From an uncultured Clostridia bacterium (lineage in GTDB: Bacteria; Bacillota; Clostridia; TANB77; CAG-508), in the NCBI GenBank assembly GCA_944386165.1, contig CALXAA010000005.1, forward strand, positions 3,328-67,327: 64,000 nucleotides of DNA, in the 5' to 3' direction. A program made the position numbers and the translations under genes. Of this stretch, positions 1 to 64,000 are shown piece after piece (position 1 is the stretch's first letter; every line of letters starts with the position of its first letter). The notes under the pieces were generated by a model, which was not told the origin of the DNA, made no database searches, and worked only from the letters and a program-made list of their open reading frames with translations.

Positions 1-225
1 ACTTATACCAAGTGGTTTATCACATTTTTGTTATTCTGTGCTTTCTCTGTATTATTTTAACTTTTACAGAGGTCTAAAAAACTTGTTTTTCTATGCTTTT
101 ATGAGATACACTCTGTATCTCTTTCCTGCCTTTTAGTTTACTTTTTATACATCTTTATTGTTTTCCATATTTAATAAATTTAATATTATATAATTTTATT
201 AGCTTCATATTTATATATGCTATTA

Positions 226-543
226 TTATCTTTCTAAATCCTCACCAGTTTCTTTGACTCTTTCCTTTACTTTTTCTCTAACACAATCTTGAATTGAGGC
301 CAATAGTAAAGTAATTTCTGTTTCAACTCTTTCCAAATCTTCTTCTTTTACTCTACCCAATTCAATATCACTTATTCTCTTTATAGCTGCTAATGATAAT
401 TCTTTTGATCCATATCTATTCAATTCTTCTACAAATGTTTTATATTTATCATCTTTCATTAGTTCTTTTAAATATTCTTTTTCTGCATCTAAAAATGTAT
501 CTCTTAAAAATGCTATATTTCCATTAATATTATTTCCTTCCAT
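226..543 (-). CDS. hypothetical protein (105 aa, acidic, helical-looking; no family recognised)
   Basis: Intact ORF with AAGGAGGAG Shine-Dalgarno 5 nt upstream of the ATG. TTGACA(756-761)-17-TACAAT(733-738) promoter on the minus strand, about 190 nt upstream. Confidence 0.5.
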   Translation of the reverse strand: MEGNNINGNIAFLRDTFLDAEKEYLKELMKDDKYKTFVEELNRYGSKELSLAAIKRISDIELGRVKEEDLERVETEITLLLASIQDCVREKVKERVKETGEDLER

Positions 544-777
544 TAGTTCTCCTCCTTGTAAAATTATTTATATATTTATTTTAGCATAAAACTATATAAA
601 AAAGAAAACCTTTGTTATCTTAATTTTATGACTTTTAGTTCGTTTAATATTATTTTTACTTTTTCCCTCATAACAAATAAACTGCTCGAATGCTATAAAT
701 TCAGACATTGTTTTGAATTTTTAAGAAATATCATTGTACAAACTTTCACATAGCTTGTCAACTAATACACATAATAT

Positions 778-1524
778 TTACCAATCTATCTCTTTTGGAT
801 ACTCTGTTCCATCTATTATTATATTATCCATATCGCATTGATTTTCTTCAGCATATTCTATTAATTCTTGTTCTAAATCTATATATTCTTGGTATTCCCA
901 ATATTTAATTACTCTTTTTGTAGTATTTACTAGTCCCTTTAGTCTATCTTCTTTATTTTTAGCTAAATATCTACAATCTATTAATTCAAGATATTGATGA
1001 ACTAATCTATTAGTTCCAAATTCTCTCTCATAAAATAGCTTTAAAAAAATTTTTTTATTCTTTTCAGATAAATGTTGTACTATAGATTTTATAACTTTAG
1101 ATTGAAATTCTTGTACGATATTTACCGCTTCATCATATACTACTTTTGTATAGTATGAACTTTTATATTTCTTGTATTTGTAATTATCTATAAATATATT
1201 CAATGCATATACAACAAATATTGCCTGTGTTAAAATATATTTAAATTTATAATACACATTATTAATAGGTGTTATAATTGAATGCCATTTCATAATTTCA
1301 TCATTCATATTATTTTCAACTAATTCTATTTCTCTATTGCCTTGTTTGGCATGTCTCAAATCATAACAAAAAGCTAATATTTGAATTCTCAATTTTTCTA
1401 GTGTAGGATAATCTTCTTCATCACCAATTATTTCGAAAATTGAATCATATAATTGTTCAAAATCAGCATAATCTCCTTTTACTTCAATACCACCATAATT
1501 TTCGGTAACTTTTATATCTAACAT
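778..1524 (-). CDS. hypothetical protein (248 aa, no family recognised)
   Basis: Long intact ORF in the native AT-rich codon style. Sits next to RhuM genes in an accessory-looking block. Confidence 0.55.
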   Translation of the reverse strand: MLDIKVTENYGGIEVKGDYADFEQLYDSIFEIIGDEEDYPTLEKLRIQILAFCYDLRHAKQGNREIELVENNMNDEIMKWHSIITPINNVYYKFKYILTQAIFVVYALNIFIDNYKYKKYKSSYYTKVVYDEAVNIVQEFQSKVIKSIVQHLSEKNKKIFLKLFYEREFGTNRLVHQYLELIDCRYLAKNKEDRLKGLVNTTKRVIKYWEYQEYIDLEQELIEYAEENQCDMDNIIIDGTEYPKEIDW

Positions 1525-1726
1525 ATTTTCTCCTATAACATATAAATTTCTATGATTATTCTAACATAAATTTCTAAAAAAAAGAAGTGCTATTAAATAT
1601 TTTTAGGTTAGGTCTTATTTAATTATTTATCTAACATTTTTTGTTTGAACGATTTTGCTAACCTCAGCAAAATCATCATCAATAATTCTTTTTCTATTCC
1701 AATATGCTAATTTTCACTACTTTCTA

Positions 1727-2109
1727 TTAATTTATCAAAATCAGATTTGTTGCCCATCTTCTAAATTGAATTGCTCTATCTGTATTTACTCTATAGCCAA
1801 CAGATATTACTGCATCTAAATTGTAATACTTTACTTTACTTTTCTTTTTACTTCTCTGTTTCCCTCTTTTTGAACTAGTAAGAAATCCTTACTAGTTGAA
1901 TTTTCATCAAGTTCATTACTACTATATATCTCTTGAAGATGCATAGTTATATTATTTCTTGTAGTATTAAATAATTCTCCCAATGCCTTTTGTGTAAGCC
2001 ATAAATCTCCATCTTCGAATCTTACTTCAATTTCTTTTTCTCTTTTTTGTTGTTCAAATATTAAGAATTCTGCTGAACTACTTCTTATATATAAATCTTT
2101 ACCATTCAT
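1727..2109 (-). pseudogene. RhuM-family gene remnant (frameshifted and 3' truncated paralog of the adjacent gene)
   Basis: The 92-aa ORF (LWLTQKALGELF..NELDENSTSKDFLLVQKEGNREV) aligns with the N-terminus of the neighbouring 347-aa RhuM protein. After its stop, another frame reads KYYNLDAVISVGYRVNTDRAIQFRRWATNL, matching ISYYNLDMIISIGFRVNSKPAIKFRTWANK of the intact copy, then terminates. Confidence 0.7.
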
Positions 2110-2112
2110 TTT

Positions 2113-3156
2113 TTATTCACCTCTATTCTCTTTTAAATATTTATTTAGCATTTGATCCATACTCGAAATATATTCTTTATCTTGTTTAATTCTAAATTTT
2201 TCATATTCTTCATTTGCTTTTTGGGTTGCCTGTTTATGTGATATTTTTCCTGCATCTTTTAAAATATTTTTCTTTCTATATTTTAATAAATCATCTGCAA
2301 CTTCTATCCATTTATTCATTGTCATAGTTTTCTGCTCTTTTGCTTCTGCTTCTGCTACATCTAAAAACAAATTAGTTAAATCATTTAGTTTTTCTAGTTC
2401 ATCTTTTTGTAAATAATTCTTAGCAATACCTACATCATATTTATAAATTAGTCCATCTGGTGAGTTTTTCCATGAAGTTAGTCCCATATGAGCTTTCTTT
2501 GAATCTACTCTTTCAAAAATTAATTCGGCAGCAGTTTTTCCTGTTATTGCATAATGTAACTTGTTTTGTACAATTTTAAAAAAAGTATATGCTTCTTCTG
2601 AATCTTTATTATAATCAACTGCTGTTGCTATAAATAAATCCATAATTTTTTGGTAAGACATTCTTTCGCTTACTCTAATAGTTTTTATGCGTTCTAATAA
2701 TTCATCAAAATATCTAGTATCAAATTTATTACCATTGATAAATCTGTCATCATTTAATGCAAAACCTTTAATCATATATTCTTTGATAATCTTATTTGCC
2801 CATGTTCTAAATTTAATAGCTGGTTTTGAATTTACTCTAAATCCTATTGATATTATCATATCTAGATTATAATAAGAAATATTTCTTGTAACACTTCTGT
2901 TACCTTCTTTTTGAACTTGTGCAATTTTTGCACAAGTTGAGTTTTCTTCTAATTCTTCATCTTTATAAATATTATTTATATGCCTTGTTATACCAGTTCT
3001 ATCAATTTTAAATAATTTCGTTAAAGAATCAATGTTGAGCCAAACATTTTCATTTTGTAAAATGACTTCAACATTAACATTATTTTCTTCATCAGTATAA
3101 AATACAATATTATTTTCATTTCCAATTAAATTATCATCAATTGTATTATTATTCAA
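2113..3156 (-). CDS. RhuM-family protein (virulence/Fic-associated family, function unknown)
   Basis: Recalled family resemblance over the full length (YYNLDMIISIGFRVNS..AIKFRTWA, LHYAITGKTAAELI). TTGACA-17-TAATAT promoter upstream on the minus strand. Confidence 0.75.
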   Translation of the reverse strand: MNNNTIDDNLIGNENNIVFYTDEENNVNVEVILQNENVWLNIDSLTKLFKIDRTGITRHINNIYKDEELEENSTCAKIAQVQKEGNRSVTRNISYYNLDMIISIGFRVNSKPAIKFRTWANKIIKEYMIKGFALNDDRFINGNKFDTRYFDELLERIKTIRVSERMSYQKIMDLFIATAVDYNKDSEEAYTFFKIVQNKLHYAITGKTAAELIFERVDSKKAHMGLTSWKNSPDGLIYKYDVGIAKNYLQKDELEKLNDLTNLFLDVAEAEAKEQKTMTMNKWIEVADDLLKYRKKNILKDAGKISHKQATQKANEEYEKFRIKQDKEYISSMDQMLNKYLKENRGE

Positions 3157-3388
3157 ATAAAATTCCTCCTTTTATTGAAATTTTTAATAGTTAAAATTAT
3201 CTCATTTTTTGTTACATATTATCAAACTTTTGTTCTTTTGTCAATCAATTTGCACCCACTTATTGGAAATTTTTTCTATTAAAATACGCATTAGCATTTA
3301 TACTAGCTAATACTTATAATTTTACCTCTAAAAACACAAATTTTAATTATCTCCTATTACAATTTTTTATATGTTCAACTGTATGTAT

Positions 3389-3655
3389 TCAGTCATGACT
3401 TTGATTTCCATGCCCTCCTTCATAAGGTCTTTTAAATGCAAATCCAACATATATTGGAGCACCATATATATATCTTTGACTATTCCAAGCTTGCATAGTT
3501 CTTTTGTCTGTCCATAATATATTACTTTTGCTAGAACCTCTAAATTCCCTGACTCTTAATGTTCCGTTTGTATTGTAAGGCATAGATTCATTTTCTCCTC
3601 TGTAATATGTTTCCATTCTATTTGTATCTTGATTATAAACTAAAATTTTTGCCAT
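3389..3655 (-). CDS. small hypothetical protein (88 aa), possibly a truncated M15A-like peptidase fragment
   Basis: Start moved to the MAKILV ATG at 3655, behind a GGTGGAGG SD. The C-terminus (PIYVGFAFKRPYEGGHGNQSHD-stop) resembles the SGYR..GG..SxH part of peptidase M15A but ends before the metal-binding HxxGxAxD continuation. Confidence 0.4.
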   Translation of the reverse strand: MAKILVYNQDTNRMETYYRGENESMPYNTNGTLRVREFRGSSKSNILWTDKRTMQAWNSQRYIYGAPIYVGFAFKRPYEGGHGNQSHD

Positions 3656-3717
3656 AGATACCTCCACCTTTTTCTTATATAATATGAAATTTTTTGAAAT
3701 TGGTGAATTATGTCATA

Positions 3718-3750
3718 AAAATACTTAAGACTTTTGGCCTTAAGTATTTT
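3718..3750. terminator. bidirectional rho-independent terminator
   Basis: Perfect 12-bp stem AAAATACTTAAG / CTTAAGTATTTT with a 9-nt loop. The A-run and T-run are built into the arms. Lies downstream of the sortase gene. Confidence 0.65.
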
Positions 3751-3788
3751 GGTTCTATAAAAATGCTCTCATAATTAATAATTTTGTT

Positions 3789-4529
3789 TTATTTTTTTTC
3801 TTTACATCTTACTACAACTCTTTCTTTACTATCATCAGTACAAGTAATTAAAGTAACTTCTCTTCCTTCTACTTCTTGGGTTGTATCTGCAACATTTTTT
3901 GGATCTACTGTATGAATATCGTAAACCTCATATTCAACAGTTCTTTCACTCAAATCTGTTATTTGGACTATGTCACCTATTTCAAGTGTTGGAACTTTAC
4001 TGAAGAATCTTTTATTTCTCCAATTGTGTCCAATTAAACATAAATTACCATTTTCATTTGGTTCTCCTCCATGGAATCTACAAATAGATATTTTTAGTAA
4101 ATCATATGTCCAATGGTCAAATATTGCGTAATCAACATTTATTTTAGGTATAACAATTCTTCCAATATAATTATATTGTGTTCCATCTGGTGCAGTATAT
4201 GTTGATGTTTTTTGAACATTTTGTGTTTCTTCTTCTGTTGTGTCTTCTTCATTTTGATATTGTTCTATATTTTCTGCAAATTCCTCTGTTATTTTAACAA
4301 TTAATGCATTTTCTTCTTGACTAATAACTGTTTTATCTTCAAACATAGATTCTACAATATTTTTTGATATTTCTGATTCTTTGTTTCTGTCATATGCAGC
4401 ATATATATACATTGATGTTAAACAAATTAAGCAGAATAATGATATCATAAATAGAACTTTGTATATTTTTTTCTTTCTCTTTAGTTCTGGAGTTACATAT
4501 ACTTTCTCAGTTACTAATATTTGATTCAT
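3789..4529 (-). CDS. sortase-family transpeptidase (membrane anchored)
   Basis: N-terminal TM helix, catalytic His context LIGHNW, TLITC catalytic Cys motif, and a downstream Arg (VVVRC). Confidence 0.8.
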   Translation of the reverse strand: MNQILVTEKVYVTPELKRKKKIYKVLFMISLFCLICLTSMYIYAAYDRNKESEISKNIVESMFEDKTVISQEENALIVKITEEFAENIEQYQNEEDTTEEETQNVQKTSTYTAPDGTQYNYIGRIVIPKINVDYAIFDHWTYDLLKISICRFHGGEPNENGNLCLIGHNWRNKRFFSKVPTLEIGDIVQITDLSERTVEYEVYDIHTVDPKNVADTTQEVEGREVTLITCTDDSKERVVVRCKEKK

Positions 4530-4554
4530 TTGACACTTCCTTTCATTTTTAATA

Positions 4555-6366
4555 TTAAGAATTTATTTGAGTAATTGTTATTGTTTCAAGAATTCCATTT
4601 GTTTCATTAAATGTCATTGAAACCTCATATTTTTTTTGTTCATCAATTCTTTCTATTATACTATTGGCTAATTCAACATTTGCACTGCCTAATTTAATAT
4701 TTAATGTTATTTTTTCTTTGTTGTTTTCTCCTTCTATTGGCTCTATATTAACACTTTCTAAATAGTCTTTTGAAAGCTCTACCATTTGTTTTACATTTGA
4801 CCCAGATATTCCCGTTCCTGAGTAGAATTGAAACATTGCATTAAATCTATTAATTTCAGTCTTTGTTAAGTCATCTGCTTCTGAAGATGGTGTTTCTTCT
4901 CCTGTTAAATTATCGCCACTTTCTTGTGGCTGTTCTTCTTCAACAACTTCTGCTCCAAATATTATATTGTATTTATTTTTAATTTCATTAATTAATTCTG
5001 TTGCTTGTAATTTTTGTATTAATAATTCATATCTTCCTTTTAGTTTTTCTGGTACTTGAACATTTAATATATTTAAAGTTGCACTTAAACTTTCTTCTGA
5101 CAGTTCATTTAAAATAACATTATTTTCTGAAGTTAATTCAATTTTTTCTTCAATACTTGTACTTATATTGTTTTCTAATGATATTGTAATTTCTGTAATA
5201 CCCTTCTTATATCCAAAAGATAAGTTTGTTCTTGCAAAGTCACTATCTAATGTTGCATTTATTTCATATTCTTCTTCACCATTTGCCACATTAAAGGTTA
5301 TTGCATAATTTTCTTTAGTATCTGTTAATTGTTTTGAAATATTTAATGTTTTTGAGTTATTTTCTGAATTTAAACTAGTATATTCAAATGTTATATTACC
5401 ATTTCCATTTTGTATAGAAATATCCATTATAACATTAAAATCTTCTGATTGCATTTCTGTTCTTTGTGTAACTCCACCTTTTTCATAAACAACTATTTTA
5501 ACTGCTTTGAAGTCTTTATCTTCTACTTGTCTTATTTTGCTATCAATTGTATTAACATAATTTTCAGAACTTCCTGATATAGCTTCTATTTTTCCAATAA
5601 TAATATCATCTATTTTTAAGTTATTTAAAATTTCAATTATTAAATTTTGAAATTGATATCCTGTTAAATCAACACTATATGCGGTAGTTTGTATACTTTG
5701 TGAACCCACAGTTATAGTAGATTTTGATTGTTTTGAAAAACTTCCTTGGCTTAATATCTGTGATATAACTGTTATATATTTACTTTCTAGACTTTGTAAT
5801 TCTTGCTTAGAAAATATCATATCTTGAAAATAAGTAGAATCATCTACAATTATTGCATTAAGGGCTTCAAGTTTTTCATCTTCTATTTCTAGACCATCAA
5901 TTTTTTGACCATTTTCTAAACTTACAAATTGTTTAAGCAAATTTGAAAATCTAATTCCATAGTTTCCACTATTTTGTATCCCTTCAATTTGTACTGCACT
6001 TTGTTCTTCAAATATTATATTGAAATCTTTATAATTGTAATCTGTGTCTTTTTGATTTTTTAATGTCATACTTAAATTATTATATGGACTTGATATTTCT
6101 CCACCTTCTGCATATTTTATATTTGCTGTAGTATTTTCTTCATAGGTTTGTCCATTCTTTAAATTATTATAATTTTCTAAAGTTTTTGAATTGGCTATTT
6201 CTTTTATTGTTTCTACATTTTGTGTTAAGTAATTAAAGAATAATTCTTTTTCACTTTTAAATGTGTCTGTAGCTAAAAACAAGTATGCAAATACTCCTCC
6301 ACATATTCCTATAATTAATATAATTAATATTATAATTATTGCTACTTTTTTACTTACACTTCTCAT
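4555..6366 (-). CDS. N-terminally membrane-anchored extracytoplasmic protein, function unknown (603 aa)
   Basis: Single N-terminal TM (IIIILIILIIGICGGVFAYLFL) followed by a long polar domain. No LPXTG sorting signal at the C-terminus. Confidence 0.6.
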   Translation of the reverse strand: MRSVSKKVAIIIILIILIIGICGGVFAYLFLATDTFKSEKELFFNYLTQNVETIKEIANSKTLENYNNLKNGQTYEENTTANIKYAEGGEISSPYNNLSMTLKNQKDTDYNYKDFNIIFEEQSAVQIEGIQNSGNYGIRFSNLLKQFVSLENGQKIDGLEIEDEKLEALNAIIVDDSTYFQDMIFSKQELQSLESKYITVISQILSQGSFSKQSKSTITVGSQSIQTTAYSVDLTGYQFQNLIIEILNNLKIDDIIIGKIEAISGSSENYVNTIDSKIRQVEDKDFKAVKIVVYEKGGVTQRTEMQSEDFNVIMDISIQNGNGNITFEYTSLNSENNSKTLNISKQLTDTKENYAITFNVANGEEEYEINATLDSDFARTNLSFGYKKGITEITISLENNISTSIEEKIELTSENNVILNELSEESLSATLNILNVQVPEKLKGRYELLIQKLQATELINEIKNKYNIIFGAEVVEEEQPQESGDNLTGEETPSSEADDLTKTEINRFNAMFQFYSGTGISGSNVKQMVELSKDYLESVNIEPIEGENNKEKITLNIKLGSANVELANSIIERIDEQKKYEVSMTFNETNGILETITITQINS

Positions 6367-6371
6367 ATAAA

Positions 6372-7235
6372 TTAATCCTTTCTAATTCTTTGTTTTACAG
6401 CTTCATATACTACTATTCCCGTTGATACTGCTGCATTTAAAGAACCTATTTTTCCTTTCATTGGTATCTTAACAAGAAAATCACAATTTTTCTTTACTTT
6501 ATCTCCTATTCCTTTTCCTTCATTTCCTATAACTATTGCTAATGGTCCTGTTAAATCTTGATTATAATAATATTTGTCTGTATCAATTGCTGTTCCACAT
6601 ATCCATAAACCAGCTTGTTTTAATTTTTCTATTGCATCAGATATGTTTGTTACTCTTGCAATTTTCATATATTCTACAGCTCCTGCTGATGCTTTATTTA
6701 CTGTACTATTTACAGATGCAGCTCTTCTTTTTGGAATAATAATTCCATGAACACCTGCTGTTTCTGCTGTTCTTATTATTGATCCTAAATTTCCTGGATC
6801 TTCTATTCCATCTAAAATTAGAACAAATGGCTCTTCTTGTTTTTGCTTTGCATATTCTAATATGTCTTCTATTTCTACATATTCATATGGTGGTACAATA
6901 GCAATAACTCCTTGATAATTTTCTTCTTGTGCTATTTCATCCATTTGTCTTTTATCTTTTTCAACAACTATTATTTTTCTTTCTTTTGCAATTGCTAAAA
7001 TTTTATTTATTGAACCATGTTTTTCTCCTCGTGTAACAAATATTTTATTAATATCTCTTCCACTTTCTAATAGTTCTAAAACTGAATTTCTGCCTTCAAT
7101 TTGGTCATCAAATTTTTTTTCTTCTATTTTATCTTCACTTCTTCTGCCTTCCTGTCTTCTGTCAAATTTTCTTCTATCATCATTTTGTCTTCTTTCTTTT
7201 TTTCTTCTATCTTGTCCACTTCTTCTTTCATTCAT
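6372..7235 (-). CDS. rlmB: TrmH/SpoU-family 23S rRNA 2'-O-methyltransferase (RlmB-like) with an Arg/Asp-rich N-terminal extension
   Basis: SpoU-type core (NLGSIIRTAE, IVIGNEGKGI, IPMKGKIGSLNAAVS), preceded by about 50 aa of DRR/ERR repeats. Confidence 0.85.
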   Translation of the reverse strand: MNERRSGQDRRKKERRQNDDRRKFDRRQEGRRSEDKIEEKKFDDQIEGRNSVLELLESGRDINKIFVTRGEKHGSINKILAIAKERKIIVVEKDKRQMDEIAQEENYQGVIAIVPPYEYVEIEDILEYAKQKQEEPFVLILDGIEDPGNLGSIIRTAETAGVHGIIIPKRRAASVNSTVNKASAGAVEYMKIARVTNISDAIEKLKQAGLWICGTAIDTDKYYYNQDLTGPLAIVIGNEGKGIGDKVKKNCDFLVKIPMKGKIGSLNAAVSTGIVVYEAVKQRIRKD

Positions 7236-7258
7236 ATTAATATTTTCTCCTCCATTGG

Positions 7259-9064
7259 TTATTCATCATCTAGTTTTAAAACTGATAAAAATGCTTCTTG
7301 TGGCATTTCAACACTTCCTATTTGTCTCATTCTTTTTTTACCACGTTTTTGTTTTTCAAGTAATTTCTTTTTCCTTGTTATGTCTCCTCCATAACATTTT
7401 GCTAGTACATCTTTTCTCATTGCTGAAATTGTTTCTCTTGCAATGATTGTTCCTCCAACAACTGCTTGTAAAGGTATTGCAAATAAATGTCTTGGAATAA
7501 CTTCTTTTAGTTTTTCTACCATCTTTTTTCCTCTTTCATATGCATTTTCTTTGCATACTATAAAAGATAGTGCATCAACTGGTTCTCCATTTACATGTAT
7601 ATCTAGTTTTACTAGATTAGATTTTCTATATTCTTTGAATTCATAATCAAAAGATGCATATCCTTTTGTTCTTGATTTAAGACTGTCAAAAAAGTCATAT
7701 ATTATTTCGTTTAAAGGCATGTCATAAATTAGTGTTACTCTGTTTTCATCTAAATATTTCATGTCAATAAATGTGCCTCTTCTATTTTGGCATATGTCCA
7801 TTATATTTCCAACATATTCTTTTGGTGTAAATATGCTTGCAGTTACTATAGGTTCTTCCATATATAATATTTCTGTTTGTGGTGGTAAGTCTGTAGGATT
7901 ATAAACATCAAGTACTTCTCCTGTTGTTTTATGTACTTTGTATATTACTGATGGGGCAGTTGTTATTAGTCCTAAGTCAAATTCTCTGTCTAGTCTTTCT
8001 TCAATTATTTCTAAATGAAGTAGTCCTAAAAAACCACATCTAAATCCAAATCCTAATGCTGCAGATGTTTCTGGTTCATATTCTAATGCTGCATCATTTA
8101 ATTTTAATTTTTCTAATGCTATTTTTAGATTTTCATATTCACTTCCATCTACTGGGTATAGTCCACAATATACCATTGGTGTTACCTTTTTATATCCTGG
8201 AAGAGGTTTATCTGCTGGATTGTTTTTTAATGTGATTGTATCTCCTACATGAATATCTGTTAGACTTTTTATACTTGCTGCTATATATCCAACTTCTCCT
8301 GCTTTTATTTCTTTTGTTGGCATGTATTGTCCTGGGGCAAAATATCCCACCTCAGCTACTGTAAAAGATTTTTTTGTTGCCATTAATGTAATTTCATCTC
8401 CAACTTTAATTGTTCCGTCAACTACTCTTACATATGCAACAGCACCTTTATAATTATCATAATAAGAGTCAAATATTAAGCATTTTGCTTTAGCATTTTC
8501 ATCACCTTTTGGTGCAGGTAAATCTGTTACAATTCTTTCTAATACTTCATCTACATTTAATCCTGATTTTGCTGAAATACATGGTGCATCCATTGCAGGA
8601 ATTCCAATTATGTCTTCTATTTCTTTTTTTACTTCTTCTGGTCTTGCATTTGGTAAATCAATTTTATTTATTACTGGAAGTATTTCTAAATTATTATCTA
8701 TTGCTAAATATACATTTGCAAGTGTTTGAGCTTCAACTCCTTGACTTGCATCTACTACAAGTATTGCTCCATCACATGCTGCTAAACTTCTTGAAACTTC
8801 ATAATTAAAATCTACATGCCCTGGTGTGTCTATTAAATTAAATATATATTCTTCTCCATCTTTTGCTTTGTATTTCATTCTTACTGCTTGAGATTTTATT
8901 GTTATACCTCTTTCTCGTTCAATATCCATGTTGTCTAATACTTGCTCTTCCATTTCTCTTTGTGTTAAAACTCCTGTTTTTTCGATTAGTCTATCTGCAA
9001 GTGTTGACTTTCCATGATCTATGTGTGCTATTATACTAAAGTTTCTAATTCTTTCTTGACTCAT
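7259..9064 (-). CDS. lepA: translation elongation factor 4 (LepA)
   Basis: GTPase motifs [22 protein letters not shown] and the LepA-specific C-terminal domain. Start set at MSQERIRNF behind an AGGAGGA SD. Confidence 0.95.
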
Positions 9065-9173
9065 CTTTCCTCCTAGCATTTTCATATTTCTTAGCTATTT
9101 TATTATAACATGTTTATTATAAAATTTCACTATTTTTAATAAAAAAAAGAGAGAATTTTTTATTTCTCCCCTT

Positions 9174-10121
9174 TTATTTCACAACTGTTACTGGTAGATA
9201 TTTTACTCCCCACGCTAAAGCTTCTGCATGTGAATTCATATAAATATCTATTCTATTTCCTTGAATAGCTCCACCTCTGTCTTCTACAACATATGTGTAA
9301 CCACCAATATCAAGTTTCGTTCCAAATGAAAATTGTGCTGATGTAGCAATTGTTCTTCCTGCAGTTGCTTTTGTTCCAGATGCTGTTATTCCATTTGTTT
9401 TGCCACAACATTTAGCACAAGAACAATATGCTGTTACTTTAAATATTTTTGTTTCTCCAACTTTTATACCAGTTGTTGCTGTTCTATCTGTTCCTCTTGA
9501 TGTTGTTACAATATTTTTTTGAACTTGTACAATTCTATCAACAGGTTCTTTTAAAATATTTTCAGAAATAACTGTTCTTTCAATTTCTTCATCATTTTGA
9601 TATTTGATTTTATATGTTATTTCTTTTAATCCGTCTTGACCTTGTTGAATAACTTTATTTTTTGTGTCTGTTGCTCCTTGAGCTGCATCTTTTGTAATTG
9701 TCTCAAATGGTATAATTTCTTGTTCTACAACTATCTTTTCTATTATTGGTGAGTAGCTTTTTAATATTTCATCTAATGTAGTTTCTATTCCACTTTCTGA
9801 GATTTTTGCTATTTGTACTTCTTGTACTGATTTGTCTGTAATTAAAATTTGGTTACTTTCATTTATATTTTCTTCTAAGTTTGGACTTACTTTTTCGTCT
9901 TCTTCTAAAATTATATTGTTGTCTTCTAAAATTTCTTCTACATTCGTTTTTGTTGTTATAACTGTCATTTGATAACCATTTGCTAATGTTATTTCTACAG
10001 TTCTAACATTTATATCTGAAGCCATTACTGTTATTCCTAATATGAAAATTATTATTAAGCTTACACCAATGATTTTCATTATTGAGATAGATGCTCTATC
10101 TTTTTTATTCATAAAAATCAT
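9174..10121 (-). CDS. YabE/RpfB-like cell-wall protein (N-terminal TM, G5-like region, C-terminal 3D domain)
   Basis: C-terminus VTAYCSCAKCCGKTNGITASG..VEDRGGAIQGNRIDIY is typical of a 3D domain. Start ambiguous (10121 or 10112) after an AGGAGG SD. Confidence 0.75.
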   Translation of the reverse strand: MIFMNKKDRASISIMKIIGVSLIIIFILGITVMASDINVRTVEITLANGYQMTVITTKTNVEEILEDNNIILEEDEKVSPNLEENINESNQILITDKSVQEVQIAKISESGIETTLDEILKSYSPIIEKIVVEQEIIPFETITKDAAQGATDTKNKVIQQGQDGLKEITYKIKYQNDEEIERTVISENILKEPVDRIVQVQKNIVTTSRGTDRTATTGIKVGETKIFKVTAYCSCAKCCGKTNGITASGTKATAGRTIATSAQFSFGTKLDIGGYTYVVEDRGGAIQGNRIDIYMNSHAEALAWGVKYLPVTVVK

Positions 10122-10359
10122 ATATCCTCCTTTTTGCGACAAAATTATTATACACATTTTTTATTTTTTTGTCAAATTTTTTGTTTTTGCCTTTCCATGT
10201 TCTACAACCCTTGCCATTACTTGGTATTTAATATATTATATGCTGCTTGTACAAAAAAATTACCAAAATTTTTTAAAACTTTTTTATTTTATAAAATTTT
10301 TATTGTAAAAAATAATAATATATGATAATATATATTCTGTAAGCAAGGAGGTAATTAAT

Positions 10360-10914
10360 ATGGTTTGGATTATTTTAGTTGTAGTTGTTCTAATTATTGT
10401 TGCCATAATAGGCATTTATAATGGATTAGTAACTGCAAGACAAAAAGTTGAAAACGCTTGGAGTCAAATTGATGTTCAGCTACAAAGAAGATTTGATTTA
10501 ATACCTAATTTTGTTGAAACAGTAAAAGGTTATATGACACATGAATCTGAAACTTTTGAAAAAATAGCTCAATTAAGAACATCTTGGGCAAATTCTTCTT
10601 CTGTTGGAGAAAAAGCTCAATTAGATGGTGAACTTTCTGGAGCTTTAAAAACAATTATGGCTGTTTCAGAAAATTATCCAGATTTAAAAGCAAATCAAAA
10701 TTTTGCAGATTTATCTGAAGAACTACGTAACACTGAAAATAAAATTTCTTTTTCAAGACAATTTTATAATGATAGTGTAACAATGTATAACACAAAATTA
10801 GAAGTTTTCCCTTCAAATATTATTGCTGGAATGTTTAACTTTAAACAAAAAGAACTATTCTCAGCAGAAAGTGATGAAGCAAGAAAAAATGTTAAAGTTG
10901 ATTTTAACAAATAA
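10360..10914 (+). CDS. lemA: LemA-family membrane protein
   Basis: N-terminal TM plus the LemA-like core (YNGLV..RQKVENAWSQIDVQLQRRFDLIPN, ENKISFSRQFYND). AAGGAGG SD. Confidence 0.9.
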   Translation: MVWIILVVVVLIIVAIIGIYNGLVTARQKVENAWSQIDVQLQRRFDLIPNFVETVKGYMTHESETFEKIAQLRTSWANSSSVGEKAQLDGELSGALKTIMAVSENYPDLKANQNFADLSEELRNTENKISFSRQFYNDSVTMYNTKLEVFPSNIIAGMFNFKQKELFSAESDEARKNVKVDFNK

Positions 10915-10975
10915 TTAAATTTTAAATAGGGGGTAGAATTTTATTCTATCTCCTCAATTTTATAAGGAGTAAAAT

Positions 10976-11872
10976 ATGTTTGAAGATATTAAGAAAAATA
11001 AAATAAAATCCATTTTTATAGTATTTCTATTTTTAGCCTTTATTTCTGTAATTGTTTATTATATTTGTATGGCTTTAAATTTAGGAGAAATGTCAATAAT
11101 AATAGCACTAATTTTTGCTTTTTTTTCTACATGGGGATCTTATTATTATAGTGATAAAATAGTTTTAAGTTTAAATAAGGCAAGACCGGCAACAAAAGAA
11201 GAAGACCTAAAGTTAGTAAATATATTAGATTCTTTAGTTGTTGCATCAGGTTTGCCAGCAAAGCCTAGATTATATGTTGTTGAAGATAAACAACCTAATG
11301 CTTTTGCTACCGGTAGAAATCCTCAAAATGCAGTTATTTGTGTAACAACTGGGCTTTTAGATAAATTAGAATATTATGAATTAGAAGGTGTTCTTGCACA
11401 TGAAATGGCACATATAAAAAATTATGATATTCTATTTTCTGCTGTTGTTTCTGTTATGTTAGGTTTTGTTGTTATGCTTTCTGATTTGTTTACAAGAATT
11501 GCTTTTTGGGGTGGTTTTAGAGATAATAGTGATGATAATGATAATAGCAAAGGAAATGCAATTTTAATGTTAATTGGTTTAATCTTTTTGATTTTAGCAC
11601 CTATTTTTGGTCAATTAATGAAACTTGCTTTTTCAAGAAAAAGAGAATTTTTAGCAGATGCAACAGCTGTTGAATTTACTAGAAATCCTGAAGGTTTAAT
11701 TTCTGCTCTTGAAAAAATTTCTGCTGACCCAAATGAGTTAAAAGTTGCTAATAAAGCTACAGAGAATATGTATATAGCAAATCCATTTAGAAAAAAGAAA
11801 AATACATCTAGTATTTGGTCTACTCACCCAAGTACTGAGGATAGAATTGAAGCTTTAAGAAACTTGAAATAA
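10976..11872 (+). CDS. htpX: zinc metalloprotease HtpX (M48 family)
   Basis: HEMAH zinc motif, four TM segments, NAFATG motif and the C-terminal STHPSTEDRI signature. Confidence 0.9.
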   Translation: MFEDIKKNKIKSIFIVFLFLAFISVIVYYICMALNLGEMSIIIALIFAFFSTWGSYYYSDKIVLSLNKARPATKEEDLKLVNILDSLVVASGLPAKPRLYVVEDKQPNAFATGRNPQNAVICVTTGLLDKLEYYELEGVLAHEMAHIKNYDILFSAVVSVMLGFVVMLSDLFTRIAFWGGFRDNSDDNDNSKGNAILMLIGLIFLILAPIFGQLMKLAFSRKREFLADATAVEFTRNPEGLISALEKISADPNELKVANKATENMYIANPFRKKKNTSSIWSTHPSTEDRIEALRNLK

Positions 11873-11891
11873 CCTTTATTTAACATAATTA

Positions 11892-11920
11892 TTGACAATT
11901 AACTTGAAAAGTAGTATAAT
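11892..11920 (+). promoter_or_regulatory. perfect consensus sigma-A promoter (TTGACA-17 nt-TATAAT)
   Basis: TTGACA at 11892-11897, a 17-nt spacer, TATAAT at 11915-11920. Located 62 nt upstream of the ATG at 11982. Confidence 0.65.
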
Positions 11921-11981
11921 TTACCCAATTGCTAATCTGCAATTATACACCAACCAATATGTTGAAGCAAAGGAGTATGTT

Positions 11982-12539
11982 ATGATTAAAATCGACAATT
12001 GGGCATTTATTCGGACTGAAATCTATCATGCCAAAGAGGAAAAGTGCTACAAGGCAAGAGTTTGTTCTTTGGCAAAAGATTTCAACTATAAGTTGAATCG
12101 TGTTACAGGTATCATAAACTCTGGTAGCATAAATGAAGAATTGTTTACCTCTAGTAATGGTATTGATGTTTATCTCGATGACCGTGTTACCACACTTACG
12201 GGTGAGATTTTCTATCTGGGCACAATCAATCCATATTATTCAGCATTTAAAAATGCTGTTGATATGGAGTTGCCTATAATGAGTGAAGTATCTCTCACTC
12301 GTGGTCTTGATGGTAACTACCAGCTGAAAGGACTTTTGTCTAACAATCAAACTGAATTGAAAAAAATTGTTGGTCAAGATGTCGAAAAAAATCTGCTTTA
12401 CTTTGCTGATAAATCTTATGCTTTTGTCGACTGGGTAAATGCCCAGTTTGATGACAAAGTCAAACTTGATTTAATCAGAAAGAGACTTGACTTCAAGGAA
12501 TATGTTGGGCTTAACATTATGCCCATCTTCAAGTTCTAA
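11982..12539 (+). CDS. orphan cytoplasmic protein (185 aa), compositionally foreign
   Basis: ATG at 11982 sits 6 nt after AGGAG. The longer TTG-start version in the ORF track would begin inside the -35 box. G/C content and codon choice (CTG, GGC, ACC, CTC) are visibly richer than in the flanking genes. Confidence 0.6.
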   Translation: MIKIDNWAFIRTEIYHAKEEKCYKARVCSLAKDFNYKLNRVTGIINSGSINEELFTSSNGIDVYLDDRVTTLTGEIFYLGTINPYYSAFKNAVDMELPIMSEVSLTRGLDGNYQLKGLLSNNQTELKKIVGQDVEKNLLYFADKSYAFVDWVNAQFDDKVKLDLIRKRLDFKEYVGLNIMPIFKF

Positions 12540-12549
12540 TCATATTGGA

Positions 12550-12590
12550 AGAGGGTGTCCTAATATGGGACACCCTCTGTTTTTTATTTT
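12550..12590 (+). terminator. GC-rich rho-independent terminator
   Basis: 11-bp perfect stem AGAGGGTGTCC / GGACACCCTCT with a 7-nt loop, followed by GTTTTTTATTTTTTT. Confidence 0.75.
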
Positions 12591-14023
12591 TTTAGTTCTT
12601 CTATAAATAATTTATTTAAAAGTTGTGGATTTGCCTTTCCTTTAGTTTCTTTCATAGCTTGTCCTACTAAAAATCCTAAAGCTCTATCTTTTCCACCTTT
12701 GTAATCTGCAACAGATTGAGGATTTGCTTCAATAATTTTTTGTACAATTTCTTTTATTGCACCTTCATCAGAAATTTGTATCCAGCCTTTTTCTTTAATA
12801 ATATCTTCTGGGTCTCTTGGATTTTCAAATAATTCTTCTAAAACTTTTTTACCTATACTTGAACTTATTGTTCCTTTATCTATTAAAGTTACTAATTTTG
12901 CAAGTTGTTTTGCGTCAAATGGAATTTCAATTGGGTCCATTTCTGTTTCATTTAATATTCTAGAAATATCTGAAATAATCCAGTTATTAACTGCTCTATA
13001 ATTGCCACATATCTCTCCTGCTTTTTCAAATAAGTCTGATAAATATTTAGATGATGTTATAATTCCAGCATCTTTTTCTGATAATTTATAATCATTTAAA
13101 TATCTTTGTTTTCTGCTTTCTGGCATCTCTGGTAATGTTTTTCTAATATTTTCTATATATTCTTCAGATAGTTTTATTGCAACTAAATCTGGTTCTGGGA
13201 AATATCTATAATCTTGTGCATCTTCTTTATCTCTCATTGAAAATGTTTTTCCAGATACTTCATCCCATCTTAAAGTTTCTTGTTCAACTGTTCCTCCATT
13301 ATCTAGTACTTCAACTTGTCTACCTATTTCATATTCTAGTGCTCTTGTAATACTTCTAAATGAGTTCATATTTTTCATTTCTGTACGTGTTCCTAGTTTT
13401 TGAGAACCAATTGGTCTTATTGATGTATTAACATCTGCTCTATATGAACCTTCTTGCATTTTACAGTCTGATACTTCTATATATTCTAGTATTGATTTTA
13501 ATTTTTTTAAGTAGGCATCTACTTCTTCTACTGAACGGAAATCTGGTTCAGATACTATTTCTATTAGTGGTACACCTGCTCTATTTAAGTCAACAAGTGC
13601 TCCCCCACTTAAATCATCATGGTCTAGTTTTCCAGCATCTTCTTCAATATGAATACGTGTTATACCTATTTTCTTTTTTCCTTTACTTGTTTCTATTTCT
13701 ATATATCCATGCTCACATAAAGGTTTGTCATATTGTGATATTTGATATGCTTTAGGTAAATCTGGATAAAAATAGTTTTTTCTATCATTTTTACTATTTC
13801 TTGATATTTCACAGTTTGTTGCAAGACCTGCTTTTACTGCATATTCTACAACTTTTTCGTTTAACTTTGGTAATGTTCCTGGCATTGCCATACATATTGG
13901 ACATACTTGTGTATTTGGCTTTGCTCCAAATTTTGTAGGACAACTACAAAATATTTTTGTTTTTGTTGAAAGTTCTGCATGAACTTCTAACCCCATTACT
14001 ACTTCATAATCTTCTCTTGCCAT
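12584..14023 (-). CDS. gatB: Asp/Glu-tRNA(Asn/Gln) amidotransferase subunit B
   Basis: Full-length GatB similarity (GLEVHAEL, CPICMAMPGTLP, RIHIEEDAGK, C-terminal YqeY-like domain). Confidence 0.95.
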   Translation of the reverse strand: MAREDYEVVMGLEVHAELSTKTKIFCSCPTKFGAKPNTQVCPICMAMPGTLPKLNEKVVEYAVKAGLATNCEISRNSKNDRKNYFYPDLPKAYQISQYDKPLCEHGYIEIETSKGKKKIGITRIHIEEDAGKLDHDDLSGGALVDLNRAGVPLIEIVSEPDFRSVEEVDAYLKKLKSILEYIEVSDCKMQEGSYRADVNTSIRPIGSQKLGTRTEMKNMNSFRSITRALEYEIGRQVEVLDNGGTVEQETLRWDEVSGKTFSMRDKEDAQDYRYFPEPDLVAIKLSEEYIENIRKTLPEMPESRKQRYLNDYKLSEKDAGIITSSKYLSDLFEKAGEICGNYRAVNNWIISDISRILNETEMDPIEIPFDAKQLAKLVTLIDKGTISSSIGKKVLEELFENPRDPEDIIKEKGWIQISDEGAIKEIVQKIIEANPQSVADYKGGKDRALGFLVGQAMKETKGKANPQLLNKLFIEELKK

Positions 14024-14059
14024 TTGTATGTAAACCTCCTTGTTTTTTGTATTATTTTT

Positions 14060-15331
14060 TTAAATATTATCTATTATTCCATAAGCAATTTTCATTGAAA
14101 GTATTCTTCTAACTGCTTTATTTATAATGTTTTCACTTATTTTATTTTCTTCTATAGCTTTTAAAATTTCTTGCTTTTGTTCTACAAAATCTGATGAAAT
14201 TAGCATATCATTTCCAGCAAGTACTGCTTGAAGTGCTACATCTCCATTTTCAGCATATGTTTTTACTGCTTCCATTGATAAATCGTCTGTTATAATTATT
14301 CCAGAAAAGTTTAAGTCTTCTCTTAAAATCTTGTGAACATTTTCTGATAATGATGCAGGATAATTTTCATCCATTGATTTTACTATATTATGACTTACTA
14401 AGATACATGGTCCTTTTGCTTCAATTCCACTTTCAAATGGTAAAAAATCAGATGTTTCAAATGTTGAATATGGTCTTTCATCAATTGCAATCCCTGTATG
14501 TGTATCTGCATTATCACCATAACCCGGAAAATGTTTCATTACAGAAATCATATTATCTTCATTCATTGTTTGTATTAATCTTGATGTATATGTAGCTGTT
14601 TTTTCTGCTCCTCTTCCATATGACCTTTTATATATAAATGAACTTGTTTTGGTTGGAACATCTACAACTGGTGCTAGATTCATATTTAATCCTATACTTT
14701 TTAATAGTTCTGATTTTTCTTTTGAATCTTCTAATATTGTAGGTAATTGTCCTTTTTTCCATAATTCTTGTGGTGATTGGAATTTTGAACTTCTAAATGC
14801 TTTATGCGAGCTTACTCTTACAACTGTTCCGCCTTCTTCATCTACTCCAAATATAAGTCCTATTTTACTTGCTTGTTGATTTTCTGTAAGTTCTTTTAAT
14901 ATGCTTTCTTTGGTTTCATTGTCAAAGTCTTTTCCAAATAATATATATCCTCCTGGAGCTTCTTCTTTTATTTGTTCTATTACTCCATTATCTGGATATC
15001 TTACTAGAAACATTTGTCCAACTTTTTCTTCTATTGTCATATCTTTCATTATTTGTTCTGCTTGCTCATAGTATTTTGCAAATAATTCATTTGAAAAATC
15101 TTCTTGATTGCTTTCTACAGAACTTGTTGTTTCGGTTTTAGTTGTTTGACTTGTTGAATTTGTTTGAGCTTTCTCATTGGAATTTTCTGTTTCTGAGGTC
15201 AATACAGTATTATAATTTGAATTATTTGATTTTTGCTTATTTACATTTTTTATGCCAAAAGCAATTGCAATTATACACAATATTAGTAAAATACTACTTA
15301 AAATCTTAGTAGATTTTGTTACTTTTTTCAT
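14060..15331 (-). CDS. membrane-anchored GH3 beta-N-acetylhexosaminidase (NagZ-like)
   Basis: N-terminal TM, Ser/Thr-rich linker, and GH3 motifs (KHFPGYGDNADTHTG, GIIITDDLSM). Confidence 0.8.
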   Translation of the reverse strand: MKKVTKSTKILSSILLILCIIAIAFGIKNVNKQKSNNSNYNTVLTSETENSNEKAQTNSTSQTTKTETTSSVESNQEDFSNELFAKYYEQAEQIMKDMTIEEKVGQMFLVRYPDNGVIEQIKEEAPGGYILFGKDFDNETKESILKELTENQQASKIGLIFGVDEEGGTVVRVSSHKAFRSSKFQSPQELWKKGQLPTILEDSKEKSELLKSIGLNMNLAPVVDVPTKTSSFIYKRSYGRGAEKTATYTSRLIQTMNEDNMISVMKHFPGYGDNADTHTGIAIDERPYSTFETSDFLPFESGIEAKGPCILVSHNIVKSMDENYPASLSENVHKILREDLNFSGIIITDDLSMEAVKTYAENGDVALQAVLAGNDMLISSDFVEQKQEILKAIEENKISENIINKAVRRILSMKIAYGIIDNI

Positions 15332-15382
15332 CTTTATGCTCCTTGTACATATTTCTAATTTTATTATTTGGTTAAATCGTCT

Positions 15383-17053
15383 TTATCTTACTTTTTCATT
15401 TTCTTCTTGGTTCTTTTGATCTCCTGTATTTAAAAAATCTCCTTTATATATTTTTATATCTGATTGTATACGACTTCTAAATTGTTGTTCTTTTGACTTT
15501 GCTTGAACTATTAAGTTATTATCTTGTTGATTCCAACTTCTAAATTGTTGTTCTTTTGACTTTGCTTGTATTCCATGCTCTTGAGTTTTGTAAAAAGCTT
15601 CTCTTTTTTGGTTTTCTTCTTTCCAAAATGCATCTTTAGTTTCTCTACATTCTTGTTGTATCATTTCAAAACTTTCAAGAATTCCTTTATATAAATCTTT
15701 ATAACGATCTTTGTCGTATTTTGCATATGAAGGACAAAAATATTTTAGACTTTCACCATCTTTCTCATATGTAAGTTCTGCTTTATTATTGTCTGAGCAA
15801 TATTCTTCCAAACAATCACAAAAACAATATCCAAAACTTGTTTTCATTATTGCATCTACTAATTCAGCATATGCCAAACATTGTGGCAATTTCATTTTCG
15901 GATCTATTTTGACACACTGTTTATACACGTATTCTAATCTAGTAAATAACATATTTCCAAAATCATCTATATTAAAGAGAAACTTATTTGCATAATTCAA
16001 TTTTTTATCAAATTTAAAGAATTTATTATATCCAAAACTCCAATAATATCCTTCAATTTTATTTGGATCTTCAAGTTTTTCCATTATCCAATATATTACA
16101 CTTTTTGAATCTGGTGTATACTTATTTTCAGTATCTCTATTTTCTTTTTCTAACCTTTGATTTTCAATATCTTTTACCATATCTATTGGTATATATTTTG
16201 CAAGCCAGTCTAAACTAATTTTTCCTAAATCTTTTGCGCTAAGTGGTAATTTAGGGTCTTTACTAAAAAACTTACTAGAAAAAGTGCTTACTATTTTTTG
16301 CATTAAATTAAATTGAGGTCTTGTTTTTTTTATTACAGATAATGCTGTATTTTGAGATAATGGCTTATTTGTTATTATAGTTTCTGTTTCAAATTTTTCT
16401 TTCTGGGCATAACTAAGTAACTTCCATGTTTCACTATTGTGTAATGCTTCTGGCCCACTCATTAAATTATATTTTACTCTTTCAATATAGCTCTTTACTT
16501 TTGGATTTTTGTTTTGTTGCATTCTATTTAGTTCTTTGTTTAAATACATCATTAATCCTATTTCATCTTCTTTAGAAATATCTATGCTATCAGGATAAAA
16601 TTCATTAACTTCTCTCATTACTAATTTTGCTTTTAATTCATATATTTTATCTTCAATTTCATCTCTATCTCCAAAGTCATAGTCTCCTAGATTATCTTTA
16701 TAGGATTCTAATAATTTTGATACTTCTTGATGAAAATCATCTAAACTTAAGTTTTCAGACATAGCATTAAGTTCTTCTATTTGCATAATTATTGTTTTAC
16801 TTTTGTCTTCAAAACTTTTTTCTTTGCCTTGTCCATTTTCATATTCTGTAATTCTAAATTCTAATTCTGTAATTTTATCCATTAATTCATTATCTGGTGT
16901 ATTTTCAATTAATTCATTATATTCTTGTAAAAATGTTATCGCTGCTTTTGTATCATATAATAAAATTTGTGATATTCTTAATTTTAATGGTTTTAGTTGT
17001 TCATTATATATTTTGTTTTTTTGTCCTGGTGTAAATTTAAAATCATCACCCAT
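15383..17053 (-). CDS. hypothetical protein (556 aa, helical N-terminus, Cys-rich C-terminal region)
   Basis: Intact ORF 21 nt downstream of gatA. Cys cluster FGYCFCDCLEEYC..YFCPSY. Internal duplicated QAKSKEQQFRS unit. Confidence 0.6.
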   Translation of the reverse strand: MGDDFKFTPGQKNKIYNEQLKPLKLRISQILLYDTKAAITFLQEYNELIENTPDNELMDKITELEFRITEYENGQGKEKSFEDKSKTIIMQIEELNAMSENLSLDDFHQEVSKLLESYKDNLGDYDFGDRDEIEDKIYELKAKLVMREVNEFYPDSIDISKEDEIGLMMYLNKELNRMQQNKNPKVKSYIERVKYNLMSGPEALHNSETWKLLSYAQKEKFETETIITNKPLSQNTALSVIKKTRPQFNLMQKIVSTFSSKFFSKDPKLPLSAKDLGKISLDWLAKYIPIDMVKDIENQRLEKENRDTENKYTPDSKSVIYWIMEKLEDPNKIEGYYWSFGYNKFFKFDKKLNYANKFLFNIDDFGNMLFTRLEYVYKQCVKIDPKMKLPQCLAYAELVDAIMKTSFGYCFCDCLEEYCSDNNKAELTYEKDGESLKYFCPSYAKYDKDRYKDLYKGILESFEMIQQECRETKDAFWKEENQKREAFYKTQEHGIQAKSKEQQFRSWNQQDNNLIVQAKSKEQQFRSRIQSDIKIYKGDFLNTGDQKNQEENEKVR

Positions 17054-17074
17054 TTTTTATTCTCCTTCTTTTGT

Positions 17075-18544
17075 TTATTTCTTAAAAGTAGGTTTGTATC
17101 TATCTCTAAATTTGGTTTCTTGCTCATATGCATATGCTGTTTTTATAATTGTTTCTTCACAGAATTTGTTTCCAATTATTTGCATTCCTATTGGCATACC
17201 TTCACTATCAATTCCACATGGTATTGATATTCCTGGTAAACCTGCAATATTTACAGAAACTGTACAAATATCTGCTAAATACATTTCCATTGGATTATTT
17301 GATTTTGAACCTAATTTGAATGCAGTTGTTGGAGATGTTGGTGTTACAATTACATCATATTTTTCAAATGCTTTATTAAATTCATTCATAACTAGAGTTC
17401 TAACTTGTTGTGCTTTTTTGTAATATGCATCATAATATCCTGATGATAATACATATGTTCCAAGTATAATTCTTCTTTTTACTTCTGCTCCAAATGCTTC
17501 ACTTCTTGATTTTTTATAAATTTCTTTTAATGTTTTTGCTTCTGGTGATCTATATGTATATCTTATTCCATCATATCTTCCTAAATTTGAGCTTGCTTCT
17601 GCACAGGCAATTATATAATAAGTTGCTAAAGCATATTGTGCTATGTCTAATGAGAATTCTTCTACTTCTGCTCCCATTTCTTTATATTTTGCAATTGCTG
17701 TTTCTAGTGATGATTTTACTTCAGAGTTTATTCCTTCTCCATAAAATTCTTTTGGAACTCCTATTTTCAAACCTTTTATATCTTTTTGTAATGATTTTGT
17801 ATAATCTTTTGGTCCTACATCAACTGATGTTGTGTCTTTTTCGTCATGTCCTGCAATTACATTTAAAAGTGTTGCACAATCTTGTACATCTTTTGTAAAT
17901 ACTCCTACTTGATCAAGTGATGATGCAAATGCTACTACTCCGTATCTTGAAACTAATCCATATGTTGGTTTTAATCCTACAACTCCACATAGTGCAGCTG
18001 GTTGACGTATACTTCCTCCAGTATCTGTTCCTAATGCCCATGGTACCATGTTTGCTGCTACTGCTGCTGCAGAACCTCCTGATGAGCCTCCTGGAACTCT
18101 ACTTAAATCCCATGGATTTCTTGTTTTCTTAAAATATGAATATTCAGTAGAACCTCCCATTGCAAATTCATCCATATTTAGTTTTCCTAAATCTATCATC
18201 TCTTCTGCATTTATTTTTTCCATTACTGTTGCATCATATGGTGCAACAAAGTTTTCTAACATTTTTGATGCACATGTTGTTTTTATTCCTTTTGTACAGA
18301 TAATGTCTTTTATTCCTATTGGTATTCCTGCTAAATCTCCTACTTTTTCTCCATTATCTATTTTGTTTTGAATTTGTTTTGCTTGCTCCATTCCTTTGTC
18401 TGTTAATTCTGTTATAAATGCTTGTACTTCTGGCTCTTTTTCTTTTATTCTATTAACATATGCTTCATTTATTTGCATAATTGTTAATTCTTTATTTTTT
18501 AATTTTTCTTGTAATTCATGTACTGTTAATTCTGTAATATCCAT
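17075..18544 (-). CDS. gatA: Asp/Glu-tRNA(Asn/Gln) amidotransferase subunit A
   Basis: Amidase signature [12 protein letters not shown] and full-length GatA similarity. Confidence 0.95.
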
Positions 18545-18623
18545 TTACGTTCCTCCTTGCTATTGGATAATTTAATTTTGATATTTTAAATTATTTTCTA
18601 AAACATCTGCTCAAAAAAATATA

Positions 18624-18911
18624 TTAGTCTAATACCTTTGGAATTTTAAACATATGCTTATCTTGTGCTGGTGCATTTTGTAATAATCCTTCTATATTAT
18701 CAAATGTTTTCACTTCATCTTTTCTAAATATGTTTTTGGCTTCATTTGCTCCTATTGTAATGTCTAATCCTTCAATTGGTGCATTATTTACTATATTAGC
18801 AAAATTTAAAATTTCTTGTAAGTTTAAGATATATTTGTCTATCTCTTCTTCTTTTAATTCCAATTGTGCTAAATTTGCTATATGCAATATTTCTTCTTTA
18901 CTTACTTGCAT
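18624..18911 (-). CDS. gatC: Asp/Glu-tRNA(Asn/Gln) amidotransferase subunit C
   Basis: 95-aa protein with a GatC-like sequence (VSKEEILHIANLAQLEL, FRKDEV), directly upstream of gatA. Confidence 0.9.
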   Translation of the reverse strand: MQVSKEEILHIANLAQLELKEEEIDKYILNLQEILNFANIVNNAPIEGLDITIGANEAKNIFRKDEVKTFDNIEGLLQNAPAQDKHMFKIPKVLD

Positions 18912-19003
18912 TTTATCTCCTCCTTGTTTATTTACATTATTGAGTCCTATTATATCATGTTTTTACACATTTTCATACTATTTTTTAAAAATTTTGTCAA
19001 TGA

Positions 19004-19071
19004 GTTGTCAATGGGGACGGAGATTTTGACAACTGACAAAAAAGTTGTCAAAATCTCCGTCCCCATTGACA
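19004..19071. repeat. REP-like doublet: two inverted copies of the dispersed hairpin repeat separated by 10 nt
   Basis: 19004-19033 reads GTTGTCAATGGGGACGGAGATTTTGACAAC. 19044-19071 reads GTTGTCAAAATCTCCGTCCCCATTGACA. The two are reverse complements over 28 nt. A partial TTGTCAATG stutter lies at 18994-19002. Confidence 0.9.
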
Positions 19072-19331
19072 CTAATTTTCATAATGACCACTACAAGAAA
19101 TTATAATCAAATTCTTATTTTCATCAAAATTATATACAAGGCGATGTTCTTGAGTTATTCTTCTACTCCATGCTTTCCTGTGTTTTAATGGCTCTGGTTT
19201 TCCAAGTCCTTTCTCTAGTCCATTTCTGTTGATATCTTTTATAAGTTCATTAATTTTTTTACCATTGATTTATCTTTCATTTGCCAATCTGTATACTCTT
19301 CCCAAGCTTTTTCGGAAAATATATTATTCAT
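19072..19331 (-). pseudogene. yoeB: YoeB/Txe-family type II toxin, disrupted by a 1-nt deficit in an A7 run
   Basis: The ATG at 19331 overlaps the antitoxin stop (ATGA). Frame 1 reads MNNIFSEKAWEEYTDWQMKDKSMVKK, then stops. With one extra A in the run at 19254-19260 it continues INELIKDINRNGLEKGLGKPEPLKHRKAWSRRITQEHRLVYNFDENKNLIIISCSGHYEN. This closely parallels E. coli YoeB (VKKINELIKD..GKPEPLKH..WSRRIT.EHRLVY). Confidence 0.85.
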
Positions 19332-19587
19332 TTTCCATCTCCTCTAATTCTTCAATGGTTTTAGTTACAGTTTTTCCTTTTTCTATTTGTTCAATGGATT
19401 TATCTATCTTATTTAAATACTCAGAATTTCTTAATGCTCTCATTAATTCATTATAATGTTCTAAGCTCATTAATACAACATTTTTTTCATCTTTTCTTGT
19501 AACAATTACTGTTTCATTATTGTCTGTGGCTTTATCACAATAGTCTTTTAATTTACTTCTAATAGTTGAATAATTAACTGCTAACAT
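19324..19587 (-). CDS. yefM: Phd/YefM-family type II antitoxin
   Basis: MLAVNYSTIRSKLKDYCDKATDNNETVIVTRKDEKNVVLMSLEHYNELM is a typical Phd/YefM N-terminal domain. AGGAG SD 8 nt upstream. Confidence 0.85.
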   Translation of the reverse strand: MLAVNYSTIRSKLKDYCDKATDNNETVIVTRKDEKNVVLMSLEHYNELMRALRNSEYLNKIDKSIEQIEKGKTVTKTIEELEEMENE

Positions 19588-19608
19588 ATAAATCACTCCT
19601 TTCTTAAT

Positions 19609-19659
19609 TGTACAACTTATTGTACTTAATATTGTACCATATTATTATATGCAAGTCAA
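19609..19659 (-). promoter_or_regulatory. yefM-yoeB promoter with phased TGTAC(A/T/C) operator hexamers
   Basis: Minus strand TTGACT(19654-19659)-17-TACAAT(19631-19636) with a TGg extended -10. Plus-strand hexamers TGTACA 19609, TGTACT 19621 and TGTACC 19633 lie exactly 12 bp apart and overlap the -10. Confidence 0.6.
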
Positions 19660-19693
19660 TGATTTTTATACACAATTTTTTATTCAAATTTCA

Positions 19694-19731
19694 TGTCAAT
19701 GGGGTGTCAAAATCTCCGTCCCCATTGACAA
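19694..19731. repeat. REP-like repeat copy with an abutting partial inverted arm
   Basis: TGTCAATGGGG (19694-19704) is directly followed by TGTCAAAATCTCCGTCCCCATTGACAA (19705-19731). An alternative 11-bp stem TGTCAATGGGG/CCCCATTGACA is possible. Confidence 0.9.
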
Positions 19732-19737
19732 TCGCCA

Positions 19738-22700
19738 CTATTCAACACTTTTCAAGCTTTCAATCATATCAATTTTTCTTAAAACAAAGTGAATTATGAA
19801 GTTTACAATTAGAGAAAATACAATTGTTGTTACTGCTGAAATTATATAACTTGATAAAAGTATATTTTCGGCAAATCTTAATGAGTCTATTTCTATACTT
19901 GCAATTATTCCACTTGTTATCAATACTCCAAGTCCAAGTCCTAAAATTACACCAAAAACTGTAAATACCATATTTTCTTTGTTTATGTAATTATCAACTT
20001 CTTTATCATAAAATCCTAAAACTTTGAGTGTTGCAATTTCTCTTTGTCTTTCTCCTATATTTATATTTGCTAAATTGTATAATACAACAAATTCAAGCAT
20101 TGCAGATGTAACAATTAGTACTATTACAATATAATTCATAGTGTTTAGCATATCACTTACTTGTTTTACTAAACTAGATGTGATTGAAACTGATGCTACT
20201 CCATTAAAGTTTAATATTTCTTCTGAAATTGTATTTTGTTGTTCTTCACTTATATCTTTTGTATTTACAAGAATCATATTTGTTTTATAGGTATAGCCCA
20301 TATTTGCTTCATAATATTCTTTAGACATATAAATATAATGTGATACATAGTTTTGAGTAATTCCATCAACTTTTAATTTATGTTCGATATCATCACTATC
20401 GATTATTGTTATTTCATCTCCAACTTCAATTTCAAATGTATCAGCTAACTTATCTGTTATAATTACTCCGCTATTACTTATTTGAAGTTTTTCTTCATCT
20501 TTTACATCAATTAGGTTACATACTTCTTCAAAATTTTCTGTATTGTTTGGTACAAAAATATTTACATCATAACTTATTTCTTCATTAGATACTTTGCCTG
20601 TTGATGCATATACTTCGTGAAAGTTTTCTATGTTTTCATTTTCAGATAAATATTTGGTAATATCATTTAATCCATCTGTGTTTGATAATGTAATTGATGT
20701 TTCATATTTAAATATGTCATTAAATTGAAAATCAGGTATATCAGAAACTGAATCTCTAATTCCAAAACCTGCAAGCATAAGTCCTGTGCATCCTGCAATT
20801 CCTATAATTGTAATAAGTGCTCTTTTTTTGTAACGAAAGATATTTCTAACAGTTATTTTTTGTGAGAAATTGAATCTTTTCCATATAAATGTTATTTTCT
20901 CCATTAATATTCTTTTTCCGTTTTTTGGAGCTTTTGGTCTCATTAATATTGCTGGTGTCTCTTTTAATTCTTTATATGCAGAAAGTATTGTTGCTCCTCC
21001 TATACAAATAAATGCTATTAAAATTCCTGCAAGACCTATTTCTACACGGTATGTAATATAAAATTGCGGAATTGTATATATCATTGAATATAACTCCCAA
21101 ACAATTGTTGGTAGTAAGTAAAAACATACTGTCATTCCTAAAATTCCACCTATTACACAGGCAAGAAATGCATATAATATATATTTTGAAATAATTTGCA
21201 TGTTTGTATATCCTAATGCCTTTAAAGTTCCTATTTCTGTTCTTTCTTCATCAATCATTCTTGTCATTGATGTTAGGCTTATCAATACTGCTACTAAATA
21301 AAATATTACAGGGAACATTTTGGATATATTAGACATTGTTTCTATTGCATCAAAAATATTTGTATATCCTGTGTTATCAAATCTATCTTGTATATACCAT
21401 TTTGCCTTTTCTATTTTTGTAATATCTTGTCTTGCTTCATCAATTTTTGCTTGTGCATCATTTAATTCTTGCTCTGCTTCTGCTTTTTTCTCTTGAAATT
21501 CTTGTTCATTTGTTTCTATTTCTGTTTTAGCTTCTTGAATTTGTTTTCTTCCATCTTCTATTTCTGCTTTTCCATTAGATATTTTTTTATATGCGGTTTT
21601 TTTATTAGTTTCTAATTCTGATTTTTGTCTTTCTATCTCTGCTTTTGCATTTGCTAGTTCTGTTTCTCCTGAAGTGATTTGTTCTTCTGCACTTTTTAAT
21701 TGATTTTGAATTTCTGTTTTTTGTGCTTGTAGCTGGTCTATTGTTCCTTGTGCTGTAGTAATTCCAGCATCTATTTCTGTGGTATCCATTCCTGCTTGAA
21801 TTAGTTGCTCTTTTTGTGTTTCTAATTGTTGCAGAGTATTTTGTGCTGTAGTAATTCCTGAATCAATTTGCCCGATTGCTTCATTTGCTTGAGTTCTTTG
21901 AGTTTCTAATTCTGTTTTTCCACTTTCCAATTCAGCAGATTTAGTATTTATATGTTCTTCTGCATCTGAAATTTGTTTTTCTGCATCACTAAATTGTTTA
22001 TTTAAATTTTTTTCTTGTTGTGTTAACTGTTTTTCTGAATTATTTAATGTTGTTTCCTGCTCACTTATTTCATTTTTTGCATCATTTATCTTATTTTCAG
22101 CATCTTGTAATTCACTATCTGCTTCTGCTTTTTTATCATCAAATTCTTTTTGTGCTTCATCTATTTTTTCATTTGCTTCATTTATCAAACCATCATATCT
22201 TGCTTGTTCTCTTATTTCTTTTATTTCTTCTATTTTTTGATAAACTGGATTTACTAATTTAAGATATGAATTACTATCTGTTACTTCTTCTTTTGCTCCT
22301 GAAACTTTTACTCCAATTTCTGTATAGTAATCTAAATTTATAACATCATCTTTACAGTATATGTAAAATGAAACTTTTCCACTTCCTATTGTAGTTGTTC
22401 CTCTTTCACTTGATATATATATAGGTGATTCAACTATACCAACTATTTTAAATTCTTTTGTTGTAAATATTGGGTTATCATTTTCATCTAAATCTTCATT
22501 TTGTAATGTTATAGTTTTTCCTATGTATTCTTCTGGATTTTCAGTTTGTACATATGCATCGTCTAATAAGCATTCATTTGAATTTTCTGGCAGTCTTCCT
22601 GCTATTAATGTTGGAGTGTTAATATTTTCATTATATTCTATTACTTTACAAATACTTTCATTTTCATCAATTAAAGCAAATGAGTCTTTTGTTTGTATTC

Positions 22701-22959
22701 CATATGCTCCTTCAACACCATCAATTTCTTGAAGTGCCGTTATATCTTCATCAGTTAGTCCTAGTGTTGAAATAATGTTTATATCATATAAATTACTACT
22801 ATCTGCGTATTTATCTAAACTATCTAACATATCTGGACTTGTTGCAACTAATCCCGCAAAAAAGCCTACTCCTAAAAATGCCATAACTAGTATAGATAGA
22901 AATCGTCTTCTTGTTTTAAATATTGTTTTTATATTATTTTTTAACAATGACTTTTTCAC
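19738..22959 (-). CDS. MacB/FtsX-type ABC transporter permease with two FtsX modules and a long coiled-coil extracytoplasmic insert (1073 aa)
   Basis: TM helix, large extracellular domain, 3-4 TM (FtsX-like), then a second repeat of the same arrangement. The central 300 aa are Q/E/K-rich heptad-like coiled coil. Paired with the ATPase upstream. Confidence 0.8.
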   Translation of the reverse strand: MKKSLLKNNIKTIFKTRRRFLSILVMAFLGVGFFAGLVATSPDMLDSLDKYADSSNLYDINIISTLGLTDEDITALQEIDGVEGAYGIQTKDSFALIDENESICKVIEYNENINTPTLIAGRLPENSNECLLDDAYVQTENPEEYIGKTITLQNEDLDENDNPIFTTKEFKIVGIVESPIYISSERGTTTIGSGKVSFYIYCKDDVINLDYYTEIGVKVSGAKEEVTDSNSYLKLVNPVYQKIEEIKEIREQARYDGLINEANEKIDEAQKEFDDKKAEADSELQDAENKINDAKNEISEQETTLNNSEKQLTQQEKNLNKQFSDAEKQISDAEEHINTKSAELESGKTELETQRTQANEAIGQIDSGITTAQNTLQQLETQKEQLIQAGMDTTEIDAGITTAQGTIDQLQAQKTEIQNQLKSAEEQITSGETELANAKAEIERQKSELETNKKTAYKKISNGKAEIEDGRKQIQEAKTEIETNEQEFQEKKAEAEQELNDAQAKIDEARQDITKIEKAKWYIQDRFDNTGYTNIFDAIETMSNISKMFPVIFYLVAVLISLTSMTRMIDEERTEIGTLKALGYTNMQIISKYILYAFLACVIGGILGMTVCFYLLPTIVWELYSMIYTIPQFYITYRVEIGLAGILIAFICIGGATILSAYKELKETPAILMRPKAPKNGKRILMEKITFIWKRFNFSQKITVRNIFRYKKRALITIIGIAGCTGLMLAGFGIRDSVSDIPDFQFNDIFKYETSITLSNTDGLNDITKYLSENENIENFHEVYASTGKVSNEEISYDVNIFVPNNTENFEEVCNLIDVKDEEKLQISNSGVIITDKLADTFEIEVGDEITIIDSDDIEHKLKVDGITQNYVSHYIYMSKEYYEANMGYTYKTNMILVNTKDISEEQQNTISEEILNFNGVASVSITSSLVKQVSDMLNTMNYIVIVLIVTSAMLEFVVLYNLANINIGERQREIATLKVLGFYDKEVDNYINKENMVFTVFGVILGLGLGVLITSGIIASIEIDSLRFAENILLSSYIISAVTTIVFSLIVNFIIHFVLRKIDMIESLKSVE

Positions 22960-23016
22960 TTTTTATCAGCCCCCTTTCATAAGGCTCTAAATATAAACGC
23001 CTAAATACATCTTTTC

Positions 23017-23718
23017 CTACCATTCAATATCATCTATTGAAATTGGATTTTCATTTTTTTCTATTTTTTCTGCTGTTCCATTTTTGAAATGTATTACTTT
23101 ATCTGCCATTGGTGCTATTGCTCCATTATGTGTTATTATTACTACTGTCATTTTTTCTTTTCTTGCCATATCTTGTAATAGTTTTAAAATGCTTTTTCCT
23201 GTTTTATAGTCTAATGCTCCTGTTGGCTCATCACATAATAATAGTTTTGGGTTTTTTGCTATTGCTCTTGCAATTGCAACTCTTTGTTGCTCTCCTCCTG
23301 ATAATTGTGCTGGAAAGTTATCTTTTCTACTACTTAGCCCTACTTTGTCTAGAATTTCATTTACATCTAGTGCATCTGAACATAGTTGTGTTGCAAGTTC
23401 TACATTTTCTTTTGCTGTTAGATTTTGTACTAGATTATAAAATTGAAATACAAATCCAATGTCATTTCTTCTATATTCTGTTAATTTTCTATTGTTTAAT
23501 TTTGTGATTTCTTTTTCGTCTACAAAAACTTCTCCTTTTGTTGCTGTGTCCATTCCTCCTAATATGTTTAATGCTGTTGTTTTTCCTGCTCCAGATGGTC
23601 CTACTATTACAACTAGTTCTCCTTTTTCTATTTGAAAATTTGTATTATCTAATGCTTTTATTGTGACTTCTCCCATTTTGTATTCTTTTACAATATTTTT
23701 AAATTCTATATATGACAT
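23017..23718 (-). CDS. MacB/LolD-type ABC transporter ATP-binding protein
   Basis: Walker [10 protein letters not shown], signature [14 protein letters not shown], Walker [14 protein letters not shown]-loop ITHN. Confidence 0.9.
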
Positions 23719-23891
23719 ATAAACTCATTCCTTTCTTGAGTTTTGTAATATTTGTTGGCATAATTTTACTCTACTATTTTTCCAGTAAAATTATACCATA
23801 AATTTGTGAAATTTTTGTGTATTATTTATTAATTTAATTAATTTTTCATAAAATAAAAATATAAAATATATTATTTTTTAAATTTTTAGTA

Positions 23892-23980
23892 TTATTTTTG
23901 ATTTTGTGTCAAAATTAGCGTTTGTTATTTTTGATTTTGTGCAAAATAGCTGTTGAATTATTTTTGATTTTGTGTAAAAT
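23892..23980. repeat. three 23-24 bp direct repeats phased at exactly 33 bp (candidate regulator binding array)
   Basis: TTATTTTTGATTTTGTG(T)(C)AAAAT starts at 23892, 23925 and 23958, with unrelated 9-10 nt spacers. The third copy abuts a TATAAT at 23985-23990. Confidence 0.8.
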
Positions 23981-24319
23981 GTAGTATAATATCAGTAACA
24001 ATATTACAAAAAAGTACGCATTATGTAGTACTCCTCCTTTCAACCTTTAAGCGAAGGGCAATTCAATTATATTACTTTTCAACTAAACATAATATTAAAT
24101 TGACTTTTTATAAGAGGCTAATTCTAGAAAATATTGTAGTTCAAATGTTAATTAGTAATAATAGAAAATTATATTTCTTTAAGAAATTAATAATGCTCTT
24201 GAAAAAGGATGAATTACATAAAATGATACAAAATAATTTTATCTAAAAAATTAAAGCAAACTAACTTTTTGCTATATTGTAATTTTTTCAATTTGTTACT
24301 TTTTTTTCCATTACAAGTA

Positions 24320-24347
24320 TTGACATTTTTTCAAATTATAGTATAAT
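24320..24347 (+). promoter_or_regulatory. near-consensus sigma-A promoter (TTGACA-16 nt-TATAAT)
   Basis: TTGACA at 24320-24325 and TATAAT at 24342-24347, 70 nt upstream of the ATG at 24418. Confidence 0.6.
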
Positions 24348-24417
24348 ATTGAATGTACTACTTAGGTAGTGCATAAAAAAAGGTTGGTTCAATCATTTAG
24401 CAAATAGGAGGTTTCTC

Positions 24418-24867
24418 ATGAAATCAAAATCTAAAGTTTTGGCTCTTATGATAGGCCTTGTGATGATGTTCAGCTCCAACTTGCCCGCTTTTGCAGCAGA
24501 AAATGCTGAACCGGAAGTTGAACTCATTCCCGTTTCGGTTGAATCTGATGGAATTGTTCCCTTTACCGTTGGCCAGGAAACTACTTTCAAAATTGGAGAA
24601 GTTGGATACCTCGACGATTGTGGAAATTTTCCTGCCTTTGAAATGTGGGTAACAGGAGGAACTAGTTCCACCCAGGTTATGTTTGAACTGACATCATCTG
24701 GTGGCGTCAAGTACGGTCCTTGTGGTCCAGTCTCCGCTGATAACTCCAACTATTGGAGATTCAGCCATTTTGTTCTGAATGGTGGAGGTTCCTGGAGATT
24801 CACTGCTTATGTGTCCAAAGGTACCAATACATCTAATCTTGTCTGCCATGTAAGACAAGTAGAATAA
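24418..24867 (+). CDS. small secreted protein of unknown function (149 aa precursor), compositionally foreign
   Basis: Sec-type signal peptide (MKSKSKVLALMIGLVMMFSSNLPAFA/AE). AGGAGG SD. Gly/Ser/Thr-rich, beta-rich-looking mature part with 3 Cys. Visibly higher G/C than its neighbours, which also creates a spurious antisense ORF. Confidence 0.7.
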   Translation: MKSKSKVLALMIGLVMMFSSNLPAFAAENAEPEVELIPVSVESDGIVPFTVGQETTFKIGEVGYLDDCGNFPAFEMWVTGGTSSTQVMFELTSSGGVKYGPCGPVSADNSNYWRFSHFVLNGGGSWRFTAYVSKGTNTSNLVCHVRQVE

Positions 24868-24924
24868 CGACTACTTACTTCTCTATATGAAAATGTAAGT
24901 AACCTAAATTAGAGCCAACCTTTT

Positions 24925-24963
24925 CAGCTACGAGTAATAATTAGAACTTGTAGCTGTTTTTTT
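24925..24963 (+). terminator. rho-independent terminator of the secreted-protein gene
   Basis: Stem CAGCTACgAG / CTtGTAGCTG followed by seven T residues. Confidence 0.6.
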
Positions 24964-25016
24964 ATTATGATAATTATATTAATATGTTTTAAAACAAATG
25001 TAACAATACATAAATA

Positions 25017-25059
25017 AAAAACATACTAAAACATGTAATATACATTTTAGTATGTTTTT
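25017..25059. terminator. bidirectional terminator
   Basis: Perfect 15-bp stem AAAAACATACTAAAA / TTTTAGTATGTTTTT with a 13-nt loop, immediately after the ABC-2 permease stop codon. Confidence 0.7.
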
Positions 25060-25062
25060 AAA

Positions 25063-25920
25063 TTATCTTATTTCTTGTTTTTTAAAAAAATATAATCCAA
25101 CTATATTTGATACTAATATTAGTCCTAAAGCATATTTTGGCATTTCGGTTAGATTTTCTTTTATTTTATTTACTTTTTCTTCATCAATTATAGAACTTTC
25201 ACTACATGCCATATGTACAACATCTGCTTGTCCTGTTGGAATTAAAAAATATATTGTTTTATAAATTCTCAATTCTTTTTCTTCTGGATAATTTGGATTA
25301 GGTTGTTTATCTATTACATGTTGTCCTTGCTCATCATAATATGTGCTTACTATATACTTAGAAGTATTAACCTTTTGGCTAACTATACTATTAACTACAA
25401 ACATTGTAACAAATAAGATAATACAAACTACAAGAGCAATTGATGCGTCTGAACAAAACATAGTAATTAAATTATAAATTGAGCAATAAACTGTAACAAT
25501 TAAAATTGTATATAAAAAGATTTCTCCCAAACTCATTAATTGTTGTAAATTTCCATATATTTTTGTGCCAAATAATAAAACAGTACCAATATAAATTGCT
25601 TCTAAAACTAATCCTGCAAAAATAGATATGATTAAATTTGCTAAATAAATATGCATTCTTTTATGTCCTGAAATAATTTTATTTCTAATAGTACCTCCTG
25701 TATATTCTTTTCCAACATATACACTTATAAAAATCGCAATTATAATTCCAAAATAATTTGCCATGTATTCAGTTATGATTCTATCTATTACTATAGAATC
25801 AACCATTGATTGATAACGATATACTGCAAATAAAGAAAGTACAAAACTTATTAAAATCATTACAAGAAAAATTTTATCTTTTTTTAATTTATAAAAATTG
25901 GCATTTAATAATTTAAACAT
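25063..25920 (-). CDS. ABC-2 type transporter permease (6 TM)
   Basis: Hydrophobic six-helix profile. Its start overlaps the upstream ATPase gene by 8 nt, suggesting translational coupling. Confidence 0.75.
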   Translation of the reverse strand: MFKLLNANFYKLKKDKIFLVMILISFVLSLFAVYRYQSMVDSIVIDRIITEYMANYFGIIIAIFISVYVGKEYTGGTIRNKIISGHKRMHIYLANLIISIFAGLVLEAIYIGTVLLFGTKIYGNLQQLMSLGEIFLYTILIVTVYCSIYNLITMFCSDASIALVVCIILFVTMFVVNSIVSQKVNTSKYIVSTYYDEQGQHVIDKQPNPNYPEEKELRIYKTIYFLIPTGQADVVHMACSESSIIDEEKVNKIKENLTEMPKYALGLILVSNIVGLYFFKKQEIR

Positions 25921-26827
25921 TATTGTTACCTCCTATTAAATTAATATAATACTCTTCTAGTGTTTCTTCCTTTTCATGAAAATCATTAATTACACAATTT
26001 TTATTTGACAGTCCAACCACAAGTTCTGAAATATTTACTTTATCATATATATTAATTAATTTATCGGTAATTACTTCAAAATCAATTTTCTCATTTTTTA
26101 AATATTTAGTACATTCTTCTACATTATTGACATTTATTTCAACTATTCTCTTACAATTTTTTTCTAACTCTTTACTTGTAATCTCTTTTATTATTTGACC
26201 ATTATTTAAAAATCCATAGTTTGTAGCTATTTTGGAAAGTTCATCTAAATAATGGCTTGATATTAAAAATGTAATATTTTTTTCTTTATTAAGTTTTAAA
26301 ATAAGTTCTCTTATTTCTATAATTCCTTCTGGATCTAGTCCATTTATAGGCTCATCTAAAATAAGAAAATCATGATTTCCTGCTAGTGCAATAGCAATTC
26401 CTAATCTTTGTTTCATTCCTAAAGAAAATGTCTTTACTTTCTTTTTTCCTGTTTCTGCTAATCCTACAAGTTTTAATATATCATATATACTCTTATAGTT
26501 AGATATTCCCAATATTTTATATTGTATTTTTAAATTTTCTTCTGCAGTCATATCTAAATAAATAGATGGACTTTCTATAATTGCTCCCATTCTTTTTCTT
26601 GCTTCTATAATTTTTGAGCTTTCACTAGAAATTTTATAAATAGTATAAGTACCATTTGTTGTTTTTTGTAAACCACAAATTACTCTCATTAAAGTTGTTT
26701 TGCCTGCTCCATTTTTTCCAATAAGTCCATAGATTGCACCTTTTTCAATATGTAAGTTAAGATTAGAAAGAACTAAATTTTTCTTATATTTCTTTACAAT
26801 GTTATTTGCTTCCAAAACATATTCCAT
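25913..26827 (-). CDS. ABC transporter ATP-binding protein (ABC-2 / bacitracin-lantibiotic-immunity-like subfamily)
   Basis: Walker A GKNGAGKTT, signature FSLGMKQRLGIA, Walker B FLILDEPINGLD. Confidence 0.9.
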   Translation of the reverse strand: MEYVLEANNIVKKYKKNLVLSNLNLHIEKGAIYGLIGKNGAGKTTLMRVICGLQKTTNGTYTIYKISSESSKIIEARKRMGAIIESPSIYLDMTAEENLKIQYKILGISNYKSIYDILKLVGLAETGKKKVKTFSLGMKQRLGIAIALAGNHDFLILDEPINGLDPEGIIEIRELILKLNKEKNITFLISSHYLDELSKIATNYGFLNNGQIIKEITSKELEKNCKRIVEINVNNVEECTKYLKNEKIDFEVITDKLINIYDKVNISELVVGLSNKNCVINDFHEKEETLEEYYINLIGGNNNV

Positions 26828-26969
26828 ATTTTTCCTCCTATTTAAAACGTATTATATCATCAATATTAATAAATAGCAATATTATTACATTAAAATTATA
26901 GAAAAGTATTTTTTATACACATATTTACATTTTTTTCTATTATAATACAATATTAAGAGTAATAAAATA

Positions 26970-27000
26970 AGGAATATTCCTAGATTTTAGGAACGTTCCT
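26970..27000. promoter_or_regulatory. twin 12-bp perfect palindromes AGGAAnnTTCCT (terminator or operator)
   Basis: AGGAATATTCCT at 26970-26981 and AGGAACGTTCCT at 26989-27000. The outer arms AATAAGGAA/TTCCTTATT can also pair. Lies between the giant glucan-synthase stop codon and the ABC operon promoter region. Confidence 0.5.
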
Positions 27001-27005
27001 TATTT

Positions 27006-30000
27006 TTACATCTCAACATCAATATTAAAAACTTTTCCAGAGCCATCAAGAAGAATTCTATTATCAGACTCAATGCCATTTATCAAAACTCTTTTAACAC
27101 CTGTGCAAGATTTTGAGATATTATTTACTTTTATATTATAAATACTTTCACCATATTTATATTGTACAGAATATTTATCCCAATTATGTGGAATACATGG
27201 CTGAATACTTAAAATATTATGGTGAACTTTTAGACCTAGTATATATTCTATTCCTGCAATGTAATACCAACTACTTGAGCCTGTATACCATGTCCAGCCT
27301 CCTTGTCCTACTAAGTTCTGTGCACCATAGATGTCTGCTGAAATTACATATGGTTCTACTTTATATTTGTTTGCTTCTTCTTTTGTTTTTGTATGCTCAA
27401 TAGGATTTATCATCTTATACCATTGAATTGCATTGTCTCCATTTCCTAACATTGTTTCTGCAATTATTGCCCAAATTGCAGCATGTGTATATTGCCCTCC
27501 ATTTTCTCTTACTCCTGGCAAATATGCTTTTATATATCCTGGTTCTAATTTGCTTTTTTCAAATGGTGGATCTAATAATTTTATTAGTCCATGTTCTCTA
27601 TCAACTAAATGATTTCCTAAGCTTTCCATTGCTACTATCTGTTTTTCTGAATCTCCCGCTTCTGATATTACACTCCAGCTTTGTGCAATACTGTCTATTT
27701 TACATTCTTCATTTTCCATACTTCCATATACATCACCATTGTCTGCAAATGCTCTTTTATACCATCTTCCATCCCAAGCATTTTTATTTAGATTTTCTTT
27801 TAATTTATTTGCTATTCCTATATATCTTTCTGCTGTTTCTATATCTGTTTTTATATCAATTTTTGTATTTTCCATATTTGACTCAATTTCATCATTTATT
27901 TCATAATTTTTTGCATATTCTGCAAATTCAACTAAAATAGAATATAAGAAAAATCCAAGCCAAACACTTTCTCCCTTTCCTTTTGGTCCAATATTACTAA
28001 ATCCATCATTCCAATCTCCTATTCCTATTTTAGGAATTCCATGTTCTCCAAATTTACATGCTCTGTCTATTGCTTTTTTGCAATGTTCATATATAGTTCC
28101 TTCTATTTTGCTTTGCAAATATTTATCATATTTTTCTTTTTCATCTTCACTTAATTCTGCTCCTTGTAAATATGGAGTTTTAACTTTTAATATACTGTAA
28201 TCTCCTGTGAAATTTATATATTTTATTACTGCATATGGGAGCCAAAGTAAATCATCTGAAAATTTAGTCCTAATTCCTCTTTCATTTTCATCATGCCACC
28301 AGTGTTCTACATCACCTTCAATAAATTGATGTTTACTGTGCTTAATAATTTGATTATAAAGAATATTAGTGTCTATAAACTTACTAGAAAATGTATCTTG
28401 TAATTGGTCTCTAAAACCATATGCTCCACCAGATTGATAAAATCCTGTTTTTCCTAATAGTCTACTTACAAGTGTTTGGTACATCACCCATCCATTTAGT
28501 GTAATATTTAAAGATTCATATGGTGTATTTACTTGTACTCTTCCTAAAACTTCATTCCACTTGTTTTTTACTTTTTGAAGTTCCATATTGCAATTCTGAA
28601 TATTTGAATATTTATATGCTATATCTTTTGCTGTAATTTTGTTTTCTTCTGCTCCTAATATAATTGATATTTTCTTTTCAGAAAAGCTTTCTATTTGAAC
28701 CTCTAATTCTATTGCAATACAAGATTTTTTACCAATTCCATTATCATTATCTAATCTCATACATTTTAAAGCATCTGGTGATGTTATTCCACCTTTTCCA
28801 AAAAATTTTGATTTATTTCCTGTAAAAGATTTTATTTTTTCACTACTTGATACATAAATAATATTGTTTAATGGATCTTTATTATATAATTTTTTAGCAA
28901 TAATAACATTTGAATTTTCTTCATATTGTAATTTTATATATCCATCTGTTTTTAATTCATCTTCTCCAAGTACTGGTTTTATATAATAATATATTTTAAT
29001 TTTTTTCTTTTTAGGTGCATTGTTTTTTAAAGTCAAAATGTTTATTTTTGCTGAGTCTTCATTTGGAACAAATACTTCTAGTTCTTGAATTATATCATCA
29101 CTTGAATGAATAAATTTTGCATATCCAAATCCAAATACTGTATTATAGTTTTTTTCATCAGGTGTAGGCATTGCAGTTGGAGACCATATTCTGCCTGATT
29201 CTTCATCTTTTAAATATATAGCTTCTGTTGGTGTATTTATTGTAAAACTGTTGTGCCAAGCAGTTATTCTATTAAGTCTACTATTTCTATACCAAGTATA
29301 TCCTCCATTTGATTCTGTAACTACTGTTCCAAAGTTTTGGTTTGCCATGATATGACTCCATGTTGTAGGAGTTTTCTGCTCTTTATTTATTTTTATCCAA
29401 TATTCTTTTCCATCTTGTGAAAATGCTCCATATTCATTATAATATTTTAGATTTTCTGTGTTTGCGAGCATATCTATTTCATTAGAATTATCTTCTTCTA
29501 TTGATGGCAAATCTACTAATTCTGTTACTCTATAATTATCTATTACATCTTCTTCCATATCTTTTATAATATTTTCTAAATTTCCTAAATGACTATCTAT
29601 TACAAGAGAAGAAACAAATTTTATTAATCTTACATCTTTACTGTCCATTTCACTTTTTGAAAGTATAAATATACCTCCAAAAATGTTTTTTAAATATGCT
29701 AATTGACTATTTAAAACCGCTCCTTCTACTTCATTTCTAACATAATTTTCATAACTATAATTTTCTTCATCTATTATTACTAATTCCATTTTTAAGTTTC
29801 TCATCCTTAAATATTCATACATTTTTATAACTTGTTTTACAACATATATATCATTTAAATATTTAATAGTTACTGTAATTATTGGAAGTTCTCCAGAAAT
29901 TCCATATTTCCATAAATCTTCTTGTTTGAATTCTTCATTTTGATTATTCTTTTTTGATTTTAATGGATTATCAAATAATATATAAGATGCAATTGTTTGA

Positions 30001-33000
30001 TAAATGTCTATATCTTTTCCCTTTACTTCCATATATCTTGATTCTGCATCTGTTTTTGCTTTTACAATTTCAAATTCTCTTGAAACATTTTCTATATTTT
30101 TATATTTTTCTATATTTTTTTGTGCTAGTTCTTTAGTGTATTCCACTGATAAAATTAAATCAACATAGCCCTTTGATTTAGGTGGAATTTTAATTGTATT
30201 TTTTATTGCTACTATTCCTTCTGTTACAAGTCCTATTTTTTTAGATAATGGTGTTGAATTTTTTATTGCATTTGGAACACTTAAATTATTTCTTCCAATA
30301 AATTTTTCTTTATTTATTTCATATTCTGTTTCTCCTATTTTTTCTGCATTTGTCTGCATTTTTGCAATTAAATACAATCCTTTTTGATTTGTTTCTCTTT
30401 GGTTTCTTTTTATAATCATTTCATCTTCTGTTTCATTATAGCTAAAAAGTAAAAATAGATTGTTAAAAGCTGTGTGTGCATAATCTTGTTCTTTTTTTGA
30501 TAGTACTGGTTCAAAATAACTTGTAACTTCAAAAATTTTGTCTTCACCAGATAAATTTTGTATTTGTAATCTTCTTATTTCTACTGGTTCATTTGCATCT
30601 GCTATTATAGAAAATTTGGTTTTTAAATCTTCATTTTCTTTTTGAAATTCGTTTCTATCTGGCATGAAGCTAATTGTAAATTTATCGCAATTTTCTTCTC
30701 CTGTAACATATTCTATTTTGTTTGATTTTATATCTTTTAAACACATGAAAATACCTTGACTATAATCATCTGTTATTTTAAATCTATTTATATAATTATC
30801 TTCAAATTTACTAACTCCTTCTCCTTTTTGATTTATTCCTATAACATATTTTTCATTTCCTATAATATTTCCTCTTATTATTCTTTCATCAATCTTTGTA
30901 TATTGTCTTACACTATAATTTTCATAATCTTGATATTTTATTTTTTCTGGTTTTTGTTTATTTTCTTTAGTAACTATAAATGTTTCTGGCATTCTTTCTT
31001 GTAACAAAATACTTACAGCTTCTATTTCTGGATTTTGCATAAATCTTTTTTGAAATATTTGATTATTAAAGAAATTGTTTATTGAAAGCAATATTAGTGC
31101 TTGATGATGTGCCATATAAGTTTTTACAGGTTCAGAAGTTTGTCCTTTGGCTAATCTTTCTGGTGTATAATCAATTGATTCGAAAAAGCCATATTTACTT
31201 TTCATTCCTTGTTTTTCTAATTCTTTTATATTTTTTACAACTTCTTCTGAAACATCTGAAAGTGCAAGTATACTTCCATAACTTGAAACAACCATTTCAT
31301 CTTCTAAGCCTCTTTTTAGACCAAGCCATGGAATTCCAAATGCTTTATATTGGTAGTTTGAATGTAAATCTTTTAAATTAAATGCTGCTTCTGACATTCC
31401 CCAAGGTATTCCTAGTTTTTGACTATATTCTATTTGGTTCATTATTGCAAATTTACTTGATTCATCAAGTAAACTTCCATTATATCTTTTGATATTAATA
31501 TTTGGCATTAAATATTCAAAAGATGTTCCAGACCATGATACTAGTCCTTTATATTTTTTTAATACTGTTAATGTTCTACTTAAATTGTTCCAATGTTTTG
31601 GTGATACATCTTTTTTAGCTATTGCAACTAAACTTGCTTGTCTTGCTTCTGATGCTAATAAATCATAATATGAATCTGTTAATTTATTTTCTTCTACATT
31701 AAATCCTATTGAAAATACTCTTTGTTCTTCACTATATAAAATTTTAAAATCTGTTTCTTCTATCATTTTATCTAATTTTTCTATTAAATCATTTAGTTCT
31801 TGTTTATCTTTATTTTTATCTAAAATATCTTGTAAAAATGTTTTGGTTGTATACATATATCCTACTAAATTACCACTATCAACTGTTGATACATATCTTG
31901 GATATAATGGTTCTTTTGTTTTTATATTATACCAATTATATAAATGCCCATTCCATTTTGGAAGATTATATACACAATTTATAATTTTTTCTAATAAATT
32001 TAGTGTATCTTCTAAATTTTCAAATTTTAAGTCATAACTTGATATAACTGCTAAAAGTGAAAGTCCAATATTTGTTGATGAAGTTCTTGATACTACAATT
32101 GGTTTTCTGTCTTGTTGATAATTATCTGGCATTAAATAATTATTTTCTTTTGTTAAATAATCTTTAAAAAATTGCCAAGTTAATTTTGCAATATCTATCA
32201 AATATTTTTTATCTTCTTCATTTATAGCCATTTCTTTATTTTCATGTATTTGACTTATCTTAAACATTATATAAGGTACTATTATCCACAAAATTCCAAC
32301 AATTGTTAATAAAATATTTTGTTTAAAAACTGCAAGTATTATTGATAAAATTCCTATTATTACATTTATAAACATTGTTTTATAATATGTTGATATATCT
32401 GTTTTTGATTGTTTCTCCGCTTCTTCTGATGTCATCCATTCTAATAGATGTTTATGTGATATTTTTAATCTATAAATTGTTTTTACAATTGAAACAATTG
32501 ATATATATGCTTTATATGGTAAACAGCCTAAAGTTAGCACTGCTCTTATAATGGCTCCTTTAAAACCATCTATTTGTGGATTAAATGTTTGTTGTTTTTT
32601 CTCTCCTTCTTTAATTGAAAATGCTCTTGAAAAAATGTCTAGTAAAAATGGATAAATTACAATTCCAAGACCTAAATATATTAATAATTTTGAATTATTT
32701 AAAAATACTAAACTCCAAATTAGTAATATCATTATTGAGATTTCAAATAAACTTCTTCGTAAATTATCTAATATTTTAAATTTTGATATAGTATTTAATT
32801 TACTTTTAAGCCAACTTTTTATCTGCCAATCTCCTCTAATCCAGCGAGATAATCTATTCATAAAGCTTAAATATTTTGCTGGATATCCATCTATTAACAT
32901 TATATCTGTTGCAAGTCCACATCTTAAGTAACATCCTTCTAATAAATCATGACTTAAAACTGTGTTTTCTGGTATTTCATCTTTTAATACTTTTGAAAAT

Positions 33001-35138
33001 ATTTCTACATCATAAATTCCTTTTCCTGTAAAAATTCCTTCTTCAAAATTATCTTGATATAAATCTGAAATTGCATTAGTATAACTATCTATTCCTCCTG
33101 AACCTGCAAATATTTTGGTAAATAAGTTTTTATTACTATTGTCCAAATTTATTCCAATACGTGGTTGAATAAGAGCATGTCCTTTAACTACTATGTTTTT
33201 ATTTTCATCTAGTTCTGGCTTGTTTAAAATATGTGACATAGTTCCAATTAAATCAAATGCAGTATTTAGTGTAAGTTCTGTATCTGCATCTAATGTTATA
33301 ACATATTTTATTTTTGGTAATGTATCTTGATTTATTGTATTTACTCTAAATTTATTTTTTTCATGTTTTAAAATATATTCATTAAATTGAGTAAGCATCC
33401 CTCTCTTTCGTTCCCAGCCTAAATATTTTTCTTCTGAATTGTTAAATTCTCTTTCTCTATATATAAAGTGAAAAATTGGAAAATTATTATTTGATATATA
33501 TTTTTTATTTAATTTTTGTACTTGTTTTAAACCTTCTTCAATTACTTCTTTATCAAATTTTTCTTCTTTTTGGTCACTTTCAGAACAATCTCCTAATAAT
33601 GTAAAATATAAATTGGGTGATTGATTTGCAAGGTAAAATACTTCTAATTTTTTAAATAATTCTTTTACCTTTTCTTTTGATTTTATTATTGTTGGTATAA
33701 CTACAAAAGTAGAATTTTCACTATCTATTCCTTTTAGTAAGTCCATTTTTGGAAGGGATTTTGATTTAACATTTTTTCCTAATATATATTGGATTGTTTG
33801 AATAACAAATTCTGATACTGGTATTATTAAAAAGATAATTGTTAAAATGTATTTTATTAAATTGTTTTCACTTACAGCTGATGCTAAAAAAAGTGAGATT
33901 GAAAATGTAAATATTATAATTGATAATATATATATTTGTGCTTTTACTTTTGAATTAAGTTTTCTTTCTTTTATTCCTAGTTTTTGTGCTAGTTCTTTTC
34001 TTCCATCATCAATTAGATAATATCCTATATGTTTTTCCTTTTCTTTTAAATTAGGTCTTTGACATAATTCGATTATTTTTTTGGAAATATATATTTCTGA
34101 TATATTTGTTTTTTGTGCTAGTTCTTTTATACTATTTCTATAAAGTTCTTTTGTTTTGTATTCAATTTTTTCATATATTCCAGCAGGGTCTTGATTTAAA
34201 ATTTCTTCTACTCCATTTATTTTCTCAAATATTTCTAAAAAATTGATTCTTTGAATTCTTTTTATACTTGTTATGCAATTTGCAATTGATATTTTACATA
34301 TTGCTATATCAAAATGTTCTTTTTGAATTGCTTCTTGTACTGTAATTCCTGTTTTTTCAACTTCTTCTTCGAGAATATTTAAATATCCATATGCTTTTCT
34401 TCCATATTTTTTTAATGAATATGACATATATTCTATAAATGGATATTTCATTCCCTTAAATTCATTATTTTTTAGTTTTATTCCAGAGACTTGATTAAAT
34501 TTTAATTCGTTTTTGTCTTTTTTTTCTACTAATCTTTCTATTATATTTTTTACTTTATATTTTTGCATCTGGCTATTGTATATTTTTATACAAATATCTG
34601 CAATATTTTGTATTATTGCTATTTGTAAGAATATTCCTATATTCCAAATTTCATCCATATTTAAGCTTTTCTTAGTTTGATATGCTTGTAAATAAGATTC
34701 TAAACTTTGCCCTGTTATTTTATTATCTGTATATGCTATAATTTCAGAAGCAAGTAAATATATTCTTGCAAATCCAGCATATCTTCCACTTTGTATTCCT
34801 ACAAAATTTGTGTATTTTTTTAGAGTTAATTCTTTTTCTATTTGTTGTACAGCTTCTTCAATTATATAAAAATTATCTAGTATCCATTCACCTGCAGGAT
34901 GAATATTTATTCCAAGACTAATATGTTCATTTAATAAATTATATACATTTTTTATGGTATAATAATTTTCTAATAATTGTGGTATTGGATATGTTATTTT
35001 ATTAGATTTTTTTATTATATTATGTTGCATCGCTATTTTTTCTAAATGTCTTTTTAAATTTCCTTCATCTAACAATGCTCCTTCTAATTTTAAATTCTCA
35101 TAATTTTTCACAAAAAATCCACTCCTTGCATTTTTCAA
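27006..35138 (-). CDS. cyclic beta-1,2-glucan synthase-like protein (membrane GT84 domain + C-terminal GH94 glycan phosphorylase domain), 2710 aa
   Basis: GT motifs ITLDADTELT and LSHDLLEG, then RWIRGDWQ. Multiple TM segments. The C-terminal third has GH94-type GIGDWNDG and GGWTWYTGSSSWY motifs. Confidence 0.8.
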   Translation of the reverse strand: MKNARSGFFVKNYENLKLEGALLDEGNLKRHLEKIAMQHNIIKKSNKITYPIPQLLENYYTIKNVYNLLNEHISLGINIHPAGEWILDNFYIIEEAVQQIEKELTLKKYTNFVGIQSGRYAGFARIYLLASEIIAYTDNKITGQSLESYLQAYQTKKSLNMDEIWNIGIFLQIAIIQNIADICIKIYNSQMQKYKVKNIIERLVEKKDKNELKFNQVSGIKLKNNEFKGMKYPFIEYMSYSLKKYGRKAYGYLNILEEEVEKTGITVQEAIQKEHFDIAICKISIANCITSIKRIQRINFLEIFEKINGVEEILNQDPAGIYEKIEYKTKELYRNSIKELAQKTNISEIYISKKIIELCQRPNLKEKEKHIGYYLIDDGRKELAQKLGIKERKLNSKVKAQIYILSIIIFTFSISLFLASAVSENNLIKYILTIIFLIIPVSEFVIQTIQYILGKNVKSKSLPKMDLLKGIDSENSTFVVIPTIIKSKEKVKELFKKLEVFYLANQSPNLYFTLLGDCSESDQKEEKFDKEVIEEGLKQVQKLNKKYISNNNFPIFHFIYREREFNNSEEKYLGWERKRGMLTQFNEYILKHEKNKFRVNTINQDTLPKIKYVITLDADTELTLNTAFDLIGTMSHILNKPELDENKNIVVKGHALIQPRIGINLDNSNKNLFTKIFAGSGGIDSYTNAISDLYQDNFEEGIFTGKGIYDVEIFSKVLKDEIPENTVLSHDLLEGCYLRCGLATDIMLIDGYPAKYLSFMNRLSRWIRGDWQIKSWLKSKLNTISKFKILDNLRRSLFEISIMILLIWSLVFLNNSKLLIYLGLGIVIYPFLLDIFSRAFSIKEGEKKQQTFNPQIDGFKGAIIRAVLTLGCLPYKAYISIVSIVKTIYRLKISHKHLLEWMTSEEAEKQSKTDISTYYKTMFINVIIGILSIILAVFKQNILLTIVGILWIIVPYIMFKISQIHENKEMAINEEDKKYLIDIAKLTWQFFKDYLTKENNYLMPDNYQQDRKPIVVSRTSSTNIGLSLLAVISSYDLKFENLEDTLNLLEKIINCVYNLPKWNGHLYNWYNIKTKEPLYPRYVSTVDSGNLVGYMYTTKTFLQDILDKNKDKQELNDLIEKLDKMIEETDFKILYSEEQRVFSIGFNVEENKLTDSYYDLLASEARQASLVAIAKKDVSPKHWNNLSRTLTVLKKYKGLVSWSGTSFEYLMPNINIKRYNGSLLDESSKFAIMNQIEYSQKLGIPWGMSEAAFNLKDLHSNYQYKAFGIPWLGLKRGLEDEMVVSSYGSILALSDVSEEVVKNIKELEKQGMKSKYGFFESIDYTPERLAKGQTSEPVKTYMAHHQALILLSINNFFNNQIFQKRFMQNPEIEAVSILLQERMPETFIVTKENKQKPEKIKYQDYENYSVRQYTKIDERIIRGNIIGNEKYVIGINQKGEGVSKFEDNYINRFKITDDYSQGIFMCLKDIKSNKIEYVTGEENCDKFTISFMPDRNEFQKENEDLKTKFSIIADANEPVEIRRLQIQNLSGEDKIFEVTSYFEPVLSKKEQDYAHTAFNNLFLLFSYNETEDEMIIKRNQRETNQKGLYLIAKMQTNAEKIGETEYEINKEKFIGRNNLSVPNAIKNSTPLSKKIGLVTEGIVAIKNTIKIPPKSKGYVDLILSVEYTKELAQKNIEKYKNIENVSREFEIVKAKTDAESRYMEVKGKDIDIYQTIASYILFDNPLKSKKNNQNEEFKQEDLWKYGISGELPIITVTIKYLNDIYVVKQVIKMYEYLRMRNLKMELVIIDEENYSYENYVRNEVEGAVLNSQLAYLKNIFGGIFILSKSEMDSKDVRLIKFVSSLVIDSHLGNLENIIKDMEEDVIDNYRVTELVDLPSIEEDNSNEIDMLANTENLKYYNEYGAFSQDGKEYWIKINKEQKTPTTWSHIMANQNFGTVVTESNGGYTWYRNSRLNRITAWHNSFTINTPTEAIYLKDEESGRIWSPTAMPTPDEKNYNTVFGFGYAKFIHSSDDIIQELEVFVPNEDSAKINILTLKNNAPKKKKIKIYYYIKPVLGEDELKTDGYIKLQYEENSNVIIAKKLYNKDPLNNIIYVSSSEKIKSFTGNKSKFFGKGGITSPDALKCMRLDNDNGIGKKSCIAIELEVQIESFSEKKISIILGAEENKITAKDIAYKYSNIQNCNMELQKVKNKWNEVLGRVQVNTPYESLNITLNGWVMYQTLVSRLLGKTGFYQSGGAYGFRDQLQDTFSSKFIDTNILYNQIIKHSKHQFIEGDVEHWWHDENERGIRTKFSDDLLWLPYAVIKYINFTGDYSILKVKTPYLQGAELSEDEKEKYDKYLQSKIEGTIYEHCKKAIDRACKFGEHGIPKIGIGDWNDGFSNIGPKGKGESVWLGFFLYSILVEFAEYAKNYEINDEIESNMENTKIDIKTDIETAERYIGIANKLKENLNKNAWDGRWYKRAFADNGDVYGSMENEECKIDSIAQSWSVISEAGDSEKQIVAMESLGNHLVDREHGLIKLLDPPFEKSKLEPGYIKAYLPGVRENGGQYTHAAIWAIIAETMLGNGDNAIQWYKMINPIEHTKTKEEANKYKVEPYVISADIYGAQNLVGQGGWTWYTGSSSWYYIAGIEYILGLKVHHNILSIQPCIPHNWDKYSVQYKYGESIYNIKVNNISKSCTGVKRVLINGIESDNRILLDGSGKVFNIDVEM

Positions 35139-35177
35139 CTATTATTTACAATTGTGGAATTTTTTATTCATAATATA

Positions 35178-36023
35178 TTATTGTTTAAATCCTTCTCCAA
35201 GTGCCTCTCTTGCATTTGCAACTACTATAAAACATTTTTCATCTATTTGTTTTGCTATTAGTTTTATTTTTACAATGTCTCCTCTACTTGCAGCACAAAT
35301 TAATACTAGTTTTTCTTCTCCACTATACATTCCTTTTCCATATAGTCCTGTTACTCCTCTTTTTACTTTATTTTCTATTTCTTTAGATATTTGTTCACTC
35401 TTATTTGAAATAATAAATAAAAGTTTTGTATAATAAATTCCTTCAAATACTATATCTATTAATTTTCCATATAAATATATTGCTATTGCTGAATATAAAC
35501 CTATTTCTATATGTTTAAATACTATCACATTAGCTAAAACAATAATTGCATCAATTAATGTTAAATATCTACTTATTGTTATATTAGGTTTATATGATTT
35601 GATTAAATTTGCTATTAGTTCTGTTCCTCCTGTTGATGATCCAACTTTTAATATTATTGCTGTTCCTATTCCTATTATAATTCCTCCATATATTGATGCT
35701 AAAAATCTATCTGTAGTTATTGGTTTAAATTTATCAAAAATATCAATAAATATTGATAAACTAATGGTTCCTATTATTGTTTTTATAAAAAAATTTTTTC
35801 CAATTTTAAATCCGGAAAATATAAACATAGGTATATTTAGTAGAATGTTCATTGTTCCCATTGGAATTTTAAACATGTAATATGTTATTGTTGCAATTCC
35901 TGAAAATCCTCCTGTTGATAATTGGTTTGGTAATAAAAAAGATGCTGTGCCAAATCCTATCATTCCAGCTCCAAGAATTGTGCCTATTATTGATATAATT
36001 GAATTTTTTACATTTTCATTCAT
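35178..36023 (-). CDS. YitT-family membrane protein (DUF2179 C-terminal domain)
   Basis: Five to six TM helices with the GGFSG/GGTE motifs typical of YitT, plus a soluble C-terminal domain. ATG at 36023 preferred over the upstream GTG. Confidence 0.75.
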   Translation of the reverse strand: MNENVKNSIISIIGTILGAGMIGFGTASFLLPNQLSTGGFSGIATITYYMFKIPMGTMNILLNIPMFIFSGFKIGKNFFIKTIIGTISLSIFIDIFDKFKPITTDRFLASIYGGIIIGIGTAIILKVGSSTGGTELIANLIKSYKPNITISRYLTLIDAIIVLANVIVFKHIEIGLYSAIAIYLYGKLIDIVFEGIYYTKLLFIISNKSEQISKEIENKVKRGVTGLYGKGMYSGEEKLVLICAASRGDIVKIKLIAKQIDEKCFIVVANAREALGEGFKQ

Positions 36024-36105
36024 AACAAATTTTCCTCCATTTGCTATATACACAAAAAAACACCATATATTAACATTATTCGTAATATATAGTGTTTTTA
36101 TTCAT

Positions 36106-37452
36106 TTAAATTACTACTTTTACTCCTGTTATAGGATTATAATATTCTGTTGTTTCTTGAGGAGATATTCCTAAAAGACTAGAAAAGTCATAAACAAATT
36201 CTATGTCAGATTCATGTGCTTCTCTGTTCTTTTGTATTACAATTGGTTCAATATTTTCTGTAAAGTCATGAGCTGTCATATCATATGAATTTCCTATTTC
36301 TACATATTTTATAAAAGTATTTTTTGTTGTTTCATCTACATAATCTTCAATTGTAATTTTATAGTTTAATATGTAAAAATTTTGTGTATTTTGATTTGCT
36401 AATACTTTTAAGTTTGATATTTCTTCTTCTATATCTTTTATTTTGTTTTCTACTAATTTTTTCTCAAAGTCTGTTTTGTTTTCTTCTTGCCATTCTACAA
36501 ATATGTCAATGAAATAATTTGCTTCATTTTGATAATTTGTATAATAATAATATGAATCATTTTGCCTTGTTGTTAATGTATATAAATTGTCAATTCCAAT
36601 ATCATCATCTTCATATAAGTCTTCATTTTTTATAAATTTATTATATATAACTATATAATCTGCAAAGTCTTGCATTGGAATATCAATTCTCATGTCATCA
36701 AAAAGAATTATTATATCTGATGTTGTACAATAAACTTCTGTTATTTTACCTCTTAAATATTGTTCCATAACATATGCTAGGTCCTCTTCAATATTTCCAT
36801 AATCATTTACAATCATTTCATATGATAAATTTGTTTCGGCCTTATCTCTTAAAATACTATAATAAGTGGATTTTCTTATAATATCTTTCATAGGAGCATT
36901 TGTTTTAAAAATTTCATTAAATTCAATTTTATTCCCTGTATTTAAATCAAAATTAACTCCTTTTTCAATATCTATAATCTCTGTTTGTTCATCAGTTTTA
37001 CTTGCATCAAATCTTCCCCAACAATATAAATTTAATGAAATTATATTTCCGTAATTCGCAGTACAGCTAGTACTTACAGATAAATTCACAACATCATCTA
37101 TATTAATTTTTTCTTTGTAAGAATTTAGTGTTAATCTTTCAATCTCTTTATTTATATTATCTTGAATTGTTTTGTCTCTTAAACCATCAATTTGAAAATA
37201 TGAAAACTCTATTTTTTCTGTTGAGGCTTGTTTGCTTATTATTTTTAAATCATTTTGATTATATTTTCCTTTTAAGTCTATTCCTTGTTCTTCAACTGTT
37301 TCTGTTGTTATAGGATTTTCTACGTTTTCATTACTTATTTGCTCATCTGCTATATCTATATTTTTATACATAATAAGTAATGATGTTATAATAATACAAA
37401 TTATTGAAAATACAGTAACACAAATTAATTTTATTTTAATAGCTTTCGACAT
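36106..37452 (-). CDS. membrane-anchored hypothetical protein (possibly RsiV/DUF3298-like fold)
   Basis: The MSKAIKIKL start follows an AAGGAGG SD and overlaps the upstream gene by 17 nt. Single TM, then an extracytoplasmic domain. The family call is only a weak recollection. Confidence 0.5.
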   Translation of the reverse strand: MSKAIKIKLICVTVFSIICIIITSLLIMYKNIDIADEQISNENVENPITTETVEEQGIDLKGKYNQNDLKIISKQASTEKIEFSYFQIDGLRDKTIQDNINKEIERLTLNSYKEKINIDDVVNLSVSTSCTANYGNIISLNLYCWGRFDASKTDEQTEIIDIEKGVNFDLNTGNKIEFNEIFKTNAPMKDIIRKSTYYSILRDKAETNLSYEMIVNDYGNIEEDLAYVMEQYLRGKITEVYCTTSDIIILFDDMRIDIPMQDFADYIVIYNKFIKNEDLYEDDDIGIDNLYTLTTRQNDSYYYYTNYQNEANYFIDIFVEWQEENKTDFEKKLVENKIKDIEEEISNLKVLANQNTQNFYILNYKITIEDYVDETTKNTFIKYVEIGNSYDMTAHDFTENIEPIVIQKNREAHESDIEFVYDFSSLLGISPQETTEYYNPITGVKVVI

Positions 37453-38338
37453 ATCCAGCCTCCTTTGCAATACTTTGACCATAACTTGAAATCATTGCAT
37501 TTAATAACTTCCTTACATTACTATCTTCTGGTTCATCTTTTCGAATTATTGCATAATATTCTGTCTGGAGTCCATATAACCCTGTTTTTATATTTTCATA
37601 TGTTGGTTCTATTCCATTTACAGATAAAAGTTTTATTTGTTCTTTATCATATAAAGAAGTATAATAATTATATGAATAACCAATTGCTGTATCTGTATTT
37701 GTATAATCTGTTATAATGTCTGTTAATTGCCACAATTCTACATCTTCCAAGTCTTGCTCTTTCATATTTTTTCCTTGCATAACAAGAGATAACATCCCTT
37801 TTTGACTATCAGATGTACTTGGTCTTTGATATGCTGTAATTTGTGCATCTGCACCACCAACATCTTTCCAATTAGTTATATTTCCTGAATATATGTCTTG
37901 TATTTGAGTTAGAGTTAAATTTTCTACAGGATTTTGTTTATTTACAAAAAATACAAAAGCATCTTTTACAACTGGATATATTTCTAATTCTACACCATTA
38001 TTTAGTGCCAGTTGCGTTTCTTCTTCTGTTGGATATGTTACTAATATTAAATCTGTTTCTGTATTTATTAAATTTTCATATGCTTTTTCTGTTTTTGAAT
38101 GAGTAATATTTACATTATCAATATCTTCTCCTGTAAATGCTGATTTGAATGCTTCTGCTAGTTTTAATGTTGCAATTGAACCATCTACTTTAGGATAGTC
38201 TTCCATATTAAATATTGTGTTTTGTGTATTACTTACGTCCTCTTGTCCAAAATATAAATATGAAACAATACATCCAACAACAACTAATACCATTATTATA
38301 ATTAATAATACATTTATTAGACCATTTTTTTGTTGCAT
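37436..38338 (-). CDS. PstS-family (PBP-like) substrate-binding protein, membrane anchored
   Basis: LTQIQDIYSGNITNWKDVGGADAQITAYQRPSTSDSQ matches the PstS/PBP_like_2 signature region. N-terminal TM anchor. No pstCAB genes adjacent. Confidence 0.7.
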   Translation of the reverse strand: MQQKNGLINVLLIIIMVLVVVGCIVSYLYFGQEDVSNTQNTIFNMEDYPKVDGSIATLKLAEAFKSAFTGEDIDNVNITHSKTEKAYENLINTETDLILVTYPTEEETQLALNNGVELEIYPVVKDAFVFFVNKQNPVENLTLTQIQDIYSGNITNWKDVGGADAQITAYQRPSTSDSQKGMLSLVMQGKNMKEQDLEDVELWQLTDIITDYTNTDTAIGYSYNYYTSLYDKEQIKLLSVNGIEPTYENIKTGLYGLQTEYYAIIRKDEPEDSNVRKLLNAMISSYGQSIAKEAGYVESY

Positions 38339-38388
38339 CTTTTATTATATTCCTTTCTAATATTATTAATTTATCTGAAAAATGAAAT

Positions 38389-39450
38389 TTATGTATGTTC
38401 TTCCAAAAATTCCGGATATGTTTCTAATACCTCTAACTCGAATTTTCCACTTTTAATTTTATCCTCTTGTTTAACAATCAAATCAAGTTCATACATGTCT
38501 TTTAGTTTATTTACATTTTCCCTTTTATGTCCAACAACATTGTTTACATCTTTAGGATTTACTGTAATTTGTACTTTTTTAACTTTTACATTTAATTCTT
38601 TTATTCTTTCTACAATATTGTCATACCACAAACTAGCTTCTACAAGTTGTCTGAATGCAGGATGATATGGCCCAGCAACAACTTCACTCCCTTTTATGGA
38701 TGGATCTGTTATTTCATCTGTATTTTGTAATCCTATTCTTATTACTTCTATTCCCTTTTTCATAAACATTGGAACAATTTCTTTACAAGTTTCAACAGCT
38801 TGTACTACTGTTAATGGTTTATATTTTTCATCAAGATAATCTTTTTCCAATTTTGTATTTTTTATTACTAGAACAGGATAAATTCTAACCATTTTTGGCT
38901 TTAGTTTTATTAATTCTCTTGCTGTATTAATTTCATCTATTTTTGTACTATCTGGAAGTCCAACCATCATTTGATGTCCTAAATTAAATCCATACCATCT
39001 TATTAATTTTGAAGCTTTTTTTACATCTTCAAATGTATGGTTTCTATGACTTTGTCTTAAAACATAATCATTTGCAGACTGAACTCCAAGTTCTATTGTT
39101 TTTACTTTATATTTTTTTAACATTTTTAAAATAGGTTTATTTATATAATCTGGTCTTGTAGAAATTCTTATACTATCTATTTGGTTGTTTTTTATATATT
39201 TGTATGCAGTTTGTAGAAATTCTTCTTGTTTTTCTACATCAATTCCTGTAAAACTTCCACCAAAAAATGCAACTTCTTTTTTTGCTTCTTTATCTTTTAT
39301 ATTATTTAAATAAAAGTTGATAGTATTTTCTATATCTTCTTTTGTTATCATTTTTTGTTGTCCACTTATTGATTTTTGATTACAAAATACACAATCATTT
39401 GGACATCCTAAATGTGGTACAAAAATTGGAATTATATAATGTTTTGTCAT
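38389..39450 (-). CDS. radical SAM protein (ELP3-like family commonly next to rnc in Clostridia)
   Basis: CxxxCxxC cluster motif CPNDCVFCNQ near the N-terminus. TIM-barrel-like core. Confidence 0.75.
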   Translation of the reverse strand: MTKHYIIPIFVPHLGCPNDCVFCNQKSISGQQKMITKEDIENTINFYLNNIKDKEAKKEVAFFGGSFTGIDVEKQEEFLQTAYKYIKNNQIDSIRISTRPDYINKPILKMLKKYKVKTIELGVQSANDYVLRQSHRNHTFEDVKKASKLIRWYGFNLGHQMMVGLPDSTKIDEINTARELIKLKPKMVRIYPVLVIKNTKLEKDYLDEKYKPLTVVQAVETCKEIVPMFMKKGIEVIRIGLQNTDEITDPSIKGSEVVAGPYHPAFRQLVEASLWYDNIVERIKELNVKVKKVQITVNPKDVNNVVGHKRENVNKLKDMYELDLIVKQEDKIKSGKFELEVLETYPEFLEEHT

Positions 39451-39473
39451 TTTATTATTTTACCTTTCTAAAT

Positions 39474-40151
39474 TTAATTATTAGTTTTAAAATTTTCAAG
39501 TGCTTTTCTAGCAGCTTCCATTTCAGCTGCTTTTTTAGATTTACCTTCTCCTATTGCAAGTTTTTTTCCATTCCATTCTACTTTGGCTACAAATGATTTT
39601 TCATGGTCAGGTCCTTTTTCATCTATGATAACATATTTTATTGAAGTATTTCCATGTTCTTGCAATTTTTCTTGTAAAACTGTTTTATAATCTTTTTGAC
39701 CAACATGTTCTGTTGCATTTCTAATTTCTTCTTCTAAATTACTTATTATGAATTTACGTGCTTCTTCTAAGTTGCTGTCTAAATATATTGCTGCTATTAC
39801 AGCTTCAACACTATCTGCTAATATTGCTTTTCTTATTTGTTCTTTTCCTTTTATTTCTGATTTTCCTAAATATAAAAATTCATTAAATCTTAATTTAGTT
39901 GCTATTTTATATAAACTTTCTTCACATACAACAGTTGCTCTTACTTTTGTCATTTCTCCTTCTTTTAGTTTTGGATATTTTTGATAAATATATATACTAG
40001 TTATAAATTCTAATATGCTATCTCCTAAAAATTCTAGTTTTTCATTACTTTCTACTCCTTTTTCATATGCATATGAAGTGTGTGTTAATGCTTTTTTTAG
40101 TAGTTCTTTATCTTTAAATAAGTAACCTATATTTTCTTCTAAACTTTTCAT
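39474..40151 (-). CDS. rnc: ribonuclease III
   Basis: RNase III signature EKLEFLGDSILE, catalytic ADSVEAVIAAIYLD, and a C-terminal dsRBD (GEGKSKKAAEMEAARKAL). Confidence 0.95.
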   Translation of the reverse strand: MKSLEENIGYLFKDKELLKKALTHTSYAYEKGVESNEKLEFLGDSILEFITSIYIYQKYPKLKEGEMTKVRATVVCEESLYKIATKLRFNEFLYLGKSEIKGKEQIRKAILADSVEAVIAAIYLDSNLEEARKFIISNLEEEIRNATEHVGQKDYKTVLQEKLQEHGNTSIKYVIIDEKGPDHEKSFVAKVEWNGKKLAIGEGKSKKAAEMEAARKALENFKTNN

Positions 40152-40254
40152 TTTTTGCCTCTCATTTTTATTTTTTATGTTTATATTTTACTATATCCAA
40201 CCAAAAAATGCAAGAAAAAAGACATGTCATTTTAACATGCCTATATTTTATTTC

Positions 40255-40494
40255 TTATACATTTTCTTTTATGTAGTCAACTACATCTCCTACTGTAACA
40301 ACTTTTTCTGCATCAGCATCTGGAATTTCTATATCAAATTCTTCTTCTAATGCCATAACTAGTTCTACAATGTCTAATGAATCAGCACCTAAATCATCTA
40401 TAAATGATGCTTCCATTGTAACTGATGTATCTGCTACACCTAATTGTTCAACTATTATATTTTTTACTTTTTCAAATATTTCTTCTGAACTCAT
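40255..40494 (-). CDS. acpP: acyl carrier protein
   Basis: Phosphopantetheine attachment motif [13 protein letters not shown]. Start set at MSSEEIFEK behind a GAGGGGG SD. Confidence 0.95.
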
Positions 40495-40619
40495 AACAAG
40501 TTCACCCCCTCTCATTTTTAAATGATCTATTTCATTTAATTTTTCAAATGTGTCTTTAACATTTATATTATATGTTTATTATTTTGTCAAGCATATTTGA
40601 TATTTTTTTTATTTTTGTA

Positions 40620-41651
40620 CTAACTATTCAAAATTTTATTTTGTTCAAAATGTTCTATCATCTTGTCTACTGCTTTATTTTCAACAAATTTTTCAGCTTG
40701 CCTAATCGTAAATTCAAAAAGTTCTTCATCACTACTTCCATGTGCTTTTACAACTGGTTTTTTTACTCCTAAAAATAATGCTCCTCCATATGATTTATAA
40801 TCCATTGTTTTTTTGAAACGTTTAATTGCTGGTAAACATGGTATTGTACAGATTTTAGCAAGTATATTTTGTGTTAGACTTTCTGTTAATGTTCGTTTTA
40901 CAAATTTTCCAATTCCTTCTGTTGTTTTTAAGAAAACATTTCCTGTGAATCCATCTGTTACTATTGCATCTATTTTTCCTGAAAATGCATCTCTACCTTC
41001 TACATTTCCTACAAAATTTATTCCTAGTTCTTCAGATTTTTCTTTTAATAATTTATAACTTTCTTTTACTAAGTCATTTCCCTTGGTTTCTTCTGTTCCA
41101 ATATTTAATAATCCTATTGCTGGTTTTTCAATTCCAAATGTATTTTTTAAATATATTGTTGACATTTGCGCAAATTGTAACAAATTAATTGGCTTACAGT
41201 TGGTGTTTGATCCTGAATCTATTAATAAAAGTTGACTTTTATATGCTGGTAATATTCCTGCTAATGCAGGTCTATCTATTCCTTTAATTCTTCCTACTAT
41301 TAGCGTTGCTCCAGCAAGCAATGCTCCTGAGTTTCCAGCAGAAATAAATACATCTCCTTCGTTTTCTTTTAGCATTCTAAATCCTACTACCATAGATGAA
41401 TCTTTTTTATGCTTTATTGCATCTGTTGGTCCATCTTCCATTTCTATAATTTCTGTTGCATTTTTTATTTTTAGCCTATTAGAAATTTCTTCTGGTTCTT
41501 TCCCTGTGAATTCTTTTATTTTACTTCTAATAATGTCTTCTTTTCCTATTAGTGTTATTATTGCTTTAACTTCTTTAACTGCTTTGAGTGCTCCTTTTAT
41601 ATTTGCATCTGGGGCATTATCTCCACCCATTGCATCTAATAAAATGTTCAT
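40620..41651 (-). CDS. plsX: phosphate acyltransferase PlsX
   Basis: MNILLDAMGGDNAP N-terminus and full-length PlsX similarity. Gene order plsX-acpP-rnc. Confidence 0.95.
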   Translation of the reverse strand: MNILLDAMGGDNAPDANIKGALKAVKEVKAIITLIGKEDIIRSKIKEFTGKEPEEISNRLKIKNATEIIEMEDGPTDAIKHKKDSSMVVGFRMLKENEGDVFISAGNSGALLAGATLIVGRIKGIDRPALAGILPAYKSQLLLIDSGSNTNCKPINLLQFAQMSTIYLKNTFGIEKPAIGLLNIGTEETKGNDLVKESYKLLKEKSEELGINFVGNVEGRDAFSGKIDAIVTDGFTGNVFLKTTEGIGKFVKRTLTESLTQNILAKICTIPCLPAIKRFKKTMDYKSYGGALFLGVKKPVVKAHGSSDEELFEFTIRQAEKFVENKAVDKMIEHFEQNKILNS

Positions 41652-41855
41652 ATACAAGCTTCCTTTCTTGTTTTATATAATTATTACAAACTTTATTTTA
41701 ATTTATATTATACATATTCATGACCTTATTATTTTATTATTGTTTTCTTAAAATTGCAATAGTTTTGCAAAATATTTATTTATTAGCTTTTTTATAAAGC
41801 ATAAATTCATGAAAAAAAGAGAGAATGTATTTTATTTTACACTCTCTTTTTTATA

Positions 41856-43334
41856 TTATTTTGAATAATCATCATCTTTTGAAGCATCTGATTCTAAAGA
41901 TAAATCAAAATTATCACCAACGCTTGCTTGTTTAGAATCATTTTGTTGAGATTTTTCTGCAGAAGTCGTAGCTGCAACATAATCTCTTGCATCTAATTGT
42001 TGCATTAAATTCTGTCTATTACTATTTTGCAATGACTCTGCTTTTTCTGGAATTTGTAATACTTCTTTTTCTTTTTTCTTTGTAAATAAAGGTTGTTGCT
42101 TTATTTTGTTTATCATATCTCTTACCATAAAACCTTGTTTTGTTAATAAACCATGAATAATGCTTGCATTTCCTCTATTTTCATATGCAAAATCTTTTAT
42201 TTGTTTTACTTGCTCTCTTGATAAAGCACAATTTTTTAATGCTCTAGATATTAAAGACATTCCTCTTAAATCAAATTTTAATTTAACATCTGGATTTAGA
42301 TTTTTTGCATTTTCAACTAATTCATGAAGATTTTTTATTTGGCTTATATCTGTCAATGTTCCATCACAGAAAATACCATATTTATTAAATTCTATAATAT
42401 ATTCTTTTTTACTTTCTGGTACTGGATTTTTGATTGTTTGGATAACGCCTGGATTTGTTTGAACTGATCCTTGTCCTTGTTGCCCAGTTGTTTGTGTAGT
42501 GCCTGGATTTGTTTGGGCTGATCCTTTATCTTGCCCAGCACTATCTTTTTTAGGTGTTTCCTTTTTTTCTTCTTGTTTTTGTGGTTCATCTAGTTTATCT
42601 TTACCATATTTTTCTTCTAATTTACCCATTGCTTTAAGTATTTTTTCAAGCTTATCTTTTTTCTCTTTACTTTTTACCTTATTCTTTTCATTTTTAAGTT
42701 CTTCATCAATTTTGGCAATATCAGATAAATATTCTTTTATCTCAGGGTCATTATCATCTTTTCCCTTTGATTTTAGACTTCTTATTTCATTTTCAAGTTG
42801 TTTTTTTTCTTCTAATAAATGTTCTGAATTGTCTGTTTTTTCAATCTCTTTAATTTCATTTTCAAGTTTTTGTTTTTCGGTTTTTAATCCTTGATAATCA
42901 TTTCTTGCTTCATTTAGTTCTGCTTTTGTAACAATTTTCTCCTTTTTAATTGATTCAATTTCAGCTTGCAAGTTTTGAATTTCTTCATCAAGATATACAT
43001 CTGAATATGAATATCCTTGTTCAGTTAGCTTATCTATTTTTTCATTTATTTTCTTGTTTAGTTCATCTATTTTTTCTTTTTTACCATTTTCAAATTCGTT
43101 TATTTCTTCAATTTGAGATAACAACTTTTCTAATTTTTTATTTACTTCTTTTTCAATTCTCTGTAAGCCCATATTTAAATTTGCAATCTCTTGATCAGAA
43201 TAAATGTCTCTATTTTCTTTTTCAAGATCTTCCATTCTGTTATTTATTCTTTCATCTATTAATTCTTTGCTTTTAGTAAATCCTTTTCTTAATTCATCAA
43301 CTTCATTTTGTAATTGTTTTAGTTCTTCTTCCAT
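41856..43334 (-). CDS. hypothetical coiled-coil protein (492 aa) with a Q/T/G-rich repeat linker and a globular C-terminal domain
   Basis: N-terminal 270 aa are K/E-rich heptad-like. Duplicated GS(A/V)QTNPG(T/V).QT unit. TTGACA-17-TATAAT promoter upstream on the minus strand. Confidence 0.6.
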   Translation of the reverse strand: MEEELKQLQNEVDELRKGFTKSKELIDERINNRMEDLEKENRDIYSDQEIANLNMGLQRIEKEVNKKLEKLLSQIEEINEFENGKKEKIDELNKKINEKIDKLTEQGYSYSDVYLDEEIQNLQAEIESIKKEKIVTKAELNEARNDYQGLKTEKQKLENEIKEIEKTDNSEHLLEEKKQLENEIRSLKSKGKDDNDPEIKEYLSDIAKIDEELKNEKNKVKSKEKKDKLEKILKAMGKLEEKYGKDKLDEPQKQEEKKETPKKDSAGQDKGSAQTNPGTTQTTGQQGQGSVQTNPGVIQTIKNPVPESKKEYIIEFNKYGIFCDGTLTDISQIKNLHELVENAKNLNPDVKLKFDLRGMSLISRALKNCALSREQVKQIKDFAYENRGNASIIHGLLTKQGFMVRDMINKIKQQPLFTKKKEKEVLQIPEKAESLQNSNRQNLMQQLDARDYVAATTSAEKSQQNDSKQASVGDNFDLSLESDASKDDDYSK

Positions 43335-43524
43335 ATTAATTTTTCCTTTCTAATATAAATTAACATAAATCTCTTATGTAAACATACATATTAATTATAA
43401 CTTAATTTGTATTTTTTGTCAATATTTATGTGAATTAATCAATTAATATAATTTATTGTATTTTATCATATTATTGTTTAATTAATATTACAGAAATATT
43501 ATTTTTTTATTACATTTTGAAGAA

Positions 43525-43557
43525 CGCAAAAAAGAGAATGATTTTTACATTCTCTTT
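43525..43557 (-). terminator. rho-independent terminator after tuf
   Basis: 10-bp stem AAAGAGAATG / CATTCTCTTT with a 7-nt loop, followed by a T-run on the minus strand. Confidence 0.7.
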
Positions 43558-43573
43558 TTGTTTTTATATTAAA

Positions 43574-44776
43574 CTAAGCAATGATATCAGATACAACACC
43601 TGAACCAACTGTTCTACCACCTTCACGAATAGCGAATCTTAATCCTTTTTCGATAGCGATAGGTGTAATTAATTCAATTGTCATTGATACGTTGTCTCCT
43701 GGCATAACCATTTCTGTTCCAGCAGGTAATTCAATAACACCTGTTACGTCTGTTGTTCTGAAATAGAATTGTGGTCTATATCCATTGAAGAATGGTGTAT
43801 GACGTCCACCTTCTTCTTTTGTTAAAACGTATACTTCTGATGTGAATTTTGTATGTGGATGGATTGTTCCTGGTTTACATAGAACTTGACCTCTTTCGAT
43901 GTCTTTTCTATCAATTCCTCTTAATAATGTTCCTATATTATCTCCAGCTTCAGCTTGATCTAATAATTTTCTGAACATTTCTACACCTGTAACTACAGTT
44001 TTCTTTCTTTCTGTAGATAAACCAATGATTTCAACTTCATCACCAATTTTAACTTCTCCTCTTTCTACTCTACCTGTAGCAACTGTTCCACGTCCTGTAA
44101 TTGTGAATACGTCTTCAACTGGCATTAAGAATGGTTGATCTATTGGTCTTTGTGGTGTTGGAATATAAGAATCTACAGCATCCATTAATTCTTTCATTGG
44201 AGCATATACTGGATCATTTGGATCTGTTGATGTGCTTTCTAATACTTTTAATGAAGATCCTTTGATAACTGGAATTTCGTCTCCTGGGAAACCATATTCT
44301 GTTAATAGGTCTCTAACTTCCATTTCAACTAATTCTAATAATTCTGGATCATCTACCATATCGCATTTATTTAAGTAAACAACGATATATTTTACACCTA
44401 CTTGTCTTGCTAATAGTATATGTTCTCTTGTTTGAGGCATTGGACCATCAGCAGCAGATACTACTAATATAGCTCCATCCATTTGAGCTGCACCTGTAAT
44501 CATGTTTTTTACATAGTCAGCATGACCTGGACAGTCTACGTGTGCATAGTGTCTGTTTTCTGTTTCATATTCTACGTGAGCTGTGTTAATTGTGATTCCT
44601 CTTGCTTTTTCTTCTGGTGCTCCGTCGATTTGATCATAAGCTGTATATTGAGCTCTATTAAATAATGATAAATATTTTGTAATAGCAGCTGTTGTTGTTG
44701 TTTTTCCATGGTCTACGTGTCCAATAGTACCAATGTTAACGTGTGGCTTTGTTCTTTCAAATTTTGCTTTTGCCAT
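43574..44776 (-). CDS. tuf: translation elongation factor Tu
   Basis: [21 protein letters not shown] motifs; full-length EF-Tu. Confidence 0.98.
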
Positions 44777-44895
44777 TTTAAATTCCTCCTTAATTTTTGA
44801 GATTTCTCTCTTTTTATTTCTATTTTGTACACCAATTTTATAACATTTTCATTAAAAAATCAAGTGTTTTTATAAATTTCAAGTATTTATTTGTA

Positions 44896-46980
44896 TTAGT
44901 CTTGTTTTTTACCTCTTGCGGCTACAATTGTTTCTAATACTGATTTTGGAACTTCCTCATAATGTGATGGTTCCATTGAATATGTTCCTCTACCTTGTGT
45001 TTTTGAACGTAAGTCTGTAGCATAACCAAACATTTCAGATAATGGTATAAATGCTCTGATTTCTTGCATTCCGTCATTTGCTTCCATTCCTTCCATTCTT
45101 CCACGTCTAGAGTTTACATCACCTATAACATCTCCCATGTATTCTTCTGGAACTGTTATTTCAACTTTCATTATTGGCTCTAATAGCACTGATTTAGCTT
45201 GTTTACATCCTTCTTTGAATGCCATTGAAGCAGCTATTTTGAATGCCATTTCAGATGAGTCAACTTCATGGTAAGATCCATCTACTAAAGTACATTTAAA
45301 GTCAATTACTGGGTATCCTGCTAAAATACCTGTTTCAGCAGCTTCTCTCATACCTTGTTCAATTGGTTTAATATATTCTTTTGGAACTGCTCCTCCAACA
45401 ATTTTGCTTTCGAATTCAATTCCTTTTCCTGCTTCTAATGGTTCCATTTCAAACCATACGTCTCCGTATTGACCTTTACCACCAGATTGACGAATAAATT
45501 TACCTTGAACTTTTACTTTGTTTCTAATTGTTTCTTTATATGCAACTTGTGGTTTTCCTACATTGCATTCAACTTTGAATTCTCTTTTTAATCTATCTAC
45601 AATTATATCTAAGTGTAATTCACCCATACCTGCTATAATTGTTTGTCCAGTTTCTTGATTTGTATAAGCTTTAAATGTTGGATCTTCTTCAGCTAATTTT
45701 GCTAAAGCTATTCCCATTTTTTCTTGAGCTGCTTTATCTTTTGGCTCAATAGCTATATCAATAACTGGTTCAGGGAATTCCATTGATTCAAGAATTATTG
45801 GATGTTCTGGATCACATAAAGTATTTCCTGTTGTAACATCTTTTAATCCTACTGCTGCAGCAATGTCTCCTGCATATACTTTTTCAATGTCTTCTCTATG
45901 ATTTGAATGCATTTGTAAAATTCTACCTATTCTTTCTTTTTTATCTTTGCTTGAGTTTAAAACAGTTGAACCAGTTTCTAATGTTCCTGAATAAACTCTA
46001 AAGAAACATAGTTTTCCTACAAATGGGTCTGTTGCAATTTTAAATGCTAATGCTGCAAATGGTTCTGAATCAGATGTTTTGGCTTCTGTTTCAGTTCCAT
46101 CTAATAATTGTCCTTTTATATGTGGTATATCAAGTGGTGATGGCATGTAATCTACTATTGCATTTAATAATTCTTGTACACCTTTGTTTTTGTATGAAGA
46201 TCCACATGTTACTGGAACTATTGTATTTGCTATTGTTCCTTTACGTAATCCTCTTTTTATTTCTTCTTCAGAAAGTTCCTCGCCTTCTAAATATTTCATC
46301 ATTAATTCTTCGTCTTGTTCACATGCAGCTTCTATCATAGCTGTTCTATATTTTTTTGCATCTTCTACCATATCTTCAGGAATATCAATTTCTTCAATTA
46401 CTTTTCCTAAGTCATCTTTATGTTCAAATGCTCTCATTTTTATTAAATCTACTATTCCTAAGAAATGATCTTCTGCTCCAATTGGTAATTGGATTGGAAC
46501 AGCATTTGCATGTAATCTATTTTTTAGTTGTTCAACACATAACATGAAGTTTGCACCAACAACATCCATTTTATTTACATATACCATTCTTGGTACTTGA
46601 TATTTATCAGCTTGTCTCCAAACTGTTTCTGTTTGTGGTTGAACTCCACCTTTTGCAGCAAGTACTGTAACTGCTCCATCTAGTACTCTTAATGATCTTT
46701 GAACTTCTACTGTAAAGTCAACGTGGCCTGGTGTGTCAATAATATTAATTCTATTATTATTCCAGAAACAAGTTGTAGCAGCAGATGTAATTGTTATACC
46801 TCTTTCTTGTTCTTGTTCCATCCAGTCCATTGTTGCAGCACCCTCATGAACTTCTCCTATTTTATGAGTTTTACCTGTATAAAATAGGATTCTTTCTGTT
46901 GTTGTTGTTTTTCCTGCATCTATGTGTGCCATTATTCCTATATTTCTTGTTCTTTCTAATGGGTATGCTCTTCCTGCCAT
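44896..46980 (-). CDS. fusA: translation elongation factor G
   Basis: [21 protein letters not shown] motifs; full-length EF-G. Confidence 0.98.
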
Positions 46981-47042
46981 TTTCTATATTTCCTCCTTTC
47001 GTTTATCGTAAACGAATTTCTCATTTATTTTAAATTATCTTT

Positions 47043-47513
47043 TTACCATTTATAATGTGCGAAAGCTTTATTAGCTTCTGCCATTCTATGTGTATCTTCT
47101 TTCTTCTTGAATGCTCCACCATTTCCGTTTGTTGCATCTATAATTTCATTTGCTAGTTTTTCAGCCATTGTTTTTTCATGTCTTGTTCTAGCATATGTTA
47201 CTAACCATCTTAATCCTAATGTTTGTCTTCTTTCTGGTCTAATTTCTAATGGTACTTGGTATGTTGCTCCTCCAACTCTTCTTGCTTTTACTTCAAGAAC
47301 TGGCATTACATTTTCTAATGCTGCTTCAAATACTTCTAAAGGATTTTTTCCTTCTTTTTCTTTTATTATATCAAAAGCATCATAAACTATTCCTTGAGCA
47401 ACTGATTTTTTACCATCTAACATTATGTTGTTTATTAATTTTGTTACAACTTTGCTGTTATATATAGGATCTGGTAATACATCTCTTTTTGCTATAAATC
47501 CTCTTCTTGGCAC
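47043..47513 (-). CDS. rpsG: 30S ribosomal protein S7
   Basis: Full-length S7 similarity (MPRRG..., [15 protein letters not shown]). Confidence 0.98.
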
Positions 47514-47690
47514 TATTCTTCACTCCTTTTCTTTCTGAGATTTTTTTCTCTTTGATTGATATCTATAAAGATATCTAAGTTACTCTGAAAATCTTTTGAT
47601 TTCCCGTTTAGTGCTACATAATCTATTCTAAATTTAAGTACCTTAATTTAGTAAGATGTGCATGCACTACTAAACAAATTTAACATTTGT

Positions 47691-48104
47691 TTATTTTTTT
47701 GGACGTTTTGCTCCGTATTTTGAACGTCCTTGCATTCTGTCTTTAACACCTGCTGTATCTAATGTTCCTCTAATAATATGATATCTAACACCAGGAAGGT
47801 CTTTTACTCTTCCTCCTCTTATTAGAACTACACTGTGTTCTTGTAGGTTATGTCCTATTCCAGGAATATATGATGTTACTTCATATCCATTTGAAAGTCT
47901 AACTCTGGCAACTTTTCTTAATGCTGAGTTTGGTTTTTTTGGTGTTACTGTTTTTACTACTGTACATACACCTCTTTTTTGTGGTGCTTTATTATCTGTT
48001 ACAGTTTTGTTTTTTGAGTTCCATCCATGTTGTAATGCTGGAGCTGTAGATTTTGCCTTTGTTGTCTTTCTTCCTTTTCTTACTAATTGATTAATTGTTG
48101 GCAC
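47691..48104 (-). CDS. rpsL: 30S ribosomal protein S12
   Basis: [36 protein letters not shown] motifs. Confidence 0.98.
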
Positions 48105-48225
48105 TTAAATTTCACCTCTTTTCTTTAATATTAAAATTGACCGCAAACACAATTATTTTTATAATTTGTTGCGGTCTATATTTTATCATTTTTTTCCTGT
48201 AATGTCAATGTTTTTCTTTTATTTT

Positions 48226-49593
48226 TTATAAATTATCTCTACTTCCTTCTGTTAATGCTTTTACATTGTTTAAATTAAATATTCTTTTTGCAAAACATTT
48301 TATTTTTTCTGCAAATGAAATTGTTCCTATTGTTTCTATTAGTACATTTTTATTAGCATTTTTAACTATTTTTTGCATTGTTTTTAAGTCATGCTTTGTT
48401 ATTTTTATTTCATTTGAGTAAGATAAATTATATATTATTTTTGGTAATTGTTCTGAACCTGATACTTCTACATTAGCAAATGACATTACATAGTTGTATA
48501 TCATTTTTTCAGAATCTTTATTGTATTTTATTGCAAATCTTTCTAATAGTTCACAAATTATAGGATCCATTTTTCTAACAGCATTACTGTAATAGTTTTT
48601 GTATGTAGTTGCTGCATATTTTATAATAGCTTCTTTCCATAGTTTTCTGTCATTTTTTTCGTTTTCTAGTTTTCTTTCTTTGATTGGATATATTTTCATT
48701 GTAGTTCCATCACTAATTTCAGCTTTGTAAACTATTGTTTTATCTTCTACTTTTATAATAATATTTTGTATTGTTATTGGTTCTACTATTTTTGGCGTTT
48801 CTTCATATGATGTATTTTCTTCAAATGTGATTATTTCGTCTTCTTTTGCTAGTTGTTCTTGTAATGTTTTTATGATTTCATCTTCAAGTTGACTGAAATC
48901 TTCTACCACTACATCTTTTTCTATTTTTGGTTCTTCAATATCTTCAAATTTATCAATATTTATTTCATCTATTTTTATTTCATCAAGTTGTGGTTCGAAT
49001 TCTTCTACTTTAAATGGTTCTTCTTCTGGTTTAAATTCTTCTACTTTTATTTCTTCTATTGTTTGTAAAACTTCTCTTGCTTCTGTTTCATTTTGTTCTT
49101 TGTTTTGTTGTCTTTGATTTTCTTCTGTAAGAATTCTGTTAATTTCACCATATTTTATCATTTTCTTTATCCATAAAAGATTTGATATATTTTCTTCTAT
49201 CCTACTAATACTGTTTTTTTCTTCATAAACAGTATTAATATCTCCTGAACAGTTTTCATTTTCTTCGATTTGTTCATTTATTATGCGGATTTTTCTCATT
49301 TCTTCTGCAATTAAACTGTTTATTTCTAAATATGCTTGTTCTTTTATTGATATTAATTTTGAATCAATTTGATTTTGAAACCACTGGCTTTGATTGCCTA
49401 AATCCGAAATTTGTCTACCTAAGCAATTTATTTCTGACCATATTTCTTCGTCATTGTTTGCTTTATTTGCTGCTTTTTTTGAATTTCTTTCTTTTGCTAA
49501 TTCATTTCTTTTTCTTTCTATTTTGTCTATTTGTTCTTTTAAATTTCTTTTTTCTTCAACAAAACTTTTATAATTTCTAAAAATTTCTTCCAT
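48226..49593 (-). CDS. hypothetical coiled-coil/acidic protein (455 aa)
   Basis: Intact ORF followed by a long imperfect hairpin terminator (48139-48176). Helical N-terminus, E-rich middle, globular C-terminus. Confidence 0.6.
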   Translation of the reverse strand: MEEIFRNYKSFVEEKRNLKEQIDKIERKRNELAKERNSKKAANKANNDEEIWSEINCLGRQISDLGNQSQWFQNQIDSKLISIKEQAYLEINSLIAEEMRKIRIINEQIEENENCSGDINTVYEEKNSISRIEENISNLLWIKKMIKYGEINRILTEENQRQQNKEQNETEAREVLQTIEEIKVEEFKPEEEPFKVEEFEPQLDEIKIDEINIDKFEDIEEPKIEKDVVVEDFSQLEDEIIKTLQEQLAKEDEIITFEENTSYEETPKIVEPITIQNIIIKVEDKTIVYKAEISDGTTMKIYPIKERKLENEKNDRKLWKEAIIKYAATTYKNYYSNAVRKMDPIICELLERFAIKYNKDSEKMIYNYVMSFANVEVSGSEQLPKIIYNLSYSNEIKITKHDLKTMQKIVKNANKNVLIETIGTISFAEKIKCFAKRIFNLNNVKALTEGSRDNL

Positions 49594-49742
49594 AATTAAT
49601 CAAACCCAGTTATATTAAGCTTTTAGTCTTAATATATCTCCTTTCTTTTGTTTTAAGCTTTTATTCAATTGTTATTCTATCATATTGTGTTTTTTCTTGC
49701 AAGTAATTTTTGTCAATTTTTTTATTTTTTTGTGAATATTTG

Positions 49743-51086
49743 TTATAAATTTAATAATGCTCTATCAGCAAGTTTTCCATATTTCAATTTTTTGTCTTTT
49801 ATCTTTTCTTCTAGTTCAGGTAAAATCCCAAAATTAGCATTCATGGGTTGAAATTTGTCATTTGGAGTTGAAATATAATTTGCCAGTGCACCAATCATTG
49901 TTAATTTTGAAAATTCTTTTTTTCCTTCTCCTTTAAATTGTGCTACTGCATTTAATGCAGCAACCATCCCTGATGAAATTGATTCTACATATCCTTCAAC
50001 TCCTGTAATTTGTCCTGCAAAATAAATATTTTTATTATTTTTAAAGTTATATGTGTTATCTAATAATTTTGTTGAATTTATATATGTATTTCTATGCATT
50101 ACTCCATATCTAACAAATTCTGCATTTTCTAAACCTGGTATCATAGTCAATACTCTTTTTTGTTCACCAAATTTTAAATTTGTTTGAAATCCTACTATAT
50201 TATATATAGTAGCTGTTTCATTATCTTGTCTTAATTGAACCACTGCATAAGGTCGTTTTCCTGTTCTTGGATCATCAAATCCTACAGGTTTTAGTGGTCC
50301 ATATCTTAAAGTATCTATACCTCTTTTAGCCATTACTTCAACAGGCATACATCCTTCAAAAATTTCTTTTTTTTCAAATTCATGTTTTGTTGCAATATCT
50401 GCATTTACAAGTTCTTTAACAAACAGTTCATATTCTTCTTTATTCATTGGAAGATTAATATAACTTGCATTTTGTTCTTCTAATCTTTTTTTCCAATCAC
50501 CTATGCTTTCTTCTTTTCCTTTTTCTTGTTCATATCTATTTCCATAAAACGCAATTTCAAAATTTATACTCTCTTTTGTTACAATTGGTGCTGCAGCATC
50601 ATAAAAATATAGTTTATCCTCTCCTGTTATTTTTGATATTTCTTTTGATAAACCTTCTGATGTTAATGGGCCTGTTGCTATAATTACAATTCCATTTTTT
50701 ATAAGATCTTCTAAGTTTGTTATTTCTTCATGAATTATTTCTATAAGTGAATTTTGGGTAATTTCACTAGTTACTTTTTCTGCAAAAATTTCTCTATCTA
50801 CTGCAAGAGCTTGTCCAGCAGGAACTTGTGTTTTGTCTGCAATTTTTATTAATAATGAGTCTAATTTTCTTAATTCTTCTTTTAAAAGTCCACATGCATT
50901 TGTATGTAAATTTGATTTGAATGAATTACTACAAACTATTTCAGCTAAGTTCTTACTAGTATGTGCTTCTGTGTATTTGGTTGGTTTCATTTCATATAGT
51001 TTTACTTTTATTCCTCTTTTTGTTATTTGATATGCAGCTTCACATCCTGCTAATCCTCCACCTATAACTACTATATAGTCATTCAT
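49743..51086 (-). CDS. trmFO: methylenetetrahydrofolate--tRNA-(uracil54-C5)-methyltransferase TrmFO (Gid)
   Basis: FAD-binding VIGGGLAGCEAA N-terminus and full-length TrmFO similarity. Confidence 0.93.
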   Translation of the reverse strand: MNDYIVVIGGGLAGCEAAYQITKRGIKVKLYEMKPTKYTEAHTSKNLAEIVCSNSFKSNLHTNACGLLKEELRKLDSLLIKIADKTQVPAGQALAVDREIFAEKVTSEITQNSLIEIIHEEITNLEDLIKNGIVIIATGPLTSEGLSKEISKITGEDKLYFYDAAAPIVTKESINFEIAFYGNRYEQEKGKEESIGDWKKRLEEQNASYINLPMNKEEYELFVKELVNADIATKHEFEKKEIFEGCMPVEVMAKRGIDTLRYGPLKPVGFDDPRTGKRPYAVVQLRQDNETATIYNIVGFQTNLKFGEQKRVLTMIPGLENAEFVRYGVMHRNTYINSTKLLDNTYNFKNNKNIYFAGQITGVEGYVESISSGMVAALNAVAQFKGEGKKEFSKLTMIGALANYISTPNDKFQPMNANFGILPELEEKIKDKKLKYGKLADRALLNL

Positions 51087-51107
51087 ATATTACCTCTTTT
51101 CATAATA

Positions 51108-54100
51108 TCAATCAAATAATTTTAATATTTCTTCTTTTGACAATCTACTAATAAATGACACTTTTGTATCAAGCATATTATCTATTAATTGTGACTTTCT
51201 TTGTTGTAGTTCATATATTTTTTCTTCTATAGAATTTTTTGTTATTAATTTATAAACTTGTACATGATTTTTTTGACCAATTCTATAAGCTCTGTCTGTT
51301 GCCTGGTTTTCAGCAGATGCATTCCACCATGGGTCATAATGTATTACCATATCTGCACCAGTTAAATTCAATCCTGTTCCTCCTGCTTTTAATGAAATTA
51401 AAAAAACTTTGATGTTTTTATTTTCATTAAATTCATCTACCATTCTGATTCTTTCATCAACCTTTGTTGCACCTGTTAATTTAAAATATTTAATTGCATT
51501 ATTATCTAATTCCTTTTCTATTAATTCAAACATAGATGTATATCCAGAAAATAGTAAAATTTTGTGTCCCGCTTCTACAGCATCTTTAACAATTTCTACA
51601 CATTGTTCTAATTTACTACTTCCCCCTTCGTAATCTTTTATAAATAAACTTGGATGACAACAAATTTGCCTTAATCTAGTTAGAGCTGCTAATACTTGAA
51701 TATGGCTTTTTTCTATGCCATTCAATTGAATTGCTTCTTTAACATCCTGTTTTGCTTGTGCCAAATATGTTAAATATATTTTTTCTTGTTCTTCCTTCAT
51801 TTGGTTATTCAAAACTGTTATTGTTTTTTCAGGAAGTTCTGTTAATACTTGTTTTTTTGTTCTTCTTAAAACAAATGGCTCAATTAACATTTTTAATTTT
51901 TTCATTGCTGTTACACTATTTTCTTTTACTATAGGTGTTTCATATTCTGTTTTGAATTTTTTATATCCAAATAAATATCCTGGCATAATGAAATCAAAAA
52001 TAGACCATAATTCTGCTAATGAATTTTCTATTGGTGTACCTGTTAAAGCATATCTTGTTTCTGCAACAATCTCTTTTACTGCTTTTGCATTTTGTGTATT
52101 ACTATTTTTTAAGTATTGTGCTTCATCGGCAATTGCATATTTGAATTCATATTTCTTTTCTTTATATACTTCAATATCTCTTTTTAATAAATCATATGAT
52201 GTAATAATTAAATCATAATTTTGAATCTCTGAAATTTGTTTTTTTCTTTCTTCTGCAGTTCCTCTAATTACAAGAGTTTTTAAATTATTTGTAAATTTTT
52301 GTGCTTCATTTTGCCAGTTTAATGTAAGTGAACTTGGACTTATTACTATTGATGCTTTTCTTTCTTTTTCTTGTTCTACATATCCTACAATAATTGATAA
52401 CATTTGAACAGTCTTTCCAAGCCCCATATCATCTGCTAAAATTCCACCAAACTTATAATTATCTATCGTTTTTAACCATTTATATCCTGTTTTTTGATAA
52501 TATCTTAATACATTTTCTAAGTTTGATGGTATTTGAATATCTTCTTCTCCATTTTCTTTGTCTAGTCCATTTATAATTTTCTTATATTCTGAATTTTTTA
52601 TTATTTGTGTATCATTTATTGTTTTTAATAATTGGTTTAAATATAATGTTCTATTTACAGGTAAACGTATATTGCCTTTTTCTAGTTCTTTATAGCTTAT
52701 ATCCATTCCTTTTATTAGTTTATCAATAAATTCAATATCTTGGTTTTCTTCAAAACTTACAAATGTTCCGTCTTTTAACTTATGATATTTTTTCTTTAGT
52801 TCATATTTTTTTATTATATCTTCTAATTCTTTTACATCTATATTTAAGTTTTGTAAATCTATTGTTAATAAATTGTTTTCAACTTTGATTCCTAAACTTC
52901 CTATTTTAGGTTGCTTTATTTGTTTTGTTCTAAATTTATCTGTTACCATTACCTCAAATGCTTGCATATAATTTTGAATGTCATTTGATAGAAATTCATA
53001 AATTTTATCTTCATCTGGTAATATAAAACATTTTTTGGATTCATAAAACATAAATCCTGTTTTTCTTATCATGTTAACAGCTTTACTTTCTGCAATCATA
53101 TCTCGTGGGTATTTGGTATCAATTTTTGGTTCTAATGGATTAAATTCTATATCTCCATAGCAAAACTTTATCTCTGCTAGAATTCTATCATGTTCATCAA
53201 AATCTAAAAACATTTTTACCACTAAAGTTTTAGGTTTATATTTTTCTATTTCTTTTTCATTAATATCTTTGAATTCAATGTTGTTTTTTAGACGCGGAAT
53301 TATTACAGAAAAAAGTTCTGGTAATTGTTCTTTTCCAAAAACTATTTCTGTTAGATAATTCTCTTTAAATAATTGTAATAGTCTTATTACTGAATTTTCA
53401 TATTCTTTGCTACATTTATATATTGTTCCTTTAAATAAAATGTATGTATTTTGTTTTCCTTCAAATATTTTTAAATCTTTTATAATATCTATATTATCAG
53501 TTAAAATTATTTTATATTCTTTTTCATTTACTTTCTTTATTTTAAAGTGTAATTTGGGATCATTTTCCGAAAAATTAATAATGCTATCTTCATTTTCTGT
53601 TTGCATTAATACATTTCTATCTTTTAAAATATCAAAAAGCTTATCTAGTAATGTTCTATTTACTACTATACTGCTTTCATCTAGTGCTTTTCCATAATAT
53701 CTGTAATTAGAATTTGAATTAGAATTTACTGTATTTATTATTTCAGCATTTTTTAATATAAAATCTAATAAGTCTTGGTCTTTTTCGGTGAATGCTTCTT
53801 TTTTATGTATAAATTCTAAATTATTACCATATTTGAATTTTTCAGAATGTTGCATTCTATCATAAAATTCAACTAGGTTTTTAAGTTTATACATTCTTTT
53901 ATCACCAATTTTGAAATCAATTTTTAATGAATTATAATACTTATTATATATAAGCCTTGGTTCAATTTTTATTTTATTATTAATATCTGTTTCTACTCTT
54001 TTTTCTTCTGTTTCATGCATTTCTTCTTCATACAATTCATTTACTATCTGCGCAAAACTTCTATATTTTTGATTTGCTCTTAGTTTTTTATTTACATCAA

Positions 54101-54431
54101 TTTTATCTTCTCTTGATAACATGTTTTCGTATTTTGGATTTTCATCAAATTCCATTATTGTGGCTATTATATGTTTACATGCTGCATATCTACCTCTATA
54201 ATCTAAACATTCACATGTTATATCACTAATTTCTCCATCTTCAACAGATACATTAGTTCTATAAATTTCTTGTCCTAATACTTTTCCCGTAATTTCGAAA
54301 TTGTTTTTATTTTTGTAATTTATTTTTGTAATATCAACTTTTTCTGTTTTCACATATAATCTAGCTTTTTGAACTCTTATATCACCTGCATCTTCAAATA
54401 ATTCTTCTTTTATTTTATTATCAACTAACAT
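51108..54431 (-). CDS. SNF2-family helicase with an N-terminal SWIM zinc finger (YwqA-like)
   Basis: SWIM CxC..CxH (CECLDYRGRYAACKH). Helicase motifs LADDMGLGKT, ADEAQYLKN, LTGTPIEN, and C-terminal QATDRAYRIGQ. Confidence 0.9.
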   Translation of the reverse strand: MLVDNKIKEELFEDAGDIRVQKARLYVKTEKVDITKINYKNKNNFEITGKVLGQEIYRTNVSVEDGEISDITCECLDYRGRYAACKHIIATIMEFDENPKYENMLSREDKIDVNKKLRANQKYRSFAQIVNELYEEEMHETEEKRVETDINNKIKIEPRLIYNKYYNSLKIDFKIGDKRMYKLKNLVEFYDRMQHSEKFKYGNNLEFIHKKEAFTEKDQDLLDFILKNAEIINTVNSNSNSNYRYYGKALDESSIVVNRTLLDKLFDILKDRNVLMQTENEDSIINFSENDPKLHFKIKKVNEKEYKIILTDNIDIIKDLKIFEGKQNTYILFKGTIYKCSKEYENSVIRLLQLFKENYLTEIVFGKEQLPELFSVIIPRLKNNIEFKDINEKEIEKYKPKTLVVKMFLDFDEHDRILAEIKFCYGDIEFNPLEPKIDTKYPRDMIAESKAVNMIRKTGFMFYESKKCFILPDEDKIYEFLSNDIQNYMQAFEVMVTDKFRTKQIKQPKIGSLGIKVENNLLTIDLQNLNIDVKELEDIIKKYELKKKYHKLKDGTFVSFEENQDIEFIDKLIKGMDISYKELEKGNIRLPVNRTLYLNQLLKTINDTQIIKNSEYKKIINGLDKENGEEDIQIPSNLENVLRYYQKTGYKWLKTIDNYKFGGILADDMGLGKTVQMLSIIVGYVEQEKERKASIVISPSSLTLNWQNEAQKFTNNLKTLVIRGTAEERKKQISEIQNYDLIITSYDLLKRDIEVYKEKKYEFKYAIADEAQYLKNSNTQNAKAVKEIVAETRYALTGTPIENSLAELWSIFDFIMPGYLFGYKKFKTEYETPIVKENSVTAMKKLKMLIEPFVLRRTKKQVLTELPEKTITVLNNQMKEEQEKIYLTYLAQAKQDVKEAIQLNGIEKSHIQVLAALTRLRQICCHPSLFIKDYEGGSSKLEQCVEIVKDAVEAGHKILLFSGYTSMFELIEKELDNNAIKYFKLTGATKVDERIRMVDEFNENKNIKVFLISLKAGGTGLNLTGADMVIHYDPWWNASAENQATDRAYRIGQKNHVQVYKLITKNSIEEKIYELQQRKSQLIDNMLDTKVSFISRLSKEEILKLFD

Positions 54432-54536
54432 GCCTATTTTCCCCTTTAGAATGAAACTTTTATAAACTTTTATTATAAATATAAAACATTTTTCGATTTT
54501 TTTCTTGAAGCTACATTATAAACTATTTTTCCACTT

Positions 54537-54592
54537 TTGTCAATGTCAATGTTGTCAATTGGGTTGTCAATGAGGACGGAGATTTTGACAAC
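54537..54592. repeat. REP-like repeat copy (reverse orientation) preceded by stuttered partial arms
   Basis: TTGTCAATGTCAATGTTGTCAATTGG is followed by GTTGTCAATGAGGACGGAGATTTTGACAAC (54563-54592; 1 mismatch to consensus). Confidence 0.9.
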
Positions 54593-54855
54593 TTTTGACT
54601 ACGGAAACGTTATGAGAAAGCTATTGTAATTAACTTAATAAAAAAATTTGTACTGATTAAATGGTATTTGATTAAAAAAACAAAATCTTACCCTAAAACA
54701 TTTACTTAATTTAATTGTTACGAACTAGAGTCAAATAGTTTTTAATTAATTTCTCATTTTGCACATGTAATTTGTTACTGGTGTTATTTGTAAACTTAAT
54801 TTATCATTTTTTTTTGGTATTATAAATTTAAATATATTGATAAATGAGGTATTAT

Positions 54856-55101
54856 ATGGGAAATAAAATGGAACAAGATATCTATTATTTAGTTGGTCAA
54901 AATATAAAAAAGCAAAGGAAATTAAAAAATTTAACACAATTACAATTAGCAGAAAAATCATTTTTTAGTTATGAATTTATAAGAAAAATTGAGTCTAAAA
55001 GTTCATGTAGAAACACTTTTTCTTTAGACACTGTTGATAAAATTGCAAAAGTTCTTGAAGTTGATATTAGAATTTTATTTGAACCTTTAGATGAGGAATG
55101 A
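54856..55101 (+). CDS. XRE-family helix-turn-helix transcriptional regulator (81 aa)
   Basis: The QNIKKQRKLKNLTQLQLAEKSFFSYEFIRKIE motif is typical of HTH_3/XRE. ATG at 54856 lies 6 nt after GAGG. Confidence 0.8.
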   Translation: MGNKMEQDIYYLVGQNIKKQRKLKNLTQLQLAEKSFFSYEFIRKIESKSSCRNTFSLDTVDKIAKVLEVDIRILFEPLDEE

Positions 55102-55145
55102 TGTCAATGGTTGTCAAAATCTCCGTCCCCATTGACACATTGACA
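55102..55145. repeat. REP-like repeat copy (forward orientation) with partial arm and terminal 8-nt duplication
   Basis: TGTCAATGG + TTGTCAAAATCTCCGTCCCCATTGACA (55111-55137) + a duplicated CATTGACA. Begins 1 nt after the xre stop codon. Confidence 0.9.
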
Positions 55146-55235
55146 TAGAATTTTTTTATTTACCCTTATTTAAGTCGAAAATAATTTTAAACTTTGGAGG
55201 GTAAAACCTCCATAATTTAAAGGAGGAAACATCTC

Positions 55236-55496
55236 ATGAAAATGAAACGCTGGACTTTAAAACTTATTATTGCAGTAATAATAGCAACAATTATATTCTT
55301 GTGTAGTAAAATCATATTTGAACTGTGTTCATATCCCGAAAGTAATAGAACAACTTCGTCTCAATGTGACAAAAAAGAAAATATTAATTCTAATGATGCC
55401 TACTATGCTATGGCACAAATGTATCTTGCTCAGGGAAATTTGGGGATGTGGAATTTTTATATGAGCATGGCCAATGCTAATGGTCAACATAATTGA
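55236..55496 (+). CDS. small membrane protein (86 aa), unknown function
   Basis: Strong AAAGGAGGAAAC SD. One N-terminal TM (LKLIIAVIIATIIFLCSKIIF). Followed by a very strong terminator. Confidence 0.6.
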   Translation: MKMKRWTLKLIIAVIIATIIFLCSKIIFELCSYPESNRTTSSQCDKKENINSNDAYYAMAQMYLAQGNLGMWNFYMSMANANGQHN

Positions 55497-55616
55497 GTAT
55501 TGATGTAAAAAGTCATACTGTATACTGTAATTCGGTATGAACAGTTAGACAGAAAATAACAATAAAGGAAGTGAATACTTATAAAGATTCAAAGTTGATT
55601 TCAACAGAATACAAAT

Positions 55617-55672
55617 AACATGTATATGCACTTTAGATTATCAGATAATCTAAAGTGCATTACATGTTTTCC
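55617..55672 (+). terminator. very long hairpin terminator (25-bp stem with one bulge)
   Basis: AACATGTAtATGCACTTTAGATTATC a GATAATCTAAAGTGCATTACATGTT, followed by TTCC. Confidence 0.7.
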
Positions 55673-55714
55673 TATTTATTGCTTGAGAATTGAAATTCAA
55701 GAATGTATCAAAGA

Positions 55715-55743
55715 GTGTCAATGGGGATGGAGATTTTGACAAC
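55715..55743. repeat. REP-like repeat copy (reverse orientation), left flank of the Y1 transposase gene
   Basis: GTGTCAATGGGGATGGAGATTTTGACAAC; 2 mismatches to consensus. Confidence 0.9.
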
Positions 55744-55764
55744 TTTTACTTATTTTGTTTTTTG

Positions 55765-56484
55765 CTATTGATTATAAATTTTTCTAACCGTTTCTCTACT
55801 TATTTCTAATTCTTCTGCTATTTTTCTCAACGAAATTTTATTTTTATCTTTCAAAAGCAAAATTAGTTCCTTTAACAATTCCTTTCTTTGTTTTATAGAT
55901 TTTAAGTCTATCCTGTTTTCTTTTAAATATGCTTCTATAATTTTATTACATGTTATCACATTCTTTTCATCCACATCAATAAATACATATTCTTCATTAT
56001 TGCACTCACTGTTAGTCATCAAACTATATCTCTCTTTAAATTCGGTTTTCATCATTTTATAATTTGAATAAGGATATTCTTCAGGTTTGTTACATATTCC
56101 TGCTTTTACGGGATTATTATAGATATATTTTATGCAGTTATATAAATGTTTTTCACTATATATTCCTTCCGCTTTATACCTATCTCTAAAAACATAGCCA
56201 ACTCTACTATATTTTTTATTATAATATTTTCCATATGTAGTATTAATTCTTTGCATATATTTACTTAATTGTTCAATTAATTGCGTTTTTATTAACATAT
56301 GTGTATGATTATTCATTATACAATATGCTATTATATTGATGTTATGTTCTTCTTTTATTTTATACATTATTTTTACATAATATTTTATATCTTCTGGTTT
56401 TTCAAAAATATAACTTTTTTCAATTCCTTGAGTAATTACATGGAAAAATGGAGTATTCATGTAGTTTCGCGGAAGTCTTGACAT
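55765..56484 (-). CDS. IS200-like Y1 (HUH) transposase of the REP-associated tyrosine transposase (RAYT) type, with a C-terminal HTH-like tail
   Basis: HUH motif in CIMNNHTHMLIK. Catalytic-Tyr region YNCIKYIYNNPVKAGI and GYVFRDRYKAE are typical of COG1943/Y1_Tnp RAYT-like proteins. The C-terminus LRKIAEELEISRETVRKIY looks like a helix-turn-helix. Confidence 0.8.
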   Translation of the reverse strand: MSRLPRNYMNTPFFHVITQGIEKSYIFEKPEDIKYYVKIMYKIKEEHNINIIAYCIMNNHTHMLIKTQLIEQLSKYMQRINTTYGKYYNKKYSRVGYVFRDRYKAEGIYSEKHLYNCIKYIYNNPVKAGICNKPEEYPYSNYKMMKTEFKERYSLMTNSECNNEEYVFIDVDEKNVITCNKIIEAYLKENRIDLKSIKQRKELLKELILLLKDKNKISLRKIAEELEISRETVRKIYNQ

Positions 56485-56498
56485 TAAATTCCTCCTTT

Positions 56499-56547
56499 AC
56501 AAAAATAGTATGATATAATAGCAAATATTATATCATACTATTTTTGT
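56499..56547 (-). promoter_or_regulatory. 21-bp perfect inverted repeat abutting the RAYT ribosome-binding site
   Basis: ACAAAAATAGTATGATATAAT / ATTATATCATACTATTTTTGT with a 7-nt loop. On the minus strand the hairpin ends directly at AAAGGAGG, 6 nt before the ATG. Contains TATAAT on both strands. Confidence 0.8.
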
Positions 56548-56593
56548 ATTTTTTGTCGAAACTTGTAATTATTTAAATTTTTTTATTATAAAA

Positions 56594-56623
56594 GTTGTCA
56601 AAATCTCCGTCCCCATTGACAAC
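56594..56623. repeat. REP-like repeat copy (forward orientation, full 30-nt consensus)
   Basis: GTTGTCAAAATCTCCGTCCCCATTGACAAC, 12 nt from the 3' end of tRNA-Gly. Confidence 0.9.
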
Positions 56624-56635
56624 CTTCAAAAAAAT

Positions 56636-56709
56636 TGGAGCGGGTAGAGGGAATCGAACCCTCACCACCAGGTCGGAAGCATGGGATTCTACCATTAAAC
56701 TATACCCGC
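56636..56709 (-). tRNA. tRNA-Gly (anticodon UCC), CCA encoded
   Basis: Hand-folded cloverleaf: 7-bp acceptor GCGGGTA/TACCCGC, T-arm GAGGG-TTCGATT-CCCTC, anticodon loop CT-TCC-GA, 74 nt including the 3' CCA. Confidence 0.9.
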
Positions 56710-56836
56710 AAAAATTATATTTAAAAATATTCCCATGCTTATAATATACTATAAACTAATCAAAATAACAAGTAATTTTTCAAATTTTATGGCTGTTTCC
56801 AACATTTTACTAAAAACAATTATATAAACTATAAAA

Positions 56837-57092
56837 CTATGTTATAAGTAATTTTATAACTATTAATAGCACACTCCCTGGCACACCTAAAATTCCGTAT
56901 TAAAATTGAAGTAAAAAAATTTAGACCTATGTGAAATCCCCAATTTGCACCAATTATATTTATTATATAAATCAAAATCCCACCTAAAATAGAATTAAAT
57001 ATCAATTTCAAAATCCATTTTAAAGGAACAATAAAAATTCGCCCAATTATAAATAAAAAACATATACAAGATATAAATATTAGTGTATTCAT
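56837..57092 (-). pseudogene. bofA: BofA-family (pro-sigma-K processing inhibitor) gene with a frameshift near codon 66
   Basis: The ORF reads ...NSILGGILIYIINIIGANWGFHIGLNFFTSILI, then turns to nonsense. Shifting one nt at about 56897 gives GILGVPGSVLLIVIKLLIT-stop (stop at 56837-56839), matching the conserved BofA C-terminus (GILGIPG in B. subtilis). Confidence 0.7.
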
Positions 57093-57259
57093 ACCTTTCC
57101 TCCACTTTCTTTTCTTACTTTCTGTAATCTATATTAAATAGATTACATTACACCATCTTTATATTTAATGTTTATGTTTTTAATTGGACAAATATACATT
57201 TTATTTTTACTTTTTTTGCAATAATTTAAAAAGACTTTTTCCACAATAGAAAACTTCTT

Positions 57260-57556
57260 TTAAACAGCCATTTCTCTTCTAGAAAATAATCTTAATTTTA
57301 TTTCATTATCTCTTGACAACACTATTCCCTTCTGTTTTGCGACCTTAATTAAATAGTCTAATTTAGATTGATTTGCTTTTATTTGATAAATATAATAGTC
57401 TATCATATCATCTTCAGCATATTCAAAATTACTTCTTGCAATTTTAAGCTTTTCCTTTGTTTCAATAATGCTTTGCATTATCTCTGTTTCCCTTTCTTTT
57501 TCACTTTTCCCCTTTAACATTTTAGATAACAAATATTCCTCTTGCACAGCACACAC
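57260..57556 (-). CDS. YaaL-like protein (DUF2508)
   Basis: About 85-98 aa with the YYIYQIKA..KLDYLIKVAK pattern, and the conserved yaaL-bofA neighbourhood known from Bacillus. Start uncertain (GTG 57556, TTG 57532 or ATG 57520). Confidence 0.6.
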   Translation of the reverse strand: MCAVQEEYLLSKMLKGKSEKERETEIMQSIIETKEKLKIARSNFEYAEDDMIDYYIYQIKANQSKLDYLIKVAKQKGIVLSRDNEIKLRLFSRREMAV

Positions 57557-57660
57557 CTCTTTACAATATTTAGGTTTTATGGTTTTACCTATAAACCTCT
57601 ACACTTTTAGTTTATTTTATTAATCATTTTTCCTATTATGCACAAATTATGTAATTTTTA

Positions 57661-57689
57661 TTGAATTTTCCATAATTTTATTATATAAT
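57661..57689 (+). promoter_or_regulatory. serS promoter (TTGAAT-17-TATAAT)
   Basis: TTGAAT at 57661-57666 and TATAAT at 57684-57689. Short unstructured leader to the ATG at 57726. Confidence 0.55.
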
Positions 57690-57725
57690 AAGGAAAAATT
57701 TTAACTGAAAGGAAATGTATTATAA

Positions 57726-59012
57726 ATGATAGATATAAAATTAATTAGAGAAAATCCAGAATTGGTAAAAGAAAATATTAAGAAAAAATTTCAAGACCAT
57801 AAGCTTGTTTTAGTTGATGAAGTTATAGAACTTGATAGAAAAAATAGAGATGCAAAATTAAATGGAGATAACCTTCGTTCTGAAAGAAAAAAACTAAGTG
57901 AAGAAATTGGAAAACTTATGAAAGCTAATCAAAAAGCTGAAGCAGAAAAACTTCGTCAAGAAGTTCAAAAAGTAAATTCTGCCATAGAAGAAAATGAAGA
58001 ATTAGAAGAACATTATTCTGAAGAAATTAAAGCTAGAATGATGAAAATTCCAAATATTATAGATAGTTCAGTTCCAATTGGAAAAGATGATAGTGAAAAT
58101 GTTGAAGTTCAAAAATTTGGAGATCCTTTTGTTCCAAAATATGAAATTCCTTATCATGCAGATATAATTGACAGATTTAATGGTCTTGATAAAGAAAGTG
58201 CAGGTCGTACTAGCGGTGTTGGATTTTATTATTTAATTGGCGATATAGCTCGTTTACATGAAGCTATGCTTGCATATGCTCGTGATTATATGATAGGCCA
58301 TGGATTTACTTATTGCATACCACCATTTATGATTAGAAGCAATGTAGTAACAGGTGTAATGTCTTTTGATGAAATGGAAGCTATGATGTATAAAATTGAA
58401 GGTGAAGATTTATACCTAATCGGTACTTCTGAACACAGTATGATTGGTAGATTTATTGACCAAATTGTTGATGAATCTCAATTACCTATTACCCTAACAT
58501 CATATTCTCCATGCTTTAGAAAAGAAATTGGATCACATGGATTAGAAGAAAGAGGTTTATATAGAGTTCATCAATTTGAAAAACAAGAAATGATTGTTCT
58601 TTGTAAACCAGAAGAATCAATGGAATGGTACAATAAAATGTGGAAATTATCTGTTGATTTATTTAGAAACTTAGATATCCCTGTTAGACAACTTGATTGT
58701 TGTAGTGGTGATATGGCAGATTTAAAAGTTAAATCATGTGATATTGAAGCTTGGAGCCCTCGTCAACAAAAATATTTTGAAGTATGTTCTTGTTCTACTT
58801 TAGGTGATGCTCAAGCTAGACGTTTAGGTATTAGATATAAAACAAAAGAAGGTAATAAATTTGTTCATACTTTAAATAATACAGTTTTAGCTACTCCAAG
58901 AGCTTTAATTGCTTTATTAGAGTGTAATTATAATGAAGATGGAAGTATTAATGTTCCTAAAGTTCTACAACCATATATGGGTGGAAAGGAAAAATTAATT
59001 CCTGTAAAATAA
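57726..59012 (+). CDS. serS: seryl-tRNA synthetase
   Basis: N-terminal coiled-coil arm plus a class II core (FRKEIGSHG, RVHQFEKQE, GDMA..K, TLNNTVLATPRALIALLE). Confidence 0.95.
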   Translation: MIDIKLIRENPELVKENIKKKFQDHKLVLVDEVIELDRKNRDAKLNGDNLRSERKKLSEEIGKLMKANQKAEAEKLRQEVQKVNSAIEENEELEEHYSEEIKARMMKIPNIIDSSVPIGKDDSENVEVQKFGDPFVPKYEIPYHADIIDRFNGLDKESAGRTSGVGFYYLIGDIARLHEAMLAYARDYMIGHGFTYCIPPFMIRSNVVTGVMSFDEMEAMMYKIEGEDLYLIGTSEHSMIGRFIDQIVDESQLPITLTSYSPCFRKEIGSHGLEERGLYRVHQFEKQEMIVLCKPEESMEWYNKMWKLSVDLFRNLDIPVRQLDCCSGDMADLKVKSCDIEAWSPRQQKYFEVCSCSTLGDAQARRLGIRYKTKEGNKFVHTLNNTVLATPRALIALLECNYNEDGSINVPKVLQPYMGGKEKLIPVK

Positions 59013-59072
59013 AATTAAATATTTGAGAGCACATTTGTGCTCTTATTAATTATTAAAAGAAAGAGGTAAAAA

Positions 59073-59657
59073 ATGATTGTAAAAAATCCACAATTTGAAG
59101 TTTCTGCTGTTAATAAAAAGCAATATCCAAATAATGGCTTACCAGAAGTTGTTTTAGTTGGTAAATCTAATGTTGGGAAATCTAGTTTTATAAATACTAT
59201 GATTAATAGAAAAAAATTAGCTCGTACTAGTAGTGAGCCTGGCAAAACTCGTCAACTTAATTTTTATAATATTGATAATTTATTTTATTTTGTTGATTTG
59301 CCTGGATATGGTTTTAGCAAAATGTCTAAACAAGAACAGGTTAAAGTTGGTGAATTTATAGAAGATTATTTGAAAAATCGTAAAGAAATTTGTTTGATTA
59401 TTTTTTTAGTTGATATAAGACATGACCCAACTTCAAATGATTATTTAATGTATGATTATGTTGTTAGAAGTGGTCTTCCTTTTATGATTTTAGCTAATAA
59501 AGCTGATAAAATTGCTAAGACTAAAGTAAATGATACTGCTAAAAATATTCAAAAACAACTTAATCCTATTGGAGATATTCCTACTCTTCCATTTTCTTCT
59601 GAGAATAAGATTTATTCTGATGATGTGTGGAAAATAATTGAAGAACATATTAATTAA
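59073..59657 (+). CDS. engB: ribosome biogenesis GTPase EngB (YsxC/YihA)
   Basis: G1 GKSNVGKSS, G3 DLPGYG, G4 NKADK. Confidence 0.93.
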   Translation: MIVKNPQFEVSAVNKKQYPNNGLPEVVLVGKSNVGKSSFINTMINRKKLARTSSEPGKTRQLNFYNIDNLFYFVDLPGYGFSKMSKQEQVKVGEFIEDYLKNRKEICLIIFLVDIRHDPTSNDYLMYDYVVRSGLPFMILANKADKIAKTKVNDTAKNIQKQLNPIGDIPTLPFSSENKIYSDDVWKIIEEHIN

Positions 59658-59675
59658 TGTGAAAAAAGCTGATGT

Positions 59676-59864
59676 TTATTTATCAGCTTTTTTCTCTATT
59701 TTTGTTATTGCTTTTAATGCTTTAGGTCTTTCAAGCACAACAATATGTCCACAACCTTGGCATTTTAATTTAAAGTCAACACCTACTCTTGTGATTTCCC
59801 ATAATTTGCAACCACAAGGATGAGGCTTTTTAGTTCTTACTATATCTCCAACATTGTACTCCAT
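59676..59864 (-). CDS. DUF951-family small protein
   Basis: 62 aa with KKPHPCG..W.I.R.G.D..L.C..CG, a Cys4-like pattern recalled for DUF951. Convergent with engB and sharing a hairpin terminator. Confidence 0.6.
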   Translation of the reverse strand: MEYNVGDIVRTKKPHPCGCKLWEITRVGVDFKLKCQGCGHIVVLERPKALKAITKIEKKADK

Positions 59865-59888
59865 ATTGTTGCTCCTTTCCCCTAGTTT

Positions 59889-61550
59889 TTATTTCAAATT
59901 TTCAATTGCTTTTTCAAAACGTTTTTGTATTCTTTCTTTTCCAAGAACTTTCATAATTTCATACATATCTGGTGTATTTGTTCTAGATGTTAAAGCAACT
60001 CTTAATACTGTACTTACATCTCCTACATGAGCTTTATATTTTCCTGGGTTTGCTTTAAATTCTTTTACTTCTCCTGCATATCCTTTTTCTACTGATAATT
60101 GTTTTATTTTGTCAAACCAAGTTTGCTTATCATCTTCTTCATTATAATATTTTTCTATATATGAGTTTAAAATTTCTTTTATTTCGTCTTTTTCTGATAT
60201 TGCAGGTTGATATGGATAATCTTGTTCTTTACTGTAAAATTTTTCGTCATACATATATTCAATGTTATACATTACATCAGACCATTTTGAAATGTCTTTT
60301 CTAGGTTTTTTGTTTCCTCTCTCTATTCCAAATACTTTTAATGCATATTCTTTGTCTTTTAACATTTCTGCTAATTCTGAGTCATATTCTTTTGCCCATG
60401 TTAAAGTTTTTTCATAAACTTCTTCTGCTGTCATTTTTGATATTACTGTTTTTCCAATATCTAGAAGTTTAACCATATCAAATAATGCTCCACTTACACT
60501 CATTTTGTTTAATTGAAAATCAAATTCGTCTATTGATTTATCTGGATTTGCTCTTCTCCAATTTTCAAATGTAGAGTTTGCAATATTTAGTAAATATTCT
60601 TTTACAGCTAATGGTGGTATTCCTTCTTTTTTGTAATATTCTACTGCAGCTTCTGGATCTTTTCTTTTACTTAATTTACGTTTTCCACCATTGTCATTTT
60701 TCATAATTGGTGAAATGTGTGCATATTTAGGTGCTTTAAATCCTAACTCTTGGAATAATTGTAAGTGTAATGGTACTGATGATAACCATTCATCACTTCT
60801 AATTACATGTGTTGTATGCATTAAGTGGTCATCAACTGCATGTGCGAAATGATATGTTGGTAGTCCATCTGCTTTGATTATTACTATATCTAAATCGTTT
60901 TCTGGGAAGTCTACATTTCCTTTTATTATGTCTTTGTGTTTTATTTTTCTGTCTTCTCTTCCTGGTGATTTAAATCTTACAATATATTGTTCCCCATTTT
61001 TTATTTTTTGTATTGCTTCTTCAACAGATAAATTTCTACATTTTGCCCATACTCCATAATATCCTGGTCTTATTTTTGCTTCTTCTTGTTTTTTTCTTTG
61101 TTCTTCTCCTTCTTCTGGTGTGCAAAAACATGGATATGCTTTTCCTTGTGCAATTAAATATTTTGCATAAGCTTGATATATCTCTTTTCTTAGAGATTGT
61201 TTGTATGGTCCATATGATCCTTTTTCTTCTGTATCTGAAATCATTCCTTCATCAGGTGCCATATCAAAGTCTATTAGTGAATTTACAATATCTGTTACAC
61301 CATTTTTTATTTCTCTTTTTTGGTCTGTGTCTTCAACTCTTAAGAAAAATACTCCATTTGTTCTTTTTGCACATTCTATTGCTACTAGTGCTTGATATAA
61401 TCCTCCTATATGTACAAATCCTGTAGGACTTGGTGCAAATCTTGTTACTATTGCCCCTTCTGGTAAATTTCTTTCAGGATATTTTTCTTCATAATATGAT
61501 ATATCTTTCGCATTTGGAAAGATTAATTCTGCTAAATCTTTGTAATCCAT
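59889..61550 (-). CDS. gltX: glutamyl-tRNA synthetase (long form)
   Basis: Class I HIGH-type motif (PSPTGFVHIGG) and KMSKS-type motif (KLSKR). Start set at MDYKDLAE, 9 nt after AAGGA. Confidence 0.9.
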   Translation of the reverse strand: MDYKDLAELIFPNAKDISYYEEKYPERNLPEGAIVTRFAPSPTGFVHIGGLYQALVAIECAKRTNGVFFLRVEDTDQKREIKNGVTDIVNSLIDFDMAPDEGMISDTEEKGSYGPYKQSLRKEIYQAYAKYLIAQGKAYPCFCTPEEGEEQRKKQEEAKIRPGYYGVWAKCRNLSVEEAIQKIKNGEQYIVRFKSPGREDRKIKHKDIIKGNVDFPENDLDIVIIKADGLPTYHFAHAVDDHLMHTTHVIRSDEWLSSVPLHLQLFQELGFKAPKYAHISPIMKNDNGGKRKLSKRKDPEAAVEYYKKEGIPPLAVKEYLLNIANSTFENWRRANPDKSIDEFDFQLNKMSVSGALFDMVKLLDIGKTVISKMTAEEVYEKTLTWAKEYDSELAEMLKDKEYALKVFGIERGNKKPRKDISKWSDVMYNIEYMYDEKFYSKEQDYPYQPAISEKDEIKEILNSYIEKYYNEEDDKQTWFDKIKQLSVEKGYAGEVKEFKANPGKYKAHVGDVSTVLRVALTSRTNTPDMYEIMKVLGKERIQKRFEKAIENLK

Positions 61551-61612
61551 TTTCAACATTCCTTGCTTTTTATATTTAGTTTTTGGTTTTAAACTATAAC
61601 CTTTTATTTTTT

Positions 61613-61674
61613 GTTGTCAAAATCTCCGTCCCTATTGACATTTTTCGTTGTCAAAACTTCCGTTCCCATTGACA
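61613..61674. repeat. two tandem direct copies of the REP-like repeat
   Basis: GTTGTCAAAATCTCCGTCCCTATTGACA (61613-61640) and GTTGTCAAAACTTCCGTTCCCATTGACA (61647-61674), with a 6-nt spacer. Located between the gltX start and the amylase stop. Confidence 0.9.
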
Positions 61675-61716
61675 CAAAAGTTATTATACTATAATATTGC
61701 TTATTTTTCAAGTATT

Positions 61717-63171
61717 CTAGCTATATATATTTTCTTTTTTTACCCAAATTGATACACTTCCACCATTACAATAAAATATTCCGTTTCCGTCTTGGTCTAC
61801 ATATACTGTTTCTTGAACATTTCCTGTGTAGTCATAAAATACTGTGTTTGCAAGTTTTTTTCCTACATTCATCATTTTAGATCCTCCTGGTCCATCACTT
61901 AGAATTACAACCATTCCTGAATCTATATGTTCATTGTCTCCTGTTCTTACCCATGCTATAACATCATGATGGTTAAAATAGTCTATTTGGTCTCCATATG
62001 CAAAGTATTTTCTTGCTTTTATTATTTTTTCTAACTTTTCTCCCATTGGTTTTATATTGTGTGCTGGAACTCCATAAAAATCTCCATAAAATACACATGG
62101 AAGTCCTTCTTTTCTAAGTAGTATCAATGCATATGCTAATGGTTTGAACCATTCTTGTACCCATGAAAATAGTGCTTGTCCTGGCTCAGTATCATGATTA
62201 TCTACAAATGTTACTGCTAGACTTGGCATATCTTTTACAAGTGTATAGTCAAAAATTCTAGCCATATCATAATTTCCATTGCTTGTTGATGCTTGGTATA
62301 GGTTATAATGTAGTGGTACATCAAATAATGGAATACTTGAATTTGTTTTTGTTATATAGTTTTCTAATGTTTTTAAATCTCTATTCCAGTATTCTGCAAC
62401 ACAGTCTATAGGTTTAATCTTTCTCATATTGTGTATAAAATCTGCCATAAATCCAGATTTTATATGTTTTACAGCATCTAATCTGAATGCATCTACATTT
62501 GTGGTTTCAATATACCATTTTCCCCACTTGTTTATTTCTTCAACTACTTCTGGATTGTTAAAATCAATATCTGCTCCCATTAAATAATCAAAATTCCCAT
62601 TTTCTTTATCTACATTTTGGTCCCAATGTTTGCCACTAAATCTAAAAATTCCATTTTTTCTTCCGCTTTCGTCCCAGTCTGTTCCATTAAAATGACTATA
62701 ATTCCATTTGAAATCTGAATATTTATTGTTTCTTCCTTTAAAGTTGTATACTGTCCATGCTGTAATTTTTTTTGGTAGTGATGTGTCTACATTTCTATTG
62801 TTTTGCTGTTCTTCACTGGCATATACTGTTTCTGATTCATCTGCTCCTATTTTGTGATTTAATACAATGTCAGCATATACTTTTATATTATTAGCATGTA
62901 ATTCTTTTATTGCATTTAAATATTCTTCTTTTGTTCCGTATTTTGTTCCTATTGTTCCTTTTTGGTAAAATTCTCCTAAGTCATATAAATCATATGCAGA
63001 ATATCCTACATCATATTTTCCTCCAGCTCCTTTATATGCTGGAGGTAGCCAAATGTCTGTTATTCCTATTGCTGAAAGATATTTTGCATTTATTGCAACT
63101 TTATTCCATAATTTACTTTCTGGTTTTAAATACCATTCAAAGTATTGCATTAGTATTCTATTTTCTTTCAT
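61717..63171 (-). CDS. cytoplasmic alpha-amylase (GH13, B. licheniformis/E. coli AmyA type)
   Basis: MQYFEWYL start without a signal peptide. Conserved regions DIVLNH, AFRLDAVKHI, VAEYW, FVDNHDT. Confidence 0.9.
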   Translation of the reverse strand: MKENRILMQYFEWYLKPESKLWNKVAINAKYLSAIGITDIWLPPAYKGAGGKYDVGYSAYDLYDLGEFYQKGTIGTKYGTKEEYLNAIKELHANNIKVYADIVLNHKIGADESETVYASEEQQNNRNVDTSLPKKITAWTVYNFKGRNNKYSDFKWNYSHFNGTDWDESGRKNGIFRFSGKHWDQNVDKENGNFDYLMGADIDFNNPEVVEEINKWGKWYIETTNVDAFRLDAVKHIKSGFMADFIHNMRKIKPIDCVAEYWNRDLKTLENYITKTNSSIPLFDVPLHYNLYQASTSNGNYDMARIFDYTLVKDMPSLAVTFVDNHDTEPGQALFSWVQEWFKPLAYALILLRKEGLPCVFYGDFYGVPAHNIKPMGEKLEKIIKARKYFAYGDQIDYFNHHDVIAWVRTGDNEHIDSGMVVILSDGPGGSKMMNVGKKLANTVFYDYTGNVQETVYVDQDGNGIFYCNGGSVSIWVKKENIYS

Positions 63172-63270
63172 TTGTTCATTTCCTTTATTTTTTATATCTA
63201 TAATATACTATAAAAAATAAAAAAAATCAACTTAATCCAAAAATTCCAATATGTCTGTTTTTTTGGTTAT

Positions 63271-63669
63271 TTAAATTTCTTGAAATATATATGGATTTGA
63301 GCTCATATCATCTACAATATCTTCTAATAGTTCTCCCTTATCTTCTCTATTTTTTATGTAGTTTTCTATTTCGTAATCATCTAAATTTAGTATATAAGGA
63401 TTTCCATCAAATAATATGTTTAATGTGTCAAAACCTAATTCTTCTAATTTTTTTATTAATTTTTCTATGTCTGTATTACTTCTATCTAGATATTGTGCAT
63501 TACTACTTATTATATTTCTAATTTGAATTTCATCACATTTTATATTTTTTAATATTTCTATTTTTTCTAATATTTCTTTTGCTTCTAATTCTTTTATATT
63601 ATGGCAAATTTCCTCCATTTGTTCTATTGTATTATCACTTATTCCTATTTTTCTTAATATTTCTTCCAT
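63271..63669 (-). CDS. hypothetical protein (132 aa, helical repeat-like)
   Basis: Intact ORF with a GAAGGTG SD, 20 nt downstream of the preceding reading frame. Confidence 0.5.
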   Translation of the reverse strand: MEEILRKIGISDNTIEQMEEICHNIKELEAKEILEKIEILKNIKCDEIQIRNIISSNAQYLDRSNTDIEKLIKKLEELGFDTLNILFDGNPYILNLDDYEIENYIKNREDKGELLEDIVDDMSSNPYIFQEI

Positions 63670-63688
63670 TTTACACCTTCACTTTTCT

Positions 63689-64000
63689 TTATTTCCTTTG
63701 TTCTTTATTTCTAATTGCCTTTTGATGTTTTGCTTGTTCTTCATCTATTTCTATTCCATTATCTTTATAAAACATATATCTTGCATAACTTAATGCTGTA
63801 CTTTGCATTAATTGCTTTGAATCTTTTACTGCTAATGAATGTAGTCCAATAGAATCATAAAACTTTATTTTCTGTTTTATGTGGATGTTTTAATGTTTAC
63901 TAAATATATTTCTTATGAAAACAAGAACTTTTTCATACCATTTTTGTTTTTCTACATTTACTAAAGATTTGTTTTTTACTTCTTCATTATTATTATTTGT
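63689..64000 (-). pseudogene. 5'-truncated (window edge) reading frame interrupted by an in-frame TAA
   Basis: The minus-strand frame reads ...EKVLVFIRNIFSKH-TAA(63890-63892)-NIHIKQKIKFYDSIGLHSLAVKDSKQLMQSTALSYARYMFYKDNGIEIDEEQAKHQKAIRNKEQRK-TAA(63689-63691). The two parts share the same frame, and there is no plausible start or SD after the internal stop. Confidence 0.45.

Follow-up and report, generated by a model that had tools for sequence, protein, structure and literature searches.

Dispersed REP-type hairpin repeats and a bracketed tyrosine transposase gene in uncultured gut Clostridia

What are the short hairpin repeats that recur between the genes of a 64,000-nt stretch of uncultured Clostridia DNA (here called the window), and what spreads them? 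A sequence-only reading had reported ten near-identical copies at six loci and interpreted them as REP/REPIN-type elements. We examined the repeats in the window and in related genomes, together with a gene that two of them bracket.

Results

The repeats themselves are real: dinucleotide-preserving shuffles gave an expectation of 0.00 matches to the 26-nt core TGTCAAAATCTCCGTCCCCATTGACA, whereas the window holds nine (19006-, 19046+, 19705+, 54565-, 55112+, 55716-, 56596+, 61615+, and 61649+). The earlier tally was revised to nine full copies of GT-TGTCAAAATCTCCGTCCCCATTGACA and one remnant, spread over seven intergenic spacers. The coordinates and orientations given earlier were all correct, deviating by no more than 1 nt, and a partial arm (TGTCAATGGGG) does lie at 19694-19704 as reported. 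A search with the 30-nt consensus returned 8 matches in the window at up to 3 mismatches, and a search that allowed indels found no further degenerate copies there; the hairpin repeat is the window's sole real dispersed repeat family. Open reading frames (ORFs) of at least 100 aa cover 85% of the window, yet they overlap 0 of its 9 copies, in agreement with the intergenic position described before. The features, with R and F denoting minus- and plus-strand copies, are as follows.

18993-19003 (-): tail-side partial arm TTGTCAATGAG, an 11-nt "stutter" beside the R copy, missing in the metagenome-assembled genome (MAG) CALYAA
19004-19033 (-): repeat copy without mismatches; left member of a head-to-head doublet
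19044-19071 (+): right member of the same doublet, a repeat copy with its tail adjoining the stop codon of a yoeB-like gene
19694-19704 (-): remnant of a deleted partner copy, judged by comparison with CALYAA
19703-19730 (+): repeat copy, 7 nt short of the stop-codon end (19738) of an FtsX/MacB-type permease gene
54538-54562 (-): three tail-side partial arms TGTCAATG, TGTCAATG, and TTGTCAATTGG, one being the -35 element of a 12/12 sigma-70 match
54563-54592 (-): repeat copy, 1 mismatch, between SNF2 helicase and XRE genes
55102-55110 (-): head-side partial arm TGTCAATGG, probably the remnant of a truncated partner copy, resembling the documented remnant at 19694-19704
55110-55137 (+): repeat copy directly past the XRE stop codon, with tail stutter CATTGACA at 55138-55145
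55714-55743 (-): repeat copy 21 nt downstream of the transposase stop codon, left bracket of the transposase unit
55765-56484 (-): transposase gene, 239 aa, Y1/HUH domain and C-terminal helix-turn-helix (HTH)
56500-56546: palindrome with a 20-bp stem in the transposase gene leader, immediately upstream of the ribosome-binding site
56594-56623 (+): right bracket of the transposase unit, a repeat copy 109 nt upstream of the start codon and separated from the tRNA-Gly 3' end by 12 nt
61613-61640 (+): repeat copy with 1 mismatch in the core; first member of two direct tandem copies between GluRS and alpha-amylase genes
61647-61674 (+): degenerate repeat copy with 3 mismatches in the core; second member of this tandem

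In a comparison of 168 copies from 15 genomes, the part that is conserved proved asymmetric, with AA[AT]GT ahead of the 26-nt core; it reads AA[AT]GT-TGTCAA-(14-nt loop AATCTCCGTCCCCA)-TTGACA, and the asymmetric loop is its most conserved portion. The 5' GT was kept (G in 130 and T in 149 of the 168 copies), whereas the 3' "AC" was not (A in 73/168), so the stem measures 6 bp in all copies and the 8 bp originally described in only some. Stuttered partial arms, also noted before, proved to be systematic on the tail (3') side: 54 of 167 copies carry an additional TTGACA no more than 40 nt from the tail end, against a background of 1.9%. When folded as single-stranded DNA (ssDNA), a check that the sequence-only reading had proposed, a single unit reached -5.8 kcal/mol (z = -5.7), a weak hairpin given its 6- to 8-bp stem and 14-nt loop; the doublet formed by 19004-19033 and 19044-19071 reached -36 kcal/mol (z = -11.6).

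The ORF at 55765-56484(-) lies inside the interval that the sequence-only reading reported, which overlooked it. [quoted passage not shown] The motifs H60-x-H62 (HUH) and Y120-x3-N-P are present, and HUH and Y-x3-NP are invariant across 11 homologues; Pfam matches were Y1_Tnp (4e-11) and, at residues 202 to 238, HTH_11, HTH_23, and HTH_28. The NCBIfam model for REP-associated tyrosine transposases, NF047646, scored 81.4 bits, a margin of only 1.4 bits over its cutoff of 80. The sole PDB entry matched by sequence profile was 4ER8, Escherichia coli TnpA-REP bound to a REP hairpin (E = 2.8e-4), which was also the top Foldseek match of a low-confidence structural model (pLDDT 62). The two proteins are very distant (phmmer E = 0.04 with a single sequence; identity, ~20%).

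Two units flank the RAYT gene with their GTTG heads facing inward (R...F); they form part of a 38-nt inverted repeat (55711-55748/56589-56626) that is 92% complementary. The same R...F bracketing was found in seven loci from six MAG species, around a 62%-identical homologue, where the loop is one base longer, and around about 45 of 55 metagenomic relatives with 28 to 59% identity. The leader palindrome has an equivalent in the 62%-identical homologue (L096 I3) and is kept in deletion derivatives; it is possible that it controls RAYT expression.

Next, we considered whether the units might be host-selected signals (terminators, mRNA stabilizers, or -35 donors) spread by recombination, with RAYT proximity incidental. 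TTGACA is the sigma-70 -35 consensus, classical REPs are known to influence mRNA stability, and two window copies have good -10 boxes: a minus-strand TTGACA-17-TATAAT (54543->54515), which lies upstream of the SNF2 gene, matches the sigma-70 consensus at 12/12 positions, and 61620->61593 matches at 11/12. Individual copies may thus donate promoters. As a general property, however, the -35 role suggested earlier was not supported, since good -10 hexamers lay 16 to 18 nt from an outward TTGACA in 6/168 and 8/159 cases, with no enrichment over other spacings. The suggested terminator role was likewise not supported, no terminator-like site from our scan coinciding with a window copy, and Rfam, a search of which had been proposed before, contained no family matching the repeat. 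Moreover, some 45 lineages conserve the bracketing of the RAYT, so the proximity cannot be incidental, and we regard selection as host signals as a very improbable origin of the family.

The motif was not confined to the window, a point on which the sequence-only reading had staked its interpretation, but occurred in 14 related species-level genomes. In tiles from 14 MAG species of uncultured Clostridia we counted at least 168 copies, two MAGs alone contributing at least 43 and at least 36, all numbers being derived from fragmented MAG tiles. About 90% (152/168) lay outside ORFs of at least 100 aa, though such ORFs make up 81% of this DNA, and several MAG contigs terminate in a repeat copy. 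Short copies outnumbered RAYT genes by more than 40 to 1.

Among close repeat pairs, 40 of 46 were oriented head to head. These doublets (R-spacer-F without a gene, 56 to 160 bp) recur whole at unrelated intergenic sites, one of 71 nt being common to ten CAKNJL loci with unrelated flanks, and their spacers fall into discrete classes (4, 19, 44, 48, and 51 to 52 nt) common to different loci and species. Between R...F brackets we found a deletion series that runs from 854 to 882 nt (intact, about 860) through 732, 421, 413, 301, 121, and 111 to 81 nt, and the spacers that remain still match the RAYT leader and trailer. By this sequence comparison, the series connects the intact RAYT unit to doublets with 81- to 121-nt spacers, and the doublets are classed as REPIN/MITE-like internal-deletion derivatives, whereas decay or by-products account for the singlets and tail stutters.

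Close strains differed in presence/absence and by indels, a comparison also proposed before: strains 97 to 99% identical showed REP-associated indels in otherwise identical flanks. The stutter at 18993-19003 is present in the window and missing in the 97 to 99% identical CALYAA, with flanks otherwise identical. At 19694, CALYAA has a full R copy and a 17-nt spacer, 43 nt that the window is without, and an orthologous site filled in one species is empty in the window. At 55110-55145, strains with an identical RAYT carry another allele, consisting of 75 nt and an internally deleted REP, and the single copy at 56594-56623 corresponds in strain L101 to two direct copies bounding a 4.25-kb extra segment. 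The REP/REPIN-type interpretation is supported, more strongly than the sequence-only reading could tell, by the bracketing of a RAYT by inverted copies, by the family's occurrence in 14 related genomes, by the recurrence of head-to-head doublets as units, and by this strain polymorphism.

We then looked into how the hairpins vary across lineages. RAYT relatives with 28 to 62% identity are flanked by hairpins with different complementary stems and a retained GGGGAC(G) loop motif; over 36 lineages the stems (TGTCAA, TGCCAA, GAGTCA, GGCAGGCAA, CCTGTTTTT, and others) differ around a conserved GGGAC core. Cognate 5' and 3' arms formed helices of 6.47 bp on average, versus 4.13 bp for swapped partners, and 0 of 10,000 permutations were as high. 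RNAalifold predicted no structure from an unguided alignment. Swapping the arms is no proof of a hairpin, since a protein dimer bound to two double-stranded DNA (dsDNA) half-sites would keep the arms complementary too. The units could then be operators in which inverted TGTCAA/TTGACA half-sites, spaced by about 20 bp, would bind a dimeric HTH regulator (the RAYT HTH or XRE), and the family would be a regulon rather than mobile. The arms are inverted, the RAYT bears an HTH, an XRE gene lies between two copies, and co-evolving palindromic operators would also show arm complementarity over lineages. Yet lineages differ in arm-to-arm distance (11 to 17 nt), which fits poorly with a fixed-geometry site, it is the asymmetric loop that is most conserved, and copies are as frequent at 3' ends, between convergent genes, and beside a tRNA gene as they are in promoters. 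With doublets of 4- to 52-nt spacers recurring as units amid unrelated flanks, with deletion derivatives of the RAYT unit, and with copies that come and go between strains, a regulon of operators seems a remote explanation.

In 41 of 53 singlets (P = 8e-5), GGGGACGG was carried by the G-rich strand; with duplicates removed, the count was 24 of 35 (P = 0.04). Such a bias fits action on one template strand, although it is confounded with gene orientation and marginal after de-duplication.

Discussion

Very probably, the repeats are REP-type hairpin DNA units that are non-autonomous partners of the Y1/HUH RAYT encoded in the window, and this RAYT most likely spreads them. The best explanation is a REP/REPIN-RAYT system (REPtron/TIRtron-type) acting on single-stranded hairpins. 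By analogy with IS200/IS605 and TnpA-REP, each unit would fold into its 6- to 8-bp stem in ssDNA, mainly the lagging-strand template; a RAYT dimer would recognize the stem shape and the conserved GGGGACGG loop, and its HUH/Tyr center would cut and rejoin the single strand, so that units are copied or moved at low frequency to other intergenic DNA. The C-terminal HTH probably adds dsDNA contacts or autoregulation. RAYT binding, the cleavage site, and the active strand in this clade are projected from those relatives. Recombination between REPs, and any influence on neighboring genes through an occasional -35 box or through RNA hairpins, would be side consequences rather than the family's raison d'être.

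Like the E. coli REP/BIME system with TnpA-REP (RayT/YafM; RAYT Group 2, subclass 2.2; PDB 4ER8), the window combines a Y1/HUH protein with HUH and Y-x3-NP motifs, a gene between inverted hairpin repeats (REPtron), and short, numerous, extragenic repeats often in inverted pairs. In contrast, its RAYT carries an additional C-terminal HTH of ~100 aa, its repeat has GTTG instead of the 5' GTAG foot, a perfect 6- to 8-bp stem with a big conserved 14-nt loop replaces the long imperfect stem and short loop, and the host is a low-GC Clostridia rather than a proteobacterium. The Pseudomonas/Stenotrophomonas REPIN-RAYT systems (Group 3, subclass 2.5; Bertels & Rainey; RAREFAN criteria) likewise have inverted REP pairs <130 bp apart replicating as a unit, a RAYT within 200 bp of a REP, extragenic elements, and a main RAYT copy syntenic between species. 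This likeness is one of arrangement, not of a reference protein; moreover, the doublets here are shorter (56 to 160 bp), their spacer ends pair in the 4- and 19-nt classes to give an almost perfect long palindrome, and some genomes hold extra and decayed RAYT units.

Also close are the TIRtrons/TIRYTs (Di Nocera 2013), equivalent to TnpA-Y1 subclass 2.1 (Quentin 2018) and RAYT Group 1 (Bertels 2017), which share with our RAYT the long RAYT-like protein, the HTH_23/HTH_28-like C terminus, and inverted-repeat flanks, and we assign it to subclass 2.1 by these shared features alone. Group 1 RAYTs have been reported in Clostridia. TIRtron inverted repeats bear a GGGG[AT][CG]A[CG] motif, some forming moderately abundant families as dimers or clusters; the similar motif here is GGGGACGG in the window lineage, with G rather than A at position 7, and GGGGACAC/GGGGACAG in some relatives. 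Unlike in TIRtrons, each flank here is itself a hairpin, with a stem covarying between lineages and the GGGGAC motif in the loop. Against the present reading, published surveys describe HTH-bearing RAYTs (subclass 2.1/Group 1) as lacking REP-like flanks and restrict REPINs to Groups 2 and 3.

The IS200/IS605 elements (IS608, ISDra2) and their MITE-like derivatives supply the model used here, namely Y1/HUH chemistry, hairpin recognition, and lagging-strand "peel and paste," with which the singlet strand bias agrees; internal-deletion derivatives are a further shared feature. The RAYT unit might itself be an autonomous parasitic element of this kind, a recent invader with the short copies as its MITEs, rather than half of a long vertical REP-RAYT partnership. 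CALYBE has four such loci, with one unit intact and three decayed, and CALXHG carries two units, a pattern that resembles an insertion sequence more than a RAYT fixed as a single copy; the deletion series is the exact way in which MITEs arise, and Group 1 RAYTs are described as the most insertion sequence-like. However, insertion sequences of this family end in two different subterminal hairpins on the same strand without an inverted repeat, whereas the ends here are inverted copies of one hairpin; there is no tnpB gene, and the IS200 NCBIfam model gave 19.3 bits against a cutoff of 55. The main RAYT copy is syntenic across species (SNF2-XRE-RAYT-tRNA-Gly) at a local nucleotide identity of 84 to 89%, the system is chromosomal, its relatives being nearly absent from plasmids and phages, and the great excess of short copies over genes also argues against a recent invader. 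Furthermore, the repeat is almost unchanged beside a RAYT of only 62% identity, which points to long co-residence. We therefore consider an autonomous parasite unlikely and favor the REP/REPIN-RAYT system.

The kind of system is known; what is new is the lineage and the combination of an HTH-bearing RAYT, hairpin REPs, and REPIN-like doublets, in uncultured gut Clostridia for which REP/REPIN-RAYT systems have hardly been described so far.

Hairpin repeats in the window

[quoted passage not shown] They are the only true dispersed repeat family of the window, whose G+C content is about 27%. The 30-nt consensus gave 8 matches in the window at up to 3 mismatches and the 26-nt core TGTCAAAATCTCCGTCCCCATTGACA gave 9 (0 in shuffled sequence), with no further degenerate copies found there when indels were allowed.

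Copies of the 26-nt core in the window
19006, minus strand
19046, plus strand
19705, plus strand
54565, minus strand
55112, plus strand
55716, minus strand
56596, plus strand
61615, plus strand
61649, plus strand

The coordinates first assigned to the copies proved right to within one base, down to a partial arm at 19694-19704. Their placement is strictly intergenic, as had been claimed: none of the 9 copies overlaps an open reading frame (ORF) of at least 100 amino acids (aa), although such ORFs make up 85% of the window. The copies fill seven spacers, however, and not six as first counted, namely, gatC/yoeB-like, FtsX-type permease/yefM, SNF2 helicase/XRE, XRE/86-aa ORF, 86-aa ORF/RAYT, RAYT/tRNA-Gly, and GluRS/alpha-amylase. 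A single unit folds with z = −5.7. The position matrix shows conservation of AA[AT]GT together with the core; the 5' end of the unit reads GT-TG (GTTG, the head) with AA[AT] before it, and its other end reads TTGACA (the tail). The 3' "AC" needed for the 8-bp stem originally proposed is not conserved.

A RAYT gene between inverted copies

The sequence-only reading had likened the repeats to REP/REPIN-type elements, and this likeness was upheld by a gene that had escaped it.

Features of the RAYT locus
55714-55743, minus strand, left bracket copy, 21 nt downstream of RAYT
55765-56484, minus strand, RAYT ORF, 239 aa (Pfam Y1_Tnp, 4 × 10−11)
56500-56546, leader palindrome with a 20-bp stem, just upstream of the RAYT ribosome-binding site
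56594-56623, plus strand, right bracket copy, 109 nt upstream of RAYT

The gene lies between two inverted hairpin units, which together form a 38-nt inverted repeat with 92% complementarity, and its catalytic motifs are intact: the HUH histidines H60 and H62 and the Y120-x3-N-P motif (Y120, N124, P125) are invariant across 11 aligned homologues. This is the classical REPtron arrangement. It also occurs at seven loci of six species represented by metagenome-assembled genomes (MAGs) and around a 62%-identical homologue, where the unit is nearly the same with one loop base more. The protein scored 81.4 bits against the NCBIfam model NF047646, "REP-associated tyrosine transposase" (cutoff, 80), and its C-terminal region, which is conserved among homologues, contains a helix-turn-helix (matches to HTH_11, HTH_23, and HTH_28 at residues 202-238). 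A profile built from the 11-homologue alignment had a single PDB match, in which the HUH and YIxxNPV motifs are in register: 4ER8, the structure of E. coli TnpA-REP in complex with a REP hairpin. The same entry ranked first, followed by IS200/IS608 transposases, against an AlphaFold model of the RAYT; because that model is of low confidence (pLDDT 62), we take the fold match as supporting evidence only.

The SNF2 and tRNA-Gly synteny of the locus is kept in several species. RAYT units numbered two in the MAG CALXHG and one intact plus three decayed in CALYBE, although MAGs cannot settle copy number. RAYT relatives were nearly absent both from plasmids, where 13 hits in 72,556 records stayed below 40% identity and covered the N-terminal domain only, and from phages, with 1 record. 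An IS200/IS605 insertion sequence is a less likely alternative: the NCBIfam transpos_IS200 model gave 19.3 bits (cutoff, 55), one hairpin in inverted copies forms both ends where such an element would have different LE and RE hairpins on one strand, tnpB is lacking, and the several identical full-length copies expected of such an element are replaced by units that have diverged or decayed within one genome.

The leader palindrome may control or limit RAYT expression, as IS200 leader hairpins do. An equivalent palindrome accompanies the 62%-identical homologue (L096, 2911-2964), and it is kept in deletion derivatives.

Copies, doublets, and deletion derivatives in related genomes

An exact-pattern scan of one genome per species returned 95 stretches in 14 species-level MAGs, labeled uncultured Clostridia, Eubacteriales, Clostridium sp., or Bacillota, so that the motif is not confined to the window; the closest MAG (CALYAA/BRZ_MP_bin6) is 97-99% identical to it. 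The fetched tiles and the window together held 168 copies at up to 3 mismatches, 152 of them wholly outside ORFs of at least 100 aa, which make up 81% of this DNA. The counts for two MAGs, at least 43 and at least 36 copies, are lower bounds from fragmented assemblies and fetched tiles only, and they fall within the tens to hundreds of copies expected of REPs. Several contigs start or finish within a copy (in L058, L065, L073, and L075, a copy lies at contig positions 28-29), and contigs L102 to L106 start about 110-135 nt upstream of RAYT. The repeat family therefore fragments short-read assemblies, and copy numbers from MAGs are underestimates.

Pairs within 150 nt of each other were mostly head-to-head, with their GTTG ends facing (40/46), and the spacers of these doublets fell into discrete classes of 4, 8, 14, 17, 19, 44, 48, and 51-52 nt. 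Individual classes were shared by several loci and by different species, and a 71-nt doublet, spacer included, was common to ten loci of one MAG with unrelated flanks. These recurrences indicate that doublets, as well as single hairpins, are replicated as units, which is the defining behavior of a REPIN (Bertels & Rainey; RAREFAN criteria, inverted REPs within 130 bp); inverted REP pairs that recur as units are what we found here. The doublets fold into long, near-perfect hairpins (−36 to −69 kcal/mol). The stuttered outer arms noticed earlier also hold across the family: of 167 tails, 54 had nested partial copies, all ending in TTGACA, whereas the background rate is 1.9%.

Intact RAYT units have an R...F spacing (reverse to forward copy) of 854-882 nt, and shorter spacings were found at 732 nt (a pseudogene), 421, 413, 301, 121, 111, and 81 nt. 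The residual spacers of the shortened pairs still match the RAYT leader and trailer. Given these graded spacings and matches, doublets, at least those with longer spacers, derive from the gene-carrying unit by internal deletion.

Differences between close strains

The same units, alone (singlets) or as gene-less doublets, are scattered intergenically and differ between close strains. Compared with CALYAA, the window has lost 43 nt (one copy plus spacer) at 19704/19705, where a remnant is left, and has acquired a tail stutter of 11 nt at 18993-19003, with no other differences in the flanks displayed around either change. In the spacer orthologous to that near 40647, where the window has no copy, another species has an insert of about 70 nt with a copy. 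Strains whose RAYT is 100% identical have two alleles of the XRE/small-ORF spacer, one with a full copy and the other with 75 nt and a copy that has an internal deletion. In one of these strains, two direct copies enclose a segment of 4.25 kb where the window has a single copy at 56596; direct copies probably also serve as recombination substrates. That segment holds ORFs of 82, 140, and 1,013 aa.

The junction of tRNA-Gly and the repeat is a hot spot of variation (window 56588-56636; L101 1574-5890; L093 7228-8000), and in CALYAA the tRNA-Gly gene is followed by an element that begins with a serine recombinase gene. A further difference from CALYAA lies at 23914-27002, where about 3.1 kb of the window correspond to about 160 nt (L080); no REP copies were found at the ends of this segment, and a single 2,710-aa ORF (27006-35138, minus strand) follows it.

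Genes in the 3.1-kb segment
25063-25920, ABC-2 permease
25913-26827, ABC ATPase
149-aa ORF with no family match

Other functions considered for the repeat

At gathering thresholds, Rfam matched only tRNA-Gly in the window, and the repeat is thus explained by no riboswitch or other known RNA family. The sequence-only reading had suggested that copies could act as terminators or as −35 donors, and neither role found support as a general property. None of the terminator-like sites from a scan coincided with a copy, and whereas an intrinsic terminator has a GC-rich stem, a short loop, and a T run, the unit has a loop of 14 nt and lacks a T tract. The −10 hexamers located 16-18 nt from an outward TTGACA (6/168 for tails and 8/159 for heads) did not exceed those at control spacings. 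Strong promoter-like sites were isolated cases at two loci.

Promoter-like sites
54543 to 54515, minus strand, sigma-70 consensus TTGACA-17-TATAAT, 12/12 positions, upstream of the SNF2 helicase gene
61620 to 61593, promoter-like site, 11/12 positions

The −35 box of the 12/12 site is one stuttered partial arm. A CRISPR-like or tandem array was ruled out by the irregular spacing and by the presence of copies in both orientations. We also considered whether copies mark integron-attC-like or cassette boundaries, an idea raised by the yefM/yoeB pair and the XRE gene found between copies; most long-spacer R...F pairs turned out to be decayed RAYT units and not cargo.

Genes between copies
19075-19331, minus strand, yoeB-like toxin gene, downstream of yefM
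19324-19596, yefM
54844-55101, plus strand, XRE-type HTH gene
55236-55496, plus strand, 86-aa ORF with no family match, between the XRE gene and RAYT

The XRE gene sits exactly between R and F copies in a RAYT-like bracket geometry. A role as cargo of a repeat-bounded unit may be considered only for this gene and the neighboring 86-aa ORF. The yoeB-like gene is frameshifted by a T7 run where the 99% identical CALYAA has T8 and an intact 86-aa frame; the gene is a pseudogene or else the homopolymer was misread in sequencing.

Of 53 singlets, 41 had the GGGGACGG strand on the G-rich strand (P = 8 × 10−5), as did 24 of 35 once orthologous sites were collapsed (P = 0.04). This bias, which is confounded with gene orientation, would fit action on the lagging-strand template as in IS200/IS605.

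Co-variation of hairpin and enzyme

Hairpin and enzyme co-vary across a wide clade. A metagenome scan yielded 80 loci with RAYT relatives at 28-59% identity, and inverted repeats in the same orientation bracketed the gene in about 45 of the 55 that could be examined; many loci had three to five copies, doublets included. The repeat takes the form of an arm, a GGGGAC(G)-containing segment, and a complementary arm, with the arms varying by lineage (TGCCAA, GTGTCAAG, GAGTCA, GGCAGGCAA, CCTGTTTTT, and others). In an alignment-free swap test of 36 lineages, the mean longest helix was 6.47 bp for cognate arms and 4.13 bp for arms taken from other lineages, and none of 10,000 permutations reached the cognate mean. 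When hairpins of 28 lineages were aligned with MAFFT without guidance, RNAalifold returned no consensus structure because the stems were out of register and the loop was large.

Arms would also stay complementary if a dimer bound two half-sites on double-stranded DNA. We infer a hairpin instead from the distance between arms, which varies from 11 to 17 nt, and from the single-strand chemistry of HUH/Y1 enzymes. At L117, inverted tandem arrays surround a RAYT relative of 40% identity; their units are small hairpins with GGGGACAC, and we therefore regard the arrays as a form of the same theme.

Tandem-unit arrays of L117
39-168 and 1115-1244, inverted, about three units of about 43 nt each (TTCCCCCTCAGGGGACACACACCGGAAGGGGAATTT)

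Relation to known REP-RAYT systems

Good descriptions of REP-RAYT systems and REPINs exist for Proteobacteria, and study has been almost confined to that group; their transposition mechanism and IS200-like origin are still unsettled. The present system belongs to a known kind (REPtron/TIRtron-type REP-RAYT) but had no earlier description from this lineage; our literature search on RAYT or REP in Clostridia found nothing specific. It has the features of a REPtron in the broad sense, with a Y1/HUH enzyme, inverted repeats within about 200 bp, and a short extragenic palindrome. It differs from classical REPs, which have a GTAG (or GYRG-like) foot, in that the clostridial unit has GTTG, outside both GTAG and Di Nocera's degenerate forms. 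The strict definition of a REPIN-RAYT requires Group 2 or 3 membership by tblastn (E < 1 × 10−30 to E. coli YafM or SBW25 YafM); E. coli TnpA-REP (4ER8) compared with our RAYT gave E = 0.04 as a single sequence and 2.8 × 10−4 as a profile, which places it outside the strict Group 2 limit.

A counterpart in features is TnpA-Y1 subclass 2.1 (Quentin 2018), which equals RAYT Group 1 (Bertels 2017) and most "TIRYTs". Its members are long proteins with a C-terminal HTH (HTH_23/HTH_28/DnaA_C-like, Bac_DnaA_C) and inverted-repeat flanks sharing GGGG[AT][CG]A[CG], and Group 1 RAYTs have been reported in Clostridia. The RAYT of the window has the C-terminal HTH of this class, and its lineage's GGGGACGG matches the motif at 7 of 8 positions (G, not A, at position 7), while some relatives have GGGGACAC or GGGGACAG, an exact fit. 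The RAYT is provisionally assigned to subclass 2.1/Group 1 by features. Published surveys describe this HTH-bearing class as having neither REP-like flanks nor REPINs. In contrast, the clostridial flanks form hairpins whose loop holds the motif, and doublets resembling REPINs are abundant.

Discussion

The unit would fold in single-stranded DNA, where a RAYT dimer is predicted to read the stem and the conserved loop and to bind and cleave the hairpin. The HUH/Tyr center would cut and rejoin the strand, and doublets would occasionally be copied to further intergenic positions, at low frequency. For the HTH of the RAYT, likely roles are double-strand contacts or autoregulation. Abortive cleavage and rejoining may leave tail stutters as by-products, or these may come from slippage.

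What is new is the combination of a RAYT bearing an HTH with hairpins conserved in the loop, doublets like those of REPINs, and a deletion series that can be followed, which we consider of moderate specialist interest. These uncultured low-GC gut Clostridia offer a compact, very well conserved hairpin unit and a RAYT with an added DNA-binding domain, together with doublets that recur as units and deletion stages from the gene-carrying unit to the minimal doublet. MAG assemblies also break at the repeats, which mark hot spots where strains are rearranged, as with the 4.25-kb segment.

We advance only tentatively the further, joint reading that this is the first clear REPIN-like population with an HTH-bearing RAYT (subclass 2.1/Group 1 type) and outside Proteobacteria, with GGGGWSAS-in-loop hairpins, covarying stems in dozens of lineages, and an all-stage record of REPIN origin. 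If it is true, the "terminal inverted repeats" with GGGGWSAS in subclass 2.1 are hairpins that hold the motif in their loop, and one set of genomes keeps the gene-carrying unit, its internal-deletion derivatives, and 56-nt minimal doublets and singlets. With all stages kept in one clade, this would be a natural record of the origin of REPINs from an IS200-like ancestor. Our results suggest that the largest and least understood RAYT class (Group 1/subclass 2.1) has hairpin partners, which would change the reading of such "domesticated" transposases.

Follow-up and report, generated by a model that had tools for sequence, protein, structure and literature searches.

Among Y1/HUH proteins, subclass 2.1 of TnpA_Y1 ranks second in size, and to our knowledge none of its members has been experimentally characterised. 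The subclass consists of long proteins that carry a C-terminal Bac_DnaA_C, HTH_23 or HTH_28-like domain (Quentin, Siguier, Chandler & Fichant 2018, PMC6006769). In the same study no REP-like sequences were reported near subclass 2.1 genes, and subclass 2.1, with its subgroup 2.1.2, was equated with the TIRYTs, genes with flanking terminal inverted repeats that share the motif GGGGWSAS (Di Nocera, De Gregorio & Rocco 2013, PMC3733652). A Y1/HUH gene lying between inverted, genome-dispersed repeats with a GGGG-type motif is thereby known already, and the locus described here is a further case, in gut Clostridia.

The TIRYT group, or subclass 2.1, probably corresponds to Group 1 of the RAYTs. Group 1 occurs in Clostridia too and is the most IS-like of the RAYT groups, having 6.3% duplicates and, in part, plasmid-borne copies (Bertels et al. 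2017, PMC5581495); TIRYT homologues also occur on plasmids. For the group 3 TnpA_REP proteins it has been shown that loop bases are essential for REP recognition (PMC8266576). A search for newer literature on Firmicute RAYTs or subclass 2.1 gave nothing relevant past that paper, which covers groups 2 and 3 only.

The locus lies in a 64-kb stretch of DNA from an uncultured Clostridia bacterium, which was analysed as a whole and is called the window below. The original prediction, made from the sequence of the window, described a REPtron-like unit in which a repeat, in inverted orientations, flanks a single RAYT-type transposase gene, and proposed it as a candidate for an uncharacterised REP/RAYT lineage in a very AT-rich Firmicute. 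The base composition agrees with that description, the window having a GC content of 26.9%. Its closest matches among genome contigs belong to MAGs of Bacillota/Clostridia.

Results

A predicted Y1/HUH gene with a C-terminal HTH domain

The unit is made up of the following features, in window coordinates:

55715–55742, plus strand: downstream hairpin copy, with the G-rich loop on the plus strand; inverted relative to the upstream copy
55765–56484, minus strand: predicted TIRYT-type Y1/HUH nuclease-ligase gene (open reading frame, 239 aa)
56485–56594, minus strand: spacer with a promoter-like site, a ribosome-binding site and a palindrome (promoter and palindrome scan)
56595–56622, minus strand: upstream hairpin copy, with the G-rich loop on the minus strand; best covariance-model match in the window (29.8 bits)

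The open reading frame contains both motifs on which the original prediction was built. Residues N59-H60-T61-H62-M63 make up the HUH motif, and the tyrosine region reads Y120-IYNNPVKAG, with Y120 as the catalytic residue. Both lie in a Y1 core of approximately residues 1–143 that also holds a serine motif, YPYSNY (S140). In an alignment of 80 relatives H60, H62 and Y120 are 100% conserved, which points to selection on the catalytic (nuclease) chemistry, and S140 is conserved in 97.5% of the 80 sequences, the serine motif of the relatives being WSSY. The core is followed by a disordered linker (approximately 138–174) and a C-terminal helical HTH domain (approximately 176–238). In relatives this HTH-type domain is retained with conserved length and position and with few conserved residues.

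Profile and structure searches agree with this domain layout. Pfam, proposed as a check together with the prediction, finds Y1_Tnp (4e-11), and over residues ~202–238 it finds the HTH models HTH_11 (1.1e-5), HTH_23 (1.8e-4) and HTH_28 (1.9e-3). The AF2 model has a mean pLDDT of 67, and the HTH-like tail for which structure prediction had been suggested is modelled as a helical bundle (176–238) with a pLDDT of ~80. Foldseek with this model retrieves IS608, IS200, ISDra2 and 4er8, and nothing but Y1 transposases at E ≤ 0.001, with the matches confined to the N-terminal Y1 core. A PDB sequence search gave 4ER8 (E. coli TnpA_REP) as the sole match (5.3e-5), and no chain of IS608, ISDra2 or IS200 was matched in it. 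Among the NCBIfam models, REP_Tyr_transpos (NF047646) is passed marginally, with 81.4 bits versus a cut-off of 80, while the IS200/IS605 model (NF033573) falls far short at 19.3 bits versus a cut-off of 55. These sequence comparisons support placing the protein nearer to TnpA_REP than to IS200/IS605 TnpA. No second homologue was found in the 64-kb window by tblastn, and no ORF of tnpB size adjoins the gene.

To place the protein more closely we compared it by phmmer with the sequence set given in Additional file 5 of PMC3733652. It scored 40.9–91.7 bits against the main TIRYT group, the best being gbm_2474 from Geobacter (91.7 bits) and dau_2153 from the Firmicute Desulforudis (90.1 bits), versus 16.7–28.0 bits against canonical RAYTs. 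These scores place the 239-aa protein among the TIRYTs of TnpA_Y1 subclass 2.1. The REP/RAYT architecture originally proposed is therefore right in so far as the unit resembles a REPtron. The protein itself, however, is no classical RAYT, given these scores and hairpins that have no GT[AG]G at their foot. What had been put forward as a candidate for an uncharacterised lineage falls in a catalogued group. Because an HTH domain defines the published subclass (PMC6006769) and Group 1 has members in Clostridia, neither the HTH tail nor the Firmicute host is new; Firmicute members such as Desulforudis dau_2153 were already in the published sets.

Inverted hairpins and a palindromic spacer flank the gene

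A 28-nt hairpin repeat, TTGTCAATGGGGACGGAGATTTTGACAA, stands on either side of the gene, the two copies being inverted relative to each other. The upstream copy reads GGGGACGGAG on the coding strand, has a TTGTCAA/TTGACAA stem around a 14-nt loop, and folds as ssDNA at −5.9 kcal/mol (z −4.1). It is separated from the start codon by exactly 110 nt. The downstream copy begins exactly 22 nt beyond the stop, presents the C-rich complement on the coding strand and carries the loop variant GGGGATGGAG. Both distances are exactly those first reported. With their flanks included, the two copies make up an inverted repeat of 38 nt with 92% complementarity.

Within the spacer we located a promoter-like site, TCGACA-16-TATGAT, inside TATGATATAAT, together with the ribosome-binding site GGAGG. 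A palindrome with 20-bp arms at 56500–56546 overlaps the −10 element of the gene. The arrangement TTTCGACA...TATG(A/G)TATAAT with a palindrome over the −10 element is also present in related loci L008, L009, L013, L015 and L074. This recurrence suggests that the palindrome may be an operator for the gene, and would point to autoregulation by the HTH domain.

Repeat copies elsewhere in the window

The window holds nine copies of the repeat, all of them intergenic. Eight were found as pattern matches at ≤3 mismatches, versus 0.00 expected from 100 shuffles, and the ninth shows at 4 mismatches. A covariance model built from the hairpins of other genomes only returned exactly the same nine copies and nothing else. 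Apart from the two flanking copies they are distributed as follows:

19005–19072: inverted doublet, REPIN-like (copies 19005–19032, plus strand, and 19045–19072, minus strand)
19704–19731, minus strand: dispersed copy between genes, 7 nt beyond the stop codon of a 1073-aa ORF (19738–22959)
54564–54591, plus strand: dispersed intergenic copy upstream of an SNF2-family gene
55111–55138, minus strand: dispersed copy between genes, 10 nt beyond the stop codon of an HTH_3 gene
61614–61675, minus strand: tandem direct pair, intergenic (copies 61614–61641 and 61648–61675)

Folded singly as ssDNA, the hairpins are weak, at −4.7 to −5.9 kcal/mol around a 14-nt loop. The doublet folds into a 29-bp hairpin with a predicted ssDNA energy of −36 kcal/mol (z −11.6). 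Three TGTCAAT half-sites precede the copy at 54564–54591, and the copy at 55111–55138 is nested within the outer arms TGTCAATG...CATTGACA. An Rfam scan of the window found tRNA only, with no Rfam family matching the repeat, and a search of full-text literature with the loop sequences gave unrelated primer matches only.

A GGGAC loop within covarying stems in related loci

More than 1400 homologues are present in the protein collection that we searched, and a genome scan gave 490 relatives. We analysed the best 79 of these 490 loci, which come mostly from Clostridia and other Bacillota, 78 of the 79 being from different genomes. For 77 loci the best inverted repeat between the two gene flanks was sought by a search that made no use of the motif. 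An inverted repeat bearing GGGAC flanks the gene in 61 of the 77. Its orientation never changes, the upstream copy having GGGAC on the coding strand. When the placements were moved by 4.5–7 kb, no GGGAC-bearing inverted repeat was recovered in 200 controls. In 43 of the 79 loci the gene also has at least one extra copy at a distance of over 500 nt.

We aligned 113 distinct hairpins from other genomes by centring each on its palindrome. The alignment is gapless, and positions −5 to −1 from the centre read GGGAC in every hairpin. Around this fixed loop the stems vary by species (for example TGTCAA/TTGACA, TTGCCA/TGGCAA, GGCAGGCAA/TTGCCTGCC and TGAGTCA/TGACTCA), and each of the eight stem pairs occurs as at least four pair types. 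Paired cells amount to 88%, versus 44% in shuffles and 33–45% with slid partners, a percentage that is partly circular, since only hairpins with a perfect stem of 6 bp or more had been chosen. That choice does not account for how varied the stems are around a fixed loop. The stems are AT-rich and loop lengths range from 11 to 15 nt. Flank profiles of 184 hairpins revealed no conserved tag on either side, GTAG and CGTC having been sought; on the G-rich strand, the sequence 3' of the hairpins is enriched in T (40–51% T versus a background of 29%).

The window motif GGGGACGG agrees with the published GGGGWSAS at seven of eight positions, and an exact match, GGGGACAG, occurs in L037, L038 and L043. 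At three TIRYT genes on Proteobacterial plasmids, GGGGTCAG lies within a short core palindrome or a plain repeat, and no covarying stem surrounds it. The occurrence of GGGGTCAG at these genes suggests that the motif family is the published one, and the loop-in-hairpin form appears from these alignments to be a feature of the sampled, Bacillota-dominated set. A few loci outside the Bacillota are also reached by this set, namely L041 (Endomicrobia) and L073 (NPL-UPA2). Synteny with SNF2, SerRS and DUF2508 genes is only sporadic in the related loci and is weak even among close relatives, which suggests that the unit, or its surroundings, moves over longer times.

In one Eubacteriales MAG we observed at least four copies of the whole 883-bp unit, 97.7–98.6% identical, with sharp ends at the hairpins. 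This indicates that the unit can move whole in some lineages. Homology between these copies stops 4–5 nt outside GGGGAC at both ends, and this boundary is the best available hint to where a cut might be made.

Copy number and turnover between strains

The excess of repeat copies over the gene, nine to one in 64 kb, is seen beyond the window too. Five independent contigs that encode the identical protein all begin at the repeat, ~134 nt ahead of the gene, a pattern typical of assemblies interrupted by a multi-copy repeat. The exact repeat was matched on 25 metagenome contigs. In one metagenome ~30 repeat copies are spread over ~17 contigs of similar coverage, one of which carries the gene. In every strain contig of the window's species that we recovered, the gene is at one locus, with the SNF2 side conserved and the other side variable. 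In this lineage, then, the gene is single copy and the repeat multi-copy, as originally proposed. The accompanying term "single-copy domesticated" does not hold for the family as a whole, in which one relative has at least four unit copies. Among 2.9 million viral contigs the exact repeat is absent and there is one distant relative of the protein; on these grounds a phage origin was rejected.

Several differences between strains fall on repeat copies. The copy at 55111 has the opposite orientation at the same site in other strains of the species, and the 10-nt spacer of the doublet is reverse-complemented between strains. Copies are also gained or replaced, being present in some strains and absent in others. 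In L002 two direct copies enclose a 4254-bp segment at the place of the window's single copy (56595), and in a third strain yet other DNA is found at the 56595 junction. No significant family was assigned by Pfam and PADLOC to the proteins of the strain-variable island. The strain comparison yielded no clean pair of insertion and empty site delimiting a single 28-nt copy; the polymorphic sites are complex replacements. These sequence differences suggest that DNA is processed or recombined at the hairpins. Judged by GC skew, the dispersed copies do not significantly favour the lagging-strand template (43:33 in all; 29:16 among singletons, p = 0.07).

Comparison with described systems

The unit resembles the published TIRtrons in the long protein with an HTH_23/HTH_28-like C-terminus and a serine motif after the catalytic tyrosine, in the inverted bracketing repeats with a G-run motif, and in the moderate abundance of these repeats, which are sometimes dimers. 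It differs from them in having the motif on the 5' side of a loop and an outer stem that covaries between species, neither of which was described for the TIRtrons of PMC3733652.

With the classical REPtrons (yafM, 4ER8; Pseudomonas Group 3) it shares a single-copy Y1/HUH gene between inverted short palindromic repeats, an intergenic dispersal of these repeats that is partly as inverted doublets, a repeat that co-evolves with the gene, and loop bases that can be recognition determinants (PMC8266576). Unlike in those systems, GT[AG]G is absent from the hairpin foot, both in the window copies and in the 184 hairpins, and an HTH domain is added to the protein. When it is aligned with 4ER8, IWQPRFWEHAIR corresponds to GYVFRDRYKAEGI, and W94, Q95, E100, H101 and R104, through which the E. 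coli TnpA_REP contacts GTAG, are not conserved.

Elements of the IS200/IS605 type (IS608, ISDra2, IS200) have the same Y1/HUH fold and the same general logic of recognising ssDNA hairpins, and one relative of our unit, like them, is multi-copy as a whole. In contrast to these elements, which have distinct left and right ends on one strand, the ends of the present unit are the same hairpin inverted, and it is single copy in its lineage and without tnpB.

Discussion

We consider it likely that the unit is a TIRtron of REPtron-like organisation, in which a predicted ssDNA nuclease-ligase with an added HTH domain, encoded between inverted hairpins, acts on dispersed copies. The GGGAC strand would fold into a hairpin once the DNA is single-stranded. 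The Y1 core would then recognise the shape of the stem and read the GGGAC motif in the loop, a mode of recognition for which the group 3 TnpA_REP offers a precedent (PMC8266576), and the HUH/Tyr centre would cut and rejoin the strand a few nucleotides outside the motif. Working in trans, the enzyme would cause dispersed copies to be copied, inverted, or inserted into or beside one another, with the gene itself remaining at one locus in the window's lineage. In what is the least certain step, the HTH domain would probably add dsDNA binding, for example in autoregulation at the −10 palindrome. This mechanism has to be set against the weakness of the single hairpins as ssDNA, the non-significance of the lagging-strand bias that a strict IS608-like pathway predicts, and the inverted ends, which fit poorly with a transposase cutting both ends on one strand.

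An account that would explain the multi-copy relative directly is that the whole unit is an autonomous IS, by chance single copy here, and that the 28-nt hairpins are solo ends or miniature derivatives of its own transposition. The four or more copies of the 883-bp unit in the Eubacteriales MAG, with their sharp ends at the hairpins, favour it, and so do the IS-like character of RAYT Group 1 with its 6.3% duplicates and plasmid copies (PMC5581495), the TIRYT homologues on plasmids and the weak synteny among close relatives. We nevertheless regard it as unlikely. The gene occupies one locus in all recovered strain contigs, and 78 of the best 79 loci, out of 490 relatives, are from different genomes. 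The protein is far from the cut-off of the IS200 model, there is no tnpB, and the ends are one hairpin inverted. Repeats outnumber the gene by at least 9:1 locally and by ~30:1 in one sample, and a single distant relative was all that 2.9 million viral contigs contained.

The HTH domain invites another view, namely that the repeats are dsDNA sites bound by this domain, the protein being mainly a regulator or chromosome organiser and the hairpin incidental to a palindromic operator. Retention of the C-terminal HTH-type domain across the family, the intergenic position of all copies, the palindrome over the gene's own −10 element and the fully palindromic cores of some relatives (e.g. GGGGACTGTCCCC and GGGGTCAGACCCC) are all compatible with such a role. 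The stems covary freely, however, and only one half of the loop is conserved, a pattern of selection for intrastrand pairing and strand-specific reading and not that of a duplex operator. Furthermore, the HUH and Tyr residues are 100% conserved, and flips and insertions at copies between strains indicate DNA processing, so that we hold this view to be quite improbable. A role of the repeats at the RNA level, as terminators or mRNA stabilisers that have no functional tie to the gene and lie beside it by coincidence, would agree with their intergenic positions, often just beyond stop codons, and with the T-rich 3' flank on the G-rich strand (40–51% versus 29%). With AT-rich stems, 11–15-nt loops and mostly no proper T-run, the copies make poor intrinsic terminators, and they match no Rfam family. 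It is the flanking arrangement itself, found at 61 of 77 loci versus 0 of 200 controls and in constant orientation, that makes mere coincidence the most remote of these explanations.

Our preferred reading of a TIRtron acting on dispersed copies can be extended into a joint one, which we offer tentatively and, taken whole, consider less likely than not. Subclass 2.1 would have its own hairpin-repeat system, conserved in the Bacillota and beyond; GGGAC would be read in a fixed register on folded ssDNA and the cut made 4–5 nt outside the motif; the enzyme would spread, flip and inter-insert the hairpins; and the flanking copy would serve as a hot spot at which strain-specific islands are exchanged.

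What seems unreported for subclass 2.1 is the presence, in dozens of Bacillota species and a few others, of REP-like hairpins with the motif in the loop and covarying stems. The flanking of the gene by inverted hairpins in 61 of 77 related loci appears to be new, and the invariant GGGAC in a fixed loop register appears, from the aligned sequences, to be a new variant of the published GGGGWSAS. Such predicted hairpin repeats beside subclass 2.1 genes contradict the statement that no REP-like sequences are found near them (PMC6006769).

These results overturn nothing, and they are relevant to specialists in HUH enzymes and bacterial repeats. For gut Clostridia MAGs the repeats are also a practical concern, as they break metagenome assemblies and bound strain-variable islands. 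For the family, the analysis supplies a candidate substrate, a 28–35-nt hairpin with an invariant GGGAC loop and natural compensatory stem variants from dozens of species, to which the multi-copy relative adds approximate end points. With this candidate substrate, binding and cleavage assays would be easy to design, and a comparison with the GTAG-type REP systems would become possible.

Strain-variable DNA at the upstream repeat copy

When the window was compared with L002 (5573-9891) and L100 (2190-9855), two related contigs, we found that strain-variable DNA joins at the repeat copy upstream of the TIRYT gene (56595-56622). On the far side of this junction the window has a tRNA-Gly gene directly next to the repeat:

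56636-56709, tRNA-Gly (UCC), 13 nt from the upstream repeat on the side away from the gene

At the same junction L002 and L001 carry a 4254-bp island that is bounded by two direct repeat copies and codes for a 1013-aa protein and smaller proteins, none of which matched a Pfam or PADLOC family. In L100 and L096 this position holds another sequence, at least 6.6 kb long. The tRNA-Gly (UCC) also adjoins the upstream repeat in L110, a locus whose TIRYT protein is 87% identical. Five independent contigs (L003-L007) that code for the identical protein all start within or beside the upstream repeat, 115-136 nt ahead of the gene; short-read assemblies of the window's organism are fragmented by the repeat.

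Orientation differences and half-sites at repeat copies

The 28-nt element within 55102-55146 lies in minus orientation in the window and in plus orientation at the same site in two other contigs, while a third strain has the variant hairpin TGTCAATGG-GGGACGTTT-CCATTGACA in its place (compared: L103 7930-7975, L098 and L001 about 3650-3760). The arms around the window element match the stem of this variant hairpin, and the element looks as if a pre-existing hairpin had taken it up in its loop.

Another site of strain variation is the inverted doublet at 19005-19072, which on folding forms a perfect 29-bp hairpin (-36 kcal/mol). Its central 10-nt spacer is reverse-complemented in another strain (L106, about 8907-8987; TGACAAAAAA versus TTTTTTGTCA), where the same extra T/A is present in both arms of the doublet. 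The comparison suggests a loop flip together with a concerted change of the two arms.

Several repeat copies are directly adjoined by extra half-sites. These read either TGTCAATG, which consists of the left arm and the loop's first bases, or its complement CCATTGACA:

18995-19002, half-site
19694-19703, half-site
54538-54560, half-sites
55102-55109, half-site
55138-55146, half-site

As many as three follow one another ahead of the copy at 54564. Such half-sites may have been left behind by older copies, or they may mark places where insertion is preferred.

Surroundings of the TIRYT gene

Two palindromes and a helicase gene lie close to the TIRYT gene:

51108-54431, SNF2-family helicase, 1107 aa
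55626-55660, palindrome with a 16-bp stem followed by a T-run, between an 86-aa ORF (55236-55496) and the downstream repeat
56500-56546, palindrome with 20-bp arms, in the spacer that separates the start codon from the upstream repeat, overlapping the -10 element TATGATATAAT

The palindrome at 56500-56546 may be an autoregulatory operator; palindromes over the -10 element are also found in L008, L009, L013, L015 and L074, and close relatives conserve the -35-like TTTCGACA. The palindrome at 55626-55660 is unrelated to the repeat family and is likely a terminator. The helicase half of the neighbouring 1107-aa protein strongly matches the PADLOC DpdE and ZorD models, which may reflect generic SNF2 similarity only.

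GC skew on the plus strand is negative over the whole window, which therefore lies inside one replichore with the minus strand as the leading strand. Of 57 related loci, 53 have the TIRYT gene on the G-rich strand, which is the leading one.

Multi-copy units and a divergent loop

In the Eubacteriales MAG MFD01112.bin.1.4 the complete unit of hairpin, gene and hairpin is present at least four times, with about 98% identity between copies:

L063, 9890-10851, unit copy
L063, 16220-17180, unit copy
L070, 4880-5813, unit copy
L070, 9915-10851, unit copy

Homology begins at GTCAGGGGAC, preceded by N, and stops at GTCCCCTGTCA, followed by N, with no target duplication evident at the copies in L063 and L070. 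Hairpins also form the flanking inverted repeats of L020 and L022 (Clostridium sp. CAG:440 and a related MAG), with a loop, ATGGTTCCGGGTTTAAA, that differs and lacks GGGAC; the stem of the L022 hairpins reads GTCCCC/GGGGAC. A switch of the loop motif may have taken place within the family.
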